Of a DNA stretch of 51,729 bases, positions 1 through 51,729 are shown piece after piece (within the stretch, counting starts at the first letter, position 1; each line of letters starts with the position of its first letter). The notes below the pieces were generated by a model that was not told the origin of the DNA, made no database searches, and was given only the letters and a program-made list of their open reading frames with translations. The translations under genes and the position numbers were made by a program. The DNA is taken from the sequence record MT446399.1; one strand, given 5' to 3'. Origin of the DNA: Escherichia virus TH25.

Positions 1-27
1 GGACCACTGTTCGAACAAATTCCGGCT

Positions 28-79
28 AGATACAGCTGACCGATTGTGAATGAATCTACGTCCAGATACAGTTGACCGA
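28..79. repeat. Imperfect direct repeat pair AGATACAG(C/T)TGACCGA (28-43 and 64-79)
   Basis: Two 16-bp copies differing at one position, spaced 36 bp apart, in ORF-free sequence downstream of nrdB. Confidence 0.4.
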
Positions 80-262
80 CCATTTACCATTTGGTTTTGA
101 ACTTTACGCATTCCTAATATTACTCTTAATATTGTAGCAATATTGGGAATAAGTAATATTGAAAACTTACTTATTTTATTCTAGCTCAAAGAGAAACGAC
201 GCTAACGCATCGAATCTCTTCTCACATATTAACTGACAAACGTCAGCCTTCACCATATCCAA

Positions 263-1381
263 TCATAATTCAAATCCGCCCAGAGCATTGGTGTCAACTT
301 CGGAGTCAATCTGCCCGACAAGGTACGAACTAATCTCCGTTTCCTGTGGAGCAACCTGTACAGCATCCGAATTCAACCATGCATTAATCCACGGAATAGG
401 ATTCGTAGCACCCTTAAATGGAGCATCTAATCCAACTGCTTGCATACGAATATTCGTGATATATTCCACATACCCGCACAGAATTTGCTTGTTTAAGCCA
501 ATCATGGAGCCATCTTTGAACAAATAATCGGCCCAATCTTTCTCCTGTTGAGCAGCATCTTCGAACAATTTCTGGCATTCTTTGCGACATTCTTGAGCAA
601 TTTCACCCATTTCTGGGTCATCTTTGCCACTTGCCAGAATATTCAACATGTGCTGAGTTCCGGTCAAATGGAGTGCTTCATCTCGTGCAATCAGTCGAAT
701 AATCTTGGCATTTCCTTCCATTAACTTACGTTCAGCGAAGGCAAATGAGCAAGCAAAACTAACATAGAAGCGAATTGCTTCAAGTGCGTTGATAGACATG
801 AGGCATAAATAGAGCTTCTTCTTCAACTCACGAAGACTGATTTCATGACCAGCATGGTTCCCTTCTCCGAACAACTGCCATAATGCGGTGAGTTCTTGAA
901 GCTCGTCATAATATTGAGAGATGCCAATTGCTCGTGCTTTGATATGCTCGTTAGTTACAATTTCATCAAAGATAATGCTTGGGTCTGTAACGATGTTTCG
1001 AATAATGTGGGTGTAAGAACGTGAATGGATAGTCTCGGAGAAAGACCAAGTTTCAATCCAAGTTTCAAGCTCAGGAATGCTCACAATTGGAAGCAAAACT
1101 GTGTTCGGTCCACGTCCTTGAATTGAGTCCAGAAGGATTTGATATCGCAAATTACTGGTGAAAATGTGCTGTTCGTTTGCTGGAAGCTTCTGGTAATCAA
1201 TGCGGTCTTGTGAAACATCTACCTCTTCCGGTCTCCAGAAGAATGACAATTGTTTCTCAATCAACTTCTCGAATATACCATACTTCTGCTGGTCATAGCG
1301 AGCAACGTTGACGTTCTGACCAAAGAACATTGGTTCTAATAGTTGGTTATTCTTGGTTTGTGAAAAGGTAGTGTAAGACAT
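263..1381 (-). CDS. nrdB: Ribonucleotide reductase class I small (R2/beta) subunit
   Basis: 372-aa ORF; R2 di-iron ligand blocks [10 protein letters not shown] and ARDEALH and the [11 protein letters not shown] helix are recognisable in the translation. Confidence 0.85.
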
Positions 1382-1383
1382 TA

Positions 1384-1944
1384 TTATTTATTTCCTAAAT
1401 ACTTATAAAATTTGTGTCCACCGTAGGTTCCTCTTCCAACAACCCTTTTGAAATTACATTTCTCTGTAGCTGTGCAGAAGTGGGTGGCATCGGTTACATC
1501 TGGAGCATCCAACAATGCGAAGTTAATTGCTACATTCATGGTGTCCCAAACCTGTTTTGATTCAGTCTTCCAATTTGTTTTAACTATGTTCTTCCATTGA
1601 GCATTCTTCTTCTTTGCTTCTCTTGTCCAAGCAAACTGGTTGCGTTGATAAACTACATCGCAAACGGTGTTAGCGAATGGCTTCCCGAATTTGATTCGAT
1701 TACGGACGACATTAGCTACCAGAATCTTTCCATGTTTGCTTTCTCCACGAGCTTCAAACCAAATTACTTTGGCATAGCATTCTATATCTTTGCGTTGAGA
1801 AATAGATAGTTTCGGATTTCCATTTAAATAAGATTGACTTGCAAATTCTGTAATAGTGGCGTTCACTGCCCCAGCCGAAGCTGGGACATTTGCGTGAAAC
1901 AGACTCACCAACAGAAATGCAAGAACTTGTGCTGAGGGCATCAT
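1384..1944 (-). CDS. Secreted cell-wall hydrolase (SleB/CwlJ-type), probable endolysin
   Basis: 186 aa; N-terminal hydrophobic signal/SAR-like segment ([20 protein letters not shown]); [25 protein letters not shown] block typical of SleB/CwlJ hydrolases; immediately downstream of holin. Confidence 0.6.
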
Positions 1945-1959
1945 AGTTCCTTGTTTGCA

Positions 1960-2301
1960 TTATTTGGCCTTCTTAAACCAATTGAGTGGGTTGAGTTGTT
2001 TGATTGCAGCAGTGAAGCAATCTCGAATTGTGGTAATGATTAGGTTAGCCCCAATCAAACCAATCACCATTGCAGCGATTGTGGCATAGCGCGGTTCATT
2101 TTTGAATATGTCCACGAAGCCTGGGAGGGAGAAAACGAACGTACCAATGACTACACAAAGTAGGGCATCAAGAATGGCCTTCAATAAGCCTTCCTTTTCA
2201 TATGCCCCACGAATGAGTGCAGTCAATCCAGCAAGAAGTCCATGCAGGACTCCATACTGGTGCATTGCTTCCCACACCATCTGGAAAGTTTGTCTATCCA
2301 T
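1960..2301 (-). CDS. Holin (three predicted transmembrane segments, lambda S-like architecture)
   Basis: 113 aa; three hydrophobic stretches and charged C-terminus; several Met codons near N-terminus; adjacent to hydrolase. Confidence 0.5.
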   Translation of the reverse strand: MDRQTFQMVWEAMHQYGVLHGLLAGLTALIRGAYEKEGLLKAILDALLCVVIGTFVFSLPGFVDIFKNEPRYATIAAMVIGLIGANLIITTIRDCFTAAIKQLNPLNWFKKAK

Positions 2302-2843
2302 TAGATTTCATTCCAGTCAATTACTTCGGTTAAGTCTAGTTGAGAAAGTTTGATACGCTTCTTCTTAAGTTCAATCAACATTTCGTTGTCAGACTTCTTA
2401 GCCATACCAAGCTCAACCATGTCAGTGAGAATACCGATTTCTTCGGTCAGTGGTGCAAGTTTCTTCTTACGCATAAACTCGTTATATTTCACACGGTTTT
2501 CTTTATGCTCAACAAACTTCTCACCATCAAACTTCCAGAAGTGTCTGTTTTCTTCAACACCATCTGGCAGTGATTCCAGCTCAACTATGTTTCCACCGAG
2601 CGGTGTAGCCACAGTGTCACCAGGGCCAAAGTCAATGTGTCGGATAGAGCCATCATTTTCGTACACAACTTTGGCCGTACCATCTTTTAAAGATTTGCGA
2701 ATCTTATACCAGCATGTTCCGTTCTCGTCACAACCGAAGAGAATCTTGTGCTCGTCCTTGAGCACTTGCTGTTTTTCAGTTAGGTCTGTATTCTCAACAA
2801 ACCCTTTATAGTTACGTAGAATAGCAGTCATACCACGCTCCAT
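2301..2843 (-). CDS. Putative tail fibre assembly chaperone
   Basis: 180-aa ORF directly downstream of the last tail-fibre gene; assignment by position only. Confidence 0.3.
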   Translation of the reverse strand: MERGMTAILRNYKGFVENTDLTEKQQVLKDEHKILFGCDENGTCWYKIRKSLKDGTAKVVYENDGSIRHIDFGPGDTVATPLGGNIVELESLPDGVEENRHFWKFDGEKFVEHKENRVKYNEFMRKKKLAPLTEEIGILTDMVELGMAKKSDNEMLIELKKKRIKLSQLDLTEVIDWNEI

Positions 2844-4164
2844 TCACATATTTCTGCAATCTGCGACGACCAATGTAGTCGATAAGTTCGTCAGCAGTTT
2901 GGTTGATTATAGCGGTGATTACCCAACCAGATTCATCTCGATATCCATAGCCATGCCATGTGGTAGACTCTTGGTAAGACGCTAAACGAATGTCTCTCAG
3001 GAATGAGGATTCAGCCCAATTCTCTCGTGCAAATCGGAAAGGACCGCCATTGCCAGTGTAGTCGATGTTACCATCAAGACCAAACAGCCAGTTATGTACT
3101 GCGCCATCATCACTTCGACGAGAGATTACAGGACTTGAGAAGTTTGCTGTTCTGGAGTAAGCGCCGAAAGAAATCCAAGAGCCATATCCATATCCAGTTG
3201 TATTTGTGTTCAGCGTTACAATAGGAACCCAGGAATCTGGAGCAACTTGACAATTATATACACCATAAGGAACATTACCATCTGCCTCCTGACCCCAACC
3301 CCGACCCCAAGTTATGCCACGATACTGCCCAAGCAAATCAAGCTTAAAGTCCTGACCAGTGCCAAGCATCTTAAGTTGGTTGTAGCCCTCTGCGATAAGA
3401 CGTGCAGTGAAGTCTAAACCAGAGTTTGCATAATGGAAGTCGATGTATGGGGTGTTGTTATACAACTCTATTGCACCAACTTCTGTGATTCGGTCGCGTT
3501 GGTTTACTCTTGCAAGCTCTCTCCAGTCGGCCCAATTATGTGAGGCATCAAGTACACGACTTCGAACCCAAACGTTTCCGTAAATTGATGTATAACGTTG
3601 CTGAACATTGTATGCAGTTGGGAGAACTTCCAAAGTACCAGCCGCTGCCGCAGGGTATCCACCAGCAGAGCCAGCTACAGCATCAGATTCTTGGTAGTAA
3701 ACACCAACATCTGACGCACCTGTAAGCAGGTTAATGTTCATGTTTCCGGCATTCTTGCAAGTCATTACAGCATGTGCTGTGTATGCCCTGCTGCCAGACG
3801 AACCTTGGGAATAGTACATAATCGGAGGACGTGCTGCCTGACCATGTGTTACCAAGATTGAAGCATTACTATTATCAGACACGCCAAGGACAGTAATGAT
3901 TACATACGCACCGCTTACAGAAGATAAGTCCCACTTCTGTAACTCTGGGGGAACGTTGACAGCAGAGTTCATCTCAACGTAGAGAACTTCACCATTTACA
4001 AAAGTGTATGTATTGAAGTTGAAGTTTCTTACAAATGCTGTGGTTGGAATCTGGGCATTCTTTTGTCCAACAGTGATTACCTCACCACGAGCAGTACCTG
4101 CATTTAAGAATGCAGCAGACTTTAAGGCGGCAACTAAGCCGCCAAATGACCAACCTTTAGCCAT
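2812..4164 (-). CDS. Tail fibre protein (distal, receptor-binding candidate)
   Basis: 450-aa ORF, Gly/Tyr/Asn-rich beta-type composition, last of three consecutive fibre genes. Confidence 0.45.
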   Translation of the reverse strand: MAKGWSFGGLVAALKSAAFLNAGTARGEVITVGQKNAQIPTTAFVRNFNFNTYTFVNGEVLYVEMNSAVNVPPELQKWDLSSVSGAYVIITVLGVSDNSNASILVTHGQAARPPIMYYSQGSSGSRAYTAHAVMTCKNAGNMNINLLTGASDVGVYYQESDAVAGSAGGYPAAAAGTLEVLPTAYNVQQRYTSIYGNVWVRSRVLDASHNWADWRELARVNQRDRITEVGAIELYNNTPYIDFHYANSGLDFTARLIAEGYNQLKMLGTGQDFKLDLLGQYRGITWGRGWGQEADGNVPYGVYNCQVAPDSWVPIVTLNTNTTGYGYGSWISFGAYSRTANFSSPVISRRSDDGAVHNWLFGLDGNIDYTGNGGPFRFARENWAESSFLRDIRLASYQESTTWHGYGYRDESGWVITAIINQTADELIDYIGRRRLQKYVNGAWYDCYST

Positions 4165-4173
4165 TACATTACC

Positions 4174-5565
4174 TTATAAAGTGGATATTTGGTTTGGTGT
4201 CATCTTGAAATCCCAAACTCGGAAGTTACGAACCGCATAGTTTCTTGAGGTTGGGCGATAGTGAATCTGTGGGTATCTGCCAACACATGCAGCAGCAGCA
4301 TTCTGAGAAGTATCAGAAGCTACACGAACACCATCAACATAAATCTCAAGGCCAGTGGTTGTGCTAAGGGTTGCAACAATACGATACCAACGATTCACCT
4401 GGGCAGGAAGATTATAGTAAATCCAATCACTAGCTCCAGAGGCATTTCGGTTAATATTAAGCTGACCTTTGTTCTGCAAATAGAAATCTATGTTCTCGTT
4501 ATTCAACCCATTTAAGGAAAAGAATACGCCAACAGAATCATCACTACTCGGTGCACGAGGTGTATTAGATAGAATGTCTACACAGATTGTGCAGTCCATA
4601 AAACCATATCCAACACCTTCATACATCACATCCAGAGTATCTTGTCCAGCAGGTCGATACAAAGCACCACCGTAAGCATTGTTGAAGTACAAGCTATCGG
4701 GGGCGTTAATTGCACCCTTACCATAGTTAATGTTGAAATCACCAATCAAGTGCTGACAGAAGTTTGGTTCTGGTACAGCATACTTTGGTTCTTCACGAGC
4801 CTTAACTTCTGCAAATGTTGCATCAGTAATGATTCGAGAGTTGGTGTTTGTTGAAGCCTTGCCAACAACTGGAACACCACTGGCATCCAGACCAATATGT
4901 GTATCACCAGACTGCATGTAGAAGCCAGCAGGACCGAATGACAACTTTGTGGTTCCACTTGCATCAAACAACATACCTTGCTGGAATGTAACAGGTCCGG
5001 TATAAGTGCCGCCAATGATAGGCACAGCACCTGCCTGAGCAGCAGTTACTTGATGGGGATTGTTTCGGTCGTTGGCATGACTTGCAACAAGGGCATTATA
5101 TTGAGCAATCAACGAATCGATTTGTGCTTTGTTGTATGCACCAATCATATTGGCTGTTAGTCTGTGTGGGTTAGAAGTAACATCTGCAATGTGTGCAGAA
5201 ATCTTACTAACAATATCGTCGTAGTCATAACGAGATACTTGAATCGCACTTGCAGCCCACTGCCCTAAGTTCTGGCTAGGGCGCAGAGTACGACTAGGAG
5301 AACCAACAGTTGCAACATAAACAGTTCGAGTTGCATCATCCCACACAAGGGAGCCAAGTCCGTACTGAACATCGGTTCCCCATTCGAAGACACCACGTTC
5401 AGCTAATGCCAGAAGAGTAGTGTCAACCTTATACTGCAAATAGTTAAGAACCTGGAAGGTTGGGATTTCTGCAATCCACCCTTGAAGATACTTAGCATCC
5501 CCAGGGTCACGCCGTAAGTTGGCGTTGTTTGAAGTCCAGACTCTGTTAAGTTTTGGTCTTAACAT
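4174..5565 (-). CDS. Tail fibre protein
   Basis: 463 aa; N-terminal LQGWIAEIPTFQVLNYLQYKVD and repeated NPHxVT / GGTYTGPVTF blocks typical of myovirus tail fibres. Confidence 0.5.
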   Translation of the reverse strand: MLRPKLNRVWTSNNANLRRDPGDAKYLQGWIAEIPTFQVLNYLQYKVDTTLLALAERGVFEWGTDVQYGLGSLVWDDATRTVYVATVGSPSRTLRPSQNLGQWAASAIQVSRYDYDDIVSKISAHIADVTSNPHRLTANMIGAYNKAQIDSLIAQYNALVASHANDRNNPHQVTAAQAGAVPIIGGTYTGPVTFQQGMLFDASGTTKLSFGPAGFYMQSGDTHIGLDASGVPVVGKASTNTNSRIITDATFAEVKAREEPKYAVPEPNFCQHLIGDFNINYGKGAINAPDSLYFNNAYGGALYRPAGQDTLDVMYEGVGYGFMDCTICVDILSNTPRAPSSDDSVGVFFSLNGLNNENIDFYLQNKGQLNINRNASGASDWIYYNLPAQVNRWYRIVATLSTTTGLEIYVDGVRVASDTSQNAAAACVGRYPQIHYRPTSRNYAVRNFRVWDFKMTPNQISTL

Positions 5566-6764
5566 TATCGTCTCGCAAGCATAGAGATTTGGTTGGCAGA
5601 AAGTCTTGGATATACGGCAAAGAATCTTAGAGCCATCACAGTCTTGTCTGCAAATAAGTTATTATCAATGTAGTCTTTCAAATCGAGTCCGTCAGGAAAG
5701 TTGAAAGAATCTCCATTGGCAGTTCGTATGACCACGTCAACTTCATCGGTAGTAACTACAACAACCACAGTAGTAGGTATGTTCAGAATCGGACCAAAGA
5801 ATTTCAACCCATTGTCGGAGATTTTAAATCCACCATACCAAAACTCTGGGTCAATGGTTGTCTCGACAGTCCACAAACCAACAGACTCTGCGTCATTAAT
5901 GTCTTCATGGAAGTTGGCACGGAGCATTGGCACAGGAAGTGCAAACTGATTACCATACTTAATGTTGAAGCTATTGTAGTTTGCTTCCGTGATGATTTCA
6001 AAAGCGCCAGCAGAGTTGATGAACCACGCGTGTCCACCACTGTCCACACCTATTGCAGTGGTTCCGTTGACCAATTCAAATACACCAGTCGAATCATTTC
6101 GATGTGCATATTGTGAAACACCGCTACCAGCATACGCTTCTTCGATGAAAGTTATTGGCCCTGTGAAGGTTCCACCAGATGTTGGAAGTGTTCCAAGTTG
6201 TTCTGGAGTTACCCTGTGAACAGATGCACCAGTTCTGGAGATGTGATACGGGATTGTTGTAACTCGTTCGTCACTGGCAAACCTGTCATACACATAATCT
6301 TGAAGGTAGGTTCCATCAACAATTGTGTCTACAGTATCCTTGTGCGGGTTCTGTTCTGCCATGTGGGCATTGAACGTGTTCTTGAGATATTGAACCTTTT
6401 CATTATACTGAACGAGGTTAGTCTCAAGAACTTCCTGCCACCCACTTCCAGAGGTTGAAGGATTTATATTCCCAGGAATCTCTTCCCGCTTCTGATAAAT
6501 CTTACCATCAACTAATGCAAAAGCACCGAGCGAGTATGTTACAGTGTCGCACCATTGAAGTATGCCACCAAGCAACATCTCTCGAATCTTGACGTCAGTG
6601 ATTTGAGTTAAGAAGTTCTGCCATTGTTCAGGAGGCTTTTCAGCTTCCCAACCAACAGTGGCATATCGGTCTGGAATATAGGATGGTGCAGTTGTATCCA
6701 AGTCGGGGTCAAGTGCTTCGCCATCCTGCGCCCAATATTCTGGGTAATTCAAACGATTTGTCAT
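5565..6764 (-). CDS. Tail fibre protein (proximal)
   Basis: 399 aa; shares the SGGTFTGPITF collar-like block with the next fibre gene; follows baseplate genes. Confidence 0.5.
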   Translation of the reverse strand: MTNRLNYPEYWAQDGEALDPDLDTTAPSYIPDRYATVGWEAEKPPEQWQNFLTQITDVKIREMLLGGILQWCDTVTYSLGAFALVDGKIYQKREEIPGNINPSTSGSGWQEVLETNLVQYNEKVQYLKNTFNAHMAEQNPHKDTVDTIVDGTYLQDYVYDRFASDERVTTIPYHISRTGASVHRVTPEQLGTLPTSGGTFTGPITFIEEAYAGSGVSQYAHRNDSTGVFELVNGTTAIGVDSGGHAWFINSAGAFEIITEANYNSFNIKYGNQFALPVPMLRANFHEDINDAESVGLWTVETTIDPEFWYGGFKISDNGLKFFGPILNIPTTVVVVVTTDEVDVVIRTANGDSFNFPDGLDLKDYIDNNLFADKTVMALRFFAVYPRLSANQISMLARR

Positions 6765-7405
6765 TGGTTCTCCGGCGGATAAACTTTAGAGACGTATGGA
6801 AGGTCAATAGCACCACCATTGTCTGCAAGGGTTATGGAGATGCCAACAGGTTTAAAGTCTGGCAGCATGTAAGCTAACAAGACTTTCTCAGCAACTGACA
6901 AGGTATTATGAACCTGATAATGTAACGTCTGGAACCCTTCAACAATTTCAAGATTCAAGTTACGACCAAGAACAAGGTCTACATAAACAATCAGTTCTTC
7001 GATTGTACAGCTTCCGACAATCTTGCGAATACGAGCACGTATCGCATCTTTAAGCTGAGTGTCGGTACGAACAAAGTCACCAGAGTCCCGGTCACCATCT
7101 GACTTCAAGACACCACCAACGCCAGGATTATTGTCATCTCCAGCAGGGAATGCACTTGGGTCAGAATAGAAGCCGAAGTACCCAAGTGGTGCAGCACCAT
7201 AGATAGTACGGCTGGCACCAACGAGATATGCAATATCATCAACCATGACGCCGAATGAATCAGCAAGGTAGCGATATTTAACAGACTCTTCTTGAGCATT
7301 TTGAACGAGCTTTAACTCGTCCAAGAAAATCTGGATATATGCCCGTAAGTTTGGAGAATCACTATACTGCATTAGCAGCATATCTAAACCAGATTTACCA
7401 GCCAT
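6761..7405 (-). CDS. Baseplate wedge protein (P2 gpI / Mu gp48-like, tentative)
   Basis: 214-aa ORF immediately after J-like gene with ATGA overlap; position-based. Confidence 0.35.
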   Translation of the reverse strand: MAGKSGLDMLLMQYSDSPNLRAYIQIFLDELKLVQNAQEESVKYRYLADSFGVMVDDIAYLVGASRTIYGAAPLGYFGFYSDPSAFPAGDDNNPGVGGVLKSDGDRDSGDFVRTDTQLKDAIRARIRKIVGSCTIEELIVYVDLVLGRNLNLEIVEGFQTLHYQVHNTLSVAEKVLLAYMLPDFKPVGISITLADNGGAIDLPYVSKVYPPENQ

Positions 7406-7413
7406 GATTAACC

Positions 7414-8568
7414 TTATGGTGTTTCAGTGAAAATTACAGATGCAGTTGTGGCTTCTGCCTTCTTATCAATGTCCAGTTCGATTGTAGCAATTCCAGTAGG
7501 ACTTGCAGAAGTACCAATGAACAATGAATCAACCTGAACGCCATTAGTGGCATCCATGATAGGTTTGAAACATTCTGACCAGATAACAGAATCACCTGGG
7601 TTCAGGGAGTTGATATAATCCATCATAGCCGTTTGCAACTGGCGTGCAGCATCGTTGGAACTAATGTTAGAACCAGGGCGACGCTTGAATGTACCAGTTA
7701 CATAAATGGTTGCACCTTCTGGACGGCTGAACTTAACTTCGTGCGGATAACCTTTACTATCATAGATAGACACAGATGTAGTCCCGTGAGTAGGAACGCC
7801 ACCCGTTTTGGATGAATAGATTCGACGAGCAATTTCGTCTTCTGTTCCACCTTCTACGACAACAAAGACTGTACCCGAAGGCTGAGTCCCAATAGGAGCG
7901 CCGGTATCATTATCACGAATACGAAGGTAAGATAGATTAAGGTCAGCGAGTGCAGCGTAAATAGCTTCAACAAAGGCCGAACCGCTGTGCGCAGTAGTCC
8001 TGTCACGGCGAGTACGAAGTGCTGGGTCAGACTCATAATCCACACCTGTTTGACCAATCTCTGGGTTGTTAACTGATTCCCAACCTGCGACTGGTGTATT
8101 GATTTTATTAACAGTGTCGGCAGCAATATAATACTCACCAGTTTCTGTGGCTACTGCCGTAACAGTTCCTGGAATAGTGCAATCATACTGTGTTTCGAAA
8201 TCCATTGTTCCATCGCTGACAATAGAGCCAGCAGGTACAAGAGTGCCAGCCTGACCAGCACAACGGACACCAACACGAGAAGGCCAGTTGACCAATCGTT
8301 TAGTGAAGGTCAGTTCACAGATGTTGTCCAAACCAACCTTCTGCATTGCACCAGGACGATAGGCATTGAATACCATTTCAGCCTGTTGCCAGCACTTAGA
8401 GATTTCTTCCGAAATGATTCCAATAACCTGACCATCTGGGCCTTCTGGACTAATGTCAAAGTTGGCACCAAACACGCTAAGGAATCTGCTATTAATGTGC
8501 GACACGATTTCTTGAACAGGCTTCTGTACGAACCCGTTTTCAGTCACGCCGTACTGGATTGTTGCCAT
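7414..8568 (-). CDS. Baseplate protein J-like
   Basis: 384 aa; position between W-like and I-like genes and J-family-like N-terminus. Confidence 0.5.
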   Translation of the reverse strand: MATIQYGVTENGFVQKPVQEIVSHINSRFLSVFGANFDISPEGPDGQVIGIISEEISKCWQQAEMVFNAYRPGAMQKVGLDNICELTFTKRLVNWPSRVGVRCAGQAGTLVPAGSIVSDGTMDFETQYDCTIPGTVTAVATETGEYYIAADTVNKINTPVAGWESVNNPEIGQTGVDYESDPALRTRRDRTTAHSGSAFVEAIYAALADLNLSYLRIRDNDTGAPIGTQPSGTVFVVVEGGTEDEIARRIYSSKTGGVPTHGTTSVSIYDSKGYPHEVKFSRPEGATIYVTGTFKRRPGSNISSNDAARQLQTAMMDYINSLNPGDSVIWSECFKPIMDATNGVQVDSLFIGTSASPTGIATIELDIDKKAEATTASVIFTETP

Positions 8569-8915
8569 GTTAAGTAATCCTCAAGATTCCCGTAATCGGA
8601 GATAGCAATGAAAGAGATTCTTACTTCACGCTCACGGAAATCAGCATCAATGTTTATAGAGATAAGTTGTTGAACACCAGGAGTGCTTCGAATGACATTG
8701 GCGATAGCCGCCTCAATGTCGGCAGTTCGAACAGTTTTAGTGAAGATTCCTTCAAACCAAGGAAGACCAGTGGTCGGGTCATGTTTCCATTCTCCGAACA
8801 CCGTCAGTAATCTGCACTTAACTATTTGAGCAACCTCTTCTACACCACCAACCCTGGTTGCACCACGACCAATAATAATATCGTGGTTAGAATCTAATAG
8901 TAAGTTTCCAGCCAT
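8544..8915 (-). CDS. Baseplate protein W / gp25-like
   Basis: 123-aa ORF between V-like and J-like genes. Confidence 0.4.
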   Translation of the reverse strand: MAGNLLLDSNHDIIIGRGATRVGGVEEVAQIVKCRLLTVFGEWKHDPTTGLPWFEGIFTKTVRTADIEAAIANVIRSTPGVQQLISINIDADFREREVRISFIAISDYGNLEDYLTWQQSSTA

Positions 8916-9709
8916 TATTTCATCGGCCCTACATCGCCGCCTTCTGGGTTAGTGTGAGTGTGTTCGTTAACCGTGACCCCGTTAATGGTGAACGTACCCT
9001 GTTGAATCATGTTGCCTGTGATGGACATTGTTCCACCACCACTGCCACCGGACACAGACATTCCACCAAGTACAGTGAGTGACTTGGTAACTGTTGTGTC
9101 GCCATCCAGAAGGATTTGAGGCGAGATAACAGACGCTTTCTCTGTCGCTTCAATTACTATCTCCGAATCTTTCGTGATTGTAATCTTTGCAGCACCAGTA
9201 ATAAGTTCTACCTTTCCGTCACCATGAAGTGTCAGACGTTGGTCACGACTTGCATTTCGGAGTTCAGTAACTCCTGCATTAAATCCTGGTATTGCACCTG
9301 GAATTGGTTGTGTCCCAATAATACACACAGCAGAATTGTGAGAGAACAATTGGCTGAATGCTGGAGCAGGTCTTCCACCAATCATGCCAGCAGAGTCTTT
9401 ATTCTCTGCCAGCCAATGTTCGATTCCACGTTGAGCAAAATGAACATAGCAAGGAGTACCATCTGGGACTGGATGCGTTAAACTCCAGCCACCGCCCTGA
9501 ATGAATTGTACGGGAACATTTCTGAGCCGCTTCTTCTTCTCCAGGGTGTAGGCATTGGTGTAGCCTGTGAACAGGTTTTCGATTGCAAGCTGCACCTCAC
9601 ATGTTTGAGTTACAGCATCGAAGTTATAAATATGGCCTGGGTATCCTGTGTTAACAGTTGCAGACTTTACATCGTTGTTATGACTCGCCACGTTCAAGCA
9701 CACTCGCAT
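8915..9709 (-). CDS. Baseplate spike/hub protein (P2 gpV / Mu gp45-like)
   Basis: 264 aa; C-terminal NEHTHTNPEGGDVGPMK block resembles the conserved V/gp45 C-terminus. Confidence 0.5.
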   Translation of the reverse strand: MRVCLNVASHNNDVKSATVNTGYPGHIYNFDAVTQTCEVQLAIENLFTGYTNAYTLEKKKRLRNVPVQFIQGGGWSLTHPVPDGTPCYVHFAQRGIEHWLAENKDSAGMIGGRPAPAFSQLFSHNSAVCIIGTQPIPGAIPGFNAGVTELRNASRDQRLTLHGDGKVELITGAAKITITKDSEIVIEATEKASVISPQILLDGDTTVTKSLTVLGGMSVSGGSGGGTMSITGNMIQQGTFTINGVTVNEHTHTNPEGGDVGPMK

Positions 9710-10040
9710 CTACGATGAAGAGGAACATTTGTCGCCAAGTGTAGACCTCTTCTCCTGGGCTTACAGTATTCGTAACGTACATGTTCGGAAGTGGTGTACT
9801 GTATTGCTTAAGAATATCAATACCACCACGAATTGGGATTCCGTAAATCTTTTCAGATGCACCCCAAGCAAGGTCAAACATGTAACAGTTTAAATACTCG
9901 TTTAAATACAATGCAGACATTTTGACTGTGATTCCACGAAACTCAAAAGATACATCCTTTGAAATATCGTATGGAACAGTCTTCACATATCCTGGAGGGA
10001 GTAGTGATAATATTTCTTGCAGTGCTTGTTGTTCTGTCAT
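9678..10040 (-). CDS. Tail/baseplate protein, function unknown
   Basis: 120-aa ORF in baseplate cluster. Confidence 0.25.
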   Translation of the reverse strand: MTEQQALQEILSLLPPGYVKTVPYDISKDVSFEFRGITVKMSALYLNEYLNCYMFDLAWGASEKIYGIPIRGGIDILKQYSTPLPNMYVTNTVSPGEEVYTWRQMFLFIVDASVLERGES

Positions 10041-10939
10041 TTGAACAGCCTTCCTTTAACCGAGGACAGTGGAGATTCAAGTTTGGCAAGTTTGTCTTTC
10101 AACGTACCAAGTTGACTCACTGCCGTAGCACCTACTGCACCCAATCCAGGAAGAGAAATGCCAGCACCACCAAGAGCACCTATTCCAGCACTCTGTGCAA
10201 TCTTTGCAAACTCTGAATAGTCTGTCATTGATTGCATTGCTTTTCGAGCTTCAATTGCGAGCGTATCTTCTCCGATAACTTGCAACTCTTCGACTGTGAT
10301 TTCAACAGCCAATATTGCAGAAGTCATCTTGTCGGTTTTGGTTCGAATGCCTGTAACCACGCAATTCAAATAAGGTCCAACAATTGTAGAAATGTACAGC
10401 TTGGTTCCGTTTGCCCGAAAGCCATTAAACAATTCGTAGGTAGATTGGATTCGGTTGCTTGTTTCAAACGCAGAAGCAACAGCACCAGCAGCAGAGCCTA
10501 AGATTGGTATGATTGGGTTATTAAAGATTGCACCAGTTGCAACAGATAGACCTTGTACCGATGCAGTCCACATGGCAGAGTTCTGCATGTTGGAAGCAAC
10601 AGCAGTTAACTTAAGGACTCGGTTATGTTTGATGATGTGGTCACTGACTAAGAAGCCAGAGCTTACAGGAAACTTAGTAACTGTAGACTGCGCATCATGT
10701 TCTTCACTAACCATTGCATCAAACTTGAAAGAGTTAAAACTCTCTGGTGCATCTGTGGTGACAAGTGATTCCATTGCCTTGGCTATTCCACCAAAGGCTT
10801 TGCCAAACAACCCTTCATCTTCCTTCTGTGCAACTGGCCCATTAGACCACATAATTACGGACGGGTTGTGTCCATAACTAAAAGCCTTTGTTAGCATGGA
10901 GATTCCATCGCCCAACAAACTTGTATCAATTAATGCCAT
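10037..10939 (-). CDS. Tail/baseplate hub-associated protein, function unknown
   Basis: ORF 10037..10987 in track; ATG at 10939 overlaps upstream stop (TAATG), so start placed there. Confidence 0.3.
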   Translation of the reverse strand: MALIDTSLLGDGISMLTKAFSYGHNPSVIMWSNGPVAQKEDEGLFGKAFGGIAKAMESLVTTDAPESFNSFKFDAMVSEEHDAQSTVTKFPVSSGFLVSDHIIKHNRVLKLTAVASNMQNSAMWTASVQGLSVATGAIFNNPIIPILGSAAGAVASAFETSNRIQSTYELFNGFRANGTKLYISTIVGPYLNCVVTGIRTKTDKMTSAILAVEITVEELQVIGEDTLAIEARKAMQSMTDYSEFAKIAQSAGIGALGGAGISLPGLGAVGATAVSQLGTLKDKLAKLESPLSSVKGRLFK

Positions 10940-12045
10940 TAGAAAGACTCCATCGACATTCCACTGTTTAAATACATTTGCTGCCAAGCAGCTTCTTTAC
11001 CACCCATAGCAGTATTGCCACCAAGCATTGCTGTGATGGTAGTCTGGAAGACAGTTTCATGGGTTGAGCCATGATGAACAACTTCTGTAATGAAGTATTT
11101 ATCTTCCATAGCCCAGCGGAATACACTTTGGTCAGTGTTAAGAACAACACCCTTTCCGGTAACAGACGTTACACCATTTGCAAGCAGTTGCTCTCCCAAC
11201 AATGGGGATACATCAAGAATCATTCCTGGTTGATAACTTGCATTCAGGAATGTGTTCAATGAATATGTTGCAATGCCAGCAATCGGGTTGCCTATAACTT
11301 GGTTAGCATCCAGTTTGATTGGTTCACGGTCTTTCGACATTCTGTCTACGGCATCTTTATTCCCGTAGGTATCTGGGAAGATTTGAATCTCACCAGTGGT
11401 TACTGAGAACAGAAGATTGTATTCACCAAGAAGGGTTCTGAACTCTTCCAAGAATGTGTCATGAAATACACGACCGAGTTTAAGAACAGATTTGAAAACA
11501 GATTCATCAACACCAAAAGAAGAAATGGTTGAGAACCCATAGTCAGCACACATTGAACGAATAGCATCCTCAAGAGTTGCACCATTTGGAATGTCATTCA
11601 TTTGAGTGAATTCTGTTGATGCACCATATGCTTTGGAAATGCAGAACAACTGTGTTACGTGTTCTGGTGGACGTCTGAACCCAACTGCGTTTGTAACTAT
11701 GCCAGAAAAGATTGTCGGAAGTTTAGGACCAATTTCAATCCTTACTTCTGAATCAGCCTGTTCTGGACTTTGGTACTTACTATGACCAGCGTTTACTCCA
11801 CGCTCGTCTTCGAAATATCCTGCACGAATTTCAATATACATATCACCATAGGTCTTGTCTTGAAGGAACTTCACTTCATCAACACCAAGGTTGTATAGAG
11901 TAATGTCGGCAGTGTCAGCAGGCCAACCAACAGTTGACCGGATGGTGAAATCAATCTTGTGTGCTTTAAACACAGACTTTGTTTCAGGGTCATCCTTACG
12001 AGAGACAACTATCTCTATACCACGCATCCACGGCATGTTATACAC
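10939..12045 (-). CDS. Tail protein downstream of tape measure (distal tail/hub candidate)
   Basis: 368-aa ORF immediately after the tape-measure gene. Confidence 0.3.
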   Translation of the reverse strand: MYNMPWMRGIEIVVSRKDDPETKSVFKAHKIDFTIRSTVGWPADTADITLYNLGVDEVKFLQDKTYGDMYIEIRAGYFEDERGVNAGHSKYQSPEQADSEVRIEIGPKLPTIFSGIVTNAVGFRRPPEHVTQLFCISKAYGASTEFTQMNDIPNGATLEDAIRSMCADYGFSTISSFGVDESVFKSVLKLGRVFHDTFLEEFRTLLGEYNLLFSVTTGEIQIFPDTYGNKDAVDRMSKDREPIKLDANQVIGNPIAGIATYSLNTFLNASYQPGMILDVSPLLGEQLLANGVTSVTGKGVVLNTDQSVFRWAMEDKYFITEVVHHGSTHETVFQTTITAMLGGNTAMGGKEAAWQQMYLNSGMSMESF

Positions 12046-12111
12046 CTATTGAAATTAATACATGTTCAAATAATATTAAAGAAGAATGCCGAGATAAATC
12101 CCGGCACTTTC

Positions 12112-15100
12112 TTATCTACGTTCCATTGCACCATTACCCATGTTGATTGTTTGGGTAACAGTTTGACCGTTCGGAGTTGACACGGTTGCAGACGCTTGCT
12201 TATTGTTCACAGTAGCTTTGACTTCAACGTTAACTACAGTGGCCTGTGTCTGACCATAAGACAGCCCATTTCTGGTGAAGCCAGTTGCACCTTCTGCAAT
12301 AGAATCGCCCTGAGAAGCCCATTCACGGTACTTCTTGACGCGGTTCTGAGCCTGTAGAGGGACAGCATTGAGCCAATCAGTTCCGTGCTTGTTAATAGCA
12401 TCATCAACAGTTCCGGCACCATCTGTATACGCCGCCATAGCCTTCTCAGCGTCACCATTATAACGCTTGAGCATTGCATCGTAGTAGTCACGACCAACGC
12501 GAGCACGCTCTTCCAGTGAGTTATCACGGGCAGGTGTAACGCCGAATCCTGGGTCACGGGAAGTTGAATCAAGAACCTGCATACGACCTTTGGCACCAGT
12601 CGGAGATGTAACCACCGAACCGTCTGCGTTCAAATCGCGGTTCCCTGACTCTTCTCCTGCGATAAAGTCATATACCGTTCTGGTAGTATCAGCTAAACCA
12701 TTTGACGCTGTACGCGCTACTCTGGCTGCATCTCCACCTGCTTCGATAAATGAACTTCCGTAGGATATTGCAGCTTGCGGAACTGCGTATCCTGGCAGCA
12801 CCCCAGCACGCTCCGTCTGCGCTATTCCTAGCTGTGCAACACCATCGGCATACTGTGAGCTGGCTCCACGGCTTACGTTCTCCTGTGCCTCGTTTACGCT
12901 GTAATCTGTGCGGTCATAGGCGCGAGCCATGCCATCCAGACCTGCCATTTCCATAGCACCAGCGATACGCGCCTGACTCCAGCCCCGCTCCTGACCACGT
13001 TCACGCATTACCCGCGCTAAGGCTACAGGGTCGCCCTGTGCCGCACGAATGTCGCCAATAGTGATAAGACCACGGGTTCCCTGAACGATGTTGACAGCGC
13101 CGCTAGGGTCGCCATTCAGGAGGGTGTTATAGGCACTATGTGTGGTTCGATTGAGTCGGCCAGCTTGTTGCTGATTAAGCCCCAACATTTCCAAGCCCTG
13201 CGACATGGAAGAGTATTCATTAGGGTTATTGACACCAGCGTCTAAAGAGTTTCCATAGAAATCGTTCAGACCTTCTAGCGCCTCGTTACCAATCTGGGCA
13301 GCACCAATAGCCATACCCGCCACACGTCCCCACGGGGTCATCATGAGGGCATTCATTGCACCATTGGATAGTGAGCCTATGCTACCGCCAGCTACGCCAG
13401 CAGCCAATGCGCCACCAGCACGACCGAAGTCATCCGAGAAGCTGCCACCAACATTCCAACCACGACCGCCACCGCCACCGGAACCGCCTCCACCAATGCC
13501 ATAACTACTAGCATCGAAGGTGTCCCAGAAGCCACCACCACCGCCACGACCGCTATTGTCCCCGAAGTCGGCATCTTGTCCACGCAGCTTATTTTCTTCC
13601 TGAGCAGCGAGGATACCTTTCTTGACAGATACTGCCATCAGGTCATTGCCAGTTGTGCTGTCAGAGCCTACGGCAGAGGCTGTGGCTTCACCAACTCCAG
13701 CACTGGTACGGTTGCCTATGAATGGGTCATCGGCTGTACCAGCAGCGGCAGAGTAGCCACGCGTTGACTTCTGCTTAACATCCTTCCAGATGCCATCGCC
13801 AGTCATTGCAGCACGAGCACCTTTGATTAAATCATCATTGGACAAGTCTGAATTAGCTTCAACAAACTCTCGACCAGCATTAAGACGACCAATAGTAGAA
13901 TCAATCTTATCTTTGTTGCGTTCGTACCATCCCTCGTCCTTCTCAATCCATTCCGATACCGTCTTGTCTCCGATTGTCTGAGAGAACAATGCACGACTAC
14001 GGCCAGATACAAGCATACCAAATTGAATTTGGTCGAGATAATCCTTATGCTCACCAGCAGATAGGTTAGAAAACTTCTTAGCCCTTTCAGGGTTCTTGTG
14101 TTCCCAAATCGCGTCATCACCGATAAGGCCATCTGGGGAATACATGAACGACGGATAATTGTCATTTGTTATTGCGCCAGCTTGCTCAATGTCGAATCCA
14201 AACTCTTTGGCGACACGGTTACGAGCAACTTCTTCCGTCCGATGACCTGCTTCGAACATTCGTTGGGTAAATTCACTTGGCCCCTTTCCGCGTTGTAGGC
14301 CAATTTTATCAACCATTGCAGCCCAAGGTCGGGTATATTCATTGTTACCAAGAAACGAACCGACAGTTGAACCAGTAATGTCATATTGCTTGCGGAAGTC
14401 TAACCATTCCTGAGTGCCCTGTTCCATGTTGTGATAACGGATTGGGCCTTCTTGCGGAGCTGGTTGTGGAGCAGAGTCCAAATTAGATATAGCAATGCTC
14501 TCGCGACGGGCGCGAGCAGAGTTCCAACTTGTTGGAGAGTCAAGTTGTGCAAGAAACTCTGTAGAGGGACTCAGTTCTGCAGGTCCAGTATTCCTTAAAC
14601 GTTCAGCAGGGTCGAATGTTCGAGCGACTTCTGCCTCATTATATTGGTGAGCATCCTCAAGAACACCACGAATTGATGTACCAGAGTAACGAGGGTCGTC
14701 ACCAATATCTTTCTTAAGGTTATCGTAGCCGGAACGAACATCTGCAATGTCTGCATAACGAGAAGCAGAGTCCAGGATTAAGTCTCTGTCAGAAGATTGA
14801 GTGCGATATGCATTCATTCCTCTTTCAGCACCACCAGAATAAACCTTTGCCGCAGATTTAACTACGCCAGAAACATCTTGGTAGAGCGTTTTGCTTGCAT
14901 CAGACCAACCTGGAGAACCAGATAAGGATGCAGATAAAGAATATTCAGCCTTAATGCCACCACCAAACGAACCAAGAGGTAAACCAGATGCGTTAAGAGG
15001 TTGACGGGGATGCTGAATCCCACCAACAACAGATTCAGAACCAAGTTGAGGTAACGAATCCATGTATGAAAGTTTTGGCCCCGACTTATTTCCTACATTC

Positions 15101-15789
15101 ATTGCAGATACGGCAGCAACTTCTCGGAAGTTTTGCGGTAATTCTGATTCTAAACGTTTGGCTACACGATAAACATCTCGTGCATAGCGGTCTGGGTTGT
15201 CGTATTGTTCACGGTCAACATACATGTGAGCAAGATAGCCAAATGACTTGGCAATATCTCCACGGTTTGTGGAATATTCATCCATAATATTACCGGCATA
15301 GTGTCCGGCAAGTTCAGGCATTATATCTTGATGACCTGCAAGAGTATCTCGCATGTATGAGTTAAGCATTCCCCAATGACCTTCTGGCTTGTTGGGGTTA
15401 GCTTTAGGCATGTGCATCCAAACATCATCAGTGGATACACCAAGTTGTTCCATGTATGCGTGAACTGCTTCTACATGGTGTCCTGGTCCGTTCATTGCAG
15501 CATGGAATGTTTCAGTCAGCCCAGCGCCAGAAATCATCTGTGCTATATGTGCTGCATCTGAAATCATATCAGAAGTCCCGTATGAAGTTTCATCCTCATA
15601 CATCTGGGAATCTGGTTCGCCCAAAAGCTGTGAATTTGTTTCCATCCAACCTGACGCAGCACTTGATTCAAGTTGCTGGGCCATATCTCGTTTGCGCATA
15701 CCAGGATTGAAGGACAGACCGTACTGAGCACCCATGCCGATTAGCTCGGCCTCGGATAGCTTCATTAAATCTTTTAAGTTCTTAGCCAT
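12112..15789 (-). CDS. Tape-measure-like multidomain tail protein with internal YqaJ/lambda-exonuclease-like domain and lytic transglycosylase domain
   Basis: 1225 aa, in tape-measure position after G/G-T chaperone; aa ~455-640 match lambda Exo/YqaJ blocks (ITGSTVGS; MFEAGHRTEEVARNRV; YSPDGLIGDDAIWEHKNP; DQIQFGMLVSG); aa ~1035-1150 carry SLT motifs (EESGN..GAKGRMQ; AMAAYTDGAG); Gly-rich linker aa ~745-810. Confidence 0.6.
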   Translation of the reverse strand: MAKNLKDLMKLSEAELIGMGAQYGLSFNPGMRKRDMAQQLESSAASGWMETNSQLLGEPDSQMYEDETSYGTSDMISDAAHIAQMISGAGLTETFHAAMNGPGHHVEAVHAYMEQLGVSTDDVWMHMPKANPNKPEGHWGMLNSYMRDTLAGHQDIMPELAGHYAGNIMDEYSTNRGDIAKSFGYLAHMYVDREQYDNPDRYARDVYRVAKRLESELPQNFREVAAVSAMNVGNKSGPKLSYMDSLPQLGSESVVGGIQHPRQPLNASGLPLGSFGGGIKAEYSLSASLSGSPGWSDASKTLYQDVSGVVKSAAKVYSGGAERGMNAYRTQSSDRDLILDSASRYADIADVRSGYDNLKKDIGDDPRYSGTSIRGVLEDAHQYNEAEVARTFDPAERLRNTGPAELSPSTEFLAQLDSPTSWNSARARRESIAISNLDSAPQPAPQEGPIRYHNMEQGTQEWLDFRKQYDITGSTVGSFLGNNEYTRPWAAMVDKIGLQRGKGPSEFTQRMFEAGHRTEEVARNRVAKEFGFDIEQAGAITNDNYPSFMYSPDGLIGDDAIWEHKNPERAKKFSNLSAGEHKDYLDQIQFGMLVSGRSRALFSQTIGDKTVSEWIEKDEGWYERNKDKIDSTIGRLNAGREFVEANSDLSNDDLIKGARAAMTGDGIWKDVKQKSTRGYSAAAGTADDPFIGNRTSAGVGEATASAVGSDSTTGNDLMAVSVKKGILAAQEENKLRGQDADFGDNSGRGGGGGFWDTFDASSYGIGGGGSGGGGGRGWNVGGSFSDDFGRAGGALAAGVAGGSIGSLSNGAMNALMMTPWGRVAGMAIGAAQIGNEALEGLNDFYGNSLDAGVNNPNEYSSMSQGLEMLGLNQQQAGRLNRTTHSAYNTLLNGDPSGAVNIVQGTRGLITIGDIRAAQGDPVALARVMRERGQERGWSQARIAGAMEMAGLDGMARAYDRTDYSVNEAQENVSRGASSQYADGVAQLGIAQTERAGVLPGYAVPQAAISYGSSFIEAGGDAARVARTASNGLADTTRTVYDFIAGEESGNRDLNADGSVVTSPTGAKGRMQVLDSTSRDPGFGVTPARDNSLEERARVGRDYYDAMLKRYNGDAEKAMAAYTDGAGTVDDAINKHGTDWLNAVPLQAQNRVKKYREWASQGDSIAEGATGFTRNGLSYGQTQATVVNVEVKATVNNKQASATVSTPNGQTVTQTINMGNGAMERR

Positions 15790-16416
15790 TGTCTTCTTCT
15801 TTAGGTTTTAGTTCGTTACGCAAATCAAGTATTGCGTGGAAAGTTAACAAATCCATAATAGAGTAGGTTCCGTCCGATAGTTCTTTAAGAGAACAGAGAG
15901 AACTGTCCTCTATTACAGGACGGTGCAGGAAGTATTTTATTTCCGGGAACTTTTGAGTTAAATCGTTTCCGGACTCGAATTCTTCTGCTCGGCCATTTTG
16001 GATGCTTCCACCGCCTCCAATTGTCTGCGTTCGTTGAGTTCGAGCCCTTGCTTGAAAAAATCAAGGAAGTTCGATTCAAGAACAAATGCAAACACATGGT
16101 GCATGAGCATTAAATTGCCGTTGTACTTCATCTGCATAGTGCGTGGATTAACTTCGACACCATCAATGGTTGCCATACACACTACACGCTTAATTAATTC
16201 TGTTACTTCCGTATGAGTTCCACCTTGCTGCATCAAATGAATAATGTCTGCAAAGTTATATTTGTTCTCAACGAATGGGAATATCGAAATACCGAGTTTC
16301 TGAACAAGCTCGACCTGGAGGTCAAGAGCCTGGCTGGCACCGAGTTGTCGTGTACCAACCAAGACTATATCACCAGAGTCGGCTTGCAACTCGCGTTGGC
16401 GAAGTTCACAAGCCAT
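15782..16416 (-). CDS. Tail assembly chaperone G-T fusion product via -1 programmed frameshift
   Basis: -1 frame is open from 16060 down to a TAA at 15782-15784, overlapping the tape-measure ATG; shift site TTTTTTC at 16054-16060. Confidence 0.45.
15958..16416 (-). CDS. Tail assembly chaperone (gpG-like)
   Basis: 152-aa ORF between tube and tape-measure genes; contains slippery heptamer near its 3' end with a -1 frame open to the tape-measure start. Confidence 0.55.
   Translation of the reverse strand: MACELRQRELQADSGDIVLVGTRQLGASQALDLQVELVQKLGISIFPFVENKYNFADIIHLMQQGGTHTEVTELIKRVVCMATIDGVEVNPRTMQMKYNGNLMLMHHVFAFVLESNFLDFFKQGLELNERRQLEAVEASKMAEQKNSSPETI
16054..16060 (-). other. Slippery heptanucleotide T TTT TTC (candidate -1 frameshift site)
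   Basis: In-frame X XXY YYZ heptamer (GAT TTT TTC in G frame); both P- and A-site tRNA-Phe re-pair perfectly in -1 frame. Confidence 0.5.
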
Positions 16417-16432
16417 TCTCTCTTACCTTATA

Positions 16433-16888
16433 TTAGACGCCGATTTCTGGATACTGGCCAGTCACGATGGTAAGGCGTTCTACAAACACAGCCCACATAT
16501 TCGAAGTGAAGGTTACACCACGAACGATTGCTGGCTGTTGCAGAATTGCACCGTTGACACCGTTAACCAGTACGTCACCCATCTTGTCAACCAATTGCAA
16601 CTGCAAAGGTTCCCAGAGGGATTTGTTACCAGACAAACCAGTTGCACGAGTAAGCTGTGCACGTTGGTAAAGGATTTCGTTCCAATCTGCCGTTTGCAGC
16701 AGTGGGAAAGTAATAACCCCAGACTGGTCAGCAGTGGTTGCTACAGCAAGTTTGCCGTAAGCATCCATAACAGGAACATGCTGTGGCACGTTGTAGCGTG
16801 CCGTAATTACAGATTGCCCTGCCTGAAAACCGTCTACACGAGCACCGTCAATCAGGAGGTCTGTATTATAAAACGAATATTGCTTCAC
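16433..16888 (-). CDS. Tail tube protein
   Basis: 151-aa ORF immediately downstream of sheath gene; position-based. Confidence 0.5.
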   Translation of the reverse strand: MKQYSFYNTDLLIDGARVDGFQAGQSVITARYNVPQHVPVMDAYGKLAVATTADQSGVITFPLLQTADWNEILYQRAQLTRATGLSGNKSLWEPLQLQLVDKMGDVLVNGVNGAILQQPAIVRGVTFTSNMWAVFVERLTIVTGQYPEIGV

Positions 16889-16897
16889 TGTTCACCC

Positions 16898-18346
16898 TTA
16901 CTGAATGAAGTTGCCAGAGATTACAGCACCCTGGATTGCACCGGAACCGATAGCAATAAAGGAAGTACCTTCCCAAATACGTTCACCCTTCTGCGACTGC
17001 AAGAGTTCCAACGGAGTCGAGATAACTTTGTAGCCTTCTGGATAGAAGGTGCCTTCGTTATCGTAGCCCGGAGCGATAAGGCCGTTGGTCTTAGCGAGTT
17101 CAAGCGCCAGGGTTACTTGCTGGTTAACCATTGCTACACCAGTGTCCGTCCAAGGAATCTTGGTAGTGGAGGTGTAGAACAAGTTGAACACGTTCAGTCG
17201 AACTTTCTGAGTCAGCCACTCAACACCTTGTACGGAGTCGAACCATGTGCCGTCAGCCATACGACCGTTGTAGAACATTACGTTGCCAGCAACAGAAATG
17301 AATGCGTTACCACCACAAGAAAGCAGTGCGCTTACCTGACCAGAAGACAGGTCAGCAGTGGAGATACCTGGACCTTTCTTGTATGCCAGAATAAGAACAG
17401 AGTTTGCAACGTTGAAGTTAACAGTTGATGCACGACCCAGGATAGAAATTTCCGGATATTCATCACCATTCGCAGAAGCATCGTAAACACACAGAGTGTT
17501 ACGCAGGTTCTGGTTCTTAGCACGACGGAAGCTGTTATTAGTGCCGTTGATAAGAATGTTCTTGTCGTTATCACCCCAGCCAAATACTTTGCTGGATGCT
17601 TCACACCACTTCGCCACAGACATTTGGTTGTCTACTGGAGAGGTTTTGCCACGATACTGTCGGTCAAGGCCTACATAGAAGAAGTTGAATGGAGCATCTG
17701 CAATATTAGACAAGTCGGAAGAAATGGATAGCTCGTTCTTACCAGCAACAATAACTGCACTGTCAGAAGATTGCAGCTTCAACACTTCACCAACTTTACC
17801 ACCAACGTTACTGATAGTTGCATTGATGCCAGTTGCAGAAGTTGTCAGTTTGAACTTGCCAACTTCCTGAGTAACAGTTACGCCAGCACCAACAGAGGAC
17901 AGTGAGGTAGTTACCAAATTTGCAACTTCTTCGAAGTCAGCAGCAGCAGAGAAATCAATCGGGTCAGTAACATACTGAACACCGCTAACACTTAACTGCA
18001 TGGTTGCAGCAGTTTCCAGCTTAATGGTTGCCAATACAGCAGCAGTTGCAGCAGTAACAGTGGCAGGAGTTGCTGGAGTCAGGGTATCATACTTGATAGC
18101 ACCGACCAGGAAAGTCTTCGGAGTTGGCTTCTGCGAGTACCAAGCGGTAGCAGCTTTAGCAATCTCACCACCAGGGAAGTCTGCGAGAACTTCTTTCAAA
18201 CTGGTGTACGAGCGAACCGGATATACATCAACGGTTGGTACAAACTCTTTACTCAGGAAGAGCAACGGCCCAAAACCATCAGTCGCAATGGCGTTCGGGG
18301 AGATTGCGATATCAACCTGAACTAAGTCAGAAATTGGGATTGACAT
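16898..18346 (-). CDS. Tail sheath protein
   Basis: 482-aa ORF preceding tube gene; size and position typical of contractile-tail sheath. Confidence 0.5.
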   Translation of the reverse strand: MSIPISDLVQVDIAISPNAIATDGFGPLLFLSKEFVPTVDVYPVRSYTSLKEVLADFPGGEIAKAATAWYSQKPTPKTFLVGAIKYDTLTPATPATVTAATAAVLATIKLETAATMQLSVSGVQYVTDPIDFSAAADFEEVANLVTTSLSSVGAGVTVTQEVGKFKLTTSATGINATISNVGGKVGEVLKLQSSDSAVIVAGKNELSISSDLSNIADAPFNFFYVGLDRQYRGKTSPVDNQMSVAKWCEASSKVFGWGDNDKNILINGTNNSFRRAKNQNLRNTLCVYDASANGDEYPEISILGRASTVNFNVANSVLILAYKKGPGISTADLSSGQVSALLSCGGNAFISVAGNVMFYNGRMADGTWFDSVQGVEWLTQKVRLNVFNLFYTSTTKIPWTDTGVAMVNQQVTLALELAKTNGLIAPGYDNEGTFYPEGYKVISTPLELLQSQKGERIWEGTSFIAIGSGAIQGAVISGNFIQ

Positions 18347-18348
18347 TA

Positions 18349-18867
18349 TTAAACCTTTTTGGTTGTGATAAGTGTATTACCATCATAGAAGTTGCCACCA
18401 ACATATGCGCCAGACATGACTCCGATAGGACTCAAATCTTCACGAATGATATTGAATTGCATTTTAACCGCTTGTCGAACTTCCCAATTGGTTTCCATTT
18501 GTATGGTGGCAAGATTTAAAGGTTCTTTACCAAGAGCAGCAAACTTCTCCTGCTTCAATTTGGCTTGAACATCGGGACGGTAAAACGAATTATCAAACTT
18601 GATAAATTCATCACCCTCACGAGAAAACATTATTGCAAATGTCAGAATACGAACACCACGAGTACGGAACATTTCTTCGCCATCAATGGTTACTATCCTG
18701 TTCTCGTCAAAGCCTGGGTTGGTGCTTGATAAACATTTGATTGCGGCATACTCTCCATGGGGTCTGGGAGCATTGATTTGCATGTTGTAGGTAAACTGTG
18801 GAATACCTACACACACATCTACAATCTCTTTCATGGACTGTAGTTCTTCGAGTCGAATATCCATCAC
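18349..18867 (-). CDS. Neck/tail completion protein (putative)
   Basis: 172-aa ORF between head and tail genes. Confidence 0.3.
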   Translation of the reverse strand: MMDIRLEELQSMKEIVDVCVGIPQFTYNMQINAPRPHGEYAAIKCLSSTNPGFDENRIVTIDGEEMFRTRGVRILTFAIMFSREGDEFIKFDNSFYRPDVQAKLKQEKFAALGKEPLNLATIQMETNWEVRQAVKMQFNIIREDLSPIGVMSGAYVGGNFYDGNTLITTKKV

Positions 18868-19280
18868 TTCTCCAGTACGCGAGCGGCAATTACAGAGAAG
18901 AATCCGGCATCTTCATAATCGTTTATTGCTATAACTTTATACTGAATACCGTAAACAGTGATAATGGATTTCATCGGCATCTCAGTACGACTATGAATCT
19001 TCATGAATGCTGGTTGGCGCTCTCCAACATCTGTCGCTTTAAGCTGTTGACCAGCTACGCCAGAATCCCTGTCCCCATATGCAATAGGAGTACAGCGGAA
19101 CTTCTTCGGAGGTTCCCAAGAATCTTCCACCCAATTATTAAGATTGTCGTAATGACCTTCTACATATACTGCAAGGGTAGGACGACCCGTGGTTGTGTAT
19201 CTGTTGAAAGCTAGGCGTTGATTAATCAAAACTGGAACCCAGGACTTACCCTCGGCCCAGCAAATGCCATGCGCCGCCAT
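18864..19280 (-). CDS. Head-tail joining protein (putative)
   Basis: 138-aa ORF, ATGA-type overlap with downstream gene. Confidence 0.3.
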   Translation of the reverse strand: MAAHGICWAEGKSWVPVLINQRLAFNRYTTTGRPTLAVYVEGHYDNLNNWVEDSWEPPKKFRCTPIAYGDRDSGVAGQQLKATDVGERQPAFMKIHSRTEMPMKSIITVYGIQYKVIAINDYEDAGFFSVIAARVLEK

Positions 19281-19615
19281 TGCAAATAACGTTGACCGTA
19301 CACGGTTGACATGAAATCAGCTTCGATATATGGAATAGTCGAAATGATTCGGTCGCTGAACTCTACCTGTACATCGTCCACATCGGTACGACTTACAGGC
19401 ATAGCTGGCATTGCGGCATCACCAGGCATTATGTCGTCAATTGTTGAAGACCAATGCGCGACAAGTGATGCCATAGCTGGGTCATAAAACCCACACCAAC
19501 GCGATTCGATTGTACCCATCACAAGTTTTGCATCTTCAACTAAGATATCAAAACGGCCTTGGGTCATGTCAGCCATAGCCGGATAACGTTTCACCAAATC
19601 GGTCAGTGTAATCAT
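19226..19615 (-). CDS. Head-tail connector protein (putative)
   Basis: 129-aa ORF in neck cluster. Confidence 0.3.
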   Translation of the reverse strand: MITLTDLVKRYPAMADMTQGRFDILVEDAKLVMGTIESRWCGFYDPAMASLVAHWSSTIDDIMPGDAAMPAMPVSRTDVDDVQVEFSDRIISTIPYIEADFMSTVYGQRYLQWRRMAFAGPRVSPGFQF

Positions 19616-20055
19616 TATGCCAACTTATCGTAGAGGGCCAGTTTAGCTTCTTCCGGCATATCTTTGATGTTCACGCCATTAGCAACCAACACTTTATCAA
19701 TGTCAGGCATACCAACTTTCACGCGTTCAACAATAGACAGGCTGCCAGCTTTGATAGCTTCTTTGACCAGGTTTACTTTACGAGTTTTACCCGTGGTGTA
19801 ATATTCCTTAATCACGAGTGCTTCTTTGCCAGACTTAACGTCAGCACCGATGTTGGAGTCGTCCAGCTTAACTTCTTCTTCACGCATCACTTCAACTTCA
19901 GTGACAGAAGAGGTAATTGCTTTATACACTTCATCATCAATTTCAACAGTTGCACCGCCAGGAATGTGTACAAAATCCAGCACAGGTTTGCCAGATTTAT
20001 CCTTCTTGTAGAAGAAGAATTGGAGGTTGCGAGTTTCGTTGTTCTTAAGCTGCAT
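19615..20055 (-). CDS. Structural protein, function unknown
   Basis: 146-aa ORF immediately after major capsid gene. Confidence 0.3.
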   Translation of the reverse strand: MQLKNNETRNLQFFFYKKDKSGKPVLDFVHIPGGATVEIDDEVYKAITSSVTEVEVMREEEVKLDDSNIGADVKSGKEALVIKEYYTTGKTRKVNLVKEAIKAGSLSIVERVKVGMPDIDKVLVANGVNIKDMPEEAKLALYDKLA

Positions 20056-20098
20056 TACATTTCTCTTAAATTAGGTGAGATTTCTCCCGCCATCGGGA

Positions 20099-21106
20099 TT
20101 AAATACCGGAGTTGATGGAGATTGCTGCCGGATACATTGCCTGGAAGCCAGCGAAACGGCCACGACCAGGTACTTCATAAACCAGGCCATGCAGCTGAAC
20201 TGGTTGCCAAGTTAACGGCAGCGGTTCACGCAGACGGAAGGTACGGTTGCCCATAGCTTCACGGCACACAACTACGAAGCAATCTGCACCAGAAGCACCG
20301 TGACCTTTGATTGCGTTCAGACCCTTGATTTTGTCGCGGGAGTTGATGAACTGGTTGTTGTCAATGAAGAACTGACCGATAGTCTTGTCAGACTGCTCAG
20401 AACGTGCGGTGTTGAAGATGTACTGCTCATGCTCAACAGGCATCCAGATTTCAGAAGGACGCATGATTTTCAGAGTAGATGCGTACATTGCAGACACGGC
20501 AGTGGTCAGGTCGGCAATAACTTCGGTCGGAGTCTTCTCGTTCCACTTAGTAGAATTGCTAGCACCCTGAGCAACAGTTGCTTTGGTGACGTCTGGGTTT
20601 TCGAAGAAGCCAACGAAGCCGTTAGCCTGGTCGCCGTACCATGCAGCGGAGTTAACATACTGCTCGTAACCACGAATCGCAGCATTTGCTTTACGAGTTT
20701 CCAGCGGCAGACCAGTTACAGCAGCAGATGCTACTTCATCAATGTCGTAGTCGAATGCAGTACCAACAGACTTAACTGTTACGCTGTATTCTTTACCAGA
20801 AATGCTGGACTTCGGCAGGTCGGTTGCACGGGCGTTGATTACCTGAGCTTTACCAACATGGTTGTATGAACGGTAGGTCAGCGTGTTAACACCAGCGCCG
20901 CCAGTAGTATCAACACCGAAAGCAGCACGAGCTTCCAGTTCAGGATACAGGGTGTCGTAAGTTTGAGCTTCAATGAACTCAAGCTGACGTTGAAAGAACA
21001 CTGCGTCGTCGTCATTCAAAACAACGGTGCCAGAGTCCTGGATACGGGTGATGGCATCATTCAGTTCAAATTCAGAACCGTCGGCCAGTTTAATCATCTT
21101 TGGCAT
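20099..21106 (-). CDS. Major capsid protein (putative)
   Basis: 335-aa ORF downstream of scaffold and decoration genes; size and position. Confidence 0.55.
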   Translation of the reverse strand: MPKMIKLADGSEFELNDAITRIQDSGTVVLNDDDAVFFQRQLEFIEAQTYDTLYPELEARAAFGVDTTGGAGVNTLTYRSYNHVGKAQVINARATDLPKSSISGKEYSVTVKSVGTAFDYDIDEVASAAVTGLPLETRKANAAIRGYEQYVNSAAWYGDQANGFVGFFENPDVTKATVAQGASNSTKWNEKTPTEVIADLTTAVSAMYASTLKIMRPSEIWMPVEHEQYIFNTARSEQSDKTIGQFFIDNNQFINSRDKIKGLNAIKGHGASGADCFVVVCREAMGNRTFRLREPLPLTWQPVQLHGLVYEVPGRGRFAGFQAMYPAAISINSGI

Positions 21107-21150
21107 TAAATTTATTCCATTAGGCGCAGATTATTCTACGCCAATTAAAC

Positions 21151-21402
21151 TTAAGGGTGCGTAATGGTGATTGCTTTAGTAGCAGTTACACCAGATGCAG
21201 TCTTATGGGTTGCTTTGATTGTTGCAGAGGTCGCAGTACCAATCGTCGCAGTTGCAACAGTTACAGTACCATTGGCCGCCACAGAGACTCCAGTGACCGC
21301 TGGGCCAACAGTGAAGTTGTAGTCGCTAGCAACAGAGTTTGCAAACGTAAACAGTTTATCAACAGTTACGGTAGCATTTGTAGTTGAAGCATCAGCAGTC
21401 AC
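21151..21402 (-). CDS. Ig-like (Big_2-type) domain ORF, probably expressed as a C-terminal extension by -1 frameshift
   Basis: 83 aa, Thr/Ala/Val-rich beta-strand pattern; ORF begins at GTG; its frame is open upstream through a Pro/Thr linker into the 3' end of the preceding gene. Confidence 0.5.
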   Translation of the reverse strand: MTADASTTNATVTVDKLFTFANSVASDYNFTVGPAVTGVSVAANGTVTVATATIGTATSATIKATHKTASGVTATKAITITHP

Positions 21403-21443
21403 AGCCGCCGCTACCGCAGTAACGGTCGGTGCTGGAGGTGGCG

Positions 21444-21917
21444 TTACGACTTTGGGACTACGTTAATCATGACCGGAACAACATCACCAGCAGCAGCCGG
21501 ATAACGCAGAGCAGTTAGGTTGGTTGCCTTAGTATAGCCAGCACCAACACCACCAAATTGACCAGTGGCAGATACGCCAATGTTCTTGTCAGTGATTGCA
21601 GTAACCAGTTTAACCATGATTGGGCCAGACAGCATGACGCCCAGAGGCCAGCCAGCTTTGATTGCAACAGTGCCGTCACCAGGACGGGTTGCAGATTCGA
21701 TGTTAATCTGGCGCATAGTAATGCCCAGAACAGTGCCGTCGGCTCCAATACCAGGCTTAACCTGGTTGGAAGCAGTACCCTGAACAACAGCTAAACCAAA
21801 GTTAGCCATTTCAGTTTCAGCATTGAAAGTCAGGCGTTGAGAGTTAGTGGTAGCCAGGCCATATTGCTCACCCGCATATGCTGCACCAGTATTAATAGAC
21901 CAATCTTGCTTTGGCAT
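21444..21917 (-). CDS. Head protein (decoration/capsid-associated candidate)
   Basis: 157-aa ORF between scaffold-like gene and major capsid gene; carries slippery site at its 3' end. Confidence 0.4.
   Translation of the reverse strand: MPKQDWSINTGAAYAGEQYGLATTNSQRLTFNAETEMANFGLAVVQGTASNQVKPGIGADGTVLGITMRQINIESATRPGDGTVAIKAGWPLGVMLSGPIMVKLVTAITDKNIGVSATGQFGGVGAGYTKATNLTALRYPAAAGDVVPVMINVVPKS
21450..21456 (-). other. Slippery heptanucleotide C CCA AAG (candidate -1 frameshift site)
   Basis: In-frame X XXY YYZ heptamer 3 codons before the stop; -1 frame continues PKVVTPPPAPTVTAVAAAVTADASTT... into the Ig-like ORF. Confidence 0.45.
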
Positions 21918-21926
21918 TGTCTTACC

Positions 21927-22877
21927 TTATAAAGAGTTGAAGCGTTCTAAACGACGTTTGTTAGCTTCTTCGGAAATAGAAACTTTAGGCTTACGAGCTT
22001 CTGAATCTTTCTGAGCAGTAAATTGCATAGATTGATTCAGGGCATCGCCCAAAGTAATGGAATCACAATCTTCAAGTGCCGCATCGAAACGAGCGGAGAT
22101 ATAATCTTCACTCTTGTCGCTGAAATCCTTGTCATGCAATTTATTAACTACAGCCAACTTAACTTCCGAATCGGACTTGCCGGAGAAATCAAGACTGGAG
22201 AACTCGTCGCCAAGACGGGCCACATCAATGAGAAGCGCTGTACGAGCAACAACACGTTTGTCTACCTCAGCCTGGATGGCTTCATCGGATAGTCGTGCAG
22301 TTTCTGCATCAGCAAGTTTCTGCTCAAGGGTGCTAACCTTGTCAAGCGCTGCATCACGCTCTGCTTCAACAACATCAAAGGTTGCTTTATCAACAATGGA
22401 AATCTCTTCACCAGAGTCACCAATGCGAGTAGTCTGGGCGCGACCACGAACAACAATTGCAGCATGGTTAGGGATAATACGAACTTTGTCGAAGTCTGCA
22501 TCAGCATCTTCTGCAACAGCCAATTCTGCATTATGGCCCAGGGAGATTTGGTCAACACCAGAATCAACTAATCGAATAGCTTGCTCGTCATTCAAAACGA
22601 TTGATGCAGCCAAGAAAGAGCCGTCTGCAATTGGACGACCTTCGATAAACCCTTTCTGGAGTTCTTTGTTGTTCTTGATATTGACGTCATCTTTTGGATG
22701 ACCGATAGTAACCGGAATTGAACGACAACCTTCAATGGTTGCTTCATCAAATAATACTTCCGGCTTGGTGCGAACACGGCAAATAGATTCTGGGTCCAGA
22801 TGTTTTGCAATCTCACCAAGTTCTTTCGCTTTGTACAGCATAATGCCAGTACGAGCGATGGTGCATTCTGCAATCAT
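21927..22877 (-). CDS. Head scaffolding / maturation protein (putative)
   Basis: ORF 21927..23165 overlaps the portal gene; first ATG after the portal stop is at 22877; acidic, helical C-terminal half. Confidence 0.35.
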   Translation of the reverse strand: MIAECTIARTGIMLYKAKELGEIAKHLDPESICRVRTKPEVLFDEATIEGCRSIPVTIGHPKDDVNIKNNKELQKGFIEGRPIADGSFLAASIVLNDEQAIRLVDSGVDQISLGHNAELAVAEDADADFDKVRIIPNHAAIVVRGRAQTTRIGDSGEEISIVDKATFDVVEAERDAALDKVSTLEQKLADAETARLSDEAIQAEVDKRVVARTALLIDVARLGDEFSSLDFSGKSDSEVKLAVVNKLHDKDFSDKSEDYISARFDAALEDCDSITLGDALNQSMQFTAQKDSEARKPKVSISEEANKRRLERFNSL

Positions 22878-22959
22878 TTCGCCAGAGTCACGTAAACGAC
22901 GGGTCGTCAGAGTAGCTTTGTCGGTTAACAAAACTACTTCATTCACGGTATCTTCGTCG

Positions 22960-24276
22960 TTAAGCTGAACCAGGTTTTGGCTTTGCTTCACTTGCGTTAC
23001 CCTTTTGGATGTTAGGAGGTTTAGGATTTGGCTTTCCGAGGTCACAAGTTCCGAACACGCCCGAATGGAACATGACTTCGTTTGCAACTTCTGTAGTAAT
23101 GGTTCCATTGTTAACCAACAGGTCAACAGCGAATGCCAAATCTTTAGCTCGCTTCGCTTTCTCAACGTTGGATTCAGGGAAGATATCTAACCATTCATAG
23201 TCATATTCTTCAATGCCAAAGTGCGCCTGGACAATCTTATCTACCACATCTAAACGTGGGTCAAAGACAGAAGTCTGCAAGCCTGTCAACAAGTCGATAT
23301 AGTTTACGAGGTCAGATTCGCCCGTAGCGTTCATACCGTCTGGAGATGCAGAAAGGAAACGTGTAGCCGGAATACCAACTGCGGCAGCAACTATCTTTAA
23401 GTATTCCCAAATCAAATCTTTCACACCAGATAGTGCAATTGACTTGGTGTCATACTTCTCAGTGTTGTCGAGAATTAGGACATTATAAATACTCTTTGCC
23501 AGCTTCATGAGTTTGAAGCGCTTCATCACAGCAGCTTCACCTTCCGGTGATGTAAGCAGAGATTGTAAGCCTTCAACAGTTACCACATCAATTGTGGCTT
23601 CCTGCGCTAAACTGGCAGCAGCAGCAGCGGTTGTATAAAATTGGTCAATCGTTTTCAGCAGTGGAATAAGTACCGAATCAGAATACCACATGTTACGTTG
23701 GAATTCGAACAGTGGCAGTTCAGTACCCTCGAACCGAAGGAAACGAGTGTAGTGGATATAGCCGGGATACCCCGCCAAAGTGTAAAACTCTGGCAAACCA
23801 TAATGAGGACTCAGAGGGTCCAACACCATAGTTCCTGCGGCAAATAAGCGTGAGCGGTCAATAACTCTCATGGATTTAATACATCCAGTCTTCAAGTTAT
23901 CCAGACGCAATGGTGTATCAAGTTTACCCGTCCCTTTCAGGTCGAGTAATACAAATGAAGTCCCATAGAGTCTGGCCCATTGATATGCTTCACGGAACAG
24001 TTTGCGGATACGAAGTTTCTTATCTGCTTTACGTCCTTCTTCACTATCAATATGTCGCCACTTACGCGTCATGTCTTGAGGAATGACAGTGCACACTTTC
24101 TGCGATACCCAATCCTCACGGAAGCGGTTCATTAGTTCGCGATAGTTCGCGTTCTTATTGGAGAAAGACCACTGGTTAAAAGTAGACTTATCTGCCTGAC
24201 CGCCCAACCCCGTTACAAGGTTTTCTAATCCATCCGCAACTTTGACAGAGAGATTGTTTTTCTTTTTGGAAGTCAT
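22960..24276 (-). CDS. Portal protein (putative)
   Basis: 438-aa ORF downstream of terminase and upstream of scaffold-like gene. Confidence 0.55.
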   Translation of the reverse strand: MTSKKKNNLSVKVADGLENLVTGLGGQADKSTFNQWSFSNKNANYRELMNRFREDWVSQKVCTVIPQDMTRKWRHIDSEEGRKADKKLRIRKLFREAYQWARLYGTSFVLLDLKGTGKLDTPLRLDNLKTGCIKSMRVIDRSRLFAAGTMVLDPLSPHYGLPEFYTLAGYPGYIHYTRFLRFEGTELPLFEFQRNMWYSDSVLIPLLKTIDQFYTTAAAAASLAQEATIDVVTVEGLQSLLTSPEGEAAVMKRFKLMKLAKSIYNVLILDNTEKYDTKSIALSGVKDLIWEYLKIVAAAVGIPATRFLSASPDGMNATGESDLVNYIDLLTGLQTSVFDPRLDVVDKIVQAHFGIEEYDYEWLDIFPESNVEKAKRAKDLAFAVDLLVNNGTITTEVANEVMFHSGVFGTCDLGKPNPKPPNIQKGNASEAKPKPGSA

Positions 24277-24488
24277 TATTTCTTCCTTAGAACAGTTCCA
24301 TTACCTTTAACAATTTGAATGTTGTCGGAGGTGTGGAGTCGCAGATTTGACTCGTGCTTTAACTTAACACAGTCACTCTCTGTGGTAGAAACTGCCTCAA
24401 TCACGCACAGAATGTTCCCTTCCAAATCTTGAATCTGGAGGGAGTTGTTCTTGCGGGAGCGGGCATCTAATCGAGTGATTACCGCCAT
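24276..24488 (-). CDS. Small protein, function unknown
   Basis: ATG at 24488 immediately after terminase stop; TAATG overlap with portal start. Confidence 0.3.
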   Translation of the reverse strand: MAVITRLDARSRKNNSLQIQDLEGNILCVIEAVSTTESDCVKLKHESNLRLHTSDNIQIVKGNGTVLRKK

Positions 24489-24489
24489 A

Positions 24490-26508
24490 TTACATCCATG
24501 CCGAGTAGTTGGCACTTGGGCCGGAGAATTCGATTGCAACCATATCTGAAACGTTATCGACACAATCGTCGTGTCCAGTACCACTACCCAAAGAAGTGAA
24601 TCCAAGTATTTCACGTCTAACGTGGTCAATGTGTTCATGACCAGCAGGGAAGAATATCCTCTTTTGAGAGAAATATGGGATTGCGTTAAGGAATCGAGTT
24701 ACCTTGTCATTACCGTTAATGCCATCGCGAGGCAGTGGTAAGACTCGGACACTCCCATCTCTAATAAATTGTTGGTTCAAGAACTGTCCAGCAGACTTAT
24801 CTTCCATGTACAAAGCACGAGGAATGCAGCCTACATATTTCAAATCCAACTTATTGCATTTATTCCAGAAGTCGATAATAGCAGTCTTGAGTTCTGGAGT
24901 TTCAAACTTACCGAGCATGATATCTAAACAATAAACATCACGCTCTTTAGTCACGCCCCAATGCTTAAGGACCGAATAGTCAGAATAAGACTTGGCAGTT
25001 GATGCCGTGTCAGCAGTAATGAAACTTCTAACTATGCGACTTCTGTCGAAAGCGTCTGGCTCATACTCTTGCCACCAATCTTCTTTAACAAGGCCATGAC
25101 CTTGAGCAGATGGGTCGCCAGCATACTGTGAATTGTATGTGTATGGGTTCGACTCTTTCATTGCCTCCAGAGATTCTAAACTCTTACGTGAAGGCCACAA
25201 TGCAGACTTCTCTTCTTTCCTGTTCAAATCATAGAGAATAGGGATAGCATGAGTGTAGTTCTGCTTCTTAATTAATTTGTCGTACCACTGAGCACTGCCA
25301 ACACCTTTCTCAATAATCGCTGGGATATTGAGATAATGGTATTTATCAGAGGAACCACCACGGAGTATATAACCAACTAAATCTTGGTCATGAACTCGCT
25401 GCATGATGATAACCATTGGAGTACGTGAACACTTAATTTGGTTTCCACGGGAATCGGTTATGCACCCATCATTGGCAAGACGGGACATAAAGGTGTTATC
25501 AAATCGGTCGTTGATTTCTGCTCGAACTGTGTCAGAGTAGGCATCCTTCGGTTTGATAACGTCATCCACCACAAAGCAACCGGAGTAGTTTGCAACAAGA
25601 AGTCCAGCACCTTTACCGGTTAGCTTACCACCAGTAGGTACTGCGTGCATAACTCCAGCTTTGGTCGTACCCCAGCGTTCAAGGGAACGTTTGTTAGGGT
25701 CGATTCTCACCTTCGGGAATATGCGTTGGAACAGTGGGTCCAGCATTACTGCACGGATGTAACCACTAGATTCCAATACAACGTCTTCTGCATAGGAGGT
25801 GATAATGTTGTGGCTCGATTCATTGTGGCAGAATGAATACAGTGGTAGTGCAATACTCATAAGCTGAGTCTTGGAATGTCGTGGTGGAATGGTGACAATT
25901 AGTCGGTCAATCTCACCATCAACAACTTTCTGACCTACTTTGAATATTACATCGTGAAAGTCTTGAGACTGGAATGGGAATCCCATTTGAATATGGAACT
26001 GCCATTTACCGAAGGCTTCAAAACTCTTCATTAAAACTTTACGGACTTGTTCTGCAACCTTGGCTGGGATTACAGTTGGGTCAACGTTGTGTGGGTCATG
26101 TAGGATTTTATCAACAAGCTCTTGTGTATTGTCGTGTTCAGAAGTTGGCTCTTCTAAAGTCGAACCAGCTACACGGTCAGATACACCAGCTTGGATTCCT
26201 TTCTTCAACTCGTCGGCATACGCAGTTGAATCTTTCTTATCGCCAGAGCGAAGACGCTCAAGTTGTGCACGGAAAACGGAACGCAATACAGCATCGTTTT
26301 CCAGACCCTGGCCTTCTAACTCTGCTTGAATTTGTTCTTCATAGCTGTCAACTATCGCAGAGTTTTCTGAAATATATCGACGGAGCAATGGCAAAGATAG
26401 AATGCAGAATCTTTCTCTTGAGACTTTTAATACGTCACCGTAGTGTTTGGCAAGATACGAGGCTACTGTATCATTAAACTCCGGTCCGAGGTCATCAGTC
26501 TTTGACAT
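24490..26508 (-). CDS. Terminase large subunit
   Basis: ATPase Walker A-like block (TIPPRHSKTQ), Walker B-like (CFVVDDVIKP) and C-terminal nuclease region; track ORF begins at GTG 26535, first ATG at 26508. Confidence 0.8.
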   Translation of the reverse strand: MSKTDDLGPEFNDTVASYLAKHYGDVLKVSRERFCILSLPLLRRYISENSAIVDSYEEQIQAELEGQGLENDAVLRSVFRAQLERLRSGDKKDSTAYADELKKGIQAGVSDRVAGSTLEEPTSEHDNTQELVDKILHDPHNVDPTVIPAKVAEQVRKVLMKSFEAFGKWQFHIQMGFPFQSQDFHDVIFKVGQKVVDGEIDRLIVTIPPRHSKTQLMSIALPLYSFCHNESSHNIITSYAEDVVLESSGYIRAVMLDPLFQRIFPKVRIDPNKRSLERWGTTKAGVMHAVPTGGKLTGKGAGLLVANYSGCFVVDDVIKPKDAYSDTVRAEINDRFDNTFMSRLANDGCITDSRGNQIKCSRTPMVIIMQRVHDQDLVGYILRGGSSDKYHYLNIPAIIEKGVGSAQWYDKLIKKQNYTHAIPILYDLNRKEEKSALWPSRKSLESLEAMKESNPYTYNSQYAGDPSAQGHGLVKEDWWQEYEPDAFDRSRIVRSFITADTASTAKSYSDYSVLKHWGVTKERDVYCLDIMLGKFETPELKTAIIDFWNKCNKLDLKYVGCIPRALYMEDKSAGQFLNQQFIRDGSVRVLPLPRDGINGNDKVTRFLNAIPYFSQKRIFFPAGHEHIDHVRREILGFTSLGSGTGHDDCVDNVSDMVAIEFSGPSANYSAWM

Positions 26509-26527
26509 TGATTCGTTCTCTTTGGTT

Positions 26528-26713
26528 TTAATCACAATCCACTAATGGTTGAGTTTGCACGGGATTGATGCGAATGATGTTGCCCAAACTAGAATCAGCT
26601 TTTAAAATCAGTCGATTTAGTGGCATGAATGAATCACAGATGGGACATTGTTGGGTGATGAAATCATCCTCTGCCACTTCATAATGGCAGTTACTACATT
26701 GAATTGTGCGCAT
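26528..26713 (-). CDS. Zinc-ribbon small protein
   Basis: 61 aa with CxxC...CxxC pairs; GGAG 9 nt upstream of ATG. Confidence 0.3.
   Translation of the reverse strand: MRTIQCSNCHYEVAEDDFITQQCPICDSFMPLNRLILKADSSLGNIIRINPVQTQPLVDCD
26533..26548 (-). promoter_or_regulatory. Variant copy of recurrent intergenic motif (+ strand CACAATCCACTAATGG)
   Basis: Resembles consensus CACATCCAACTAATG with one indel; lies about 25 bp upstream of terminase ATG. Confidence 0.25.
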
Positions 26714-26732
26714 AAGCGACTCCGAATAAGAT

Positions 26733-26750
26733 AGGAGGCCAGATAGCCTC
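26733..26750 (-). terminator. Hairpin GGAGGC-n6-GCCTCC (weak intrinsic terminator/attenuator candidate)
   Basis: 6-bp GC-rich stem followed on the minus strand by TATCTTATT. Confidence 0.25.
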
Positions 26751-26767
26751 CCTATTATGCGTGCCGC

Positions 26768-27097
26768 TTAATATTTAATATCGCTCCAATCCATATCTTT
26801 AAAGAAATCTTCAAGATACTGTTGGGTAGAACCAACAACCACCACAATCTTAAATGGCAGTATTAGCGGCTTTACAGCCGACATTAAATCTTCGCGCCCA
26901 CGCTTGATACGTTCGACGTTCTTGATTGTATTTTCACCACGAGGAAGCATGAAAACGATAACATCCGCACCTGTTTCATTGCGCGTTGCAAGTGCACGGG
27001 TGAGATAAGTACCACCGCCAGTTGAAGTGACGGTGGATTTCAAATATGCAAACTTGACTTTGCGATTATTTACAACAACAGGTGAGGACAGTTTCAT
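26768..27097 (-). CDS. Hypothetical protein
   Basis: 109-aa ORF in replication module. Confidence 0.35.
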   Translation of the reverse strand: MKLSSPVVVNNRKVKFAYLKSTVTSTGGGTYLTRALATRNETGADVIVFMLPRGENTIKNVERIKRGREDLMSAVKPLILPFKIVVVVGSTQQYLEDFFKDMDWSDIKY

Positions 27098-27126
27098 TCA
27101 GATAGGTTCCAAATAGTTACTAATTA

Positions 27127-27579
27127 CTAAACTCGTCCAGTTGAACCAAACCCACCTTCACCACGAACAGTGGAATTTAAGTGGTCAACTTCAACGAAAT
27201 GGTGTTGAGTAGCTTTACTAACTTGCACTTGACAAACACGTTCGCCTGGTTGAATAACAAAGGCTGTGTCCGAGTCGTTGTGCAGCTTAACCATAAGATT
27301 ACCGCGATAGTCGGAATCCAGAATGCCTGTGCAGTTTGCAAGGCGAATACCAGACTTAAAGCCATGACCAGAACGGCTATGCACTTTGAGTTCGTATCCA
27401 ATTGGTACTTCGAACTGGAGGCCAGTATCGACAACAACAGAAGAGCCGGGATTGATAACAACAGTGGTATCGGATACAGTACAAACATCAGCAGCAGCAG
27501 CGCCAGCTGTAGCATACACAGGTAATTTCGCATTAGGGTGTACTCGTTTAACTGCAACAACTTGGGTCATACAAGACAT
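27127..27579 (-). CDS. dut: dUTP diphosphatase (dUTPase)
   Basis: 150 aa; dUTPase motifs RSGHGFK, GILDSDYRGNL, VIQPGERVCQ, RGEGGFGSTG. Confidence 0.85.
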   Translation of the reverse strand: MSCMTQVVAVKRVHPNAKLPVYATAGAAAADVCTVSDTTVVINPGSSVVVDTGLQFEVPIGYELKVHSRSGHGFKSGIRLANCTGILDSDYRGNLMVKLHNDSDTAFVIQPGERVCQVQVSKATQHHFVEVDHLNSTVRGEGGFGSTGRV

Positions 27580-27581
27580 GG

Positions 27582-28208
27582 TTATTTCTCTACTTGATAA
27601 GTTATGCGCTCAATCCAGTTGAACACTTTGAATACAGAATCTTCCACCTTACCATCAATTAGATGTTCATCCACTGTTACGCGGGTAGGTGTGTTTGGGA
27701 GGTTGATGTATCTGCGAGAATCGCCCGCGAAATCAAAACCATCACGATGCAAACGCACAATGATGACGAAATCATAAGCAGACTCAACGGCAACGACTTC
27801 ATCGCCAAAACCGCCATCGGGATAAATGACATTAATAACGCCACCCATACGCCCCGCGAGTTCTTTAACACGAGCAGCTTCAACATTGCCGAAGTAGTCC
27901 TGTCCGTGACGAGGTTTATAGATGTCTTCACTAACATGAATAAGAGCTTGGCGAGGTGTTCTGCCACCCAGACCTGCAAGGGAGATAGAGTCTTTGAGGT
28001 CACGGTCCGAAGCGTAGTGAATAAACTTGTCCACATCAACTTGAAAGTGTTTGGCAGTATGCTCATACAGTGCATCCTTAAACTGGTGTTTAGTGAATCG
28101 GCGCTTACCGAGAAAGTATGATTCCTCAGCAGCAACTATCTTGTTGGCAATTGTATCTTTACCACAGCCAGGTGGGCCATTAAGAATGACAGCTAAACGC
28201 TTAATCAA
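27582..28208 (-). CDS. P-loop nucleotide kinase (dNMP kinase-like)
   Basis: Walker A GPPGCGKDT; track ORF runs to 28310 but TTG at 28208 has GAGGAAA 5 nt upstream and sits 8 nt from the upstream stop. Confidence 0.45.
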   Translation of the reverse strand: MIKRLAVILNGPPGCGKDTIANKIVAAEESYFLGKRRFTKHQFKDALYEHTAKHFQVDVDKFIHYASDRDLKDSISLAGLGGRTPRQALIHVSEDIYKPRHGQDYFGNVEAARVKELAGRMGGVINVIYPDGGFGDEVVAVESAYDFVIIVRLHRDGFDFAGDSRRYINLPNTPTRVTVDEHLIDGKVEDSVFKVFNWIERITYQVEK

Positions 28209-28956
28209 AACTTTCCTCACTCTTGTCTGTGCGAAGACGTACCAAAGAAGGGAAGCGGAATTTGCCAGCTTCTGTCTTCTCACGATATCGAACTTGCATA
28301 ATCGAACCAACTAGCTCGTTACGATGTGCCCACAACCACTTACGGATTTCAGTGTTTGACTCTGGAATACCGTGGTCTGCCAGACAATCTTTCACCATCG
28401 AACCAGCACTGCCGTAGTTAGAGGAGATAGAGCCACACATACCTTTGAGAGCACCAGTACCTTCTTTCATACCAGTAATCTTCACATCGGCGTATTTGTA
28501 TGGTACAATCTTCCACCACTTACCTTTTGCATCACGGACAATGATACCTTCATGACCAAGCGCCAGATATTTATCCATCAATGCCTTAAGGTTTTCATTG
28601 CTTGGGTCTTTGCACCAGCCGATGTACAGGCGTGGGTCAACAGCACCATCACTCAACTCATACACATTGTCCTGGGTTAGGGGGATGCTTGGCGGGTCAA
28701 TACGTCCGAGGATGCTAGAAGTCTCATTCCAACTATTACGGAATATCTCAGCATCTCTGAACTGTAAGTGGTCCAAATGAGGTAGGGGTTTGGAATTACG
28801 ACTCCAGACACTACCTGATTTATTACGGATAGCTCGAATTCCGTCAATCTTGATGAAGAGTTCACAGCGCCCTTTGATACGGCAGTCTGGGTCTTCCCAA
28901 TCATGTGCGTGAGCCTTTGTGTATCTTGTACCATCATCGAGGAGCTTAATAGACAT
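28201..28956 (-). CDS. ATP-dependent DNA ligase (compact)
   Basis: 251 aa; adenylation motif I KIDGIR and EGIIVRDAKGKWWKIVP block. Confidence 0.7.
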   Translation of the reverse strand: MSIKLLDDGTRYTKAHAHDWEDPDCRIKGRCELFIKIDGIRAIRNKSGSVWSRNSKPLPHLDHLQFRDAEIFRNSWNETSSILGRIDPPSIPLTQDNVYELSDGAVDPRLYIGWCKDPSNENLKALMDKYLALGHEGIIVRDAKGKWWKIVPYKYADVKITGMKEGTGALKGMCGSISSNYGSAGSMVKDCLADHGIPESNTEIRKWLWAHRNELVGSIMQVRYREKTEAGKFRFPSLVRLRTDKSEESFD

Positions 28957-29470
28957 TAAGATTCTTTCTCAGGTATTCTCGAACAGCATTCTTGCGTCCG
29001 ATTTTGGTTTTAGGAACTGGCTCTATTTTAGCAAGATTGCACTTGGCAATTTGCTCTTCGTCAGACAATTTGGCAAATGCAATACACTTCTTCTCAATGA
29101 CTGCATCACGTCGTGATACACCATATCGTTCCATGTATGTGATAATGCCGTGACAATCTTTACACAGCAACTCCAAATCTTCTGGCTGAACCAGTAGAAG
29201 GTTGTCCACAAAGCGGTGCAGGTCTTCCAACTTAAGGAGGCCACCAACTTGAACTTTGTGGTTTACTTCAATCTCTTTGAGCTTATACAACTTCTTGCAA
29301 TGGTAGCATTGAATGTGGAAGATTGGTTTCTTTGAGTCACCGACCTTCAATGCAATGCGTCGAGATTGTATCAGCGCGAGTTTGCTTGGGTGTTTAGACC
29401 AAACACTGCGAATAGCAGACTGGAGCCAAGAAATAAACTTGGCTTCCGTTCCACAATAACCGTAAGCCAT
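28946..29470 (-). CDS. HNH-family endonuclease (putative homing endonuclease)
   Basis: 174 aa; paired Cys motifs (CYHCKK, CKDCHG) flanking an EVNHKV block. Confidence 0.45.
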   Translation of the reverse strand: MAYGYCGTEAKFISWLQSAIRSVWSKHPSKLALIQSRRIALKVGDSKKPIFHIQCYHCKKLYKLKEIEVNHKVQVGGLLKLEDLHRFVDNLLLVQPEDLELLCKDCHGIITYMERYGVSRRDAVIEKKCIAFAKLSDEEQIAKCNLAKIEPVPKTKIGRKNAVREYLRKNLNVY

Positions 29471-29481
29471 TTCAACTCCAA

Positions 29482-30555
29482 TTATTTCTGGAGATACTCT
29501 GCATGAGGGATTATACGGTTCTCTTTAAGATGGAATCGGTCAATGACACCTTTGTAGTGCCACAAGCGAACGAGATTCCCATCATCAATTTGGTGATGCA
29601 TGTACACGAGTCGACCAACTTTGAGAAGCTCTTCTTCCCAACCGTCACCGAATCGCATGATAAATGCACCAATAACTTTCTTCAAACCTTCTGCATAAGT
29701 AGTGGTCTTATCCAAAAGTTCGAAAGATTCGACAGCACCGACACCACTTCGACGGAAATATGTTTCTCCAGCCTTGGCACCAGTCTTGTAAATCTTCTCT
29801 TCCAATACGCCACAACCCATAACGTTATCCGTTGAGTCGCCGATAAGGAGTTGATGCAAGAAGAATTTAGGGCCACAACCTTTAACTTCTTTCTTCTTAG
29901 ATTTACCGTTGTCTTTGATAATTAATTTGAGTTCACCGTAATCCTTCGGGATTACAATCTTCTCACCAATACCCTGGGATTCACGCTCCCATTGGTAATG
30001 TTTGATTACTGGACCAGTGTCACCGAATTGTCCGATTTGGCGCAAGTCTTTGTCAAGCGACGCAATCCAAACTTCATCATATGTGCACGGACCAATACGC
30101 GTGAGGCTTTTAATCTCATTACGTTTACCCATTGTTGCTTCGTATTCATGGCGAGCGAATACAGCCAGAAGGTCATCTGCTTCCAGACCCTTCATCCACA
30201 TTCCATTCCATGCAACCATGAGATGTGCTTTCGCATTCTTAAGGTTTTCTGGACGCCATACGCCATCACGGTTGCCCTTGTAGTCAGGAGCAAATTCGTT
30301 GCGCATTGTTTTAGATGGCGAGATGAAAGTAATAACTTCCGTAGCACCAGCACGTTTGGCGAGGAATTCCATTTTAGAATCCATCGACATTTGAATCTTA
30401 GCAAAGTTAATATCTTCGGGGTCTTTGCCGTACTCTTCAGCAGCACAGTGGCTGAATGCAACCATGTCGCCGTCTACCAGCAACAATACTCGTTTCTTAC
30501 TCACTTTGGTAAGCTCCAAATTAAAGGCTCCCGAAGGAGCCATATTGTTCAACAA
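29482..30555 (-). CDS. 5'-3' exonuclease / flap endonuclease
   Basis: 357 aa; LLLVDGDMVAF, GLEADDLLA and LIGDSTDNV blocks of the FEN/5' nuclease family. Confidence 0.75.
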   Translation of the reverse strand: MLNNMAPSGAFNLELTKVSKKRVLLLVDGDMVAFSHCAAEEYGKDPEDINFAKIQMSMDSKMEFLAKRAGATEVITFISPSKTMRNEFAPDYKGNRDGVWRPENLKNAKAHLMVAWNGMWMKGLEADDLLAVFARHEYEATMGKRNEIKSLTRIGPCTYDEVWIASLDKDLRQIGQFGDTGPVIKHYQWERESQGIGEKIVIPKDYGELKLIIKDNGKSKKKEVKGCGPKFFLHQLLIGDSTDNVMGCGVLEEKIYKTGAKAGETYFRRSGVGAVESFELLDKTTTYAEGLKKVIGAFIMRFGDGWEEELLKVGRLVYMHHQIDDGNLVRLWHYKGVIDRFHLKENRIIPHAEYLQK

Positions 30556-31419
30556 TCAGAAGGGCATTCCAGTACCGCCAGCAGCACCACCTTCCGCTTC
30601 ACGCTGTGCTTTCGCAGCAGCTTGAGCTTCCAGTTCGGCTTTCATTGCTGCATCAACTTCTTCATCAGAAGCCTGATTCGGAACAGAATCATCAGCAGGT
30701 TTACCGCCCAGCAGAGCAGACAGTTTGGTTTTGTAGAAGTCAACACCAGCAGTGATGCGGTTCTTGATTGCGTAAGGAGAATCGCCACCAGGCAGCTTGT
30801 TGAACACTTCTAAGTCTGGCTCAGACATGTCGAAGAATACAGTCGGGTTAACCAGAGCTTTGGCTTCTTTCTTCTCTTTGGACTTCATCGGGGAGAAGGT
30901 AGCAACCTTGTTCGCAACCTGGCCAGCGTTCTTGCCAGACTGCTTGGTGTATTGGACAATGCCAACAACCAGAGGTTCGCCCAACCAATCTGGCAGGTTC
31001 TTAGCAGGGTGGCCCTGAATAGCCTGTTCCAGATTTGGTTTAACTTCCAGAGCATCAATCGCTTTAGCGAATTTGTAGATGTGGGAGTTGTCACCCATGA
31101 AGCCATCAGCGTTGTAGGTAAACTCAAAGTCAAACCAACGCGGCTTGTCTTCAAGATTCTTCGCCATCATTACGCCGTCATCTTCGTCCGGGTCTTGGAC
31201 CATGACCATAGCACCATTGCCATCAACCTCTTTCATGTACTCGTCGAGCAGTTCGAAAGTAACCAGAAGTTTCAGGGATGGGTTTGGATATTTAGCAGAG
31301 CCTGGCTGTAAGCCCAGGTCGATAATACGGCAGACACGAGCAGGATAACCACCCGCTTCCAGTAATGGTGCAGCAGAAGGAGTCTTGTTCGAGGCCAGAG
31401 TAGGAGCAGCAAATGCCAT
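30556..31419 (-). CDS. Putative ssDNA-binding protein (T7 gp2.5-like architecture)
   Basis: 287 aa; acidic/Ala-rich C-terminal tail ending in Phe; between exonuclease and polymerase. Confidence 0.35.
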   Translation of the reverse strand: MAFAAPTLASNKTPSAAPLLEAGGYPARVCRIIDLGLQPGSAKYPNPSLKLLVTFELLDEYMKEVDGNGAMVMVQDPDEDDGVMMAKNLEDKPRWFDFEFTYNADGFMGDNSHIYKFAKAIDALEVKPNLEQAIQGHPAKNLPDWLGEPLVVGIVQYTKQSGKNAGQVANKVATFSPMKSKEKKEAKALVNPTVFFDMSEPDLEVFNKLPGGDSPYAIKNRITAGVDFYKTKLSALLGGKPADDSVPNQASDEEVDAAMKAELEAQAAAKAQREAEGGAAGGTGMPF

Positions 31420-31430
31420 TTTGAGTACCT

Positions 31431-31676
31431 TTAAATTTCAATAATGTGAGAGTCAATGTCCAGGTCGGACAGGATAGATTGTGTTACTGCGAAATCTTCC
31501 GATTCCTTTAATGCTTTCAGGGCACTTTCGTAGGTAATATCGCCCTGATAATCACTTCCAAATAATGCCGAGGCGTGCATCTCAATTGCAGACACCGCCA
31601 GTTGTGTGGCCGGAATATCTCCAGCCGCTTGATGGAGTTCCATCTGTTGTTTGTCGTACAAGGCTAAAACACGCAT
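31431..31676 (-). CDS. Hypothetical protein
   Basis: 81-aa ORF; ATGA-type coupling with polymerase gene. Confidence 0.35.
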   Translation of the reverse strand: MRVLALYDKQQMELHQAAGDIPATQLAVSAIEMHASALFGSDYQGDITYESALKALKESEDFAVTQSILSDLDIDSHIIEI

Positions 31677-33610
31677 TAGTGAATCTCCGCGTAGTTATCA
31701 CCGAACTGTACATCACATGCACAATCACGGTTAAGTTTAAGTTCTTTGTTGGTACGTTCCATTGCTTCATTAAGCAAGTCCGTCCACAAATCACGGAAAC
31801 CTTTCTTAACTTGGAGAATCAATTCATCGTGGAATTGTCCAGACAGAAGCGGGTCACAGCCCCAACGTTCGTTGCAAATTGCAATAATGTTGTTACACCA
31901 GATATCAAACACATATGCACCAGTACCCTGACACAGTGTTGAGAAGCGGTCTTTCTCTGTACGCAGAGAATACCAGAATTTGTTTACTGGATTCTGTTGC
32001 CACATCTGACCATCAACTGTGATGACTTTAGTGTTAGCAGCAATCTCTTTGATTGACCAGTTCAGGTCCCAATATGCTTTATGCAGACGTGCAGCCGTTG
32101 ATTGGTCACAGTCAGCAGAACGAGCAACAGTTGGAATACCAGCACCATACTGACAAGCATAGTTAGTGGTCTTAAACATTGGACGTTGCTTACATTTCTG
32201 TATGCCATCCTTGTGGTCCTGAGATTCTTTCTCAGTGATGAACCCGCCGATTACGCCGATTGCAAGGTGAGCATCATAGTCTGGTGCCAACTGCTTCTTA
32301 ACATATTCAGGGTCATACATCCATTGGAAGTGGTGCTTACAGCGGTCTTCCAGTGAACACAAGTCCGAGCCTAGCTGTTCGTAATCTTCACGCCACGCTT
32401 CCAACATTGAACGCAGTTCTTCACCGCCAAATACACGAATAGAAGGGAGGTTAACAAGTTCGCGATGTTTAAGGCGTAAAGTATTGGTAAGGCCACCGCA
32501 TCTCGCAGTAAGGAATCCATCTTCATCGACGTCACGAAGGAAGCCGTTAACAACAGACAGACGGTGTTTATACACGCCCATCCCAATAAGATGTTGAATA
32601 CCGGAGTCGGGGTTTCTTTCTGCCAGCTTATGCAAGCTCGGACAAATTTCGGGATTACCATCTTCATCCTTAACCGTGATTTGAGGAATCTGGCGAGTTT
32701 CGCCTGTTTCTTTATTACGGTCAAACTTAAATGTTTCTGGAACCCAGCCAAGGCTGAATAACCAATCTTTGATTTGTACGTGAGAACCAGCGTTAGGTGC
32801 TTTATACCCTTTAAGAACCTTGATTCCCAGGTCGGGGTCTTTCCAATCCAAACCATTTGCATCACAAACAGCTTTCCACTTTATTCCAGTGGCAGACAAT
32901 TGGCCATTCATTTTGTGACATTTGGCAGGACGGGTTTTAATAACATACTCCGGAACACGAGGCATTGATGCTTCCAATGCATCCGTCTTCTCTTTAATCA
33001 TTGGTTCAAGTTTGGCTTTAAATGCCAGAGCTTTCTCAATGTTCAGCTTCCAGCGAGTACGTTGTTGAATAACTTGTTGACGAGCTTTGGTCATAAGGTA
33101 TTCAATAAAACGTCTAACTTCGCTAGGAGTTTTATAAATCTTGAGGAGTTGAATATACTGCTGTTCCCACAGCTTTAGCTGAATCTTACAGTCTTCCATC
33201 ACACGATGGTTATATTCTTCCTGAGTTTGATTTTCCCAATCATCAATGACTGGTTTCGGCACACCAAACTCTTCTCCATAACCTTCTAAGCCGTGCTTAA
33301 CACGACGAGGTTGCAGATACCAACTGATAAACAAAGTATCAATTAGTGTACATTTTGAAACGTCGTAACCCAAGAACTTCAATGCTTCAAAGTCAAAGGT
33401 TGCGCCGTTGTGCATAATTAGTGTTGGACCTGTGTCCAGAAAGTCTTGAATGGATTTTCGTTGTGTCCACTCAATTACAGTTTCTTCACGAGTCTGAACA
33501 TCAATGTATCCAATGTTGTGTAGACGTGGTGCAGCCTGTTTCTTCATCTGCTCCAACAGACCAGTTGTTTCAATGTCACTGGCATACATATTTTCCCAAG
33601 GATACAACAC
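31676..33610 (-). CDS. DNA polymerase, family A, with 3'-5' exonuclease domain
   Basis: 644 aa; Exo I motif SDIETTGL near N-terminus and Pol I palm motifs (YGAGIPTVA). Confidence 0.85.
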   Translation of the reverse strand: MLYPWENMYASDIETTGLLEQMKKQAAPRLHNIGYIDVQTREETVIEWTQRKSIQDFLDTGPTLIMHNGATFDFEALKFLGYDVSKCTLIDTLFISWYLQPRRVKHGLEGYGEEFGVPKPVIDDWENQTQEEYNHRVMEDCKIQLKLWEQQYIQLLKIYKTPSEVRRFIEYLMTKARQQVIQQRTRWKLNIEKALAFKAKLEPMIKEKTDALEASMPRVPEYVIKTRPAKCHKMNGQLSATGIKWKAVCDANGLDWKDPDLGIKVLKGYKAPNAGSHVQIKDWLFSLGWVPETFKFDRNKETGETRQIPQITVKDEDGNPEICPSLHKLAERNPDSGIQHLIGMGVYKHRLSVVNGFLRDVDEDGFLTARCGGLTNTLRLKHRELVNLPSIRVFGGEELRSMLEAWREDYEQLGSDLCSLEDRCKHHFQWMYDPEYVKKQLAPDYDAHLAIGVIGGFITEKESQDHKDGIQKCKQRPMFKTTNYACQYGAGIPTVARSADCDQSTAARLHKAYWDLNWSIKEIAANTKVITVDGQMWQQNPVNKFWYSLRTEKDRFSTLCQGTGAYVFDIWCNNIIAICNERWGCDPLLSGQFHDELILQVKKGFRDLWTDLLNEAMERTNKELKLNRDCACDVQFGDNYAEIH

Positions 33611-33675
33611 AGTATGGCTCCAATGGATTGGTGAGGTCTACGCTGGTGGGCGAACCATGCAGCGTAGAAGCTCTG

Positions 33676-35439
33676 TTATTGGTGAGGACCGTTCTTCTTA
33701 GTAAGTTGAACAATCTCTTTGGTTTCGAACAGTGAATCTTCCCAAGAACGTTGAATGATTCGACCAGAGTCTGAGTCATAATACGTCTTGAAGCCTTCTG
33801 TCTTACCACTCTTACGAGCTTTGATGGAACGAATGATTGAGCAGTTTGGGTCTACTGCCTGACTATTACGCTCAAAGCCAAACATGCCATGAGAATATTT
33901 AGCAGCAGCACGAGAACCAGTAAAGTCTGACTTCTTGATTCGTCCACCATCTTCATGAGGTCGCTGACCTTTTGCCACAGGGTTGAGGTGCGACAAGATA
34001 TTGACGTGGAACTGGTATTGGTCTGCCAGCTTAGTAATGTCTGCATACAGCTTGCCTAAGAAGTCGTTCTTCTCTGAGGCAGAAATCCCTTCCGATAAGT
34101 AGGTTAAGTTATCAAGAACAAACATATCAATGTCTGGACCAATCTGACGAAGAATCGTCTTTAACCCATCCCAAGTTTCATAAGGGTCTTCTCCAGCTTG
34201 CTTGCGGTCCCAAATCTCCATGTTACGAAGCATCTTCGCAGCAGTTTGACGGAACTTCGCTTCATCGTATCGAGGGTCTTCACGAGTAAACGCAGGTTCC
34301 CAATACGGCAAGTTGTCATTAAGGCCAGCCATACGTCGTAATGTTTCCGCAGGAGTTTCCTCCATGTATGCAGTAAACACTCCCCAATCGTGCTGGATAA
34401 TGTTGTGATGCACAATCTGTCGAGATAGTGTAGTTTTACCACCACCTTCTGCACCACCGATTGATATAACTTCGGCACGACGCTGACCAAACATTAAGTC
34501 GGTTAGCTTGGGCCAAGGATAGTCCACACCCTGTTCAACTTCGTCATCAAGTTCTTCCATAAGAAGTTCTTTATTGACAAGAGCTGTAGGCAGAGGGCGA
34601 GCAGCGCGGAATACAACAGCAGATTGAGTAGCTTTCAACAAGCCACGTTTCAAACAGTCGTTGGCATCGTTGGCAGGAAGTGTGGCAATCATTGCACCAG
34701 GCAACAAACGACATGCTTCCTTTGCAGCTTTACGCCCAGGTTCATCATCATCAAATACGATAACAACCTGTTCCCAACGTTGCTTGATTTCTTCTGCAAC
34801 TGGTGACAAACATTTGTGTACGGAATCGCTTCCATCACTCAAACTAATTACAGCAAAATCCAAATCTTCATATGCACCACCACGGTTCATAGTTTTGAGG
34901 ATTTGACGCAATGCGATACAGTCTTCTTCACCTTCTGTGATGAACAGTGTCTTACCGCCGATAGCTTTTGCAGCCATCCAGTTATATGGGTCGTTGCCCT
35001 GGGTATCACCAACAGACCACATAACTTTCTTGTTCAGAAGTTTAATCTTCCAGCGAACAAGTTTGCCATTCTTGGTGTATCCATGTGCCAAAGCATTTGG
35101 AGTCTTGCCATCAAACTCTGAATAGAGTAGGCGAACACCAGCAGCTTTCCAGAACTCAGGTTCAATACTGCGATGGTCTAAATCAAATGGAGGGCACGAG
35201 GTTATTTCGTCAATTTCTTCCTGAATTTCTTCTGGAGTCTTGACTTTAATTTCCGGAATATTCTCCGGATTATTGCCATACGGATTCGGAACGAGAACGC
35301 CACATGCAAAGCAGTAACCAGAGAAGTTCTTATTACCAGCTTCATCGACATTCAACCAAACCTGTAAAGACTTGCCAGATGTGGATTTACAGTCTGGTAC
35401 ATCGTGCTTAATCTTGGCAACACATTGCTTGACGTTCAT
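33676..35439 (-). CDS. Primase-helicase (T7 gp4-like)
   Basis: 587 aa; N-terminal Cys zinc finger (CFACGV), TOPRIM region, DnaB-type helicase Walker A (GGAEGGGKTT). Confidence 0.85.
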   Translation of the reverse strand: MNVKQCVAKIKHDVPDCKSTSGKSLQVWLNVDEAGNKNFSGYCFACGVLVPNPYGNNPENIPEIKVKTPEEIQEEIDEITSCPPFDLDHRSIEPEFWKAAGVRLLYSEFDGKTPNALAHGYTKNGKLVRWKIKLLNKKVMWSVGDTQGNDPYNWMAAKAIGGKTLFITEGEEDCIALRQILKTMNRGGAYEDLDFAVISLSDGSDSVHKCLSPVAEEIKQRWEQVVIVFDDDEPGRKAAKEACRLLPGAMIATLPANDANDCLKRGLLKATQSAVVFRAARPLPTALVNKELLMEELDDEVEQGVDYPWPKLTDLMFGQRRAEVISIGGAEGGGKTTLSRQIVHHNIIQHDWGVFTAYMEETPAETLRRMAGLNDNLPYWEPAFTREDPRYDEAKFRQTAAKMLRNMEIWDRKQAGEDPYETWDGLKTILRQIGPDIDMFVLDNLTYLSEGISASEKNDFLGKLYADITKLADQYQFHVNILSHLNPVAKGQRPHEDGGRIKKSDFTGSRAAAKYSHGMFGFERNSQAVDPNCSIIRSIKARKSGKTEGFKTYYDSDSGRIIQRSWEDSLFETKEIVQLTKKNGPHQ

Positions 35440-35444
35440 TTATA

Positions 35445-36095
35445 TTATTCCTGATTGGTCAAAGCCTTCCAGCAAATCGGAAACAGCTCTGACATAATTT
35501 TATTCACTTCTTCCGCAAGCAAGCGAACTTCATACTGCGCATGTTCGGAGGAACGTTGATTATACATGGATGCCCAGCCATAAAGGGAGCCAGTCCAAAC
35601 CCATTCAGTCATCATGGATTGTGGCAACACCATGCGAGCTTGCTCTGGAGCAATCCCCAAACCAATTAACATTTCATATTCTACGATGCAAGCCTTGTTG
35701 TGGCTTTCCATGCGATAATGAATGTCATCGGCAAAATCTTGTGGCAATGGTTGTGCAGATTGAGTCATTAGCTTTTCAGGACGACCAAATACAGTATCTG
35801 GAATGAAGAACTCAATCTCGATTGCTTCACCATCTTTGTAACGACGGCTAACCTCATTCCAACTAAATCCAGTTTGGTGTTTGCCAAGCTGACGTGCAAT
35901 GAAGATTGGAGCTTTGCAACGAAGAGTTACCTGTGCATGACGGAACGGCGTAATGTGTTTATGCTTGGCAAGAAACTCAATCAGCTTCTCGTCACGCAGT
36001 GACATTTCGTGGGATTCTGCACCGTAAGAAACTCGCGCAGCATTAACAGTTGTTAGGTCGCTGCCCATGTGGTCAACGAGTGTGGCAGTAATCAT
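35445..36095 (-). CDS. thyX: Flavin-dependent thymidylate synthase
   Basis: 216 aa; ThyX signature region ARQLGKHQTGFSWNEVSRRY. Confidence 0.8.
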   Translation of the reverse strand: MITATLVDHMGSDLTTVNAARVSYGAESHEMSLRDEKLIEFLAKHKHITPFRHAQVTLRCKAPIFIARQLGKHQTGFSWNEVSRRYKDGEAIEIEFFIPDTVFGRPEKLMTQSAQPLPQDFADDIHYRMESHNKACIVEYEMLIGLGIAPEQARMVLPQSMMTEWVWTGSLYGWASMYNQRSSEHAQYEVRLLAEEVNKIMSELFPICWKALTNQE

Positions 36096-36151
36096 TTGCT
36101 CTCCGGTTCATATGGTGGGAGATTAATTAGCTCCGCACCATAACAATGGTA

Positions 36152-36373
36152 TTATTTTAATGACGCCTGTAGAGACGCATTTAGTACAGAACGCTTTTCA
36201 TATTCGCGCTGGTTGTACGTGTTTGTCAGTGCTTCCGCAGCTTCTATTGACAGAATTGCAAAACCACCAAAGGCGTTGCGAACTTCTTCAAGATTCAGAT
36301 GCAGGACTTCACTGGTAATTTGGTTGGCTATTACAGCCTTGAAAATCTCTTCGGCAATTTCAGCAGTTTTCAT
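36152..36373 (-). CDS. Hypothetical protein
   Basis: 73-aa ORF. Confidence 0.3.
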   Translation of the reverse strand: MKTAEIAEEIFKAVIANQITSEVLHLNLEEVRNAFGGFAILSIEAAEALTNTYNQREYEKRSVLNASLQASLK

Positions 36374-37117
36374 GTTTCTCTCCAGTTAAATTTAAGTAAG
36401 TGCCCTGACGTGGACTATTACGAACATTACAATAAATTGGCTTAAATGGTGTTTCCACTGCGGCCAAGACACTTATTAAATTTGATTCGAACCGCCCAAG
36501 TGAATCAGCCTTGTTTATGGGGACCATCGGGGAAAAGTATAAACCCGCTTAATGCTCGCATCATGTTTGAACATTAAGAACCCTGACTTGCATATTTCAT
36601 GTGAATAGGAACATAGTCTGGATTTTGAATCCAGCTAACTTCGAGAAGAGGAGTAGCTCAAACGAAAGCCTGAACTTTCTTTCGACACATCACAATCAGC
36701 GCAACTGAGCCGTATCGCTACGGTATGCCAGACGCTAACTTGAGCCTTTTGAACAGAGGCATAACTGTTGGAGGAATTCTGTGGCCTTTACGCGGCCAAC
36801 GTGCCATTAATGCTGGCAAGACAGAGCTAACGTTCTCAAGCACTTTGGCGAGGATGTTCTCGGACACTGTTCTAGGAAGTGACCACCTGAACTTTCTCGC
36901 GTTCAATACGAGGCAGCAATTTTAATTGTTATGCCCAGAGCAACTTGCAGGTTTGTTTGAGTTGGAGTCCTGCTTCCAAACGCATGGGCTTACACCATCA
37001 TCGCAACAAGTAGCTAGAGTCTCGTTATTTAAAGTCGCGCACTCCCTCGACTATATTATACGTGTATTTAAAGTCCCGTACCGGACTGCCAAATGAAATG
37101 CGATGGCGAGCATTTGT

Positions 37118-37330
37118 TCACTCACTGTCGGGTAAGTTAGAACACTTTTGTGCCCACGTTTCATTGTGGACTAAAATCTGGGTTTTGGTTTCGCGTGACA
37201 AAACTTTTACTTCTGCAACATCCAAATAGATTGGTTGTGCAATCAAGCAATAATCACTTACGAACCCACTTTGAGAGCAACTCACTATCGACATTGCTAT
37301 CAGAACTGCTAGACACTTCTTTCTGAACAT
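37118..37330 (-). CDS. Outer-membrane lipoprotein, o-spanin (Rz1-like) candidate
   Basis: 70 aa; signal peptide with lipobox IVSC; starts inside the preceding gene in another frame and extends past it. Confidence 0.4.
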   Translation of the reverse strand: MFRKKCLAVLIAMSIVSCSQSGFVSDYCLIAQPIYLDVAEVKVLSRETKTQILVHNETWAQKCSNLPDSE

Positions 37331-37490
37331 GCGATTTAATCTCGATAGATTCTTTTAACGAATCGAATTGCTTCTCTTTGGCTTCCTGACGCTCCTCGGT
37401 TCTGCCTGAGCTTTTACCTTTGAGGAACACTGCAAGGAGAATGCCCAATGCAGTCAAGACGCCAAGAAAGATTGACTTAAGTTGTTGCAT
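37254..37490 (-). CDS. Inner-membrane i-spanin (Rz-like) candidate
   Basis: 78 aa; N-terminal transmembrane helix then charged helical region; GAGGTGA upstream of ATG. Confidence 0.4.
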   Translation of the reverse strand: MQQLKSIFLGVLTALGILLAVFLKGKSSGRTEERQEAKEKQFDSLKESIEIKSHVQKEVSSSSDSNVDSELLSKWVRK

Positions 37491-37498
37491 GATTCACC

Positions 37499-37639
37499 TC
37501 AGATGGCGCACGCACCACTTGAGCAGTCGTTATCGCCAGCACCAGGAACGATTGCTTCTTCGTCCTGCTTCTTCTTCAGTTCTTCAATTGCTTCTTCGGC
37601 AGCACCGAAGTCTAAATTATCAAGTGCATCAAAATCCAT
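37499..37639 (-). CDS. Small acidic protein
   Basis: ATG at 37639 with GGAG 8 nt upstream; 46 aa, acidic, C-terminal CSSGAC; upstream part of track ORF overlaps tRNA-like element. Confidence 0.3.
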   Translation of the reverse strand: MDFDALDNLDFGAAEEAIEELKKKQDEEAIVPGAGDNDCSSGACAI

Positions 37640-37669
37640 AAGGACTCCAGTGTTGCGGGTTATTAAAGC

Positions 37670-37765
37670 TGGTGGACAAGGTTGGATTCGAACCAACGAC
37701 ACATCTGTCGAACAGATTGCTCTACCTGACTAAGCTCTGGAGCAGACCTTCTGAGCTACTCGTCC
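37670..37765 (-). other. tRNA-like element (non-canonical: acceptor stem, D-arm and T-arm present, no 7-nt anticodon loop)
   Basis: Minus-strand GGACGAG..TA GCTCAG..GCTTAGTCAGGTAGAGC..GTTGG TTCGAAT CCAAC CTTGTCC A CCA; acceptor 7 bp with one G-U; 96 nt, too long for a standard tRNA. Confidence 0.3.
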
Positions 37766-38662
37766 AAAATTGGGTGGGTTTTGGTAACGCAGGTTTTCCC
37801 GAACTGCGAGGCTTGTAGAATCAGTGAGCCGCCTGTTTGGTATCTTCGGCCTGCCGTGGATTGATGGTCCCGACTCACTTCATCTCAGGTACGAGGCACT
37901 ACTTTGCGAGTGCAAGCAGGTGTTGAACCCAAGTACCAACAGGCAACCTAATTTATTCCACCGTTGTGGAAACCATTGGTTAGAGCAGTTTATTTCCATG
38001 CTCAGGGCAATTCACTTTAGGGCGAATTAGGTTATACAGTGCAGCTTCGAAGTCGCTGCCACAGGTTTGAGGTTCCTGTGTGGAGGGAAATCCAGAGGAG
38101 CACTTCCCCAAGGAGTTACGTTTCAAATTGGCATAGCTTCTCACACTAAACCAATTGAAGACATTCCAGTGTGCTCGTCCGTCCTCTAGAAATATCCAAC
38201 TGCATAATTAAGTTTGTACTCTGTCACATCCTACACGCGCGCTCTTAGGACTTAAGCTGGCTTACATCGCAGAATACAAATTAATTATTGCTCCGATTTA
38301 TTAATCACATCTCGAAGCCACAATGCGCCAAATTTGGTTACATGGGATTGGAAGACCACGGAGAGAACTTAAATTTAATTAAGCTGCAACTCGCATTTCA
38401 GAATCATTTGCACTTGTGTTTAGTGTTTAAAACAGTCGCAATAACTTCAGGCAGTTTAGGCCCGTCGTAAGACTCAGAAAACTACTTCAATGAACACTCT
38501 TGTCGGGGCCATGAGATTGGGCATCGGCCTACCTCCCAACTCTATTCACAAGAATGCTCATTGAAGCCCACTCACTCTGGAATGGGTTCAAGGCAGCACC
38601 GGACAACTTCCAGTGCACGCCAGATCGACTTAGCTTAGCTTCTCAAGTTTGCCCTTGGCAAC

Positions 38663-39001
38663 TTAGAATACCGGAGCTTCTTCAACAGCAGCTTCTGCTA
38701 CTACAGCAGCAGCTTCTTCTTCGACCTTAACTTCTTTCACGGTGTCAAACACAGTGCGTTCAACTTCCGGGCAACCAGCTTCAACCCACGGCAGATAGAA
38801 TGCCAGGAATGCAGCAGCGGTGTTGGTCTGCATTGAGCGAGAACGGTCAATCAGCTTGTTGGTGTTTGCGAACGCTTCAACAGCAGCTTCAATTTTAGCG
38901 CCGTTTTCCAGTTTAAAATCGTGTGCGTTACACTCAGCTTCGCTCAGGAACAGGGAACCATCGTTAGCTTCGTACTGAGTTACGGTTACAATCTTAGCCA
39001 T
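38663..39001 (-). CDS. Hypothetical protein
   Basis: 112-aa ORF with Ala/Glu-rich C-terminus; promoter-like motif 79 bp upstream. Confidence 0.4.
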   Translation of the reverse strand: MAKIVTVTQYEANDGSLFLSEAECNAHDFKLENGAKIEAAVEAFANTNKLIDRSRSMQTNTAAAFLAFYLPWVEAGCPEVERTVFDTVKEVKVEEEAAAVVAEAAVEEAPVF

Positions 39002-39079
39002 TTGTATATACCTTATATTAAATAGTTTTGCACGCCACGGTGACGTGACTTAGATAAAATTAAAGAGCCTTTCTCTTTT

Positions 39080-39094
39080 CACATCCAATTAATG
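39080..39094 (-). promoter_or_regulatory. Recurrent motif copy (+ strand CACATCCAATTAATG)
   Basis: One of 10 same-orientation copies of a 15-bp motif; 79 bp upstream of start at 39001. Confidence 0.35.
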
Positions 39095-39124
39095 TGTCAG
39101 GACTGCTCTGATTTAACAAACAAC

Positions 39125-39799
39125 TCAATACATATTGAATCGTTCGATTGTTTTGATTACCAAATCCTTTGTCTCATCGACAGTGAGTTCAGTGATGATT
39201 GATTCGTCATAACCCTCAATCTGGATTGCTACAAAACGCCCAACACCTGTTACGGTAAGTCGGTTAGTTCTGTCACGAACAACTACACCAGCTTCTTGCG
39301 CGACTGCTCGCAACAATTTCCAGCGTAAAGTTCGGTTTGGTACAGCAAAGCCCTTTGTCAAGAACAACTCTTTCATGAGTTCCCCGAGGCAAACAGCTTC
39401 AATGTTTTGTCCTCTTCCAACTAATTCTTGCAACAGGCACAGTGTCAACATTTCTAAATTGTTGAAGTGACCAGCGCGCTCCAAATTAAAGAACTCTGGA
39501 GGAACAGTTGAACGGGATTTAACAGCTTGCTTATATGCACGTTCTTCTTCCTGTGCAGCAAGCATTAGCATCTCTGGCTTGATATATTTCATAGCAGAGA
39601 AGCCAGCGCGTGTGGCTTTAATTATGCGACAAGCCTCTTTCATCTTGTAGCGTTGCCACTCACCGCGCTTCGATTCTGGATTAAAATGGACCCACATAAT
39701 GATAACATCTTCCTTGGCAAGATAGACGGCATCATTATCATTGAGCCATTGCTTGCACGTTGATAGTGCAATCTCTTTGTCATCATCATGATAAGACAT
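39125..39799 (-). CDS. Hypothetical protein
   Basis: Track ORF 39125..39856; ATG at 39799 follows upstream stop by 1 nt. Confidence 0.4.
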   Translation of the reverse strand: MSYHDDDKEIALSTCKQWLNDNDAVYLAKEDVIIMWVHFNPESKRGEWQRYKMKEACRIIKATRAGFSAMKYIKPEMLMLAAQEEERAYKQAVKSRSTVPPEFFNLERAGHFNNLEMLTLCLLQELVGRGQNIEAVCLGELMKELFLTKGFAVPNRTLRWKLLRAVAQEAGVVVRDRTNRLTVTGVGRFVAIQIEGYDESIITELTVDETKDLVIKTIERFNMY

Positions 39800-39800
39800 T

Positions 39801-40091
39801 TTAGTGGCCTTGTAGGATACGTTTGTTCGCAGTTTCTGCGTCGATTCCCAAATCAACTAATGTAACCAAGCACTGCGAAATCCGCTCTTGCGCAGCTTTC
39901 TCCAGAATTTGGTATTTTTCGTCGTTAACGCCTAACACATTCTTGGCATGAATGAGTGTAGCCATTAGGCCATGACCCAAAGCAACAGCTTGCATTGCCT
40001 GGAGTTCAAAGTTGATTGTGATGCCAGCGAGTTCGTGCTCCTTCTGGATAATCTCAATCAACTCTTCTTTGGATTTATCTTGCAAGTTCAA
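39801..40091 (-). CDS. Hypothetical protein
   Basis: 96-aa ORF, ATGA overlap with upstream gene. Confidence 0.35.
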   Translation of the reverse strand: MNLQDKSKEELIEIIQKEHELAGITINFELQAMQAVALGHGLMATLIHAKNVLGVNDEKYQILEKAAQERISQCLVTLVDLGIDAETANKRILQGH

Positions 40092-40408
40092 AATGGAACT
40101 CCGTAAATTGGTTGGTTAGTTGTCCATTCGCGAGTTGCGATTTGCATGGACTTGTTTGGTCCGTGGTAGAAGTATTTCTTAACTTCCTCAAGTGTATATT
40201 TAGCACTGCTTCCTAGTATGTCTTTGAAGGTGTGCTTCCAGAACCCATCTTTCTCCGAAATTCCTACGGTAAAGTCGTTGGTTCCGTTGTACCACCAACG
40301 TCCACCAATCAAAACGAAGTGGATTGTTTCTTCCTCACCTTCCCCACTTAGAACGGACGTTAGTACATTTCTTAATGTCAAAACTTTAGCAGAATGCTTG
40401 CGAATCAT
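40088..40408 (-). CDS. Hypothetical protein
   Basis: 106-aa ORF; GGAG 10 nt upstream of ATG. Confidence 0.4.
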   Translation of the reverse strand: MIRKHSAKVLTLRNVLTSVLSGEGEEETIHFVLIGGRWWYNGTNDFTVGISEKDGFWKHTFKDILGSSAKYTLEEVKKYFYHGPNKSMQIATREWTTNQPIYGVPF

Positions 40409-41046
40409 AGGAACTCTCCAATTTTCGATTCAGTGTTTGTGACTTCTCTTCTCATCTTTTGGCCCATGAAACAGGCCACAGGGTTGCGAAAATAGCCCTA
40501 TTTTAGGACTATAGCCAACCGTTTGTGTCAATTCTGGATAACTGCATTGGTGAAGGGTTACTCCCGTTAGGGTGCGGTACGCTAATCACATGAGTGTTGT
40601 CGCCTTACGGCTCAGGCGTGTCACAGAGGCTTTATAACCCTTCCCAATACATTCACCCAAATCCCAGCGTTGGCGTAGCTGGTGGCTTGGTTTTGTGCGG
40701 ATTATGCCACTCTAAGCCCTGTTTGTCCGACTTCCTCGGAGCACCAGCGGCTTGTGGCACAAACCTATTTTCGAATGACTAACATAAGCATGAGGCACAA
40801 CCCTCTAATTATTCAGCCCTAACAGCTTGCTTATTTAGTACCAATTCAACCCAATACATACACAACTATATACAATAGCGAACTATCTGCGAAAACTATC
40901 CGGCCCTATGGCCTAAGTTAAAGTTAATAGTGTGTGATGGAAACATTCCATCGAAAATAACTTTGTAGAATGAGTCGAACATTCTCGCACGTTATCGGCC
41001 GTAACGGTCTACCGAGTTACAAAGTTATTATCTGATGTTGTTTCTT

Positions 41047-41061
41047 CAATTCCAACTAATG
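41047..41061 (-). promoter_or_regulatory. Recurrent motif copy (+ strand CAATTCCAACTAATG)
   Basis: 15-bp motif family member in ORF-free region. Confidence 0.3.
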
Positions 41062-41181
41062 CCAATCTGTGCGACACACTCAGTCCAAGTTGTCCAGACT
41101 TGGTTGCTTAGGTCTGTGCTTATTGCAGTGGACTTCCTAGCAATTACTAATGACTAAGTATGTCGTCAGATTGACACTATT

Positions 41182-41196
41182 CAATTCCAACTAATG
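41182..41196 (-). promoter_or_regulatory. Recurrent motif copy (+ strand CAATTCCAACTAATG)
   Basis: 15-bp motif family member; followed by identical GTTTCAGA as the 41324 copy. Confidence 0.3.
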
Positions 41197-41267
41197 TTTC
41201 AGAATTATTCCAATATTCCAAACAAAAAAGAATAATAAGAATAAAATTAAATAAATGAAGAAAGTGC

Positions 41268-41297
41268 TTGACACCCATTTGGCGATAGGTGTATAAT
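41268..41297 (+). promoter_or_regulatory. Sigma70-type promoter candidate on the plus strand (TTGACA-18 bp-TATAAT with AT-rich upstream element)
   Basis: Consensus -35 at 41268-41273 and consensus -10 at 41292-41297, preceded by about 45 bp of A/T-rich sequence; oriented opposite to all genes. Confidence 0.4.
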
Positions 41298-41323
41298 GCC
41301 TTTCTTCCCTAAGAGGTCAGAAT

Positions 41324-41338
41324 CAAATCCCACTAATG
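41324..41338 (-). promoter_or_regulatory. Recurrent motif copy (+ strand CAAATCCCACTAATG)
   Basis: 15-bp motif family member. Confidence 0.3.
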
Positions 41339-41408
41339 TTTCAGACTAAAGCCGAAGGCCAATGCGAGCACAAAACCCGCTTGGCACTTCGAAGAAACCC
41401 GCCTGGAA

Positions 41409-41648
41409 CTATAGTGTTTTCCAATCTGAGTCAAATAACTCTTTCGGTCGTGTGTAGATAGTAGAAGAATCAATGCTCAAGAACGTATGATTCCCGTACT
41501 TCTTCACTTCTTGATAAGCAAACCCATCTACCCAACTTCCGCAGTGAGTTTTAATCTTTGTAGGCCCAAGAATACGATAGAAAGTGTTACGAGGCTGGTG
41601 GTGAACAATCAGTCCAGCCTCAAGTTCAGCAATATTTAAATCACGCAT
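41409..41648 (-). CDS. Hypothetical protein
   Basis: 79-aa ORF. Confidence 0.35.
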   Translation of the reverse strand: MRDLNIAELEAGLIVHHQPRNTFYRILGPTKIKTHCGSWVDGFAYQEVKKYGNHTFLSIDSSTIYTRPKELFDSDWKTL

Positions 41649-42189
41649 TTAAGAACAATACTCCTTCGGAGAAGATGTAGTCGCTGCCGTAATCTTTGAC
41701 GATTGCATCCCAATCAATATATGGACGAAGATGGTCTGGAACTTCTATACCATCATATTGTTTGAAGTAGTCTGCAATTGAATCACAACGAGTAATAAAC
41801 ATGTCATTCAAACTGTCGACGGTGAAAATATCAATCTCGCCACTACGGAATGCTGCAAGAATTACAAACAAATCAGTGTCATTTAAAAGCTCATTGAATT
41901 TGTCATACTTGCGTAGGCTGAATAGGCCATCAACAAAGCAAACTTCTGTAACATCCTCATCTCTTGATTCGAGAATGTCGTAAGTCCCTGTTTCTGGGTA
42001 CTCGATGCCATATTCTTCGTGTAAATATTCTGACATGTTGAAGTCATATAGCCGCCATGCCAGGCCATCAATCCAAGCATCTTCATGCTCGGAATTGTTT
42101 TCGCCTGTGTAGAAACGAACCAGTAAGGTTTCATCTCTACGCCAGGACTTAAGCTGTTCTACTGCTTGAGTAATGTTATCGTTTTGCAT
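41641..42189 (-). CDS. Strongly acidic early protein (DNA-mimic candidate)
   Basis: 182 aa with roughly 40 Asp/Glu versus about 13 Lys/Arg by eye; early-region position. Confidence 0.4.
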   Translation of the reverse strand: MQNDNITQAVEQLKSWRRDETLLVRFYTGENNSEHEDAWIDGLAWRLYDFNMSEYLHEEYGIEYPETGTYDILESRDEDVTEVCFVDGLFSLRKYDKFNELLNDTDLFVILAAFRSGEIDIFTVDSLNDMFITRCDSIADYFKQYDGIEVPDHLRPYIDWDAIVKDYGSDYIFSEGVLFLNA

Positions 42190-42466
42190 TGAGTTTCTCC
42201 CAAGTACCTTTCAATTCTGTGTCCAAAATTTTAAGCTGATTGATTCGCTCATTTCCACCTTTGATAAGTGCACTGAGGATAGCAGCCTTCTCGTTGTAAC
42301 TGACAGTGTAGACTACATCGTCAAGTTCCATAGTGTACTGCATCCTCTTCTCATCACCTACGTTAATTGATAGGTGCTGGTGGAGAATATTCTCTGCACG
42401 GATGGTTCTTGCCTCCAGTGCATTCAACTCTCTTGGGATATCTTCGTAATTCATCGGATGCTCCAT
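42176..42466 (-). CDS. Hypothetical protein
   Basis: 96-aa ORF. Confidence 0.35.
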   Translation of the reverse strand: MEHPMNYEDIPRELNALEARTIRAENILHQHLSINVGDEKRMQYTMELDDVVYTVSYNEKAAILSALIKGGNERINQLKILDTELKGTWEKLNAKR

Positions 42467-42474
42467 TGATGAAG

Positions 42475-42888
42475 TTATGCTGGAAGTTCGAAGTGCGGCA
42501 TATCAATCAGCTTCTTCTTACCTGGTGCAAGTGGTGGATACGGCTGATTTTCATCAATACGGCTCCAGTTCCCACCCCAACGAATGGTAATTCCAAGCTC
42601 TTTTGCAGCTTTGAACATATGATGAGCTAAAACTTTAAATCGTTCGAGGTCATTCCAGTCAATTGGATATGGCGCAATGTCCAAAGCGTTGCCTGACATG
42701 TGTCGGCTTACTGAAACTTTGGTTGCACCTTGCTTTAACAGCTCTTGTTGACGTTCATAAGAGCGTAAACCTTCCAGAACAGTTACATCAAAAGGCATGG
42801 TTTCACACGCCCGTTTGAAAACTGCAACTAATGAAGGATTTACTCCCTTAAGTCGGTCTAAAGAACGTTGACCGAGCTTAACATTCAT
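42475..42888 (-). CDS. Peptidase M15 family (L-alanyl-D-glutamate / D-Ala-D-Ala peptidase-like)
   Basis: 137 aa; zinc-ligand blocks SRHMSGNALD and DMPHFE. Confidence 0.65.
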   Translation of the reverse strand: MNVKLGQRSLDRLKGVNPSLVAVFKRACETMPFDVTVLEGLRSYERQQELLKQGATKVSVSRHMSGNALDIAPYPIDWNDLERFKVLAHHMFKAAKELGITIRWGGNWSRIDENQPYPPLAPGKKKLIDMPHFELPA

Positions 42889-43163
42889 TATTTGCCCTTT
42901 AACGCATCGTTTAAAGTGTTGTTTAGCAGTGTGTTGAGGTTATCAAGTTCATCAAATGCTGCCTGAGCCTTGGTAACTTCATCAACAAGTAATGCTCGAA
43001 GAACTGCATGCTCAACAAGCACCCATCCGTCGATACAGTCGATGAAAACTTTAACTTTATCAACTGGAGCATTTAAATCAAAGGCAGATAAGTCGGATTT
43101 GGCATTGTCCAACTTTCCTTTTGCCTTACTTAGTTCAACAGGAACTTGGTCTATCGAAATCAT
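42888..43163 (-). CDS. Hypothetical protein
   Basis: 91-aa ORF, start overlaps upstream stop. Confidence 0.35.
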   Translation of the reverse strand: MISIDQVPVELSKAKGKLDNAKSDLSAFDLNAPVDKVKVFIDCIDGWVLVEHAVLRALLVDEVTKAQAAFDELDNLNTLLNNTLNDALKGK

Positions 43164-43387
43164 TGAAAATTATTTCCACTAGGGTGAATGGTTAATTTAA
43201 AAGATACAGACTCCCGATTGATTTCGGTTGTTCCTTCCACGAGGGCCGTAGACAGAATTACTGCACCTTTCCCTGCTCGCTCCAAGAATTTGATTACTCG
43301 GTCGCGAAGTACTGGCCAGTGACGATATTCGCAACTGGATTCAAGTAAGTATGATATCCCATCAATGGTAAATTCAGATGACGTCAT
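43160..43387 (-). CDS. Hypothetical protein
   Basis: 75-aa ORF. Confidence 0.3.
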   Translation of the reverse strand: MTSSEFTIDGISYLLESSCEYRHWPVLRDRVIKFLERAGKGAVILSTALVEGTTEINRESVSFKLTIHPSGNNFQ

Positions 43388-43734
43388 TTAACTTCCTTAC
43401 AATAGGTTGATAACAATGGAAATTTGGCATGAAAGAAGTCAATGTCACGATAAATCTGTAGCACCAAACGTTCCTCAGCGTCAACACCAACTAAGGCCAG
43501 CTTACTGCTCTGTGTATTATAGAACACTGTTGACATTGGGTTAGGATTCCCGTTATCTGGAATCTCAATCCAAGTACCTTCGTGCAAAGAAATTGTTGCA
43601 ATGAGTGGCTGGCTCATTGTAATTGTTTCAACGGACATTTTGTATCCGCCACACTGGAAGCTGCGAACAGATGCTTCTGATTTGAATGCGAATACCCCAA
43701 ACAAAATTGTGAGTGCAATGTATAAAGTTTTCAT
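43384..43734 (-). CDS. Secreted/periplasmic protein, function unknown
   Basis: 116 aa with N-terminal signal peptide MKTLYIALTILFGVFAFKSEA. Confidence 0.4.
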   Translation of the reverse strand: MKTLYIALTILFGVFAFKSEASVRSFQCGGYKMSVETITMSQPLIATISLHEGTWIEIPDNGNPNPMSTVFYNTQSSKLALVGVDAEERLVLQIYRDIDFFHAKFPLLSTYCKEVK

Positions 43735-43789
43735 GAATGCTCCAGTGATAATTAATCGAGGCCACTCGAAGTGGAATGACCTCTGTTAA

Positions 43790-44713
43790 TTACAGCTTCT
43801 TGATAAGCTCTGCTGATTTGCTTGCAGCAACTTTCATTTCATCACGTGCGGCTTTAGTGATTGATGCCTTGTCCACGCGAATGTTGCAGTTGCCGATTGC
43901 AATCTTGCCATCTGCTGTTGGTGCAAGTTGCTGTAAGTCCAGCATTTGCTCCAGCTTTTGCAGAAGAATACGCTGTGCTTCGATTGCATTTTGGATATTT
44001 AAAGTTTCCATTACTGCTCTTACCTTTCTCGAATAAGTTCCAGTTAATACCAGACGTACTTGCAAACCTTTTACGTCGCCGTAGTCAACATTGACTTTAT
44101 TGTATGGTGAGTTTGGGTGCTTGTACACATTTGTAACAGTTGCCCAATTACCCTTAAACCAGATAACATCACCAACTTCCACATCAGCGCCTTTAACATC
44201 CTCTTCATCTGAGAATGGTTTCACTGCTTCCTCATAAGGAAGAAATACCGGTGTTATCTGCGTATTGTATGTTGCTGTTGGAGTTCCCAAAGCTGGTAGC
44301 TCGTTAACAATGTGGACTATGCGGTTAAGTGAAAAGTCAAAGTAGCCTGTTTCATGAATTAAGCGAACCGCCCTTTCTGGAATTTCCCCAAGGTCTTTAA
44401 CTTCCCTTATCTTAAAGAATTTGATTCCGTAAGATAAAGTGTTTCCGGGTCGCACTTGGTGTGCCAACACTGCGCGTGTTGAGGTCGGTTTTGCAAAAGA
44501 ACCTTTTGTAGGAAGTGGCCTGTCCAATATTTTGACTATACGGCCTAATTCAAAATTGAAGTATCCACCAGAATATTGTAGCTGAACTACATCACTGAGT
44601 CTGTTGATGTGAACAATCAGATACTCTTTATCTCCATGAAATACAACGTCGCCAGTTTTGACCAAGTTGGCAGGTATTTCAACAATTTTAGTCCCCATTA
44701 TGGTATTCCTCAC
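43790..44713 (-). CDS. Hypothetical protein with internal tandem repeat
   Basis: 307 aa; GYFNFELGRIVKI and GYFDFSLNRIVHI repeated about 90 aa apart. Confidence 0.4.
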   Translation of the reverse strand: MRNTIMGTKIVEIPANLVKTGDVVFHGDKEYLIVHINRLSDVVQLQYSGGYFNFELGRIVKILDRPLPTKGSFAKPTSTRAVLAHQVRPGNTLSYGIKFFKIREVKDLGEIPERAVRLIHETGYFDFSLNRIVHIVNELPALGTPTATYNTQITPVFLPYEEAVKPFSDEEDVKGADVEVGDVIWFKGNWATVTNVYKHPNSPYNKVNVDYGDVKGLQVRLVLTGTYSRKVRAVMETLNIQNAIEAQRILLQKLEQMLDLQQLAPTADGKIAIGNCNIRVDKASITKAARDEMKVAASKSAELIKKL

Positions 44714-44823
44714 GCATTGCTGAACAGTGCTTACACACCCAAAAGGTTACATAATCGTTTTCATGTGAAATCTCCCAATTATGTAGCCCTATAAAACATA
44801 AAATTTTCATAGGGCATCTCCAA

Positions 44824-45201
44824 TTAGAATGGAATGTCGTCGTCGAAGTCTTTCGGCTCGTCCGGATTGTAGTTGCTGTTCTGCGTCTGTTGCTGAACAG
44901 GTGCTTGCTGTTGTGCAGAAGGTTGCTGGCGTTGCTGTTGCTGTTGAGCGGCAGCTTGAGGTTGAGCTTTGGCTTTAGCCTTCTCTTCACGCTTACGCAT
45001 CATTTCATCGACTTGTTCTTGGGTCATGATGGTGAGTGCCAGCGAGGTAAATTCATTACCATTGGCTTGCTTGTTCCAACCGGACACCCAATACCAGATT
45101 CCGTCAACGTTAATACGTCCACGAACGTCAGGATGTTTTGGGTCTTTCTTGAAGCCATTGGAACCGATGATGCCAGTATTTACGTCTGAATATTGTGCCA
45201 T
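44824..45201 (-). CDS. SSB-like small protein with bacterial-SSB C-terminal tip (DFDDDIPF)
   Basis: 125 aa; Gln-rich linker then C-terminal PKDFDDDIPF matching the E. coli SSB acidic tip. Confidence 0.55.
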   Translation of the reverse strand: MAQYSDVNTGIIGSNGFKKDPKHPDVRGRINVDGIWYWVSGWNKQANGNEFTSLALTIMTQEQVDEMMRKREEKAKAKAQPQAAAQQQQQRQQPSAQQQAPVQQQTQNSNYNPDEPKDFDDDIPF

Positions 45202-45274
45202 GATTAAGATTCTCTTAAGTTAATTACAGTTTAAGTTTCAGTGACATTGCTAACCACGGAATAGCTTTGTCTCT

Positions 45275-45289
45275 CACATCCAACTAATG
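45275..45289 (-). promoter_or_regulatory. Recurrent motif copy (+ strand CACATCCAACTAATG)
   Basis: Consensus copy 74 bp upstream of start at 45201. Confidence 0.35.
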
Positions 45290-45329
45290 TTAGATTAATC
45301 AGGAACACTCAATGAATGCCCTTGTTAAT

Positions 45330-45530
45330 TTAACAGGATTTACAATCGTTTATAAACTTTCTACGCAATTTGCGCACTTGCTTTTTAGTGGGCTTTGCCG
45401 GAAAGAATTTGCACTCGATGTTATGCCAAAATGGGTTGTCATCCACTTCAACAAACCACAAAGTCCACCCAGCAGGAACTCCAGTAGGACTGTAACTTTT
45501 GTGGCTATACAAATGTGTATCTACAATCAT
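45330..45530 (-). CDS. Hypothetical protein
   Basis: 66-aa ORF. Confidence 0.3.
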   Translation of the reverse strand: MIVDTHLYSHKSYSPTGVPAGWTLWFVEVDDNPFWHNIECKFFPAKPTKKQVRKLRRKFINDCKSC

Positions 45531-45817
45531 TACATCACCTTTGAAACAGGAATCGGGTCGATGTTTGATTCAGGTTTATACCAACTTACTTCACCTGAAT
45601 CTTTCACAAGCTCCCACAGATTGGAGAATGTACGATAAGATAAATTGCGGTTATCATCATTAACGACAAAACCCAAAGGAGATTGAATATACGCACCGAG
45701 TGTACCATTGTTGCGAGGAACTCCGTCACCACGACCTGCGACGATTTTGTACTTCTTGCCTTTGGTAAAGCTGGAATTAGTTTCACCAACATACTTAACG
45801 ATTGAATTCTTGTTCAT
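45530..45817 (-). CDS. Hypothetical protein
   Basis: 95-aa ORF, 1-nt overlap coupling. Confidence 0.35.
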   Translation of the reverse strand: MNKNSIVKYVGETNSSFTKGKKYKIVAGRGDGVPRNNGTLGAYIQSPLGFVVNDDNRNLSYRTFSNLWELVKDSGEVSWYKPESNIDPIPVSKVM

Positions 45818-46101
45818 TTCTTAATTTTCTCCCATTTAGACAAACCACCCTCAAGACTGAATACGCGGTTACAACCAGATTCATCTTTAATGACAAATTG
45901 AGTTCCTGTCAGTTGAACTGGCTCAAGCGAACCAAACAACACTTTAGGTTTTGACAAGCTGGTGGCAAGAACCACATAAACTTTGCTTGGGCAAATATCA
46001 AAAGCAAAGTCACGAGTGTAAACTAAGTCACCAACTTTCAAATATGCTGGCAACAGGCGACCTGTGGCTGGGTCACGTTGTAAACGAGTACGTTGTTTCA
46101 T
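45814..46101 (-). CDS. Hypothetical protein
   Basis: 95-aa ORF, ATGA coupling. Confidence 0.35.
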   Translation of the reverse strand: MKQRTRLQRDPATGRLLPAYLKVGDLVYTRDFAFDICPSKVYVVLATSLSKPKVLFGSLEPVQLTGTQFVIKDESGCNRVFSLEGGLSKWEKIKK

Positions 46102-46164
46102 AAATGCTCCAAGTTAATTAATAATATTCAGCAACCACTCTCATTATAAGAATGGTTGAGGAAA

Positions 46165-46332
46165 TTATTTGACCTCTTCCCAAGACCAGATGCTGCCTTT
46201 TAACGGAATGCTTTCACCAACACTCCAGTAAGGTTTTCCATCAACATCCTTGTGGTCACTATCTTTCAAAAGGTTTATGCGAGCTTCCACACCATATTCC
46301 CTCTGAACATGTACAAGTTCTCCCTCAAGCAC
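46165..46332 (-). CDS. Hypothetical protein, probable GTG start
   Basis: Open frame of 69 codons without ATG; GTG at 46332 lies 3 nt before the stop of a 23-codon upstream ORF (ATG 46396). Confidence 0.25.
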   Translation of the reverse strand: MLEGELVHVQREYGVEARINLLKDSDHKDVDGKPYWSVGESIPLKGSIWSWEEVK

Positions 46333-46392
46333 GACACCAACTTGCGGAGAATACTTCCCAGAAGATGTTGATTTTTACACATTTAAACTTTG

Positions 46393-46620
46393 TCATTGCA
46401 ATACACCTTGTTCACAAATGTCTGCAAATTCTATACGATGGTCACGCTGCCATGTCCAGAATGCACCATTCATAGGAACGACAGCACCTTTACGAAATGC
46501 TGGAGAAATACTCTCAGCAGATTTGGTTACTTTAAATTCCAAAGGCGAAATAGCTTCACCTTCAATGATTAAGCCAACTGGAACGTAGTCTTTGTTGGAA
46601 GCAACACATTTAAATTTCAT
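46393..46620 (-). CDS. Hypothetical protein
   Basis: 75-aa ORF. Confidence 0.35.
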   Translation of the reverse strand: MKFKCVASNKDYVPVGLIIEGEAISPLEFKVTKSAESISPAFRKGAVVPMNGAFWTWQRDHRIEFADICEQGVLQ

Positions 46621-46873
46621 GGTATAAAACTCCTAATTCAGATTCTAATTTAAATTCACGGAAGAAATCCATTGTTACAAATCGGACTTTACCTTCGTCA
46701 TCAACTACGTTACAGGAAATGTCGGAGTGGACCATCCTGCCTAGCTTCAAAGCAACTTCTGAAAGATTCGCTTCGCCAGTCCCTGAGATTACACGGTAGA
46801 TGCGATATGGTGTAAAGCCGCTTAAAGAGTTATTACGGCTTGGGACAATCATCATGCCTGTTCTAGTAGCCAT
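46610..46873 (-). CDS. Hypothetical protein
   Basis: Track ORF 46610..46924; ATG at 46873 has GGAG 7 nt upstream. Confidence 0.35.
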   Translation of the reverse strand: MATRTGMMIVPSRNNSLSGFTPYRIYRVISGTGEANLSEVALKLGRMVHSDISCNVVDDEGKVRFVTMDFFREFKLESELGVLYHEI

Positions 46874-46886
46874 AATAACTCCAATA

Positions 46887-46970
46887 TTAAAAGTACATGA
46901 ATGCGCCAATAGTAAGTAGCACAAGTGGAAACATCAGAATACAGAATACTAATTTCTTTACGATATCCAT
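46887..46970 (-). CDS. Small hydrophobic peptide (27 aa, single TM helix)
   Basis: MDIVKKLVFCILMFPLVLLTIGAFMYF; TAATG overlap with upstream ORF; too short for the track. Confidence 0.25.
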   Translation of the reverse strand: MDIVKKLVFCILMFPLVLLTIGAFMYF

Positions 46971-47143
46971 TATTTCACCAGGAAGTAGAGAACAAGGGCA
47001 ACACCGACACATGCAATGATTGTTGGCATATAATTATCAATTTTACGATATTTACGTTCGACTGGCTTCTTGCCTTCGATGGCATTCATCAGTTCTTGAT
47101 GATTAATCTGCTGCATGAATGTGTTGAATTGCTGGTCGTTCAT
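46970..47143 (-). CDS. Small protein with C-terminal TM helix (57 aa)
   Basis: ATG at 47143 with GGAG 9 nt upstream; ends ...IIACVGVALVLYFLVK. Confidence 0.3.
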   Translation of the reverse strand: MNDQQFNTFMQQINHQELMNAIEGKKPVERKYRKIDNYMPTIIACVGVALVLYFLVK

Positions 47144-47308
47144 TTAATACTCCAGATATTCGTAAATTGATTTAACACGTCTTGCCACTTCACGAGCAGG
47201 CATACGTGGATTTGCTTCTTTAGCCATTTTCTTCAAACGTTTGTTTGAACTGCCGTAGGCAGCAGCGTAAACACAGGATTTAAAAGATTTGAAATGGGAT
47301 AATTTCAT
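47144..47308 (-). CDS. Small basic protein (54 aa)
   Basis: ATG at 47308 overlaps upstream stop (ATGA); stop TAA abuts next ATG. Confidence 0.25.
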   Translation of the reverse strand: MKLSHFKSFKSCVYAAAYGSSNKRLKKMAKEANPRMPAREVARRVKSIYEYLEY

Positions 47309-47493
47309 TTTGCCTCTAGAATTTGATTTAAAGAGCTGAACACGATTTCTTCATGTTCATCAGGTGTACATGCGTTGATGTAGTCAAAGTCATAACCAAC
47401 AAACTTCTCCGCCCACTGTTGCAAACGAAGTAAAGAATTGAAGTACAAACGTTGCTCTACACCATTTAACTTAAAGTAGACGATGAAGTCCAT
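47305..47493 (-). CDS. Hypothetical protein
   Basis: 62-aa ORF. Confidence 0.3.
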   Translation of the reverse strand: MDFIVYFKLNGVEQRLYFNSLLRLQQWAEKFVGYDFDYINACTPDEHEEIVFSSLNQILEAK

Positions 47494-47495
47494 GA

Positions 47496-47732
47496 TTAAC
47501 CTCGTGCTTTAATGAAGTGAGGGTGAGTAGCCATTGCCACAATTTTGTTGTGCTTGTCATTTTGAATTGCAAGCCAAACATATTCAGGGTGTGCAGCAGG
47601 TTTCCATACCAGACTTCCTCTTTCTCCATAAATCATCGTGTCAGCCAACATCACTGCCTTAGTTTTAATATTAACCAAGGCATGAGAAACAACACCATCA
47701 CGATTGATATATTGATACAGTGCGTAATCCAT
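47496..47732 (-). CDS. Hypothetical protein
   Basis: Track ORF 47496..47792; ATG at 47732 directly follows upstream stop. Confidence 0.3.
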   Translation of the reverse strand: MDYALYQYINRDGVVSHALVNIKTKAVMLADTMIYGERGSLVWKPAAHPEYVWLAIQNDKHNKIVAMATHPHFIKARG

Positions 47733-47733
47733 T

Positions 47734-47982
47734 TCAGAATCCTTTAGTGTACCCAACAGTTTTGCGCAGAATGATTTCATCATTTGAATCATCTGGCTCT
47801 AATTCGATTTCAATATTGACAACAATATTGTCGCTAAAAGTACATGCCTTACTTGAATCAAAGAACTTTACAGCATTATACTTATCTGACTCATTTACTT
47901 TAATCCACTTCACAGAACGAACAGTAAAGATTTGTCCATCTTGCAGGTCTTTAAAGTAAGCCGCTTTAGTAACAGTATCCAT
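47734..47982 (-). CDS. Hypothetical protein (first gene after repeat region)
   Basis: 82-aa ORF. Confidence 0.35.
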   Translation of the reverse strand: MDTVTKAAYFKDLQDGQIFTVRSVKWIKVNESDKYNAVKFFDSSKACTFSDNIVVNIEIELEPDDSNDEIILRKTVGYTKGF

Positions 47983-48268
47983 TTTTATTCTCCTAAGTTA
48001 AAAGAAAACTCCCGTCATAACGATTGTGGAGGTCTTGTGTTACCTTAATCCACCTTAAAGAATCAGGGAGTTACATATTAGTCTGTGTGTGCTGCTCTCG
48101 GTTACTTCCTAGTATTGCGAAGCTCTTGCACTCCCGCAAACCACACCTTTTGCACAGTCTATATGTGACACATTAAGTGCCGAAAACTACAATGATTAGC
48201 TTGGAGACATAATCTCTCTAAAATCTGTCACACAATTTCAGCAGAATTTACAGAGATTTGGTCTTATT

Positions 48269-48283
48269 CACATGCAACTAATG
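48269..48283 (-). promoter_or_regulatory. Recurrent motif copy (+ strand CACATGCAACTAATG)
   Basis: Motif family member about 290 bp upstream of gene start at 47982. Confidence 0.3.
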
Positions 48284-49183
48284 ATAAATGGACATGCTTA
48301 ATTGCAACCAATTCATCTGCCAAATAGACGAATTTAGTCACAATCAAACATGCTCATTAATTACAGGTTTGCTCCTATCTTGGAATGTATTTGGCACATC
48401 AAGAAGTGGCGCAATAGGTACGGAAAACCGACCATGTACAGCATAATAAAACTAATTAAATAAAGGGTTTTATCCCAATATTGTCACAATATTTACATGC
48501 GATGATAAAGCCTTCGCTTGGCTGGAAGCCAGTATTCATGCGGGTTGCAAGAATATTGGGTGAATATTGATACATTTATTACATGCGAAATTGGCACAAA
48601 TACTGTTACAAAATTAACATGCCGGATTGGTAGACAATTGTATCTTCGAGGTGATTAGTCCTCTAACAATTCTGCCACATTCTAACATGCCAATTTGTAG
48701 CAATATTTACATGCCATACTGTAGCAATATTGCCACAATATTTGTTGCTCAAAATCGGGGCGGCTTCTGCGTGAAAACGAGAGGCTTTGCTCCGACTCTT
48801 CTCTTCTTTCGAATTCTGATTGAAAGAAAGAAGCATGTCCAAAAGTTCCAGTCTTGCCAAAGTTATCTCCCGGCTTGTGGGTGGGCCTTGATAATAGGAG
48901 ATGGAGCAATATTGAAACAAGTGAACATGCTTAGGTTTGCTGACTTTCTTGTAACTTAATCAAGATGGCTAACACGATGTTCTGTTGTTAGTTCAGCACC
49001 GGAAGAACAGTTTCGAATGATAATCCTACTTCACACATGGTTGCTGGAACTTTGTCCGGCCAAAGACAGGGAGTTCAATGATTGCCACATCATTACAACG
49101 CTGTGTGTTTAGTTGACATGCTGAAATGTTTCTAGAATGATTTCAACATGACATGCGGAAGATTTCTCCGTATTCTGTTACTT

Positions 49184-49198
49184 CACATCCAACTAATG
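49184..49198 (-). promoter_or_regulatory. Recurrent motif copy (+ strand CACATCCAACTAATG)
   Basis: Consensus copy at right edge of repeat region. Confidence 0.3.
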
Positions 49199-49249
49199 TC
49201 GAATATCGGGACAATATCACATGCAGCAATATTGTCCGAATATTGGGAA

Positions 49250-49408
49250 TCAGTGTAGGGTAGGCTTAACTACATCGTAAACTTTATCACCATCTGTGAT
49301 ACATGCTTCATCATAGTTATAGCCAACTGCAAAGTCTCTTGCTTCTTGCAGTGTTGCAAACATACGAATGATTTCAAATTCAGTACTAGAAAGAATTAAA
49401 GTAAACAT
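49250..49408 (-). CDS. Small hypothetical protein
   Basis: Track ORF to 49465; ATG at 49408 has GGAG 9 nt upstream and lies 30 bp downstream of a motif copy. Confidence 0.35.
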   Translation of the reverse strand: MFTLILSSTEFEIIRMFATLQEARDFAVGYNYDEACITDGDKVYDVVKPTLH

Positions 49409-49437
49409 TATAAAAGTCTCCAATTGGTTATTAGATT

Positions 49438-49452
49438 CACATGCAACTAATG
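49438..49452 (-). promoter_or_regulatory. Recurrent motif copy (+ strand CACATGCAACTAATG)
   Basis: 30 bp upstream of ATG 49408. Confidence 0.35.
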
Positions 49453-49472
49453 CCATCCTTGGCACATAGTTG

Positions 49473-51413
49473 TTACTGGCAGAAGTAGTAAGCGTGTTCG
49501 CTCATCAGAAGTTCTTCTGTTACGATGTTCTCATGGTACATGTTGATGCCACCAAGTTGCTTGGACAGAGATTCAAACTGATTATTGTGAACAAAGATTT
49601 CAACATAAGCAGAACGAATAACTTCCATCATTTTAGGAGCATCAGCTAAGCAGCAACGGAAACAATCGTGAATTGAAGTGAAACCACGAAGACCAGCTTC
49701 TTTAGCTTTGACTGCAACAGTACGAGCAACCAATGCGTCAATACCTTGAATGTAGTTAACAACGAAGGTACGCTTGAATTCTTCTTTAGTTGGATTGGAC
49801 TCACGAATGGTCCAAGGCTTATTCTCCTGAATCTGACCAAAGATGACACGAGTTTGAGAGTCAACACGAATGCTGAACGCATCACAAACATCACGAGATG
49901 GGAAGCAAGGCTTCATTACAACCTGACCATCAGTGTGCTTATAGGTGATGTACTCTTTGTTGAGTTCAACACAACGGTTGTATGCAGCATCAGCAGCTTT
50001 CTCGATGAACATGTTAATCTTAGCACCCAATGCATTATGGATTGCTTCTACACAAAGTTCAGCAAATGCTTCTGCTTTCTCCATAGGAATCTGGAGCGCT
50101 TCTGTCATGTATGCGATGAAGTCAGAAGAACCAGTTAATGCAGCTTTACCACCACCATATTGGATAGCCATGTATGGAGTTTTGATAAACTTACGACCAG
50201 CTTTCGGATTCAAGAATTCATCCATAATTTCAGCGGATGGTTTCATTGAAGAACGGTCAAGCAACTTCAACAGTTCACGAAGAGATAACTGGTATGGGTC
50301 AGATGCTTTAGTCTCAGAATCAACCAGACCTGTTGCACGAGCCATCTCCATGTTACCAGCAATGAATGCCAGATATTGAGTACCAGAACATTTAGCATCT
50401 AAGCCAAAGCCTACACGAGAATCACACTCACCTGTAGTCTCAAACTTGAACCAATCCAGAGCTAATCGAACATAAGTGAATGGCTTAGAAGGACGCTCAC
50501 CTTTAGGCATGTTCAGCATACGAGCCAAAGAACCAGCAGGATTCTGTGCAACATAAGTTAAACGTTTAGCAGAAGTCCAGTCTCCACCAGCAATATCTTC
50601 CAGCTCAAGCATGAACATGTTGTATGCCAGAGTTGTAGAACCATCAGCATTAAACTTGCTCACAGTGTTCTCAACATTGTGGGAATACAGGCAACGAGCA
50701 AAGTCAGATGATTGTGGGTTAGGACCAGCACACGCTACGTGATACAGACGACCACGGTTATCAGCAAAGTAGTCAGAGAACAGAGTGTCCTGACCAACCA
50801 TTGCTACAGCATTGTTCCAAACATGGAGTTCAGTCTGGATTGCTTCTGGCATCTGCAAGCCACCAAATGTACGTTGTTCTAACATGGAAGAGATAACCTT
50901 AACCATTGTTGCATCGACGTGATATTCAGTATCTTGCAGGAATTCGATTGCAGCTTTCAGAGTCTTGGATGGCTTAACTTTGCCACCTTTAACGAAAGGC
51001 TTGCGACGAGATTCAGTTGTTACCTTCTCAGTGAATGGAACTGAGGTATCTTTGGTTGTAACCAGTTCAACCCATGCGTCAGTCATCTGGAACGATTTGT
51101 CCTCGTTCATGGTGATGAAACCGAAGTGTTTAGCCAGACCAATCAGGTTGATAGCTGGGTCAACATAGTGCATTGATTTCAAGTCGTTGTTGTAACGGTT
51201 GGCATCAGCAATAGAAGCAGAAGCCAGTTCAACCATCGAGATAGCCGGAATAACGTCATCACGCGTGAAAGACGTCATCATCTTGAATATGGCTAAGGCA
51301 GCAATAGCACAAGTCTGGGGCTGCATATAGTTCTGCTTCTCTTTGGCACGATATACCAGAGCGGTGATAGCAGGAACAACAGATTTGATAGTTTGAGTAG
51401 TGATAGTAGTCAT
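49473..51413 (-). CDS. Single-subunit DNA-dependent RNA polymerase (T7-like, compact)
   Basis: Blocks matching T7 RNAP: DNRGRLYHV (DWRGRVYAV), LDAKCSGTQY (DGSCSGIQH, motif A), YMAIQYGGGK (MTLAYGSKE, motif B), TSIHDCF (LIHDSFG, motif C); ATG at 51413 has GGAG 9 nt upstream; 646 aa. Confidence 0.8.
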   Translation of the reverse strand: MTTITTQTIKSVVPAITALVYRAKEKQNYMQPQTCAIAALAIFKMMTSFTRDDVIPAISMVELASASIADANRYNNDLKSMHYVDPAINLIGLAKHFGFITMNEDKSFQMTDAWVELVTTKDTSVPFTEKVTTESRRKPFVKGGKVKPSKTLKAAIEFLQDTEYHVDATMVKVISSMLEQRTFGGLQMPEAIQTELHVWNNAVAMVGQDTLFSDYFADNRGRLYHVACAGPNPQSSDFARCLYSHNVENTVSKFNADGSTTLAYNMFMLELEDIAGGDWTSAKRLTYVAQNPAGSLARMLNMPKGERPSKPFTYVRLALDWFKFETTGECDSRVGFGLDAKCSGTQYLAFIAGNMEMARATGLVDSETKASDPYQLSLRELLKLLDRSSMKPSAEIMDEFLNPKAGRKFIKTPYMAIQYGGGKAALTGSSDFIAYMTEALQIPMEKAEAFAELCVEAIHNALGAKINMFIEKAADAAYNRCVELNKEYITYKHTDGQVVMKPCFPSRDVCDAFSIRVDSQTRVIFGQIQENKPWTIRESNPTKEEFKRTFVVNYIQGIDALVARTVAVKAKEAGLRGFTSIHDCFRCCLADAPKMMEVIRSAYVEIFVHNNQFESLSKQLGGINMYHENIVTEELLMSEHAYYFCQ

Positions 51414-51481
51414 TTGTAAGTCTCCAAGATTGTGTATGATTTGAATGAAACGGATTATAATAGCGTAGCCATTACACAATT

Positions 51482-51496
51482 CACGTCCAACTAATA
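51482..51496 (-). promoter_or_regulatory. Recurrent motif copy (+ strand CACGTCCAACTAATA)
   Basis: 69 bp upstream of RNAP ATG; a TATAAT hexamer (minus strand, 51454-51459) lies between motif and gene. Confidence 0.35.
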
Positions 51497-51729
51497 TCAC
51501 AAACCTGTGCCATTGTTAGCACAGCACGGAGACTTTGACCTTGACTCATAAGCGAAGCGCCTAACTTGGTGTTGTTTGAAAGCCGATAGGCTGTAGAAAA
51601 AGTTGGGGTAGGGACCGTATTTAAGTCCGATAGGACGTTGGGCTTCCCCTCCCCGCCACCTCAAAAATAAAAATAATATTGCCACAATTCTAGTCTCATT
51701 AATATTGAAACAATTTGAGTCTCATTAAT

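What the first reader, a model, noticed from the sequence alone, without database searches (positions are those of the whole stretch)
12112..15789. Tape-measure-like tail protein with an embedded lambda-exonuclease/YqaJ-type nuclease domain plus a lytic transglycosylase domain
The 1225-aa ORF sits in the tape-measure position, after a G/G-T chaperone with a canonical frameshift and before the baseplate genes. Residues ~455-640 (nt ~13870-14427) read YDITGSTVGSF / MFEAGHRTEEVARNRV / YSPDGLIGDDAIWEHKNP / DYLDQIQFGMLVSG. These line up with the conserved blocks of lambda exonuclease and YqaJ PD-(D/E)XK nucleases (GVITASEV / WGKQYENDAR / CSPDGL..GLELKCP / AYMAQVQYSMWV), and the D...E-x-K catalytic residues are retained. 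Residues ~1035-1150 (nt ~12340-12700) carry lytic transglycosylase motifs, and a Gly-rich linker separates the two. A protein expected to be ejected with the genome that pairs a DNA exonuclease fold with a muralytic domain is not a standard tape-measure architecture. Possible roles are end processing of incoming DNA, attack on host or competing DNA, or counter-defence.
Basis: partly seen in the sequence, partly recalled or inferred. Interest (0 to 1): 0.8.

Follow-up and report, generated by a model that had tools for sequence, protein, structure and literature searches.

The report
Phage tape-measure protein carrying an exonuclease
The large tail protein that this E. coli/Yersinia phage fires into the cell ahead of its DNA contains a well-conserved lambda-exonuclease-type DNA nuclease as well as the usual wall-cutting enzyme; this cargo has not been described for such proteins, and what it does is untested.

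Summary

- **Active site.** The catalytic D553/E563/K565 and the 5'-phosphate-pocket Arg (R466) are invariant in 66 homologs. They are also invariant in the sister subfamily and in more distant metagenomic relatives, some of which have no detectable SLT.
- **Position.** The gene follows a Phage_TAC_15 chaperone. Its in-phase T-TTT-TTC slippery site and -1 extension are conserved in all 6 relatives examined. Dit-like, plug and spike genes follow.
- **Virion presence.** The window is a Chaseviridae (phiEcoM-GJ1-like) myophage. The 64%-identical 4HA13 ortholog was found in CsCl-purified virions at 64-67% sequence coverage.
- **Atypical tape measure.** It has no TMP-family hit. AlphaFold shows globular domains joined by disordered linkers, not a long helix. 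It is about 430 aa too long for a 116.5 nm tail.

Most likely it is a tape-measure/ejection protein that delivers an active 5'-3' exonuclease with the genome. I infer that the substrate is the genome's own terminally redundant ends. The gene family is already in databases, but I found no paper describing the architecture. I rate it a new variant of a known kind, with moderately high interest.

The parts
15958..16416 (-). Tail assembly chaperone (G-like product, 152 aa)
   Evidence: Pfam Phage_TAC_15 E=2.9e-14. Annotated 'tail assembly chaperone' in 4HA13.
16054..16060 (-). Slippery heptamer T TTT TTC (X XXY YYZ in the chaperone's zero frame) for a -1 frameshift
   Evidence: In phase at ORF offset 356. 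The same heptamer, in phase, is present in all 6 relatives checked, including Nefertitivirinae and metagenomic lineages.
15782..16053 (-). -1 frame extension (T-like part of the G-T fusion, about 90 codons). Its stop codon (15782-15784) overlaps the start of the large ORF.
   Evidence: Translation. Extensions of 88-96 codons ending at or just before the large gene occur in 6/6 relatives.
12112..15789 (-). 1225-aa tape-measure-position virion protein (whole ORF including the stop codon)
   Evidence: ORF. Full-length match to PHROG 19855 'virion structural protein'. About 90 homolog clusters. The ortholog is found in virions.
15655..15780 (-). aa ~4-45: putative Rho_N/SAP-like helix-extended-helix motif (possible nucleic-acid binding)
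14650..15564 (-). aa ~76-380: N-terminal helical domain of unknown function, confined to Cleopatravirinae-type proteins
   Evidence: AlphaFold pLDDT about 80-95. No PDB fold match. tblastn hits only Chaseviridae.
13720..14442 (-). aa ~450-690: lambda-exonuclease/YqaJ PD-(D/E)XK nuclease domain. Key codons: R466 at 14392-14394, D553 at 14131-14133, E563 at 14101-14103, K565 at 14095-14097.
   Evidence: Residue invariance.
13276..13584 (-). aa ~736-838: Gly-rich low-complexity linker followed by two Gly/Ala-rich, mildly hydrophobic segments (794-812, 815-833); candidate membrane-active region
   Evidence: Composition and hydropathy (Kyte-Doolittle maxima about 1.0, below a classical TM threshold). 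AlphaFold pLDDT <50.
12805..13275 (-). aa ~839-995: confidently predicted all-helical domain, the best-conserved part of the C-terminal half
   Evidence: pLDDT >90. Mean identity 0.65 over aa 801-960. Weak similarity reaches Aeromonas phage BUCT696.
12310..12687 (-). aa ~1035-1160: SLT-type lytic transglycosylase domain (E1047-S1048 nearly invariant)
   Evidence: Pfam PF01464. PHROG endolysin and lytic tail protein families. AlphaFold and Foldseek. Conservation.
12115..12309 (-). aa 1161-1225: C-terminal tail with weak beta-strand prediction; candidate tail-tip anchor
   Evidence: Low-confidence strands. N1195 and N1216 invariant, R1225 nearly so. By analogy with the Pa193 TMP C-terminus, which is bound to the tail tip; this is inference only.
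8915..12045 (-). Downstream baseplate core genes: 368 aa (hub-like), 316 aa Dit-like, 120 aa plug-like, 264 aa spike
   Evidence: Pfam Dit_like, Pam3_gp18 and spike N-terminal domain. 4HA13 annotation: baseplate hub / tail protein / baseplate spike.
16433..18346 (-). Upstream tail tube (151 aa) and tail sheath (482 aa, DUF3383/E217_gp31_N type)
   Evidence: Pfam PF11863 E=2e-55. Annotations.

Best explanation
This is the tape-measure-position virion protein of a Chaseviridae myophage. It is built as a string of modules on flexible linkers and acts as an ejection protein.

Shown:
- It is encoded directly after a frameshifting tail assembly chaperone and before the baseplate core.
- A close ortholog is in purified virions.
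- It contains a lambda-Exo/YqaJ-fold domain whose D-ExK triad and 5'-phosphate-binding Arg are invariant over very deep divergence.
- It also contains an SLT domain.

Inferred:
- As in related phages, the C-terminus sits at the tail tip and leaves first.
- The C-terminal half (anchor, SLT, helical domain, Gly/Ala-rich hydrophobic segment) would therefore cut peptidoglycan and engage the inner membrane.
- The N-terminal half (Rho_N/SAP-like motif, helical domain, exonuclease) would lie next to the leading DNA end and enter last, with the DNA.
- The domains are probably unfolded or compacted in the tail lumen and fold on release.
- The nuclease is most likely an active, possibly trimeric, 5'-3' exonuclease.

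My preferred substrate is the incoming genome's own 5'-phosphorylated, terminally redundant (~3 kb DTR) ends. Resection would leave 3' tails that RecBCD cannot load on, and those tails could pair between the repeats. This last step is the least certain.
For: - Position: TAC Pfam hit; slippery T TTT TTC plus -1 extension here and in 6/6 relatives; Dit-like, plug and spike genes downstream; identical synteny in distant loci L005-L007.
- Virion presence: the 4HA13 'tail tape measure protein' (P0024, 64% identical) is listed second among the twelve proteins in the LC-MS/MS ion-chromatogram figure of CsCl-purified virions and has 64-67% sequence coverage. That coverage is too high for either side of the internal nuclease domain to have been trimmed off.
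- Nuclease fold and active site. Invariance of R466, E519, D553, E563, K565, Q587 and Q589 in 66 homologs and in relatives at 17-33% identity. The nuclease region is among the best-conserved parts of the protein (0.62 identity against 0.42-0.44 in the flanks).
- It is retained where SLT is not detected (BUCT696, P0100, P0101).
- C-terminus at the tail tip, trimeric TMP and 'unfolded in the lumen, folds on ejection' are documented or proposed for Pa193, which has the same type of structural module.
- Genome ends: Chaseviridae genomes are linear with ~3 kb terminal repeats.
- A separate FEN-type 5'-3' exonuclease (window 29482-30555) covers the replicative role, so the virion-borne nuclease probably has a distinct function.
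Against: - No enzymatic, structural or genetic data exist for the nuclease domain.
- The protein matches no TMP family.
- AlphaFold shows globular domains and disorder, not long helices.
- At 0.15 nm/aa it is about 430 aa too long for the 116.5 nm tail of 4HA13, so how folded 25-kDa domains are housed is unexplained.
- The virion preparation also contained SSB, so contamination is not fully excluded.
- No annealase partner was detected.
- With only 3-6 copies per virion, one toroid could act on one end only.
- Nothing shows that the N-terminal half reaches the cytoplasm.
- The hydrophobic segments score below a typical TM threshold.
Confidence: 0.5

Rival explanations
1. The injected exonuclease is a weapon against other DNA. 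It would degrade host chromosomal, plasmid, prophage or co-infecting phage DNA, or a DNA component of a defence system, as an immediate-early takeover or counter-defence function that needs no phage gene expression.
For: The active site is intact and invariant. The protein is in virions. Virion-delivered effector proteins with DNase domains are an established theme (ParB-like DNases in polyvalent proteins).
Against: From established knowledge, lambda-Exo-type enzymes need a free 5'-phosphorylated dsDNA end, and an intact circular chromosome or plasmid offers none. Only a few molecules are delivered per virion. No partner endonuclease domain is present in the protein. No PADLOC or anti-defence evidence was sought or found.
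Confidence: 0.2
2. The domain works mainly as a DNA-end clamp, not as a degradative enzyme. It would hold the leading 5'-phosphate end of the packaged genome, so that ejection of the protein draws the DNA into the cell and shields the end from RecBCD, in the manner of T4 gp2 or Mu N.
For: The 5'-phosphate pocket Arg R466 is invariant. The domain lies in the N-terminal half, which by inference is proximal to the DNA, next to a possible SAP/Rho_N-like nucleic-acid-binding motif. The trimeric TMP stoichiometry seen in Pa193 would match the lambda-Exo toroid (my own knowledge).
Against: Pure binding modules usually lose their catalytic residues. Here D553, E563 and K565 are invariant down to 17-33% identity. 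The HeH motif is only borderline.
Confidence: 0.15
3. The nuclease acts in the producing cell, not at entry. As an abundant late protein it would help degrade host DNA or process replication and recombination intermediates before being built into tails, and its presence in the virion would be incidental.
For: The nearest relatives of the domain outside the family are stand-alone 200-320 aa recombination-type YqaJ proteins. The phage lacks a separate YqaJ/RecE-type gene.
Against: The fusion sits at the same internal position across two subfamilies and further lineages, which argues that co-delivery matters. The phage already has a FEN-type exonuclease. No annealase partner was found. A TMP bound by its chaperone is an unlikely free enzyme.
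Confidence: 0.08
4. The protein is not the tape measure at all. It would be a cargo or ejection protein lodged in the tail or neck, with tail length set by something else.
For: No TMP family hit. A non-helical multidomain prediction. A ratio of 0.097 nm/aa instead of about 0.15.
Against: No other candidate gene lies between the chaperone and the baseplate. The G/GT frameshifting chaperone immediately upstream is the conserved partner of TMPs, and it is conserved here. The Pa193 TMP in the equivalent position also has an embedded SLT domain.
Confidence: 0.07

Closest known systems
Tape measure proteins with embedded peptidoglycan hydrolase domains (e.g. Pseudomonas phage Pa193 gp41; mycobacteriophage TM4 TMP; T5 pb2)
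   Same: The gene sits after the tail assembly chaperone and before the baseplate or tip genes. The protein is in the virion. It has an internal lytic transglycosylase domain. It is proposed to be extruded and to fold on ejection (Pa193: PMC11456595). The sheath, terminator, capsid and portal Pfam families are of the same E217/Pa193/XM1 type.
   Different: Pa193 gp41 is 858 aa for a ~130 nm tail, which is 0.15 nm/aa. This family is about 1200-1280 aa for ~116 nm. It adds an N-terminal ~700 aa that contains a lambda-Exo nuclease. No nuclease is reported in those TMPs. There is no sequence-family hit to TMP models.
Lambda exonuclease / LHK-Exo / YqaJ recombination exonucleases (PF09588, PD-(D/E)XK)
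   Different: Those enzymes are stand-alone ~200-230 aa early or recombination proteins paired with an annealase. Here the domain is buried in the middle of a 1225-aa late structural protein, no annealase was detected, and the NCBIfam lambda-exonuclease model scores below its curated cutoff (48.2 against 68.05). Trimer formation and activity are untested.
T7 gp16 internal core / ejection protein
   Same: A large (>1200 aa) virion protein ejected before the DNA, with an SLT-type lytic transglycosylase domain. The LT domains match structurally (9jyy_I, probability 1.0, 129 columns). The phage shares T7-like RNAP, primase-helicase and Pol A genes.
   Different: gp16 is a head-internal core protein of a podophage, with the LT domain at its N-terminus (my own knowledge). 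This protein is encoded in the tail module of a myophage, has the LT domain near its C-terminus, and shows no other detectable similarity. gp16 has no nuclease.
Polyvalent proteins of phages and conjugative elements (Iyer et al. 2017, PMC5512222)
   Same: The concept matches: a multidomain protein delivered with the invading DNA that combines a peptidoglycan-cleaving domain with nucleic-acid-acting enzymatic domains for the earliest phase of invasion.
   Different: [quoted passage not shown] It mentions neither YqaJ, nor lambda exonuclease, nor tape measure. None of its hallmark domains were detected here.
DNA-end-protecting virion proteins (T4 gp2, Mu N)
   Same: The proposed logic matches: a virion protein that meets the genome end at entry and protects it from RecBCD (my own knowledge).
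   Different: Those proteins bind ends without a nuclease fold. No homology was detected. The resemblance is functional inference only.

Membership tests
YqaJ / lambda exonuclease family (PF09588, PD-(D/E)XK) | Significant match to the family profile above the curated threshold | tested here: met
   PF09588 E=4.8e-12, 46.8 bits against a cutoff of 22, covering profile positions 1-149 of 150. However, NCBIfam TIGR03033 scores 48.2 bits, below its 68.05 cutoff.
YqaJ / lambda exonuclease family (PF09588, PD-(D/E)XK) | Lambda-Exo-type alpha/beta fold | tested here: met
   [not shown]
YqaJ / lambda exonuclease family (PF09588, PD-(D/E)XK) | Catalytic D...E-x-K triad and 5'-phosphate-binding Arg | tested here: met
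   D553, E563, K565 and R466 align with the LHK-Exo and lambda Exo residues. They are invariant in 66 homologs and in 10 distant relatives.
YqaJ / lambda exonuclease family (PF09588, PD-(D/E)XK) | Toroidal homotrimer and processive 5'-3' exonuclease activity | not testable with these tools
   No multimer prediction or assay was available.
YqaJ / lambda exonuclease family (PF09588, PD-(D/E)XK) | Pairing with a single-strand annealing protein (Red-beta/RecT/Erf) in a recombination module | tested here: not met
   No such Pfam family was found among 41 early/middle ORFs or in the 4HA13 annotation. The gene lies in the tail module.
SLT lytic transglycosylase (PF01464) | Profile match above threshold and a lysozyme-like fold | tested here: met
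   28.9 bits against 21.3, E=9.3e-7. pLDDT >90 for aa 1035-1160. Foldseek probability 0.98-1.0 to Slt/LtgA/MltD/T7 gp16, though E-values are only 0.01-0.09.
SLT lytic transglycosylase (PF01464) | Catalytic Glu in the E-S motif | tested here: inconclusive
   E1047-S1048 are nearly invariant (at least 90%) in the family, but they lie upstream of the Pfam-aligned stretch (which starts at profile position 31). No residue-level superposition was available.
Phage tail tape measure protein | Gene immediately downstream of a tail assembly chaperone with a programmed -1 frameshift, and upstream of the baseplate or tip genes | tested here: met
   (6/6 relatives).
Phage tail tape measure protein | Present in the virion | tested here: met
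   The evidence is for the 64%-identical 4HA13 ortholog only: LC-MS/MS of CsCl-purified virions, 64-67% coverage. Caveat: SSB was also detected.
Phage tail tape measure protein | Match to a TMP sequence family | tested here: not met
   There are no TMP models among the Pfam, PHROG or NCBIfam hits. The full-length PHROG hit is 'virion structural protein'.
Phage tail tape measure protein | Predominantly extended alpha-helical chain whose length scales with tail length (~0.15 nm per residue) | tested here: not met
   The prediction shows globular domains plus about 330 poorly ordered residues. 4HA13 has 1204 aa for 116.5 nm, or 0.097 nm/aa. Pa193 has 858 aa for ~130 nm, or 0.15 nm/aa.
Phage tail tape measure protein | Occupies the tail tube lumen and determines tail length | not testable with these tools
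   This needs cryo-EM or length-mutant genetics.
Polyvalent proteins (Iyer et al. 2017) | Hallmark effector domains of that network (MPTase, ArdC-N, ParB-like DNase, methylase/helicase, LPDs) | tested here: not met
   Only YqaJ and SLT were detected. The paper does not list YqaJ or lambda Exo.

The most novel reading that the evidence does not exclude
Three copies of the tape-measure protein assemble their nuclease domains into a lambda-Exo-like ring at the cytoplasmic end of the ejection conduit. The ring threads the leading genome end and processively resects one strand of the ~3 kb terminal repeat. This would make the end invisible to RecBCD, prime repeat-mediated circularisation or concatemer formation, and possibly help ratchet the first kilobases of DNA into the cell. 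It would be a virion-delivered, exonuclease-based genome-entry and end-protection mechanism that needs no prior gene expression.
Probability: 0.12. Interest if true: 0.85.

Novelty: new variant of a known kind. Interest (0 to 1): 0.62.

Why it matters
Tape-measure and ejection proteins are known to carry wall-degrading enzymes. A conserved, apparently active DNA exonuclease delivered ahead of or with the genome would be a new class of cargo. It bears on a poorly understood step: what happens to the ends of a linear phage genome in the first seconds inside a cell full of RecBCD and other end-sensing defences.

The family is easy to work with. It comprises E. coli, Yersinia, Erwinia, Pectobacterium and Proteus phages, several of which are being developed for biocontrol, and the prediction can be tested with point mutants. 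The finding also warns annotators: this gene is variously labelled tail fiber, tail tube initiator, tape measure, endonuclease or hypothetical in GenBank.

Tried and rejected
- **Mobile insertion or intein.** I considered that the nuclease might be a selfish insertion. I rejected this because there are no Hint, intein or homing-endonuclease hits, the domain is at the same place in every relative including distant ones, and virion peptide coverage is 64-67%.
- **Degenerate nuclease domain in some homologs.** Five clusters lacked a precomputed PF09588 hit. In the alignments that include them, the catalytic residues are still invariant, so the missing hits are threshold effects.
- **N-terminal motif.** Single-sequence searches of the first 50-60 aa found nothing. 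Only the family profile reached Rho, at borderline E-values.
- **Nuclease-domain-only homolog search.** It returned only 7 small stand-alone YqaJ proteins. It did not even recover the family itself, so it says nothing about similar fusions elsewhere.
- **Exhaustive phmmer search.** Beyond about 20 family and distant-family representatives it was swamped by SLT-only hits.
- **Papers not held.** I could not read the phiEcoM-GJ1 genome paper or the Erwinia Y2 paper, so earlier remarks on this gene there cannot be excluded.
- **Literature searches.** Searches for YqaJ or a nuclease domain together with tape measure, virion or Chaseviridae found no description of this architecture.

Full report
**Observation.** The ORF is as described: 12112..15789 on the minus strand, ATG start, 1225 aa. 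Its residue and nucleotide ranges are correct. The nuclease, aa 455-640, maps to nt 13870-14427. The SLT, aa ~1035-1150, maps to nt ~12340-12687.

Evidence for the nuclease domain:
- Pfam gives YqaJ (PF09588), aa 461-597, E=4.8e-12, well above its gathering score.
- PHROGs gives RecE-like and exonuclease families over aa 431-643, down to E=6.8e-21.
- NCBIfam's lambda-exonuclease model matches at E=1.2e-12 but below its curated cutoff.
- Against PDB sequences the best hit is LHK-Exo (3syy, E=4e-8 for the isolated domain), with SPDG...E-x-K aligned.
- The lambda Exo alignment is weak by sequence (E~0.45) but colinear. It aligns W462/R466 with the lambda W24/R28 block, D553/E563/K565 with the catalytic D-ExK, and Q587/Q589 with the QxQ block (lambda residue numbers from my own knowledge).

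Evidence for the SLT domain:
- Pfam gives SLT (PF01464), aa 1060-1136, E=9.3e-7, above its gathering score.
- PHROGs gives endolysin and lytic-tail families over aa 978-1200.

**Structure.** I predicted the protein in two overlapping halves, each aligned with 65 homologs.

- The N-half model is very confident (pLDDT >90) for aa ~450-690. It is fairly confident (~80-95) for a helical domain at aa ~76-380. Linkers at 53-75 and 383-446 are disordered.
- Foldseek matches the nuclease region to LHK-Exo (E=1e-7, TM 0.76 on the target) and to lambda Exo (TM 0.65-0.68).
- The C-half model shows disorder at aa 664-715 and a helix at 716-735. A long low-confidence Gly-rich and mildly hydrophobic stretch covers 736-834. 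A confident helical domain covers ~839-989, followed by a linker. A confident SLT domain covers ~1035-1160, and the C-terminus has weak beta strands.
- Foldseek links the C-half to Slt/LtgA/MltD and to the LT domain of T7 gp16. Probabilities are 0.98-1.0 but E-values are only 0.01-0.09.

**What the window is.** The gene is 95-98% identical in DNA to Escherichia phages TH24/TH29/TH23 and Yersinia phage PYps23T. It is 62-66% identical in protein to phiEcoM-GJ1, 4HA13, flopper and ST32, and 44-54% identical to Erwinia, Pectobacterium, Pantoea and Proteus phages. All of these are Chaseviridae, subfamily Cleopatravirinae.

The rest of the window fits this assignment. It encodes a T7-like RNAP, primase-helicase, Pol A, a FEN-type 5'-3' exonuclease, ligase, terminase, portal, capsid and tail terminator. 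GenBank labels for this gene are inconsistent: tape measure, tail fiber, tail tube initiator, virion structural protein, putative endonuclease, hypothetical.

**Is it in the tape-measure position?** Yes.
- The upstream 152-aa ORF is a Phage_TAC_15 chaperone.
- It contains T TTT TTC in the X XXY YYZ phase at 16060-16054. The -1 frame is open from there for ~90 codons, to a stop that overlaps the ATG of the large ORF.
- The same in-phase heptamer, with an 88-96 codon extension ending at or just before the large gene, is present in PYps23T, 4HA13, Aeromonas phage BUCT696 (Nefertitivirinae) and three distant metagenomic or genomic loci.
- Upstream lie the sheath (DUF3383/E217_gp31_N) and the tube. 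Downstream lie a hub-like protein, a Dit-like protein, a Pam3_gp18-like plug and a spike.
- No other candidate gene lies between the chaperone and the baseplate.

**Is it in the virion?** For the 4HA13 ortholog (P0024, 1204 aa, 64% identical, named 'tail tape measure protein' by NCBI), yes. LC-MS/MS was run on twice-CsCl-banded virions. In that paper's ion-chromatogram figure the ortholog is second in the list of the twelve proteins shown. Sequence coverage was 64-67% of the 128-kDa protein.

The nuclease domain is internal. Removing everything N-terminal through it would cap coverage near 47%. Removing everything from it to the C-terminus would cap coverage near 37%. The domain is therefore very probably retained. 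The caveat is that SSB was also detected, so the preparation was not free of non-structural protein.

**Conservation.**
- About 90 clusters at 90% identity share the full-length architecture down to 39% identity, and almost all carry precomputed PF09588 and PF01464 hits.
- In 30- and 66-sequence alignments the following are invariant: W462, R466, T472-G473-S474, E519, S551-P552-D553-G554, E563-H564-K565, D586-Q587 and Q589. E1047-S1048 of the SLT are nearly invariant.
- The nuclease region is among the most conserved parts (0.62 mean identity to the query, against 0.42-0.44 in the flanking linkers).
- An exhaustive phmmer search of 1.84 billion representatives found about 11 family representatives and then more distant 1190-1450 aa proteins.
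- Pfam shows that every one of those distant proteins, and the Nefertitivirinae ortholog BUCT696 gp54, keeps YqaJ. SLT is not detected in BUCT696, P0100 and P0101.
- R466, E519, D553, E563, K565, Q587 and Q589 remain invariant in this set at 17-33% overall identity.
- Three of these distant genes sit in the same sheath-tube-TAC_15-[gene]-Dit_like-spike-sheath initiator-Baseplate_J context.

The embedded nuclease, not the muralytic domain, is therefore the hallmark of this gene lineage.

**In what way is it not a standard TMP?**
- No TMP sequence family matches.
- The predicted structure is beads on a string, not a long helix.
- The length does not fit the tail. 4HA13 has a 116.5 nm uncontracted tail, so 1204 aa gives 0.097 nm per residue.
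- Pa193 has a structural module of the same Pfam families. Its TMP gp41 is 858 aa for a ~130 nm tail, or 0.15 nm/aa. It has an internal transglycosylase domain, and its C-terminus is bound as a trimer to the tail tip.
- The Chaseviridae protein thus carries roughly 430 residues more than its tail 'needs'. That is comparable to the nuclease plus part of the N-terminal region.
[quoted passage not shown] The same would have to hold here, or the N-terminal part would have to sit in the neck.

**Layout and mechanism (inference).** If the C-terminus is at the tail tip, as in Pa193, the module order from C to N is:
1. tip anchor;
2. SLT;
3. helical domain;
4. Gly/Ala-rich hydrophobic segments (Kyte-Doolittle ~1.0, below a classical TM score);
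5. exonuclease;
6. helical domain;

That order mirrors the path into the cell: peptidoglycan first, then the membrane, then DNA. It places the DNA-related modules next to the genome's leading end.

Chaseviridae genomes are linear with ~3 kb direct terminal repeats. The window holds one copy of the homologous region, at 48839-51624. Terminase-cut ends carry 5' phosphates (my own knowledge), which is the preferred lambda-Exo substrate, and the pocket Arg is invariant. A separate FEN-type exonuclease exists for replication. No annealase was detected.

I therefore favour an entry-stage role on the phage's own ends: resection that blocks RecBCD loading and exposes the repeats for pairing. The alternatives are:
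- attack on foreign DNA;
- a non-degradative end clamp;
- a producer-cell role;
- the protein not being the true tape measure.

None of these is excluded.

**Novelty.** The gene family is in public databases with its Pfam domains, and one record even calls it 'putative endonuclease'. I found no paper that describes or discusses a lambda-Exo/YqaJ domain in a tape-measure or virion protein.

I classify this as a new variant of a known kind: a tape-measure/ejection protein with enzymatic cargo, where the new cargo is an exonuclease. It is conserved across a whole ICTV family and beyond.

**Verdict.** The function is unproven. Interest is 0.62.

Noticed in passing
[not shown]
   Followed up: partly
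window 12112-15789 (-): The 1225-aa protein contains no cysteine at all. This may fit a protein that must travel unfolded and refold in the oxidising periplasm.
   Followed up: no
window 12001-14000: Local G+C rises to 0.515 against ~0.44 for the window, with strong negative GC skew (-0.148). This coincides with the Gly/Ala-rich C-terminal half of the gene, so it is probably a codon-composition effect and not foreign DNA.
   Followed up: partly
window 14516-15567 (query nt 223-1274 of the gene): Mosaicism within the gene. phiEcoM-GJ1 and 'Staphylococcus phage Pel53' match at 80-83% DNA identity only over the part encoding aa ~75-425. MLP1 matches in two pieces covering 79%. N-terminal 450-aa identity to phiEcoM-GJ1 is 81%, against 66% for the whole protein. 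This suggests recombinational exchange of modules.
   Followed up: no
GenBank PP952070.1 (hit H25/H118): A phiEcoM-GJ1-like Chaseviridae genome is deposited as 'Staphylococcus phage Pel53' with host Staphylococcus hyicus. This is an implausible host for this Gammaproteobacteria-infecting family, so it is possibly a mis-assignment or contamination.
   Followed up: no
L005 17583-18629: In a distant metagenomic relative, a RelA_SpoT-domain gene (348 aa) is inserted in the baseplate module between the spike and the sheath initiator. It could be a (p)ppGpp- or ppApp-type effector.
   Followed up: no
window 48839-51624: The region homologous to the 3.1-kb direct terminal repeat of 4HA13, which contains the T7-like RNA polymerase gene (window 49473-51500), is present once, at the right end of the window. 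There is no copy at the left end. The window is probably a genome assembly with the repeat collapsed, in reverse orientation relative to the reference records.
   Followed up: partly
window 29482-30555 (-) and early/middle region 26500-51700: The phage has a separate FEN-type 5'-3' exonuclease. No recognisable single-strand annealing protein was found among 41 early/middle ORFs; only Thy1, dUTPase, dCTP-deaminase-like, Peptidase_M15_4 and DUF7279 were detected.
   Followed up: partly
L001 8022-8357 versus window 16433-16888: The tail tube gene is annotated as only 336 nt in PYps23T, whereas the window and 4HA13 have a 151-152 aa ORF in that position. This is a likely start-codon mis-call in that record.
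   Followed up: no

What the first reader, a model, noticed from the sequence alone, without database searches (positions are those of the whole stretch)
21151..21917. Head protein appears to acquire an Ig-like domain through a -1 programmed frameshift at C CCA AAG
The 157-aa head gene (21444-21917) ends ...VVPKS-stop. An in-frame slippery heptamer C CCA AAG (21450-21456) lies three codons before the stop. The -1 frame is open from 21462 and reads a Pro/Thr/Ala linker (PKVVTPPPAPTVTAVAAAV) straight into the 83-aa Ig-like ORF (21151-21402), which otherwise starts only at a GTG with no good ribosome-binding site. That gives a ~255-aa fusion product. Ig-like domains added to phage structural proteins by frameshifting are established knowledge; this particular case is inferred from the sequence.
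Basis: partly seen in the sequence, partly recalled or inferred. Interest (0 to 1): 0.6.

Follow-up and report, generated by a model that had tools for sequence, protein, structure and literature searches.

The report
Frameshift adds Ig-like domain to capsid cement protein
In this phiEcoM-GJ1-like coliphage, ribosomes that slip back one base at C CCA AAG near the end of the capsid cement protein gene almost certainly make a longer protein carrying an Ig-like surface domain; this is a known phage trick, but here it is unannotated and conserved across a whole phage subfamily.

Summary
On the minus strand, the 157-aa gene (21444-21917) encodes a capsid cement/decoration protein (Pfam PF22758). 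C CCA AAG (21456-21450) lies in frame, one codon before the TAA stop. The -1 frame is open across it for 101 codons, giving a 255-aa, 25.5-kDa fusion.

The main evidence is comparative:
- All 27 distinct related loci that have a domain between the cement and major capsid genes carry an N NNA AAR slip site 0-3 nt before the stop, and the domain is always in the -1 frame.
- All 15 loci without a domain lack the site.
- The domain ORFs have no conserved start codon and no Shine-Dalgarno sequence.
- The linker upstream of any possible start evolves as coding sequence only in the -1 frame.
- Three unrelated domain classes are exchanged as cassettes right at the slip site.

The window's domain is Ig-like by predicted structure, although it has no Pfam hit. 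No stimulatory RNA structure or upstream Shine-Dalgarno-like sequence is conserved, so slippage is probably infrequent, as at the lambda G/GT site. No one has yet detected the fusion protein. I rate this a new, unannotated member of a known kind.

The parts
21444..21917 (-). 0-frame gene for the 157-aa (16.1 kDa) capsid cement/decoration protein, including its TAA stop at 21444-21446
   Evidence: ORF. Pfam PF22758 Phage_cement, E 9.3e-17, 61.9 bits against a cut-off of 27. PHROG 563, virion structural protein, E 9.5e-27. AF2 pLDDT 87.6. Foldseek matches to the capsid decoration proteins Pam3 gp6 (8hdt_G, TM 0.71), phage T1, XM1 and E217 gp24. The 4HA13 homologue was found in virions with 100% LC-MS coverage.
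21450..21456 (-). Slippery heptamer C CCA AAG (X XXY YYZ). The tRNAs on CCA and AAG re-pair with CCC and AAA, and the G at 21450 is read twice.
   Evidence: Sequence. Conserved as N NNA AAR in 27 of 27 domain-bearing relatives. C_CC.A_AA.G is among the three most shift-prone heptamers in E. coli (PMC4066793; PMC5009743).
21427..21450 (-). Pro-rich linker VVTPPPAP, the first 8 codons read in the -1 frame after the slip
   Evidence: Translated. In the wider linker (codons 3-20 after the heptamer), synonymous versus non-synonymous differences are 138:91 in the -1 frame, 35:190 in the 0 frame and 1:208 in the +1 frame. Indels occur only in multiples of 3.
21154..21426 (-). Ig-like beta-sandwich domain (residues 165-255 of the fusion), followed by TAA at 21151-21153
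   Evidence: AF2 pLDDT 87, nine beta-strands; the first strand (TVTA) lies upstream of the GTG at 21402. Foldseek PDB: T5 pb6 5ngj_A, E 9e-4, TM 0.60, and phi29 gp8. BFVD: Bacterial Ig-like/BIG2 domain proteins, TM 0.6-0.74. PHROG 13745 'Ig domain containing protein', E 5e-6.
21151..21917 (-). Whole recoded gene. Transframe CDS = complement(join(21450..21917, 21151..21450)), giving 255 aa and 25.5 kDa.
20099..21106 (-). Major capsid protein gene (context). It starts 44 nt after the end of the extension.
   Evidence: Pfam PF09950, E 4.9e-47.

Best explanation
The cement/decoration protein gene is decoded in two ways.

- Most ribosomes read ...CCA AAG TCG TAA and release the 157-aa protein. By homology this is a trimeric beta-tulip protein that binds the three-fold and quasi-three-fold positions of the capsid.
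- A minority slip back one nucleotide while the tRNA-Pro and tRNA-Lys sit on C CCA AAG. They re-pair on CCC AAA and continue in the -1 frame through a Pro-rich linker into a roughly 90-residue Ig-like domain, producing a 255-aa fusion.
- The fusion should co-assemble through its cement moiety and display the Ig-like domain on the outside of the head at sub-stoichiometric levels. The likely role is weak adhesion to surfaces, as proposed for other phage Ig-like domains.

What is shown here: the site, the frames, its conservation, the absence of independent start signals, purifying selection on the linker in the -1 frame, the predicted folds, and the presence of the cement homologue in virions.

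What is inferred: that slippage actually happens, its efficiency, outward display of the domain, and its adhesive function. My efficiency guess is 0.3-4%, because no stimulator is detectable. If the head is T=7 with about 420 cement subunits (also an inference), that would be roughly 1-17 fusion copies per head.
For: 1. Site and frames are as described.

2. All 27 distinct relatives with a domain between the cement and capsid genes have N NNA AAR 0-3 nt before the 0-frame stop, with the domain in the -1 frame: 21 C CCA AAG, 1 C CCA AAA, 1 G GGA AAG, 2 G GTA AAG, 1 G TTA AAG and 1 G GCA AAG. None of 15 domain-less relatives has a slippery site. That includes L033, whose cement protein is 88% identical to the window's, and L063, which keeps the Pro-Lys residues but encodes them as the non-slippery C CCG AAA.

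3. No domain ORF begins with an ATG; the only ATG codons in these ORFs lie deep inside the domain (Myduc codon 80, L025 codon 46), and candidate GTG/TTG starts are not conserved in position. The first candidate is at codon 18 in the window, 31 in ST32, 53 in the flopper-like locus, 57 in 4HA13, 59 in phiA050 and 81 of 97 in Fifi451. None has a Shine-Dalgarno sequence. Gene callers chose at least six different starts.

4. The linker upstream of those starts is under purifying selection in the -1 frame only. Synonymous versus non-synonymous differences are 138:91 in the -1 frame, 35:190 in the 0 frame and 1:208 in the +1 frame. Variable sites by codon position are 5/5/13. The 0 frame has 3-5 stops per genome in this stretch.

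5. Three sequence-unrelated domain classes use the same site. Homology between Y2 and Berlingot breaks 2 nt after the heptamer and resumes 3 nt before the capsid gene ATG.

6. In L058 the domain has been replaced by an independent gene, and that gene does have an AGGA Shine-Dalgarno and an ATG.

7. The first beta-strand of the Ig-like model is encoded upstream of the GTG.

8. C_CC.A_AA.G and G_GG.A_AA.G are top-ranked heptamers in E. coli, and A_AA.G is the best tetramer (PMC4066793).

9. None of the 95 cement homologue clusters is an in-frame fusion.

10. The fold search links the cement fold to the capsid-binding N-terminal base of the phi29 head fibre gp8.5. From my own knowledge, the rest of that fibre extends outward from the base, which would be a precedent for an outward C-terminal appendage.
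Against: - There is no direct detection of the 25.5-kDa product or of peptides from the extension. The 4HA13 virion LC-MS study lists only annotated proteins.
- No conserved stimulatory element was found. The window's downstream fold has z = -0.16. Downstream 60-nt folding energies in relatives range from -1.3 to -22.8 kcal/mol with no shared structure, and 25 of 27 loci have no Shine-Dalgarno-like sequence 6-17 nt upstream. Without a stimulator these heptamers gave only about 0.3% slippage in a reporter.
- Five relatives use heptamers whose P-site re-pairing is poor (G GTA, G TTA and G GCA before AAG). They would depend mainly on tRNA-Lys slippage.
- The loci compared are phylogenetically related, so the 27/0/15 association overstates the number of independent events.
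Confidence: 0.85

Rival explanations
1. The Ig-like ORF is an independent small gene, translated from the GTG at 21402 (83 aa) or by termination-reinitiation after the cement protein stop.
For: A GTG exists 42 nt downstream of the stop. Several GenBank records annotate a separate small CDS, for example ST32 gp56, Y2 gp67 and BSBP01 'Ig protein'.
Against: The GTG has no Shine-Dalgarno sequence and is not conserved. In the flopper-like locus, 4HA13, phiA050 and Fifi451 the first possible start lies 53-81 codons into the ORF, which would delete most of the domain. The linker between the stop and the GTG is conserved as protein in the -1 frame. The first strand of the predicted fold lies upstream of the GTG. 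This reading does not explain why the ORF is always in the -1 frame, always open across a slippery site, and never present without one. Where an independent gene does occupy this position (L058), it has an AGGA Shine-Dalgarno and an ATG.
Confidence: 0.06
2. The arrangement is a decaying remnant: either a formerly in-frame fusion broken by a 1-nt indel, or an untranslated leftover ORF with no function.
For: No product has been observed. L058 shows that remnants of the linker can persist without a domain.
Against: The ORF stays intact at about 95-195 codons in 27 divergent genomes whose cement proteins are down to about 50% identical. Substitutions in the -1 frame are mostly synonymous. New domain classes and tandem duplications keep being placed in the same frame. 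None of 95 homologue clusters is an in-frame fusion that could be the unbroken ancestor.
Confidence: 0.03
3. The fusion is made by transcriptional slippage (RNA polymerase stuttering) rather than by ribosomal slippage.
For: The phage encodes its own single-subunit RNA polymerase (ICTV profile). The outcome, a -1 frame extension, would be the same.
Against: The site has only runs of three C and three A. From general knowledge, known transcriptional slippage sites need homopolymer runs of about 6-9 or more. The conserved feature is the codon-phased N NNA AAG pattern, with the 0-frame phase kept in 27 of 27 loci. That is the signature of tRNA re-pairing, not of a homopolymer run.
Confidence: 0.02

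Closest known systems
Phage T3 major capsid protein 10A/10B
   Same: A -1 ribosomal frameshift near the 3' end of a head protein gene yields a minor, longer product with an Ig-like C-terminal extension that is built into the capsid (Atkins et al. 2016, PMC5009743).
   Different: In T3 the recoded gene is the major capsid protein itself. Here it is a separate cement/decoration protein (PF22758), and the extension is exchangeable among three domain classes.
Lactobacillus phage A2 major head and major tail proteins
   Same: A -1 frameshift adds an Ig-like extension to a major virion protein (PMC5009743). From my own knowledge, the A2 slip site is C CCA AAA, which is the variant seen here in L049.
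   Different: The host is Gram-positive and the carrier proteins differ. From my own knowledge, A2 uses a downstream stem-loop. No conserved structure was found here.
Lambda-type tail assembly chaperone G/GT frameshift
   Same: The mechanism looks the same: X XXA AAG (G GGA AAG, also used by relative L025) a few codons before the stop. From my own knowledge, lambda needs no stimulatory RNA element and slips at about 4%, fixing a ratio of short to long product. The window has its own candidate of this type at 16054-16060.
   Different: G/GT is an assembly chaperone that is not kept in the virion. Here both products are expected to be structural.
Ig-like domains on tailed-phage structural proteins (Fraser et al. 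2006 class; T4 Hoc, lambda gpV C-terminal domain, T5 pb6, phi29 gp8)
   Same: A small beta-sandwich domain sits at the C-terminus of a virion protein, and some are added by frameshifting. The window's domain matches T5 pb6 and phi29 gp8 best. The class B relatives pass the Pfam I-set, Ig_2 and Ig_3 thresholds.
   Different: The window's domain passes no Pfam Ig model. I found no report of this domain being attached to a beta-tulip cement protein.
phi29 head fibre gp8.5
   Same: The cement model matches the capsid-binding N-terminal base of the head fibre (6qyy, E 6e-4). From my own knowledge, the rest of that protein projects outward as a fibre from the same polypeptide, which would be an architectural precedent for a cement protein with an outward appendage.
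   Different: In phi29 the appendage is an in-frame fibre present on every subunit, not an Ig-like domain added by recoding to a minority of subunits.

Membership tests
Programmed -1 ribosomal frameshift site (tandem-slippage X XXY YYZ type) | In-frame heptamer that allows both tRNAs to re-pair in the -1 frame | tested here: met
   C CCA AAG at 21456-21450, in the correct phase. It ranks among the three best heptamers in E. coli.
Programmed -1 ribosomal frameshift site (tandem-slippage X XXY YYZ type) | The -1 ORF is open across the site and extends well beyond the 0-frame stop | tested here: met
   Open from 21462; 101 codons from the heptamer, 97 of them beyond the stop.
Programmed -1 ribosomal frameshift site (tandem-slippage X XXY YYZ type) | Site, phase and frame relationship are conserved in diverged relatives | tested here: met
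   27 of 27 domain-bearing loci have it, 0 of 15 domain-less loci do, and there is one relic.
Programmed -1 ribosomal frameshift site (tandem-slippage X XXY YYZ type) | Stimulatory element: a downstream hairpin or pseudoknot, or an upstream Shine-Dalgarno-like sequence. This is common but not obligatory. | tested here: not met
   The window's downstream fold has z = -0.16. No shared structure appeared across 16 loci. 25 of 27 loci have no Shine-Dalgarno-like sequence 6-17 nt upstream. The only constant neighbour is the 0-frame stop, 0 or 3 nt downstream.
Programmed -1 ribosomal frameshift site (tandem-slippage X XXY YYZ type) | The transframe protein is observed | not testable with these tools
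   The only virion proteome for a relative (4HA13) did not include the extension in its search database.
Phage_cement PF22758 (E217 gp24 / Pam3 gp6 beta-tulip capsid decoration proteins) | Match to the family profile above the curated threshold | tested here: met
   61.9 bits against a gathering score of 27, covering profile positions 4-146 of 146.
Phage_cement PF22758 (E217 gp24 / Pam3 gp6 beta-tulip capsid decoration proteins) | Fold matches solved capsid decoration proteins | tested here: met
   AF2 pLDDT 87.6. Matches to Pam3 8hdt_G (E 1.2e-6, TM 0.71), T1 9kzj, XM1 7kmx, TW1 5wk1 and E217 8frs_f.
Phage_cement PF22758 (E217 gp24 / Pam3 gp6 beta-tulip capsid decoration proteins) | Abundant virion component; trimer at the three-fold axes of the capsid | tested here: inconclusive
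   The 4HA13 homologue had 100% LC-MS coverage and ranked in the top four by abundance in virions. Trimerisation and position on the capsid are inferred from E217 and were not tested for this phage.
Ig-like domains of phage structural proteins (Big_2 / I-set classes) | Beta-sandwich Ig-like fold | tested here: met
   AF2 pLDDT 87 with nine strands. Foldseek hits to the T5 pb6 and phi29 gp8 Ig-like domains, and to cadherin and immunoglobulin-superfamily domains. BFVD BIG2 and Bacterial Ig-like proteins, TM 0.6-0.74.
Ig-like domains of phage structural proteins (Big_2 / I-set classes) | Sequence membership in a Pfam Ig family (Big_2, I-set, Ig_2/3) | tested here: not met
   The window's domain has no Pfam hit even at E <= 10. 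It has only a PHROG 13745 'Ig domain containing protein' hit, E 5e-6. The class B extensions of relatives do pass: L028 Ig_2 35.8 bits against 27, and L025 Ig_3 43.7 and I-set 40.2.

The most novel reading that the evidence does not exclude
The slip site works as a conserved 'socket'. Cleopatravirinae phages exchange unrelated surface-display cassettes (two Ig-like classes, a third unclassified domain, and tandem copies) immediately downstream of an A AAG site that sits next to the stop codon. Expression there would need no RNA structure and would tolerate a non-cognate P-site shift (G GTA, G TTA or G GCA before AAG). That would imply that the adjacent stop codon, or some other unrecognised feature, stimulates single-tRNA-Lys slippage. 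It would make this a general, tunable way to decorate capsids sub-stoichiometrically with adhesins.
Probability: 0.25. Interest if true: 0.6.

Novelty: new member of a known kind. Interest (0 to 1): 0.45.

Why it matters
- **Annotation.** More than 20 deposited Chaseviridae genomes, including RefSeq records, either leave about 330 nt unannotated or call a truncated small ORF with an arbitrary start. The correct product is a 255-aa transframe capsid protein.
- **Phage therapy and biocontrol.** These phages infect E. coli, Erwinia, Pectobacterium, Yersinia and Proteus and are candidates for such uses. A variable Ig-like display domain on the head may affect adherence to mucus, plant or bacterial surfaces, and so their persistence.
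- **Recoding biology.** The family is a natural series of slip-site variants, from canonical to P-site-mismatched, all next to a stop codon and without detectable RNA stimulators. That is useful material for studying what sets low-level -1 frameshift efficiency in bacteria.
- **Engineering.** The cassette boundary points to a natural site for low-copy capsid display.

Tried and rejected
- **Literature.** Searches for a prior description (phiEcoM-GJ1 or Chaseviridae with frameshift or Ig-like; the ST32, PP101, Myduc, Mangalitsa and 4HA13 papers; the ICTV profile) found no mention of this frameshift. The original phiEcoM-GJ1 and Y2 papers, which contain virion proteomics, are not held in the library.
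- **Pfam.** The window's extension has no hit, so I could not support 'Ig-like' that way.
- **Homologue search with the extension.** It returned only short ORF calls from close relatives.
- **PDB sequence search with the cement protein.** No hits. Fold search was needed instead.
- **Stimulatory elements.** I looked for a downstream RNA structure and an upstream Shine-Dalgarno-like sequence. Neither is conserved.
- **Transcription signals.** There is no promoter or terminator between the two ORFs above chance.
- **In-frame fusion homologue.** There is none among 95 cement protein clusters.
- **Fusion structure model.** I abandoned it because MAFFT misaligned the short extension ORFs onto the cement region, and modelled the two parts separately.
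- **Script errors I corrected.** A frame-control calculation returned empty because of gap handling (redone). I gave heptamer offsets for L025-L028 that were 3 nt too early (redone).
- **Readthrough.** Rejected, because the 0 frame has 3-5 stops in the linker in each genome.

Full report
**What the window is**

The region is 98.8% identical to Escherichia virus TH37 and 91% identical to phiEcoM-GJ1. That places the window in Chaseviridae, subfamily Cleopatravirinae, genus Carltongylesvirus. The head module runs on the minus strand in this order:
- portal, 22960-24276 (PF06381);
- DUF2213 protease/scaffold, 21927-23165;
- the 157-aa gene, 21444-21917;
- the -1 frame ORF;
- the major capsid protein, 20099-21106 (PF09950).

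**Checking the observation**

The 157-aa ORF ends ...GTC CCA AAG TCG TAA. C CCA AAG occupies 21456-21450 in the phase needed for tandem slippage. The -1 frame opens at 21462 and runs to the TAA at 21153-21151. Re-reading the G at 21450 gives a 255-aa, 25.5-kDa protein, compared with 157 aa and 16.1 kDa for the normal product. The annotated-style 83-aa ORF starts at a GTG (21402) with no Shine-Dalgarno sequence. This is the only CCCAAAG on the coding strand of the whole window.

**What the two proteins are**

The 157-aa protein belongs to Pfam PF22758, Phage_cement (E217 gp24 / Pam3 gp6), at 61.9 bits against a cut-off of 27. Its AF2 model (pLDDT 87.6) matches decoration proteins in solved capsids: Pam3, T1, XM1, TW1 and E217. 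It also matches the capsid-binding base of the phi29 head fibre gp8.5. E217 gp24 is a trimeric beta-tulip protein at the three-fold and quasi-three-fold axes (PMC10329688). The 4HA13 homologue was recovered from purified virions with 100% coverage and was among the four most abundant proteins (PMC9699118).

The -1 product has no Pfam hit. Its AF2 model (pLDDT 87) is a nine-strand beta-sandwich. The closest solved structures are the Ig-like domains of T5 pb6 and phi29 gp8. The closest predicted viral structures are BIG2 and 'Bacterial Ig-like' proteins. PHROGs labels it 'Ig domain containing protein'. So 'Ig-like' is supported at the level of fold but not at the level of Pfam family.

**The comparative test**

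I assembled 43 distinct related loci from GenBank phages, IMG/VR, Logan/ENA assemblies and JGI metagenomes.

- *Loci with a domain.* 27 have an extra ORF of about 95-195 codons between the cement and capsid genes. In all 27 it lies in the -1 frame, is open across the end of the cement gene, and the cement gene carries N NNA AAR 0 or 3 nt before its stop. The sites are 21 C CCA AAG, 1 C CCA AAA, 1 G GGA AAG, 2 G GTA AAG, 1 G TTA AAG and 1 G GCA AAG.
- *Loci without a domain.* 15 have none: six Nefertitivirinae and nine Cleopatravirinae-like loci with 159-178-aa cement proteins. In these the capsid gene follows within 15-89 nt, and none has a slippery site. L033 is in this group even though its cement protein is 88% identical to the window's. 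L063 keeps the Pro-Lys residues but encodes them as C CCG AAA.
- *The relic.* L058 keeps the heptamer and a truncated linker (PKAVTPPAPAPTICS, then a stop). Its domain has been replaced by an unrelated 214-aa gene in the 0 frame, which has its own AGGA Shine-Dalgarno and ATG. This is a useful contrast: an independent gene at this position carries normal start signals.

The association gives Fisher p about 1e-11, not corrected for phylogeny.

**Evidence against independent translation**

No domain ORF begins with an ATG; the only ATGs lie deep inside the domain (Myduc codon 80, L025 codon 46), and candidate GTG/TTG starts fall at different positions. In several genomes the first candidate is 53-81 codons in, and none has a Shine-Dalgarno sequence. 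Automated gene callers picked at least six different starts. GenBank records annotate different starts or leave the region blank, and none annotates slippage.

The 18 codons after the heptamer lie upstream of those starts. They show 138 synonymous to 91 non-synonymous pairwise differences in the -1 frame, against 35:190 in the 0 frame and 1:208 in the +1 frame. Variation is concentrated at third positions (5/5/13), indels are only 3-nt, and the 0 frame has 3-5 stops per genome in this stretch. The first beta-strand of the modelled fold (TVTA) is encoded upstream of the window's GTG.

**Modularity**

The extensions fall into three classes with no detectable sequence similarity between them:
- Class A is the window's type.
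- Class B passes the Pfam I-set, Ig_2 and Ig_3 thresholds (for example L028 and L025).
- Class C, in Fifi451 and L048, is unclassified.

Some genomes carry two tandem domains (the flopper-like locus, L056 and L025). Y2 and Berlingot are close relatives, yet their homology stops 2 nt after the heptamer and resumes 3 nt before the capsid gene ATG. The domain therefore behaves as an exchangeable cassette attached at the slip site.

**Mechanism**

C_CC.A_AA.G and G_GG.A_AA.G are among the three most efficient -1 heptamers in E. coli, and A_AA.G is the best tetramer. This is because the single tRNA-Lys pairs weakly with AAG. Measured efficiencies were about 0.3% with no stimulator, up to about 3.7% with a favourable 3' context, and 54% with a pseudoknot (PMC4066793; PMC5009743).

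I found no conserved downstream structure, no upstream Shine-Dalgarno-like element, and no promoter or terminator between the ORFs. The only invariant neighbour is the stop codon 0 or 3 nt downstream, and its role is unexplained.

The most likely picture is a low-efficiency, lambda-G/GT-like slip that sets a small, fixed fraction of cement subunits carrying an Ig-like domain. That is inference, and the efficiency has not been measured.

**Comparison with what is known, and novelty**

Ig-like C-terminal extensions made by frameshifting are established for T3 10B, Lactobacillus phage A2 and the Listeria phages (PMC5009743). This case is therefore a new, well-supported member of a known kind. What is new is the carrier (a PF22758 cement protein), the spread across a phage subfamily, the cassette exchange at the site, and the fact that it is unannotated and undescribed in every record and paper I could search.

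My confidence that the frameshift product is real is 0.85. The gap is the absence of any direct protein evidence.

Noticed in passing
window 15885-16416 (-), heptamer at 16054-16060: A second likely -1 frameshift. T TTT TTC lies in frame in the 152-aa tail assembly chaperone gene (PHROG 11820, E 1e-57), 32 codons before its stop. The -1 frame continues for 92 codons to 15885. The gene sits between the tail tube gene and the 1225-aa tape measure gene, which is the classic G/GT arrangement.
   Followed up: partly
L058 1966-2664 (metagenome contig OGVK01000246.1): A relic of the system. C CCA AAG and a truncated linker remain, but the domain has been replaced by an unrelated 214-aa ORF with no Pfam hit. 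That ORF is in the 0 frame and has its own AGGA Shine-Dalgarno and ATG. Its function is unknown, and I cannot exclude a chimeric assembly.
   Followed up: partly
L008 / L039 (flopper-like), L056, L025: Some relatives carry two tandem copies of the extension domain in the -1 frame (195-197 codons). L025 has two I-set-like domains behind G GGA AAG. The displayed appendage therefore varies in length.
   Followed up: partly
window 21123-21142 (-); also L029, L031, L032, L034 just after the cement gene stop: An imperfect hairpin (GGCGTAGA-ATAA-TCTGCGCC) sits between the end of the extension ORF and the major capsid gene. Domain-less relatives appear to have a GC-rich hairpin in the same place, directly after the cement gene. 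I read this by eye from the sequences. It might be a processing or attenuation signal placed after the cement protein (plus domain) unit. It has no T-run, so the terminator scan did not flag it.
   Followed up: no
Cement gene 3' ends in all 27 domain-bearing loci: The 0-frame stop codon is always 0 nt (11 loci) or 3 nt (16 loci) after the heptamer. In most of the 3-nt cases the intervening codon is CCG (Pro). It is unknown whether this closeness stimulates slippage or simply reflects where the cassettes were inserted.
   Followed up: partly
NC_049466.2 (4HA13), locus L011 2233-2370: RefSeq annotates a 45-aa 'hypothetical protein' (gp58, with an out-of-series accession) wholly inside the -1 ORF. 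phiEcoM-GJ1, PM1, PP101, phiA050, Fifi451, Mauresque and Berlingot leave the whole region of roughly 300-360 nt unannotated.
   Followed up: yes

What the first reader, a model, noticed from the sequence alone, without database searches (positions are those of the whole stretch)
26533..51496. Conserved 15-bp motif (minus-strand CATTAGTTGGATGTG) recurring 10 times upstream of genes: candidate promoters for the phage RNAP
Same-orientation copies occur at 26533 (variant), 39080, 41047, 41182, 41324, 45275, 48269, 49184, 49438 and 51482. All are in intergenic DNA and most lie 25-80 bp upstream of a minus-strand start codon (terminase, the gene at 39001, the SSB-like gene, the 49408 gene, the RNAP gene). 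The motif has no sigma70 -35/-10 at fixed spacing. Because the genome encodes its own T7-like polymerase, the simplest reading is a phage-specific promoter family. The copy upstream of the RNAP gene itself would then imply autogenous transcription in addition to host-driven expression.
Basis: seen in the sequence. Interest (0 to 1): 0.6.

Follow-up and report, generated by a model that had tools for sequence, protein, structure and literature searches.

The report
Known-type phage RNA polymerase promoter motif
The repeated 16-17-base motif is real and is almost certainly the promoter used by this phage's own small T7-like RNA polymerase, but the same motif was already annotated as a "putative phage promoter" in the close relative phiEcoM-GJ1 in 2008, so this is a sound rediscovery rather than a new finding.

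Summary
The window is a phiEcoM-GJ1-like myovirus (Chaseviridae, Carltongylesvirus; 91-95% nt identity). All genes are on the minus strand.

**Observation.** All ten reported copies exist. A weight matrix trained only on sites from three other genera finds 11 window sites at 17.8 bits or more. All 11 are on the coding strand and none is on the other strand. Nine are intergenic and two lie at the 3' ends of small ORFs.

**The motif.** It is one asymmetric block, CATTAGTTG-RRW-GTGA(A/T), with no conserved flanks and no sigma70 elements.

**Comparative support.**
- Copies sit at syntenic positions in five genera: before and after the RNAP gene, and before the SSB and terminase genes.
- Within the genus the motif is 97% conserved against 78-83% for flanks.
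- The motif persists where the RNAP is at least 55% identical and is absent where it is 34-41% identical. The 34-37% loci carry a different repeated element.

**The polymerase.** It has a T7-RNAP fold and catalytic motifs, but a half-size N-terminal domain.

**Prior knowledge.** GenBank records of phiEcoM-GJ1 and SA91KD already annotate this motif as a phage promoter. No experimental proof was found.

**Caveat.** Only one weak copy precedes the 26-kb late region.

**Verdict.** Interpretation supported; already known; modest interest.

The parts
51480..51496 (-). Motif copy TATTAGTTGGACGTGAA. It lies 66-68 nt upstream of the RNAP ATG (51413) and 9 nt after a hairpin at 51505-51524.
   Evidence: 2 mismatches; 18.4 bits; (hairpin). 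Syntenic copies in GJ1, Mangalitsa, Y2, Myduc, PP101 and the L064 contig. Not annotated as a promoter in GJ1.
49473..51413 (-). Gene for the 646-aa single-subunit RNA polymerase, the presumed reader of the motif.
   Evidence: Pfam RNA_pol 1.3e-18. Motifs A, B and C present: GLDAKCSGTQ, RKFIKTPYMAIQYGG, IHDCF. Family profile hits T7 RNAP chains at 3e-15. AlphaFold model pLDDT 90.8. Foldseek top hits are T7 RNAP, E 5.7e-19.
49436..49452 (-). Motif copy CATTAGTTGCATGTGAA. It lies 20 nt after the RNAP stop and 29 nt upstream of the 52-aa ORF starting at 49408.
   Evidence: 24.5 bits.
49182..49198 (-). Consensus motif copy CATTAGTTGGATGTGAA, equivalent to GJ1 'putative phage promoter 1'.
   Evidence: 26.9 bits; 100% conserved in six genomes of the genus.
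48267..48283 (-). Motif copy CATTAGTTGCATGTGAA, equivalent to GJ1 promoter 2.
   Evidence: (24.5 bits).
45273..45289 (-). Motif copy CATTAGTTGGATGTGAG, 73 nt upstream of the SSB-like gene (start 45201). Equivalent to GJ1 promoter 3.
   Evidence: 23.7 bits. Syntenic SSB-upstream copies in Y2 6899, Myduc 9794 and PP101 7105. Homology between genomes breaks exactly at its 5' edge.
41322..41338 (-). Motif copy CATTAGTGGGATTTGAT, the first of three tandem copies in a roughly 1-kb non-coding region. Equivalent to GJ1 promoter 4. In SA91KD the homologous copy is preceded by an annotated terminator.
   Evidence: (18.1 bits).
41180..41196 (-). Motif copy CATTAGTTGGAATTGAA, the second tandem copy.
   Evidence: (22.5 bits).
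41045..41061 (-). Motif copy CATTAGTTGGAATTGAA, the third tandem copy. GJ1 lacks the 135 bp between this copy and the previous one.
   Evidence: (22.5 bits).
39078..39094 (-). Motif copy CATTAATTGGATGTGAA, 78 nt upstream of the gene starting at 39001. Equivalent to GJ1 promoter 7.
   Evidence: 22.8 bits. Syntenic copies in Y2 14531, Myduc 14708 and PP101 14255.
31551..31567 (-). It lies inside small ORF 31431-31676 and 133 nt upstream of the gene starting at 31419. Equivalent to GJ1 promoter 8.
   Evidence: 17.8 bits.
26531..26547 (-). Variant copy CATTAGTGGATTGTGAT. It overlaps the last codons of ORF 26528-26713 and lies about 24 nt upstream of the terminase ATG (26508). It is the only above-threshold copy ahead of the 26-kb late region.
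   Evidence: 18.9 bits. Syntenic copies in GJ1 26984 and Myduc 26995. Not annotated as a promoter in GJ1.
39410..39426 (-). Sub-threshold look-alike AATTAGTTGGAAGAGGA inside a coding region. Equivalent to GJ1 'promoter 6'. Probably conserved because it encodes L-V-G-R-G; doubtful family member.
   Evidence: 3 mismatches; 13.8 bits, below the shuffle 95th percentile of 15.95. In-CDS homologues in Y2 14193 and Myduc 14369.
12059..12075 (-). Degenerate remnant TATTATTTGAACATGTA at the position of GJ1 promoter 9, between the 1225-aa tail protein gene and the next gene. It follows a terminator-like hairpin at 12085-12108.
   Evidence: 7.1 bits here. The GJ1 homologue scores 19.1 bits.

Best explanation
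The motif is the promoter recognised by the phage-encoded 646-aa single-subunit, T7-family RNA polymerase.

**Shown here.**
- It is one asymmetric 16-17-nt block, CATTAGTTG-RRW-GTGA(A/T).
- It always points the same way as the genes.
- It sits almost only in gaps between genes of the early and middle region.
- It is conserved at the same map positions in related genera, while its flanks are not.
- It is present only in phages whose RNAP belongs to the same clade.

**Inferred.**
- Host RNAP first makes the polymerase from the gene at the left genome end.
- A polymerase monomer then binds the duplex motif. By analogy with T7, this would use a beta-hairpin 'specificity loop' (residues about 522-537) in the major groove.
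- It melts the 3' GTGA(A) end and starts at a purine. The start would be either the invariant G at motif position 15 or position 18, which is G in the strongest copies (GTGAA-GAAAC).
- It transcribes rightward through blocks of small early genes, then the SSB, replication and terminase modules.
- Sequence variants (GGATGTG, then GCATGTG, then GGAATTG, with RNAP- and terminase-proximal variants weakest) probably grade promoter strength.
- The weaker conserved copy before the RNAP gene would give limited positive feedback.
For: **Statistics.**
- 15 hits against 2.0 expected; none of 100 shuffles reached 15.
- The cross-genus matrix gives 11 sites at 17.8 bits or more on the coding strand and none on the other strand. 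Nine of the 11 are intergenic.
- The same bias holds genome-wide in GJ1 (10 sites against 0), Y2 (9 against 0) and Myduc (10 against 1).
- In 19 related loci the count is 84 against 6.

**Anatomy.** Information content is concentrated in one 16-17-nt block. There is no dyad symmetry and no -35/-10 at fixed spacing.

**Synteny.** Copies lie before the RNAP gene, just after it, and before the SSB gene, the terminase gene and the gene at 39001. This holds in Carltongylesvirus, Loessnervirus, Suwonvirus, Myducvirus and an unclassified contig with 55% RNAP identity.

**Footprint within the genus.** Motif identity is 0.97 against 0.78-0.83 for flanks.

**Clade specificity.**
- There are no hits in one locus with 41% RNAP identity or in five with 34-37%.
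- Three of those five, plus the related phage ZPAH14, carry a different same-strand element at analogous places.
- Myduc prefers GAG over GGA in the variable centre and has a 4-aa insert at the tip of the putative specificity hairpin.

**A cognate enzyme exists.** Pfam RNA_pol, catalytic motifs, T7 RNAP profile hit at 3e-15, confident model and T7 RNAP as top structural match.

**Prior annotation.** The motif is annotated as 'putative phage promoter' in EF460875 and OL960574. A review states that Chaseviridae RNAP uses promoters of similar sequence (PMC8472413).
Against: - No experimental evidence was found: no 5'-end mapping and no in vitro transcription. The ICTV 2022 profile calls the promoters unidentified.
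- Ten of the 11 sites lie in the first 20 kb of the genome map. Only one weak variant (26531) precedes the 26-kb structural and lysis region, and none precedes the major capsid gene. This differs from T7, where strong late promoters precede structural genes. Late transcription may therefore use something else.
- Position 18 is T in several good copies (48267, 49436, 51480, 41180), so a T7-style fixed G start at -17/+1 register is not general.
- The RNAP has only about 160 residues where T7 has a 312-residue N-terminal promoter-binding domain. The details of recognition cannot simply be copied from T7.
Confidence: 0.8

Rival explanations
1. The motif is a binding site or promoter element for host RNA polymerase redirected by a phage-encoded factor. 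This would resemble T4 MotA boxes or late promoters, or N4 late transcription. It would not be a promoter for the phage RNAP.
For: The sites are concentrated in the early and middle region and nearly absent from the late region. That pattern resembles a temporal class more than a T7-like genome-wide promoter set. Many small early ORFs have no known function.
Against: No -10-like or -35-like element lies at fixed distance from the motif. Sigma70-like matches are not enriched. Motif presence tracks the phage RNAP clade, not the host: the same motif occurs in phages of Escherichia, Yersinia, Erwinia, Pectobacterium and Proteus. It is absent from Aeromonas and Shewanella phages with divergent RNAP. 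No sigma-like or MotA-like gene was seen, although this was not searched exhaustively.
Confidence: 0.06
2. The motif acts at the RNA or elongation level. It could be a pause or termination signal for the phage RNAP (like the T7 class II signal), or an RNA processing or stability site. It would not be a start site.
For: Strict co-orientation with transcription and intergenic position fit this as well as they fit a promoter. The element that replaces it in the distant clade is a hairpin with compensatory stem changes, which suggests an RNA- or single-strand-level signal there.
Against: The motif has no hairpin potential. In SA91KD the copy homologous to window 41322 is preceded by an annotated terminator, the degenerate remnant at 12059 follows a terminator-like hairpin, and a hairpin lies 9 nt upstream of the 51480 copy. 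That is the classic terminator-then-promoter order. A conserved copy lies 20-93 nt upstream of the first gene of the genome. Distance to the downstream start codon varies from 24 to 560 nt, which excludes a translational element.
Confidence: 0.06
3. The motif, or two of its copies, marks the boundaries of the long direct terminal repeat. It would then be a terminase or end-formation signal.
For: In the deposited genome of Yersinia phage PYps23T, whose ends were determined experimentally (PMC8762354), the record starts CGTGAATT and ends CATTAGTTGGA. Both repeat boundaries therefore fall between motif bases 11 and 12 of the copies equivalent to window 51482 and 49184.
Against: Three other determinations place the left boundary 130-190 nt upstream of the motif. 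These are Y2 (ends as deposited) and the PhageTerm-annotated repeats of Myduc and Mangalitsa. The boundary lies at a homologous site 10-14 nt before GTCCC. Their right boundaries do not coincide with any motif copy. About nine other copies are never genome ends. Motif copies are demonstrably recombination and mosaic junctions, so the PYps23T junction may be a motif-to-motif recombination or a PCR artefact.
Confidence: 0.04
4. The copies, especially the three tandem ones at 41045-41338, are iterons or priming sites of a replication origin.
For: Three copies spaced 135-142 bp apart lie in a roughly 1-kb non-coding region. One flank is AT-rich, and a perfect antisense sigma70 promoter lies between two of the copies. 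From recall, the T7 primary origin is a pair of tandem phage promoters followed by AT-rich DNA, so the two functions need not exclude each other.
Against: The other eight copies are dispersed and each precedes a gene block. Copy number in this region varies: GJ1 has two and the window has three. No origin data exist.
Confidence: 0.03

Closest known systems
'Putative phage promoters 1-9' of Escherichia phage phiEcoM-GJ1 (GenBank EF460875; Jamalludeen et al. 2008, Appl Environ Microbiol 74:516). The same features are annotated in phage SA91KD (OL960574).
   Same: It is the same sequence. The 15-mer sits at offset +3 of each 20-bp annotated feature. The map positions match: window 49182, 48267, 45273, 41322, 41180/41045, 39078 and 31551 correspond to GJ1 promoters 1, 2, 3, 4, 5, 7 and 8. 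The genome is 91-95% identical.
   Different: - The window has three tandem copies where GJ1 has two.
- It has an extra copy at 49436 directly after the RNAP gene.
- Its promoter-9 homologue has decayed (7.1 bits).
- GJ1's 'promoter 6' homologue scores below chance level and lies in a coding region.
- Two conserved copies, before the RNAP gene and before the terminase gene, are not annotated in GJ1.
Class II/III promoters of T7-group phages (Autographiviridae: T7, T3, SP6, K11)
   Same: - A single asymmetric conserved block of about 17-23 bp is read by a monomeric single-subunit RNAP of the same fold.
- It is co-directional with genes and intergenic.
- It sometimes follows a terminator or terminator-like hairpin.
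- Its sequence is specific to the RNAP lineage.
- From memory of the published promoter sequences (a lead, not a test): the 5' half CATTAGTTGG resembles SP6 ATTTAGGTGA and K11 AATTAGGGCA at -17 to -8. The strongest copies continue GAAGAAAC, like the SP6 start GAAG.
   Different: - The conserved block is shorter, at 16-17 nt.
- It lacks the TATA at -4 to -1 and a uniform G start.
- The polymerase is 646 aa against 883 aa, with about half of the N-terminal promoter-binding domain.
- Sequence identity to T7 RNAP is only about 14%.
- The phage is a contractile-tailed myovirus.
- Promoters are almost confined to the early and middle region rather than preceding capsid and tail genes.
Repeated hairpin element of Aeromonas and Shewanella Chaseviridae relatives (Spp001, pAh6-C, ZPAH14)
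   Same: It has the same genomic role and positions: same-strand copies directly after the RNAP gene and in early intergenic gaps of phages with the same genome plan.
   Different: The sequence is unrelated: GGCTC-N3-4-GAGCC followed by (A/C)AAAG. It can form a hairpin whose stem varies compensatorily, and it occurs in 30-nt tandem arrays. The RNAP there is only 34-37% identical, and in ZPAH14 it is annotated as a longer 845-aa protein. The nature of this element is unknown.

Membership tests
phiEcoM-GJ1-type putative phage promoter (as annotated in EF460875 and OL960574) | Sequence matches the annotated 20-bp features | tested here: met
   All nine annotated GJ1 features contain the 15-mer at offset +3 with 0-3 mismatches. 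The SA91KD features cite the GJ1 paper.
phiEcoM-GJ1-type putative phage promoter (as annotated in EF460875 and OL960574) | Same map positions in a collinear genome | tested here: met
   Seven window copies map one-to-one to GJ1 promoters 1-5, 7 and 8. The genome is 91-95% identical.
T7-group single-subunit RNAP promoter | Genome encodes a cognate T7-family single-subunit RNAP with intact catalytic motifs | tested here: met
   Pfam PF00940 at 1.3e-18. Motifs A, B and C present. T7 RNAP profile hit at 3e-15. Model pLDDT 90.8. T7 RNAP is the top Foldseek hit at E 5.7e-19.
T7-group single-subunit RNAP promoter | One asymmetric conserved block of about 17-23 bp with no separate -35/-10 elements | tested here: met
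   Information content is confined to 16-17 contiguous positions. There is no dyad symmetry and no sigma70 enrichment.
T7-group single-subunit RNAP promoter | All copies co-directional with genes and in non-coding gaps | tested here: met
   11 of 11 sites are on the coding strand and 9 of 11 are intergenic. Related genomes give 10/0, 9/0 and 10/1.
T7-group single-subunit RNAP promoter | Promoter sequence specific to the polymerase lineage (co-variation) | tested here: met
   The motif is present in 19 of 19 loci with RNAP at 62% identity or more, and in one at 55%. It is absent in six loci at 34-41%, several of which have other repeated elements. Myduc shows a shift in the motif centre together with an insert in the specificity loop. 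This is correlative only.
T7-group single-subunit RNAP promoter | Transcription starts at a fixed purine at the 3' edge; initiation is specific and factor-independent in vitro | not testable with these tools
   The candidates are the invariant G at position 15 or position 18, which is G only in the strongest copies. This needs 5'-end mapping or run-off transcription.
T7-group single-subunit RNAP promoter | Strong copies precede late structural genes (class III) | tested here: not met
   There is no site at 16 bits or more in window 1-26500. Only the weak 26531 copy precedes the terminase gene, and the promoter-9 homologue has decayed.
T7-group single-subunit RNAP promoter | Upstream AT-rich part read by the N-terminal AT-rich recognition loop; full-size N-terminal domain | tested here: inconclusive
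Bacterial sigma70 promoter | -35 and -10 hexamers at 16-18 nt spacing | tested here: not met
Terminal-repeat boundary or packaging signal | Virion DNA ends fall at the element in every member | tested here: not met
   True only for the PYps23T record. Not true for Y2, Myduc or Mangalitsa.

The most novel reading that the evidence does not exclude
The promoter copies may do more than start transcription. The 16-nt direct repeats are the preferred crossover points for module exchange and deletion in this phage group. Homology between genomes breaks exactly at the motif in 3 of 6 orthologous sites, and GJ1 shows a motif-to-motif 135-bp deletion. In at least one lineage (PYps23T) the packaged genome's 2.3-kb terminal repeat may be delimited exactly inside two copies. 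That would couple RNAP-promoter complexes, or the motif itself, to genome-end formation, in loose analogy to the role of T7 RNAP pausing at the concatemer junction.
Probability: 0.08. Interest if true: 0.6.

Novelty: already known. Interest (0 to 1): 0.25.

Why it matters
**Why confirmation would matter.** The ICTV profile explicitly lists the promoters of Chaseviridae as an open point. Confirmation would close it.

**Possible practical use.** It would define one of the smallest natural T7-family polymerase and promoter pairs: 646 aa and about 17 bp. Such a pair could serve as an orthogonal expression tool.

**What this work adds.** It adds only comparative support and refinements:
- the extent of the motif;
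- eleven bona fide copies;
- two conserved copies not annotated in GJ1, before the RNAP and terminase genes;
- clade specificity;
- the scarcity of copies in the late region.

**For annotating this window.** The motif can be labelled 'putative phage RNAP promoter' with good confidence.

Tried and rejected
- **Literal-sequence literature search.** Searching for TTAGTTGGA returned only unrelated papers.
- **Papers not held.** The 2008 phiEcoM-GJ1 paper and the 2011 Y2 paper are not in the library. What they say is known only through GenBank features and citing papers.
- **Single-sequence search of solved structures.** phmmer of the RNAP against solved-structure sequences found nothing. A family profile was needed.
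- **Naive genome-wide k-mer clustering.** It was swamped by codon-periodic repeats. It was replaced by intergenic k-mers and a weight matrix.
- **Exact 16-mer scan of IMG/VR.** It gave 28 loci. About half come from Chaseviridae-sized contigs; the rest come from contigs of other sizes and were not examined (presumably chance matches). The result is uninformative on its own.
- **RNA annotation.** Rfam found nothing at gathering threshold or at E of 1 or less over the tandem-copy region. ARAGORN also found nothing.
- **Home-made terminator scan.** It found few convincing terminators, so no full transcription-unit map was drawn.
- **Terminal-repeat-boundary idea.** It was pursued through four genomes and rejected as a general explanation.
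- **Specificity-loop co-variation.** It rests on one genus (Myduc) and is not over-interpreted.

Full report
**What the window is.**
The stretch 45000-51729 matches phiEcoM-GJ1-like myoviruses at 88-95% nucleotide identity. These include the Yersinia phages PYps3T and PYps23T and the Escherichia phages TH29, phiEcoM-GJ1, ST32 and MLP1, all in Chaseviridae, Cleopatravirinae, Carltongylesvirus.
All long ORFs are on the minus strand.
Pfam identifies an RNA polymerase (49473-51413), a family A DNA polymerase, a primase/helicase, a terminase, a sheath-like protein and a 1225-aa tail protein.

**Checking the observation.**
There are 15 hits at 3 mismatches or fewer against 2.0 expected, and no shuffle out of 100 reached 15. 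Fourteen of the 15 are on the minus strand.

Anchored alignment of 26 sites from three genera shows that information content is confined to one 16-17-nt block, CATTAGTTG-RRW-GTGA(A/T). The flanks are flat on both sides. So there is no second element at fixed spacing and no dyad symmetry.

To avoid circularity I trained a 17-nt weight matrix only on sites from Erwinia phage Y2, Proteus phage Myduc and Pectobacterium phage PP101, then scanned the window.
- Eleven sites score 17.8-26.9 bits. The 95th percentile of the maxima of 200 shuffles is 15.95 bits.
- All eleven are on the coding strand. The best hit on the other strand scores 15.1 bits.
- Nine are intergenic. The 26531 copy overlaps the last codons of a 61-aa ORF, and the 31551 copy lies inside an 81-aa ORF.
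- The look-alikes at 39410, 24839 and 5392 score 13.7-15.0 bits, lie in coding regions and are not distinguishable from chance.

Sigma70-like matches are not enriched: 28 found against 33.6 expected.

**It is already annotated.**
GenBank EF460875 (phiEcoM-GJ1) carries nine 'putative phage promoter' features.
GenBank OL960574 (SA91KD) annotates the same sites as 'similar to promoter of phiEcoM-GJ1 (Jamalludeen et al., 2008)'.
[quoted passage not shown] I found no paper with 5'-end mapping or in vitro transcription for this family. The 2008 paper itself is not held.

**Comparative tests of the promoter reading.**

(a) Synteny.
- Y2 has copies at 190 (before the RNAP gene), 2230, 3100, 6899 (before the SSB gene), 8710, 12441 and 14531.
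- Myduc has copies at 175, 2207, 3770, 5813, 9794 (SSB), 14708, 26995 (terminase) and 41615.
- PP101 has copies at 358, 2473, 7105 (SSB), 11754, 12145 and 14255.
- Mangalitsa has copies at 134, 2623, 2879 and 3751.

(b) Strand bias.
- In 19 IMG/VR loci whose RNAP is 62-100% identical there are 84 hits at 15 bits or more on the gene strand and 6 on the other.
- A copy lies 20-93 nt before the RNAP gene in 15 of those loci.
- 18 of the 19 have a copy 24-350 nt after it.
- Genome-wide counts are GJ1 10/0, Y2 9/0 and Myduc 10/1. That matrix includes sites from the latter two genomes.

(c) Footprint.
Across six orthologous sites in six genomes of the genus, mean pairwise identity is 0.97 in the motif and 0.78-0.83 in the 40 nt on either side.

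(d) Clade specificity.
- A contig whose RNAP is 55% identical still has TTAGTTGG..TGA copies before and after the RNAP gene.
- A contig at 41% identity has none. It shows AT-rich TTATACAGTA repeats instead.
- Five loci at 34-37% identity (Aeromonas, Shewanella and related) have no hits at all.
- Three of those five, plus the related phage ZPAH14, carry a different same-strand element: GGCTC-N3-4-GAGCC followed by (A/C)AAAG. It forms tandem arrays directly after the RNAP gene and occurs in early gaps.

(e) Possible co-variation.
Myduc prefers GAG(T/A)GTGA where the others have GGATGTGA. It also has a 4-aa insertion (MKTKDHEA against IQEN) at the tip of a beta-hairpin that I take to be the specificity loop.

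**The polymerase.**
The 646-aa protein has the T7-family motifs A (GLDAKCSGTQ), B (RKFIKTPYMAIQYGG) and C (IHDCF).
A 47-sequence family profile hits T7 RNAP chains at 3e-15. Profile positions 162-400 align to T7 residues 318-592, and positions 561-621 to T7 residues 788-852 in the 878-residue chain shown. Hence only about 160 residues stand in for T7's 312-residue N-terminal domain.
The AlphaFold model is confident (pLDDT 90.8, pTM 0.86). It has a beta-hairpin at residues 522-537 just before the NYIQGIDA segment, which aligns to T7 NFVHSQDG.
Foldseek places T7 RNAP structures first (E 5.7e-19, TM about 0.6, 14% identity), followed by mitochondrial RNAPs.
The premise that the genome encodes its own T7-like polymerase is therefore sound. 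The enzyme is nonetheless a distant and unusually small member of the family.

**How it most likely works.**
Shown: the anatomy, orientation, location, conservation and clade specificity of the motif, and the existence of the cognate enzyme.
Inferred: a monomer binds the duplex motif, melts its 3' end and initiates at a purine.
There are two candidate start sites.
- One is the invariant G at motif position 15, which reads GAA(G) like the SP6 start.
- The other is position 18, which would give a T7-like 17-nt upstream part. The strongest copies in four genera read GTGAA-GAAAC. Several good copies have T at position 18, however.

Variant classes probably grade promoter strength.

**The corollary about autogenous transcription.**
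The RNAP-proximal copy is conserved across genera, but it is always a lower-scoring variant (15.6-26.3 bits). That fits limited positive feedback. It is not annotated in GJ1.

**The RNAP gene and the terminal repeat.**
The RNAP gene lies inside the long direct terminal repeat of these phages. Reported repeat lengths are 2.3-3.2 kb.
By homology with the ends of Y2, Myduc and Mangalitsa, the repeat in the window runs from about 51624 to 48798.
The sigma70 promoter annotated in GJ1 maps to window 51673-51702 (TTAATG-18-TATTAT). That is outside the repeat.
How the left-end copy of the gene is first expressed is therefore open. A perfect TATAAT lies about 40 nt before the ATG, but it has no usable -35 (my reading).

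**The main weakness.**
No site at 16 bits or more lies in window 1-26500, which holds terminase, head, tail and lysis genes.
Only the weak 26531 copy precedes the terminase gene.
The homologue of GJ1 promoter 9 has decayed to 7.1 bits, although a terminator-like hairpin precedes it.
Either one promoter plus read-through serves 26 kb, or late transcription uses another mechanism.

**A rival I followed: terminal-repeat boundaries.**
The deposited PYps23T genome, whose ends were determined experimentally, starts CGTGAATT and ends CATTAGTTGGA. Both repeat boundaries therefore fall between motif bases 11 and 12 of two copies.
The ends deposited for Y2 and the PhageTerm-annotated repeats of Myduc and Mangalitsa agree with each other within about 4 nt, at a site 130-190 nt upstream of the motif. 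Their right boundaries touch no motif copy.
Motif copies are clearly recombination junctions.
- Homology between genomes breaks exactly at the motif at three of six sites.
- GJ1 lacks precisely the 135 bp between two tandem copies.

The PYps23T junction may therefore reflect motif-to-motif recombination or a PCR artefact. I give this rival 0.04.

**Verdict.**
The thing is already known as a prediction and remains experimentally unproven. Interest is modest.

Noticed in passing
L003 1-20 and 2329-2345; L004 1521-1537 and 3855-3870 (Yersinia phage PYps23T, MW147598). Equivalent to window 51482-51496 and 49184-49198.: The deposited PYps23T genome starts and ends inside two copies of the motif (CATTAGTTGGA | CGTG...). 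Its 2339-bp terminal repeat therefore runs motif-to-motif. Y2, Myduc and Mangalitsa place the repeat boundaries elsewhere.
   Followed up: partly
window about 48798-51624: This is the probable direct terminal repeat of the phage, by homology with Mangalitsa, Y2 and Myduc ends. It holds the RNAP gene, a 52-aa ORF and three motif copies. The sigma70 promoter annotated in GJ1 maps to window 51673-51702, outside this repeat. The promoter for first expression of the left-end RNAP gene is therefore unclear.
   Followed up: partly
window 45273, 41180 and 41045; loci L040-L044: Motif copies are mosaic junctions. Sequence homology between genomes of the genus stops or starts exactly at the motif at three of six orthologous sites. 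GJ1 has a precise motif-to-motif deletion of the 135 bp between the second and third tandem copies.
   Followed up: partly
window 41268-41297, + strand: A perfect sigma70 consensus (TTGACA, 18 nt, TATAAT) points antisense to all genes. It lies between the first and second tandem motif copies.
   Followed up: no
window 40410-41046, - strand: This 637-nt stretch lies downstream of the three tandem motif copies and has no ORF of 60 aa or more on the gene strand. Its predicted fold is much more stable than shuffles (z = -4.9, 20 shuffles). There is no Rfam match. It is 85-93% conserved in the genus, where other records annotate assorted small hypothetical proteins.
   Followed up: partly
L063 11769-11829, 12556, 13143, 16944; L060 9121-9246; L062 8425-8521; L008 2766-2916, 3509, 4721, 6798, 9192: Aeromonas and Shewanella relatives (RNAP 34-37% identical) lack the motif. 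They carry a same-strand hairpin element, GGCTC-N3-4-GAGCC followed by (A/C)AAAG. It occurs in 30-nt tandem arrays right after the RNAP gene and in early gaps. The stem changes compensatorily (GGCCC/GGGCC, GCGC/GCGC). It may be their promoter or an RNA-level signal.
   Followed up: partly
window 49473-51413: The RNA polymerase is only 646 aa. About 160 residues replace the 312-residue N-terminal domain of T7 RNAP, yet the model is confident and the fold is T7-like. Homologues at 35-53% identity also occur in bacterial genome records (Hafnia alvei, Lelliottia, Pseudomonas).
   Followed up: partly
window 12112-15789: The 1225-aa tail or tape-measure-like protein contains a YqaJ-like recombinase/exonuclease domain (4.8e-12) in addition to a lytic transglycosylase domain.
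   Followed up: no
window about 51640-51729 and 49199-49240; L064 11918-13368: Short AATATTG-containing repeats (ATATTAATGAGACTnnAATTGT units; CAATATTGCTGCATGTGATATTGT) cluster just outside the left repeat boundary and just upstream of the 49182 copy. A contig with 55% RNAP identity has about ten such units in the non-coding 1.4 kb after its RNAP gene.
   Followed up: no
window 49784-49800, + strand: This is the best antisense match to the motif (15.1 bits) and lies inside the RNAP coding region. A single opposite-strand hit was also counted in six related loci, but its position there was not checked, so it may or may not be the same site. It is probably a coding constraint and is below the chance threshold.
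   Followed up: no
whole window: No tRNA gene is present, whereas phiEcoM-GJ1 and Myduc carry a tRNA-Arg in the early region. This agrees with the reported gain and loss of this tRNA among PYps phages.
   Followed up: no

What the first reader, a model, noticed from the sequence alone, without database searches (positions are those of the whole stretch)
37640..38662. tRNA-like element followed by about 1 kb of ORF-free, structured-looking sequence
On the minus strand 37765-37670 reads GGACGAG-TA-GCTCAG...GCTTAGTCAGGTAGAGC...GTTGG-TTCGAAT-CCAAC-CTTGTCC-A-CCA. It has a 7-bp acceptor stem, a canonical D-arm, a canonical T-arm and an encoded CCA. But it is 96 nt long, has about 21 extra nt after the first GCTCAG, and its central hairpin has a 5-nt loop rather than a 7-nt anticodon loop. 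It could be an intron-containing or type-II tRNA, a tRNA pseudogene, or the tRNA-like end of a larger RNA. The adjoining 37766-38662 has no ORF of 60 aa or more on either strand and contains several extended hairpins, for example at 38045-38070.
Basis: seen in the sequence. Interest (0 to 1): 0.5.

Follow-up and report, generated by a model that had tools for sequence, protein, structure and literature searches.

The report
Phage RNA mimicking and targeting tmRNA
The "empty" kilobase of this phage genome encodes a structured RNA that copies the tag-coding part of the bacterial ribosome-rescue RNA (tmRNA) and also carries a stretch complementary to the host's own tmRNA, so the phage may silence or re-program ribosome rescue; the tRNA-like element beside it is an odd tRNA gene already annotated in related phages.

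Summary
The tRNA-like element is real (37765-37670, minus strand). It is an atypical tRNA, already annotated as tRNA-Arg in phiEcoM-GJ1 and ST32.

The more important feature lies upstream, at 38456-38276(-). It is a ~180-nt module derived from tmRNA, made of:
- a resume codon GCA with A at -4;
- a 10-codon tag, ANDSEMRVAA, then a stop codon inside a hairpin;
- two H-type pseudoknots supported by covariation;
- no tRNA-like domain.

ARAGORN and Rfam do not call it.

Its 5' part is a diverged reverse complement of E. coli tmRNA nt ~68-107, which covers the linker, the resume codon and codons 1-6. In all 32 representatives tested it pairs better with host tmRNA than with its own tag region.

Stems of 19 bp with swappable caps flank the module. 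Relatives occur in 758 of 50,697 phage records, including P1, CBA120, Felix-O1-like, T1-like and lambdoid phages. The copies I inspected were unannotated or overlapped only small hypothetical ORFs.

Best explanation: a phage RNA that anneals to host tmRNA, masks its tag template and probably presents its own. The pairing and the conservation are computed here. The mechanism is inferred. I found no prior description.

The parts
38485..38566 (-). Arm 1. A 19-bp stem (CUUCAAUGAGCAUUCUUGU / ACAAGAGUGUUCAUUGAAG) capped by a 44-nt variable domain. Possible RNase III site or cassette holder.
   Evidence: Fold -35.5 kcal/mol, z -5.9. GJ1, Bp7 and SKA49 carry a different cap and distal stem with matching complementarity; SA91KD and flopper carry an extra arm here.
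38477..38485 (-). Antisense block A, GUAGUUUUC. Complementary to E. coli tmRNA nt 99-107 (tag codons GAA AAC UAC).
   Evidence: The motif AGUUUUC(G) is the most conserved 5' motif of the family. Host nt 97-105 are predicted paired in 70-83 of 83 representatives.
38429..38441 (-). Antisense block B, UUGCGACUGUUUU. Complementary (13 bp, one G.U) to tmRNA nt 81-93, AAAAUAGUC-GCA-A, which includes the resume codon.
   Evidence: Blocks A and B together: 0 of 5000 shuffles reach this. Host nt 86-91 are predicted paired in 79-83 of 83 representatives.
38379..38411 (-). Tag reading frame GCA AAU GAU UCU GAA AUG CGA GUU GCA GCU UAA = ANDSEMRVAA*. No start codon. A at -4, as A86 in E. coli tmRNA.
   Evidence: Codon-position entropies 0.69 / 0.62 / 1.15; the last Ala uses all four GCN codons. 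Rfam tmRNA models align here below threshold.
38368..38383 (-). Hairpin CUUAA-UUAAAU-UUAAG holding the stop codon, like helix 5 of tmRNA.
   Evidence: Read from the sequence. The equivalent outer helix in the family is paired in 86% of cells, with changes on both sides in all 4 pairs (helix 1).
38328..38360 (-). Pseudoknot 1. Stem CGUGG/CCAUG (38360-38356 / 38345-38341). Its loop CCAA (38351-38348) pairs with UUGG (38331-38328).
   Evidence: helices 3 and 4: 100% and 99% of cells paired, 3 of 5 and 3 of 4 pairs changed on both sides. One search shows the same in 83 sequences.
38290..38327 (-). Pseudoknot 2. CGCAUU (38327-38322) pairs with GAUGUG (38311-38306). Stem GCUUCGA/UCGGAGC (38318-38312 / 38296-38290). 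Invariant A-rich loop UGUGAUUAAUAA.
   Evidence: Column pair 180:198 shows C-G 19, U-A 7, G-C 6 and is never broken.
38276..38456 (-). Extent of the match to covariance model R1, which was built from 29 other phages without this window or its near relatives.
   Evidence: 103.4 bits, E 2.5e-20, the only hit in the window.
38204..38288 (-). Arm 2. A 19-20-bp stem (AUAAUUAAUUUGUAUUCUG / CAGAGUACAAACUUAAUUAU) with a 46-nt variable cap.
   Evidence: z -2.2. Flopper and Bp7 carry a second tandem arm closed by the same stem sequence; the cap differs between the window and all relatives.
37766..38203 (-). Lineage-specific structured RNA of unknown role. SA91KD lacks roughly 38189-38022.
   Evidence: Fold z -2.5. 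The internal ORFs match no PHROG family. Parts are conserved in more distant Chaseviridae.
37670..37765 (-). It has an oversized D-loop. Its identity is ambiguous: Arg(UCG) by tRNAscan-SE or GenBank annotation in relatives, Leu(CAG) or Ser by ARAGORN in relatives.

Best explanation
Window 38566-37670 (minus strand) is a non-coding RNA locus. It lies between a gene of unknown function (phrog_17419) and the lysis genes of a phiEcoM-GJ1-like phage (Chaseviridae).

Core module (about 38485-38290). This is a derivative of bacterial tmRNA that kept the mRNA-like half and lost the tRNA-like half.
- Kept: an A-rich linker with A at -4, resume codon GCA, the 10-codon tag ANDSEMRVAA, a stop codon in a hairpin, and two H-type pseudoknots.
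- Added: directly upstream sits a diverged reverse-complement copy of the host tmRNA segment that holds the linker, the resume codon and the first six tag codons.

Proposed mechanism (inferred).
- The RNA is transcribed with the neighbouring genes.
- It is possibly trimmed at the two flanking 19-bp stems (RNase III) and at the downstream tRNA (RNase P).
- Its antisense domain then anneals to the single-stranded mRNA-like region of host tmRNA, which masks the host resume codon and tag.
- The phage linker and resume codon emerge from the end of that duplex next to tmRNA pseudoknot 1. I therefore think the host tRNA-like domain plus SmpB most likely carries the phage template into stalled ribosomes, which then add the phage tag instead of ANDENYALAA. 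In effect this would be a two-piece tmRNA whose acceptor piece is the host's tmRNA.
- A simpler version is silencing of host tmRNA only.

The tRNA-like element at 37765-37670 is a separate, atypical tRNA gene at the 3' end of the unit.

Shown here: the anatomy, the covariation, the coding-type conservation of the tag, the complementarity to E. coli tmRNA, and the distribution. Inferred: the annealing in vivo, the processing, and the tag replacement.
For: tmRNA-like tag module.
- Tags in 126 pattern matches are, apart from a few coding false positives, 10 aa plus stop, AN[DE]....[AV]A.
- Third codon positions vary most, and the last Ala uses four synonymous codons.
- There is no in-frame start; a TAG lies at -24 in the common type (read from the sequence).
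- Rfam alpha_tmRNA and tmRNA_permuted models align to this region below threshold.
- Direct alignment to E. coli ssrA covers only the tag region.

Structure. Pseudoknot helices are 99-100% paired with many changes on both sides. The covariation score is 0.355 against 0.175 for shuffles and at most 0.118 for slid controls.

Membership. Model R1, built without this lineage, hits the window at E 2.5e-20.

Antisense domain.
- The best alignment to the reverse complement of ssrA falls on nt 68-106 or 80-105 in most of the 31 independent representatives, usually above the best of 200 shuffles.
- Duplex energies are -42 to -50 kcal/mol, z down to -6, in the commonest type.
- Pairing with host tmRNA averages -39.6 kcal/mol against -20.4 for the RNA's own tag region, and the host is stronger in 32 of 32.
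- Host nt 86-91 are predicted paired in 79-83 of 83.
- For the window alone, 0 of 5000 shuffles match the two collinear blocks.

No tRNA-like domain in cis.
- ARAGORN finds no tmRNA in 85 representative loci.
- Several loci have what look like sigma-70 -35/-10 hexamers, read by eye, just upstream of the antisense domain, with unrelated leaders.

Spread. 758 phage records match, including P1 and a lambdoid prophage where it lies between Q and the holin gene.
Against: - No experiment: neither the RNA, nor its pairing with tmRNA, nor tagged proteins have been observed.
- The U-rich half of the antisense domain can also pair with the RNA's own A-rich linker. That local hairpin shows compensatory changes between Erwinia phage Y2 and locus L029, read by eye from the alignment. 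Part of the complementarity may therefore serve an internal fold.
- In the window's own lineage the antisense domain is split by a 35-nt insertion, and whole-region duplex z-scores are weak (-0.2).
- Host-phage covariation could not be tested: the Acinetobacter and Aeromonas phages carry the enterobacterial-type sequence, and host tmRNAs other than E. coli were not available.
- Whether a ribosome could load a template that is tethered only by base pairing is unknown.
- An imperfect 25-50-bp duplex might instead just be cut by RNase III.
Confidence: 0.5

Rival explanations
1. Pure antisense silencer. The RNA anneals to host tmRNA and only blocks or destroys it (for example through RNase III), so trans-translation is shut off during infection. 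The tag-like frame and pseudoknots would be inherited scaffold, or a decoy for tmRNA-binding proteins such as S1 or SmpB, and would not be translated.
For: It rests on the same complementarity data. It needs no unprecedented ribosome step. Phage RNAs that pair with host regulatory RNAs are known (own knowledge: AgvB and AsxR of Sakai prophages). A tRNA-like-domain-only tmRNA from phage DS6A is reported to inhibit tmRNA (PMC4131195).
Against: The tag shows coding-type constraint: constant length of 10 codons, variation concentrated at third positions, four synonymous codons for the C-terminal Ala, conservative D/E and L/M/V changes, and an invariant A at -4. A mere scaffold would not need these. 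The RNA's own tag has diverged exactly where it would otherwise pair with the antisense domain, which suggests both parts must stay free.
Confidence: 0.25
2. A self-sufficient but non-canonical phage tmRNA. A tRNA-like domain would be supplied in cis or by another phage RNA: the atypical tRNA at 37765-37670, or the tRNA-like caps of arms in other phages. It would work with the tag module as a two-piece tmRNA.
For: A tRNA-like element with an encoded CCA lies in the same unit. Arms in other phages can contain D-loop/T-loop tRNA-like folds (Magnus, L014, L046) or true tRNAs (L040, L108). Natural two-piece tmRNAs exist (PMC11915505).
Against: - The window's tRNA has A3-U70 rather than G3.U70.
- Its acceptor stem is closed on itself.
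- I found no complementarity between it and the module when looking by eye; this was not computed.
- Erwinia phage Y2 has the module and no tRNA in the 3.1-kb locus examined.
- Arm caps are hypervariable rather than conserved.
- No conserved cis partner exists for the 5' block.
- ARAGORN and Rfam find no tmRNA.
Confidence: 0.1
3. A non-functional relic or generic leader. The region would be a decayed, captured piece of host ssrA plus spacer DNA around a tRNA gene, serving at most as a processing or antitermination leader for the lysis or tRNA genes, or as a recombination hotspot for cassette exchange.
For: It lies upstream of lysis genes (Chaseviridae, lambdoid prophage) or tRNA genes (T1-like phages, P1). 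The arms are gained, lost and swapped between near-identical phages.
Against: The module is kept in 758 records across at least seven unrelated phage groups, with compensatory changes in four helices, strong model scores and coding-type constraint. In T1-like phages what appear to be sigma-70 promoter hexamers lie directly upstream of it.
Confidence: 0.08

Closest known systems
tmRNA (SsrA, 10Sa RNA; Rfam RF00023 and the permuted forms RF01849 and RF04321)
   Same: GCA resume codon preceded by an A-rich linker with A at -4. A 10-codon tag starting AND and ending in Ala-Ala. A stop codon in a hairpin. H-type pseudoknots after the tag. Direct sequence similarity to E. coli ssrA across the tag region.
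   Different: No acceptor stem, no T-arm and no CCA belonging to the module. Below every Rfam tmRNA threshold and invisible to ARAGORN. It carries a reverse-complement copy of the tmRNA linker-and-tag segment that no tmRNA has.
Two-piece (circularly permuted) tmRNAs of Alpha- and Betaproteobacteria and cyanobacteria
   Same: The coding RNA and the acceptor RNA are separate molecules held together by base pairing. That is how I propose this module uses the host tmRNA.
   Different: In two-piece tmRNAs both pieces come from one gene and pair through the acceptor stem and helix 2 (PMC11915505). Here the proposed pairing is through the mRNA-like region of a complete host tmRNA, and the partner is encoded by a different genome.
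Phage-encoded tmRNAs (mycobacteriophage Bxz1 group, Bacillus phage G) and the tRNA-like-domain-only tmRNA of mycobacteriophage DS6A
   Same: Phages that carry trans-translation RNA parts. DS6A shows that a partial tmRNA can act as an inhibitor (PMC4131195).
   Different: Those are standard tmRNAs, or only the tRNA-like half. This is the opposite half plus an antisense domain, and it occurs in Enterobacterales phages that are not on those lists.
Phage or prophage RNAs that base-pair with host regulatory RNAs (anti-sRNAs AgvB and AsxR; own knowledge, not checked here)
   Same: A phage-encoded RNA whose conserved single-stranded segment is complementary to an abundant host RNA.
   Different: The target would be tmRNA rather than an Hfq-dependent sRNA, and the phage RNA also carries a translatable template and pseudoknots.
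Large ornate phage-associated RNAs GOLLD and ROOL
   Same: A long, multi-domain structured RNA in phages, next to or containing tRNAs, with variable domains. In other members, a kissing-loop complementarity I read by eye (GGCUGAU/AUCAGC).
   Different: No Rfam match to either family. Different hosts. Neither is known to contain a tmRNA-like tag module.

Membership tests
tmRNA | tRNA-like domain: a 7-bp acceptor stem formed by the 5' and 3' ends, a G3.U70 pair, a T-arm and a 3' CCA | tested here: not met
   ARAGORN finds no tmRNA in the window or in 85 representative loci. Leaders upstream of the module are unrelated. The nearby tRNA has A3-U70 and its own closed acceptor stem.
tmRNA | Tag reading frame without a start codon, resume codon with A at -4, C-terminal Ala-Ala, then a stop codon | tested here: met
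   ANDSEMRVAA* at 38411-38379. The family tags are 10 codons long, and the codon-position pattern fits peptide selection.
tmRNA | Pseudoknots flanking the tag region | tested here: met
   Two H-type pseudoknots 3' of the tag, with covariation. Pseudoknot 1 is replaced by a possible simple hairpin, which rests only on reading the alignment.
tmRNA | Reaches the curated score of an Rfam tmRNA model | tested here: not met
   Best scores are 12.5-27 bits against gathering scores of 47-50. Nothing is reported at gathering thresholds.
tRNA | Cloverleaf with a 7-bp acceptor stem, a T-arm with the TTCGAAT loop, a discriminator base and CCA | tested here: met
   Read from the sequence. In most relatives the G5.U68 pair is G-C; CCA is kept in all seven relatives aligned.
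tRNA | D-arm of normal size and a 7-nt anticodon loop giving a defined anticodon | tested here: inconclusive
   The loop between GCTC and GAGC is 30 nt. The central hairpin has a 5-nt loop (or 7 nt if G32-C38 is left open), and that loop varies: TTCGA, TAAGA, TTAGG in near-identical phages. Programs disagree in relatives: Arg, Leu(cag), Ser(gct) or no call.
tRNA | Reaches the Rfam RF00005 gathering score (29 bits) | tested here: inconclusive
   The window copy scores 27.9 bits as a local match. Homologues score 41.5-45.6 bits over the full length.
trans-acting antisense RNA against host tmRNA (proposed) | A conserved segment complementary to the target beyond chance, and more complementary to the target than to the RNA itself | tested here: met
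trans-acting antisense RNA against host tmRNA (proposed) | Physical pairing with the target in infected cells, and an effect on trans-translation | not testable with these tools
   Needs RNA-RNA interactome mapping, gel shifts, mutant phages and tag proteomics.
GOLLD / ROOL large phage RNAs | Match to the Rfam family models | tested here: not met
   No hit to either family even at E up to 10 over 37500-38800.

The most novel reading that the evidence does not exclude
A phage RNA parasitises the host's ribosome-rescue system. It docks by antisense pairing onto the mRNA-like region of host tmRNA, hides the host tag template, and places its own linker, resume codon and tag frame where the host's would be. 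Stalled ribosomes rescued by host tmRNA-SmpB would then append a phage-specified tag (AANDSEMRVAA here; AANDDVVLMAA, AANEEMYLAVA and others elsewhere). In these tags the ClpX (LAA) and SspB (Tyr7) determinants are shifted or lost. This would be the first case of trans re-templating of tmRNA, present in hundreds of Enterobacterales phages including P1.
Probability: 0.35. Interest if true: 0.95.

Novelty: categorically new. Interest (0 to 1): 0.85.

Why it matters
If this is right, many well-studied Enterobacterales phages (P1, CBA120 and Vi1-like, Felix-O1-like, T1-like, lambdoid, G7C- and phiEco32-like, Chaseviridae) carry an overlooked RNA aimed at trans-translation, the main bacterial ribosome-rescue pathway.

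- It would show how phages deal with the flood of broken mRNAs and stalled ribosomes during infection, for example after attack by toxin or abortive-infection nucleases.
- It would be a natural example of tmRNA working with a template supplied in trans.
- It would explain a recurrent 'empty' region next to phage tRNA genes that annotation pipelines either leave blank or fill with spurious small ORFs.
- It is directly testable with tag proteomics, RNA-RNA interaction mapping and phage mutants.
- Even if only the silencing version holds, it would be, as far as I could find, the first natural antisense RNA against tmRNA.

Tried and rejected
- ARAGORN and Rfam at default thresholds found nothing. 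Only sub-threshold Rfam hits pointed to tmRNA.
- I looked for a tRNA-like domain in cis: a 5' acceptor strand upstream of the module, 'CCACCA' motifs (these turned out to be the 3' strand of a GUUGUGGUG/CACCACAAC helix), and T-arm-like motifs in arm caps (hypervariable, not conserved). Rejected.
- I searched the same strand of all loci for a partner complementary to GCGACUUUGCGG. There was no consistent hit.
- An alternative reading frame starting at the overlapping AUG/GUG was rejected. Its second codon position would be the most variable one, and its length is not conserved.
- Host-phage covariation using Acinetobacter and Aeromonas phages was uninformative, because they carry the same enterobacterial-type sequence.
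- The pattern scan of species-representative genomes returned mostly chance matches in AT-rich genomes. The six true hits were all of the enterobacterial sequence type; five are named Enterobacterales genomes, and I did not check the organism of the sixth (L225).
- Nine literature searches and one supplement look-up found no description of the element, its tags or an anti-tmRNA phage RNA. The P1 genome paper is not held; the P1 record annotates only a 'dicF-like region' that ends at the start of the module.
- The first naive all-column covariation scan was useless, because one-sided changes flooded it. It was redone requiring changes on both sides.
Full report
CONTEXT. The window is a phiEcoM-GJ1-like myophage (Chaseviridae, Carltongylesvirus-like), 88-95% identical to many Escherichia and Yersinia phages. 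Genes around the finding run on the minus strand. Upstream is a 112-aa gene (39001-38663, phrog_17419, function unknown). Downstream are a small ORF and an Rz-like spanin (37490-37254). No sigma-70-type promoter or intrinsic terminator was found on the minus strand, so the region is probably read through from an upstream phage promoter. GJ1 annotates one before the 112-aa gene.

THE OBSERVATION.
- ARAGORN does not call it.
- The Rfam tRNA model scores it 27.9 bits, under the gathering score of 29, and only locally. It scores homologues in GJ1, SA91KD, SKA49 and PYps16N at 41.5-45.6 bits over the full length.
- GenBank already annotates the homologue as tRNA-Arg ('may contain an intron') in phiEcoM-GJ1 and as tRNA-Arg in Ecp_YSF. 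The ST32 paper describes a 95-bp tRNA-Arg (PMC6266442).
- In seven close relatives the acceptor stem, T-arm and encoded CCA are kept, and G5.U68 becomes G-C in most.
- The 21 extra nucleotides are rewritten in GJ1 and SKA49. The 5-nt loop of the central hairpin changes (TTCGA, TAAGA, TTAGG) while its stem is constant. SA91KD lacks six bases of the second GCTYAG copy.
- Programs read the relatives as Arg(UCG), Leu(CAG), Ser(GCU) or nothing.

So it is a real but atypical tRNA of uncertain identity, and it is not new.

The 'no ORF of 60 aa or more' statement is slightly wrong. The + strand holds ORFs of 68 and 60 aa. They and a 54-aa minus-strand ORF match no PHROG family, and the ORFs annotated here differ between related records.

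WHAT THE ORF-FREE REGION CONTAINS. A sensitive blastn showed that positions corresponding to 38439-38289 match distant Chaseviridae, and that 38357-38289 matches many unrelated phages, always in unannotated DNA.
- Aligning four of these revealed a tmRNA-like tag frame: GCA AAU GAU UCU GAA AUG CGA GUU GCA GCU UAA = ANDSEMRVAA* in the window; ANEEVYLAVA, ANDDVVLMAA and ANDNEMRAAA in the others. The E. coli tag is ANDENYALAA.
Apart from a few coding false positives, every tag is 10 codons plus stop, AN[DE]....[AV]A.
- In 36 distinct tag sequences the codon-position entropies are 0.69, 0.62 and 1.15. The last Ala uses GCC, GCU, GCG and GCA. That is the signature of selection on a peptide.
- There is no start codon in frame. 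A at -4 is kept in every aligned sequence; it is the equivalent of A86, which from my own knowledge is the key nucleotide for frame selection on tmRNA.

STRUCTURE. In 32 diverse sequences (alignment A2) my proposed helices behave as follows:
- Stem Pa: 100% of cells paired, 3 of 5 pairs changed on both sides.
- The Pa loop paired with a downstream UCGG/UUGG/CUGG/UCGA (pseudoknot 1): 99% paired, 3 of 4 pairs changed on both sides.
- GCAC:GUGU (pseudoknot 2): 100% paired, with one pair showing C-G, U-A and G-C.
- Whole-structure covariation score 0.355, against 0.175 for shuffles (0 of 500 reach it) and at most 0.118 for slid partners.

RNAalifold independently recovers Pa and pseudoknot 2. A covariance model built from 29 other phages, leaving out this lineage, finds one hit in the window: 38456-38276(-), 103.4 bits, E 2.5e-20. 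E. coli ssrA itself scores only 15.8 bits. The anatomy is therefore that of the coding half of a tmRNA.

NO tRNA-LIKE DOMAIN.
- ARAGORN in tmRNA mode finds none in 85 representative loci, though ordinary tRNAs often lie 130-700 nt downstream.
- Rfam tmRNA models align only around the resume codon, the tag and the first pseudoknot.
- In several phages what look like sigma-70 -35/-10 hexamers, read by eye, lie directly upstream of the module, with unrelated leader sequences. There is therefore no conserved 5' acceptor strand.
- The window's tRNA cannot be the missing half. It has A3-U70, a closed acceptor stem, and lies about 610 nt beyond the tag's stop codon. Erwinia phage Y2 has the module and no tRNA in the 3.1-kb locus examined.

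THE ANTISENSE DOMAIN. The two most conserved 5' motifs, AGUUUUCG and GCGAC(U), were noted before any comparison with the host. They are the reverse complements of E. coli tmRNA C98-U105 (inside the tag codons GAC GAA AAC UAC) and G87-C91 (the last three linker bases plus the first two bases of the resume codon).
- Local alignment of each 5' region to the reverse complement of ssrA lands on nt 68-106 or 80-105 in most of the 31 independent representatives. Scores are 25-36, against shuffle maxima of 20-29.
- RNAduplex gives -42 to -50 kcal/mol (z -2.4 to -6) for the commonest type.
- The domain pairs with host tmRNA at a mean of -39.6 kcal/mol, against -20.4 for the RNA's own homologous region. 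The host is stronger in 32 of 32. The phage tag has therefore diverged exactly where it would otherwise pair with its own antisense domain.
- Across 83 non-redundant copies, host nt 86-91 are predicted paired in 79-83, nt 97-105 in 70-83 and nt 75-80 in 70-77.
- In the window the domain is split. GUAGUUUUC (38485-38477) matches nt 99-107. After a 35-nt insertion, UUGCGACUGUUUU (38441-38429) matches nt 81-93. None of 5000 shuffles gives two collinear blocks of this size.
- Variants seen in the alignment (Y2 CGAUUAUUUUU, L044 GUGAUUAUUUUU, L014 GCGGCUGUUUUU) keep pairing through C/U opposite G and G/A opposite U. I read this by eye.
- Caveat: the U-rich end can also form a local hairpin with the RNA's own A-rich linker, with compensatory changes between Y2 and L029. 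This too was read by eye from the alignment.

FLANKS.
- The module sits between two 19-bp stems: Arm 1 at 38566-38485 (z -5.9) and Arm 2 at 38288-38204.
- Their caps are swapped, duplicated or deleted among near-identical phages.
- In the other phage groups the same architecture uses different stem sequences (CUAUCAGGUAAGAGCAUUG / CAGUGCUCUUUCCGAUAG). The caps there are sometimes tRNA-like or true tRNAs.
- Long stems conserved in geometry but not in sequence suggest processing sites (RNase III, inferred) or cassette holders.
- The remaining 438 nt (38203-37766) is lineage-specific and moderately structured (z -2.5).

DISTRIBUTION.
- A 190-nt core query hits 758 of 50,697 phage records: Ackermannviridae (CBA120, Ag3, Magnus), Felixounavirus, G7C- and phiEco32-like podophages, T1-like phages, lambdoid HK633, Chaseviridae, and P1.
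- In P1 it lies in the ban-operon leader, between a 'dicF-like region' and trnA/trnT, with tag ANDDLMMVAA.
- In E. coli O26:H11 11368 it lies between the antiterminator Q gene and the holin gene of a prophage; one variant has matches in 170 of 5426 E. coli genomes.
- The six true hits among species-representative genomes are all of the enterobacterial sequence type; five are named Enterobacterales.
- Features under the matches are 'none' or small hypothetical ORFs.

MECHANISM.
- Shown: a tmRNA coding half under peptide-type selection, lacking a tRNA-like half, fused to a conserved antisense copy of the host tmRNA linker, resume codon and tag start.
- Inferred: the RNA anneals to the accessible mRNA-like region of host tmRNA and masks its resume codon.
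- Geometry, read by eye: the phage strand leaves the duplex at the end next to tmRNA pseudoknot 1. It continues with an A-rich linker of about 11 nt in the common type, the same length as the E. coli C78-G90 linker, and 15-17 nt in the Chaseviridae type. It then reaches its own resume codon.
- I therefore think tag replacement is the most likely function: the host tRNA-like domain plus SmpB delivers the phage template.
- Plain silencing is the main rival.
- From my own knowledge of ClpX and SspB recognition, the phage tags shift the Leu one position away from the C-terminal LAA and mostly lack Tyr7. They may therefore change the fate of tagged proteins.

COMPARISON AND NOVELTY. The module works like a tmRNA coding piece but fails the membership tests for tmRNA: no tRNA-like domain, and below all Rfam thresholds. 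Published phage tmRNA lists name mycobacteriophages, Bacillus phage G and the tRNA-like-domain-only DS6A (PMC4131195). A 2025 database lists 79 phage tmRNAs found with ARAGORN- and Infernal-type tools (PMC11915505), which do not detect this element. Nine full-text searches, including the tag sequences themselves, found nothing. The tRNA part is already known. The tmRNA-derived antisense-plus-template module appears undescribed.

Noticed in passing
window 37711-37707 (loop of hairpin ATCTG-TTCGA-CAGAT) and the homologous positions in L127 and L129: The 5-nt loop (the 'anticodon' in the Arg reading) differs among otherwise near-identical phages: TTCGA, TAAGA (PYps16N), TTAGG (Bp7). The stem is invariant. 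This fits either a variable arm of a type-II tRNA or rapid change in the anticodon loop, as proposed for evasion of anticodon nucleases (PMC10264068).
   Followed up: partly
They behave like exchangeable RNA cassettes. SA91KD also lacks about 170 nt (38189-38022).
   Followed up: partly
L003 1560-1815, L004 1570-1925, L010 (offsets +120 to +510 from the resume codon): In T1-like, Ackermannviridae and prophage versions the module is followed by repeated units: GGUAAGAGCAUU[cap]AGUGCUCUUUCC plus a domain closed by GUUGUGGUG/CACCACAAC. That domain holds two hairpins whose loops (GGCUGAU and AUCAGC) are complementary, suggesting a kissing interaction. The Magnus cap looks like a type-II tRNA without CCA.
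   Followed up: partly
L236 2405-2506 (phage P1, 68791-68892): In P1 a 'dicF-like region' ending in a terminator-like hairpin abuts the module's 5' end, all inside the C1-controlled ban-operon leader upstream of trnA and trnT. A further CACAACAGGUAAGG arm start follows trnT.
   Followed up: no
L029 5702-6240 (minus strand): In one Chaseviridae-type contig the module is followed directly by a Phd/YefM antitoxin gene and a ParE_toxin-family (PF05016) toxin gene. The pairing is noteworthy because, to my knowledge, that family also includes RelE-type mRNA-cleaving toxins, which create the stalled ribosomes that tmRNA rescues.
   Followed up: partly
window 38180-38174: GGACGAG, identical to the 5' acceptor strand of the tRNA-like element, occurs a second time about 410 nt upstream. 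It may be a remnant of another tRNA-like unit, or chance.
   Followed up: no
L131 4643-5714 (E. coli O26:H11 str. 11368 prophage): About 1.07 kb of unannotated DNA between the antiterminator Q gene and the holin gene holds a full copy of the module (196 bits with model R1). It would then sit in the leader of the late transcript, the region where Stx phages carry tRNA genes and stx.
   Followed up: partly
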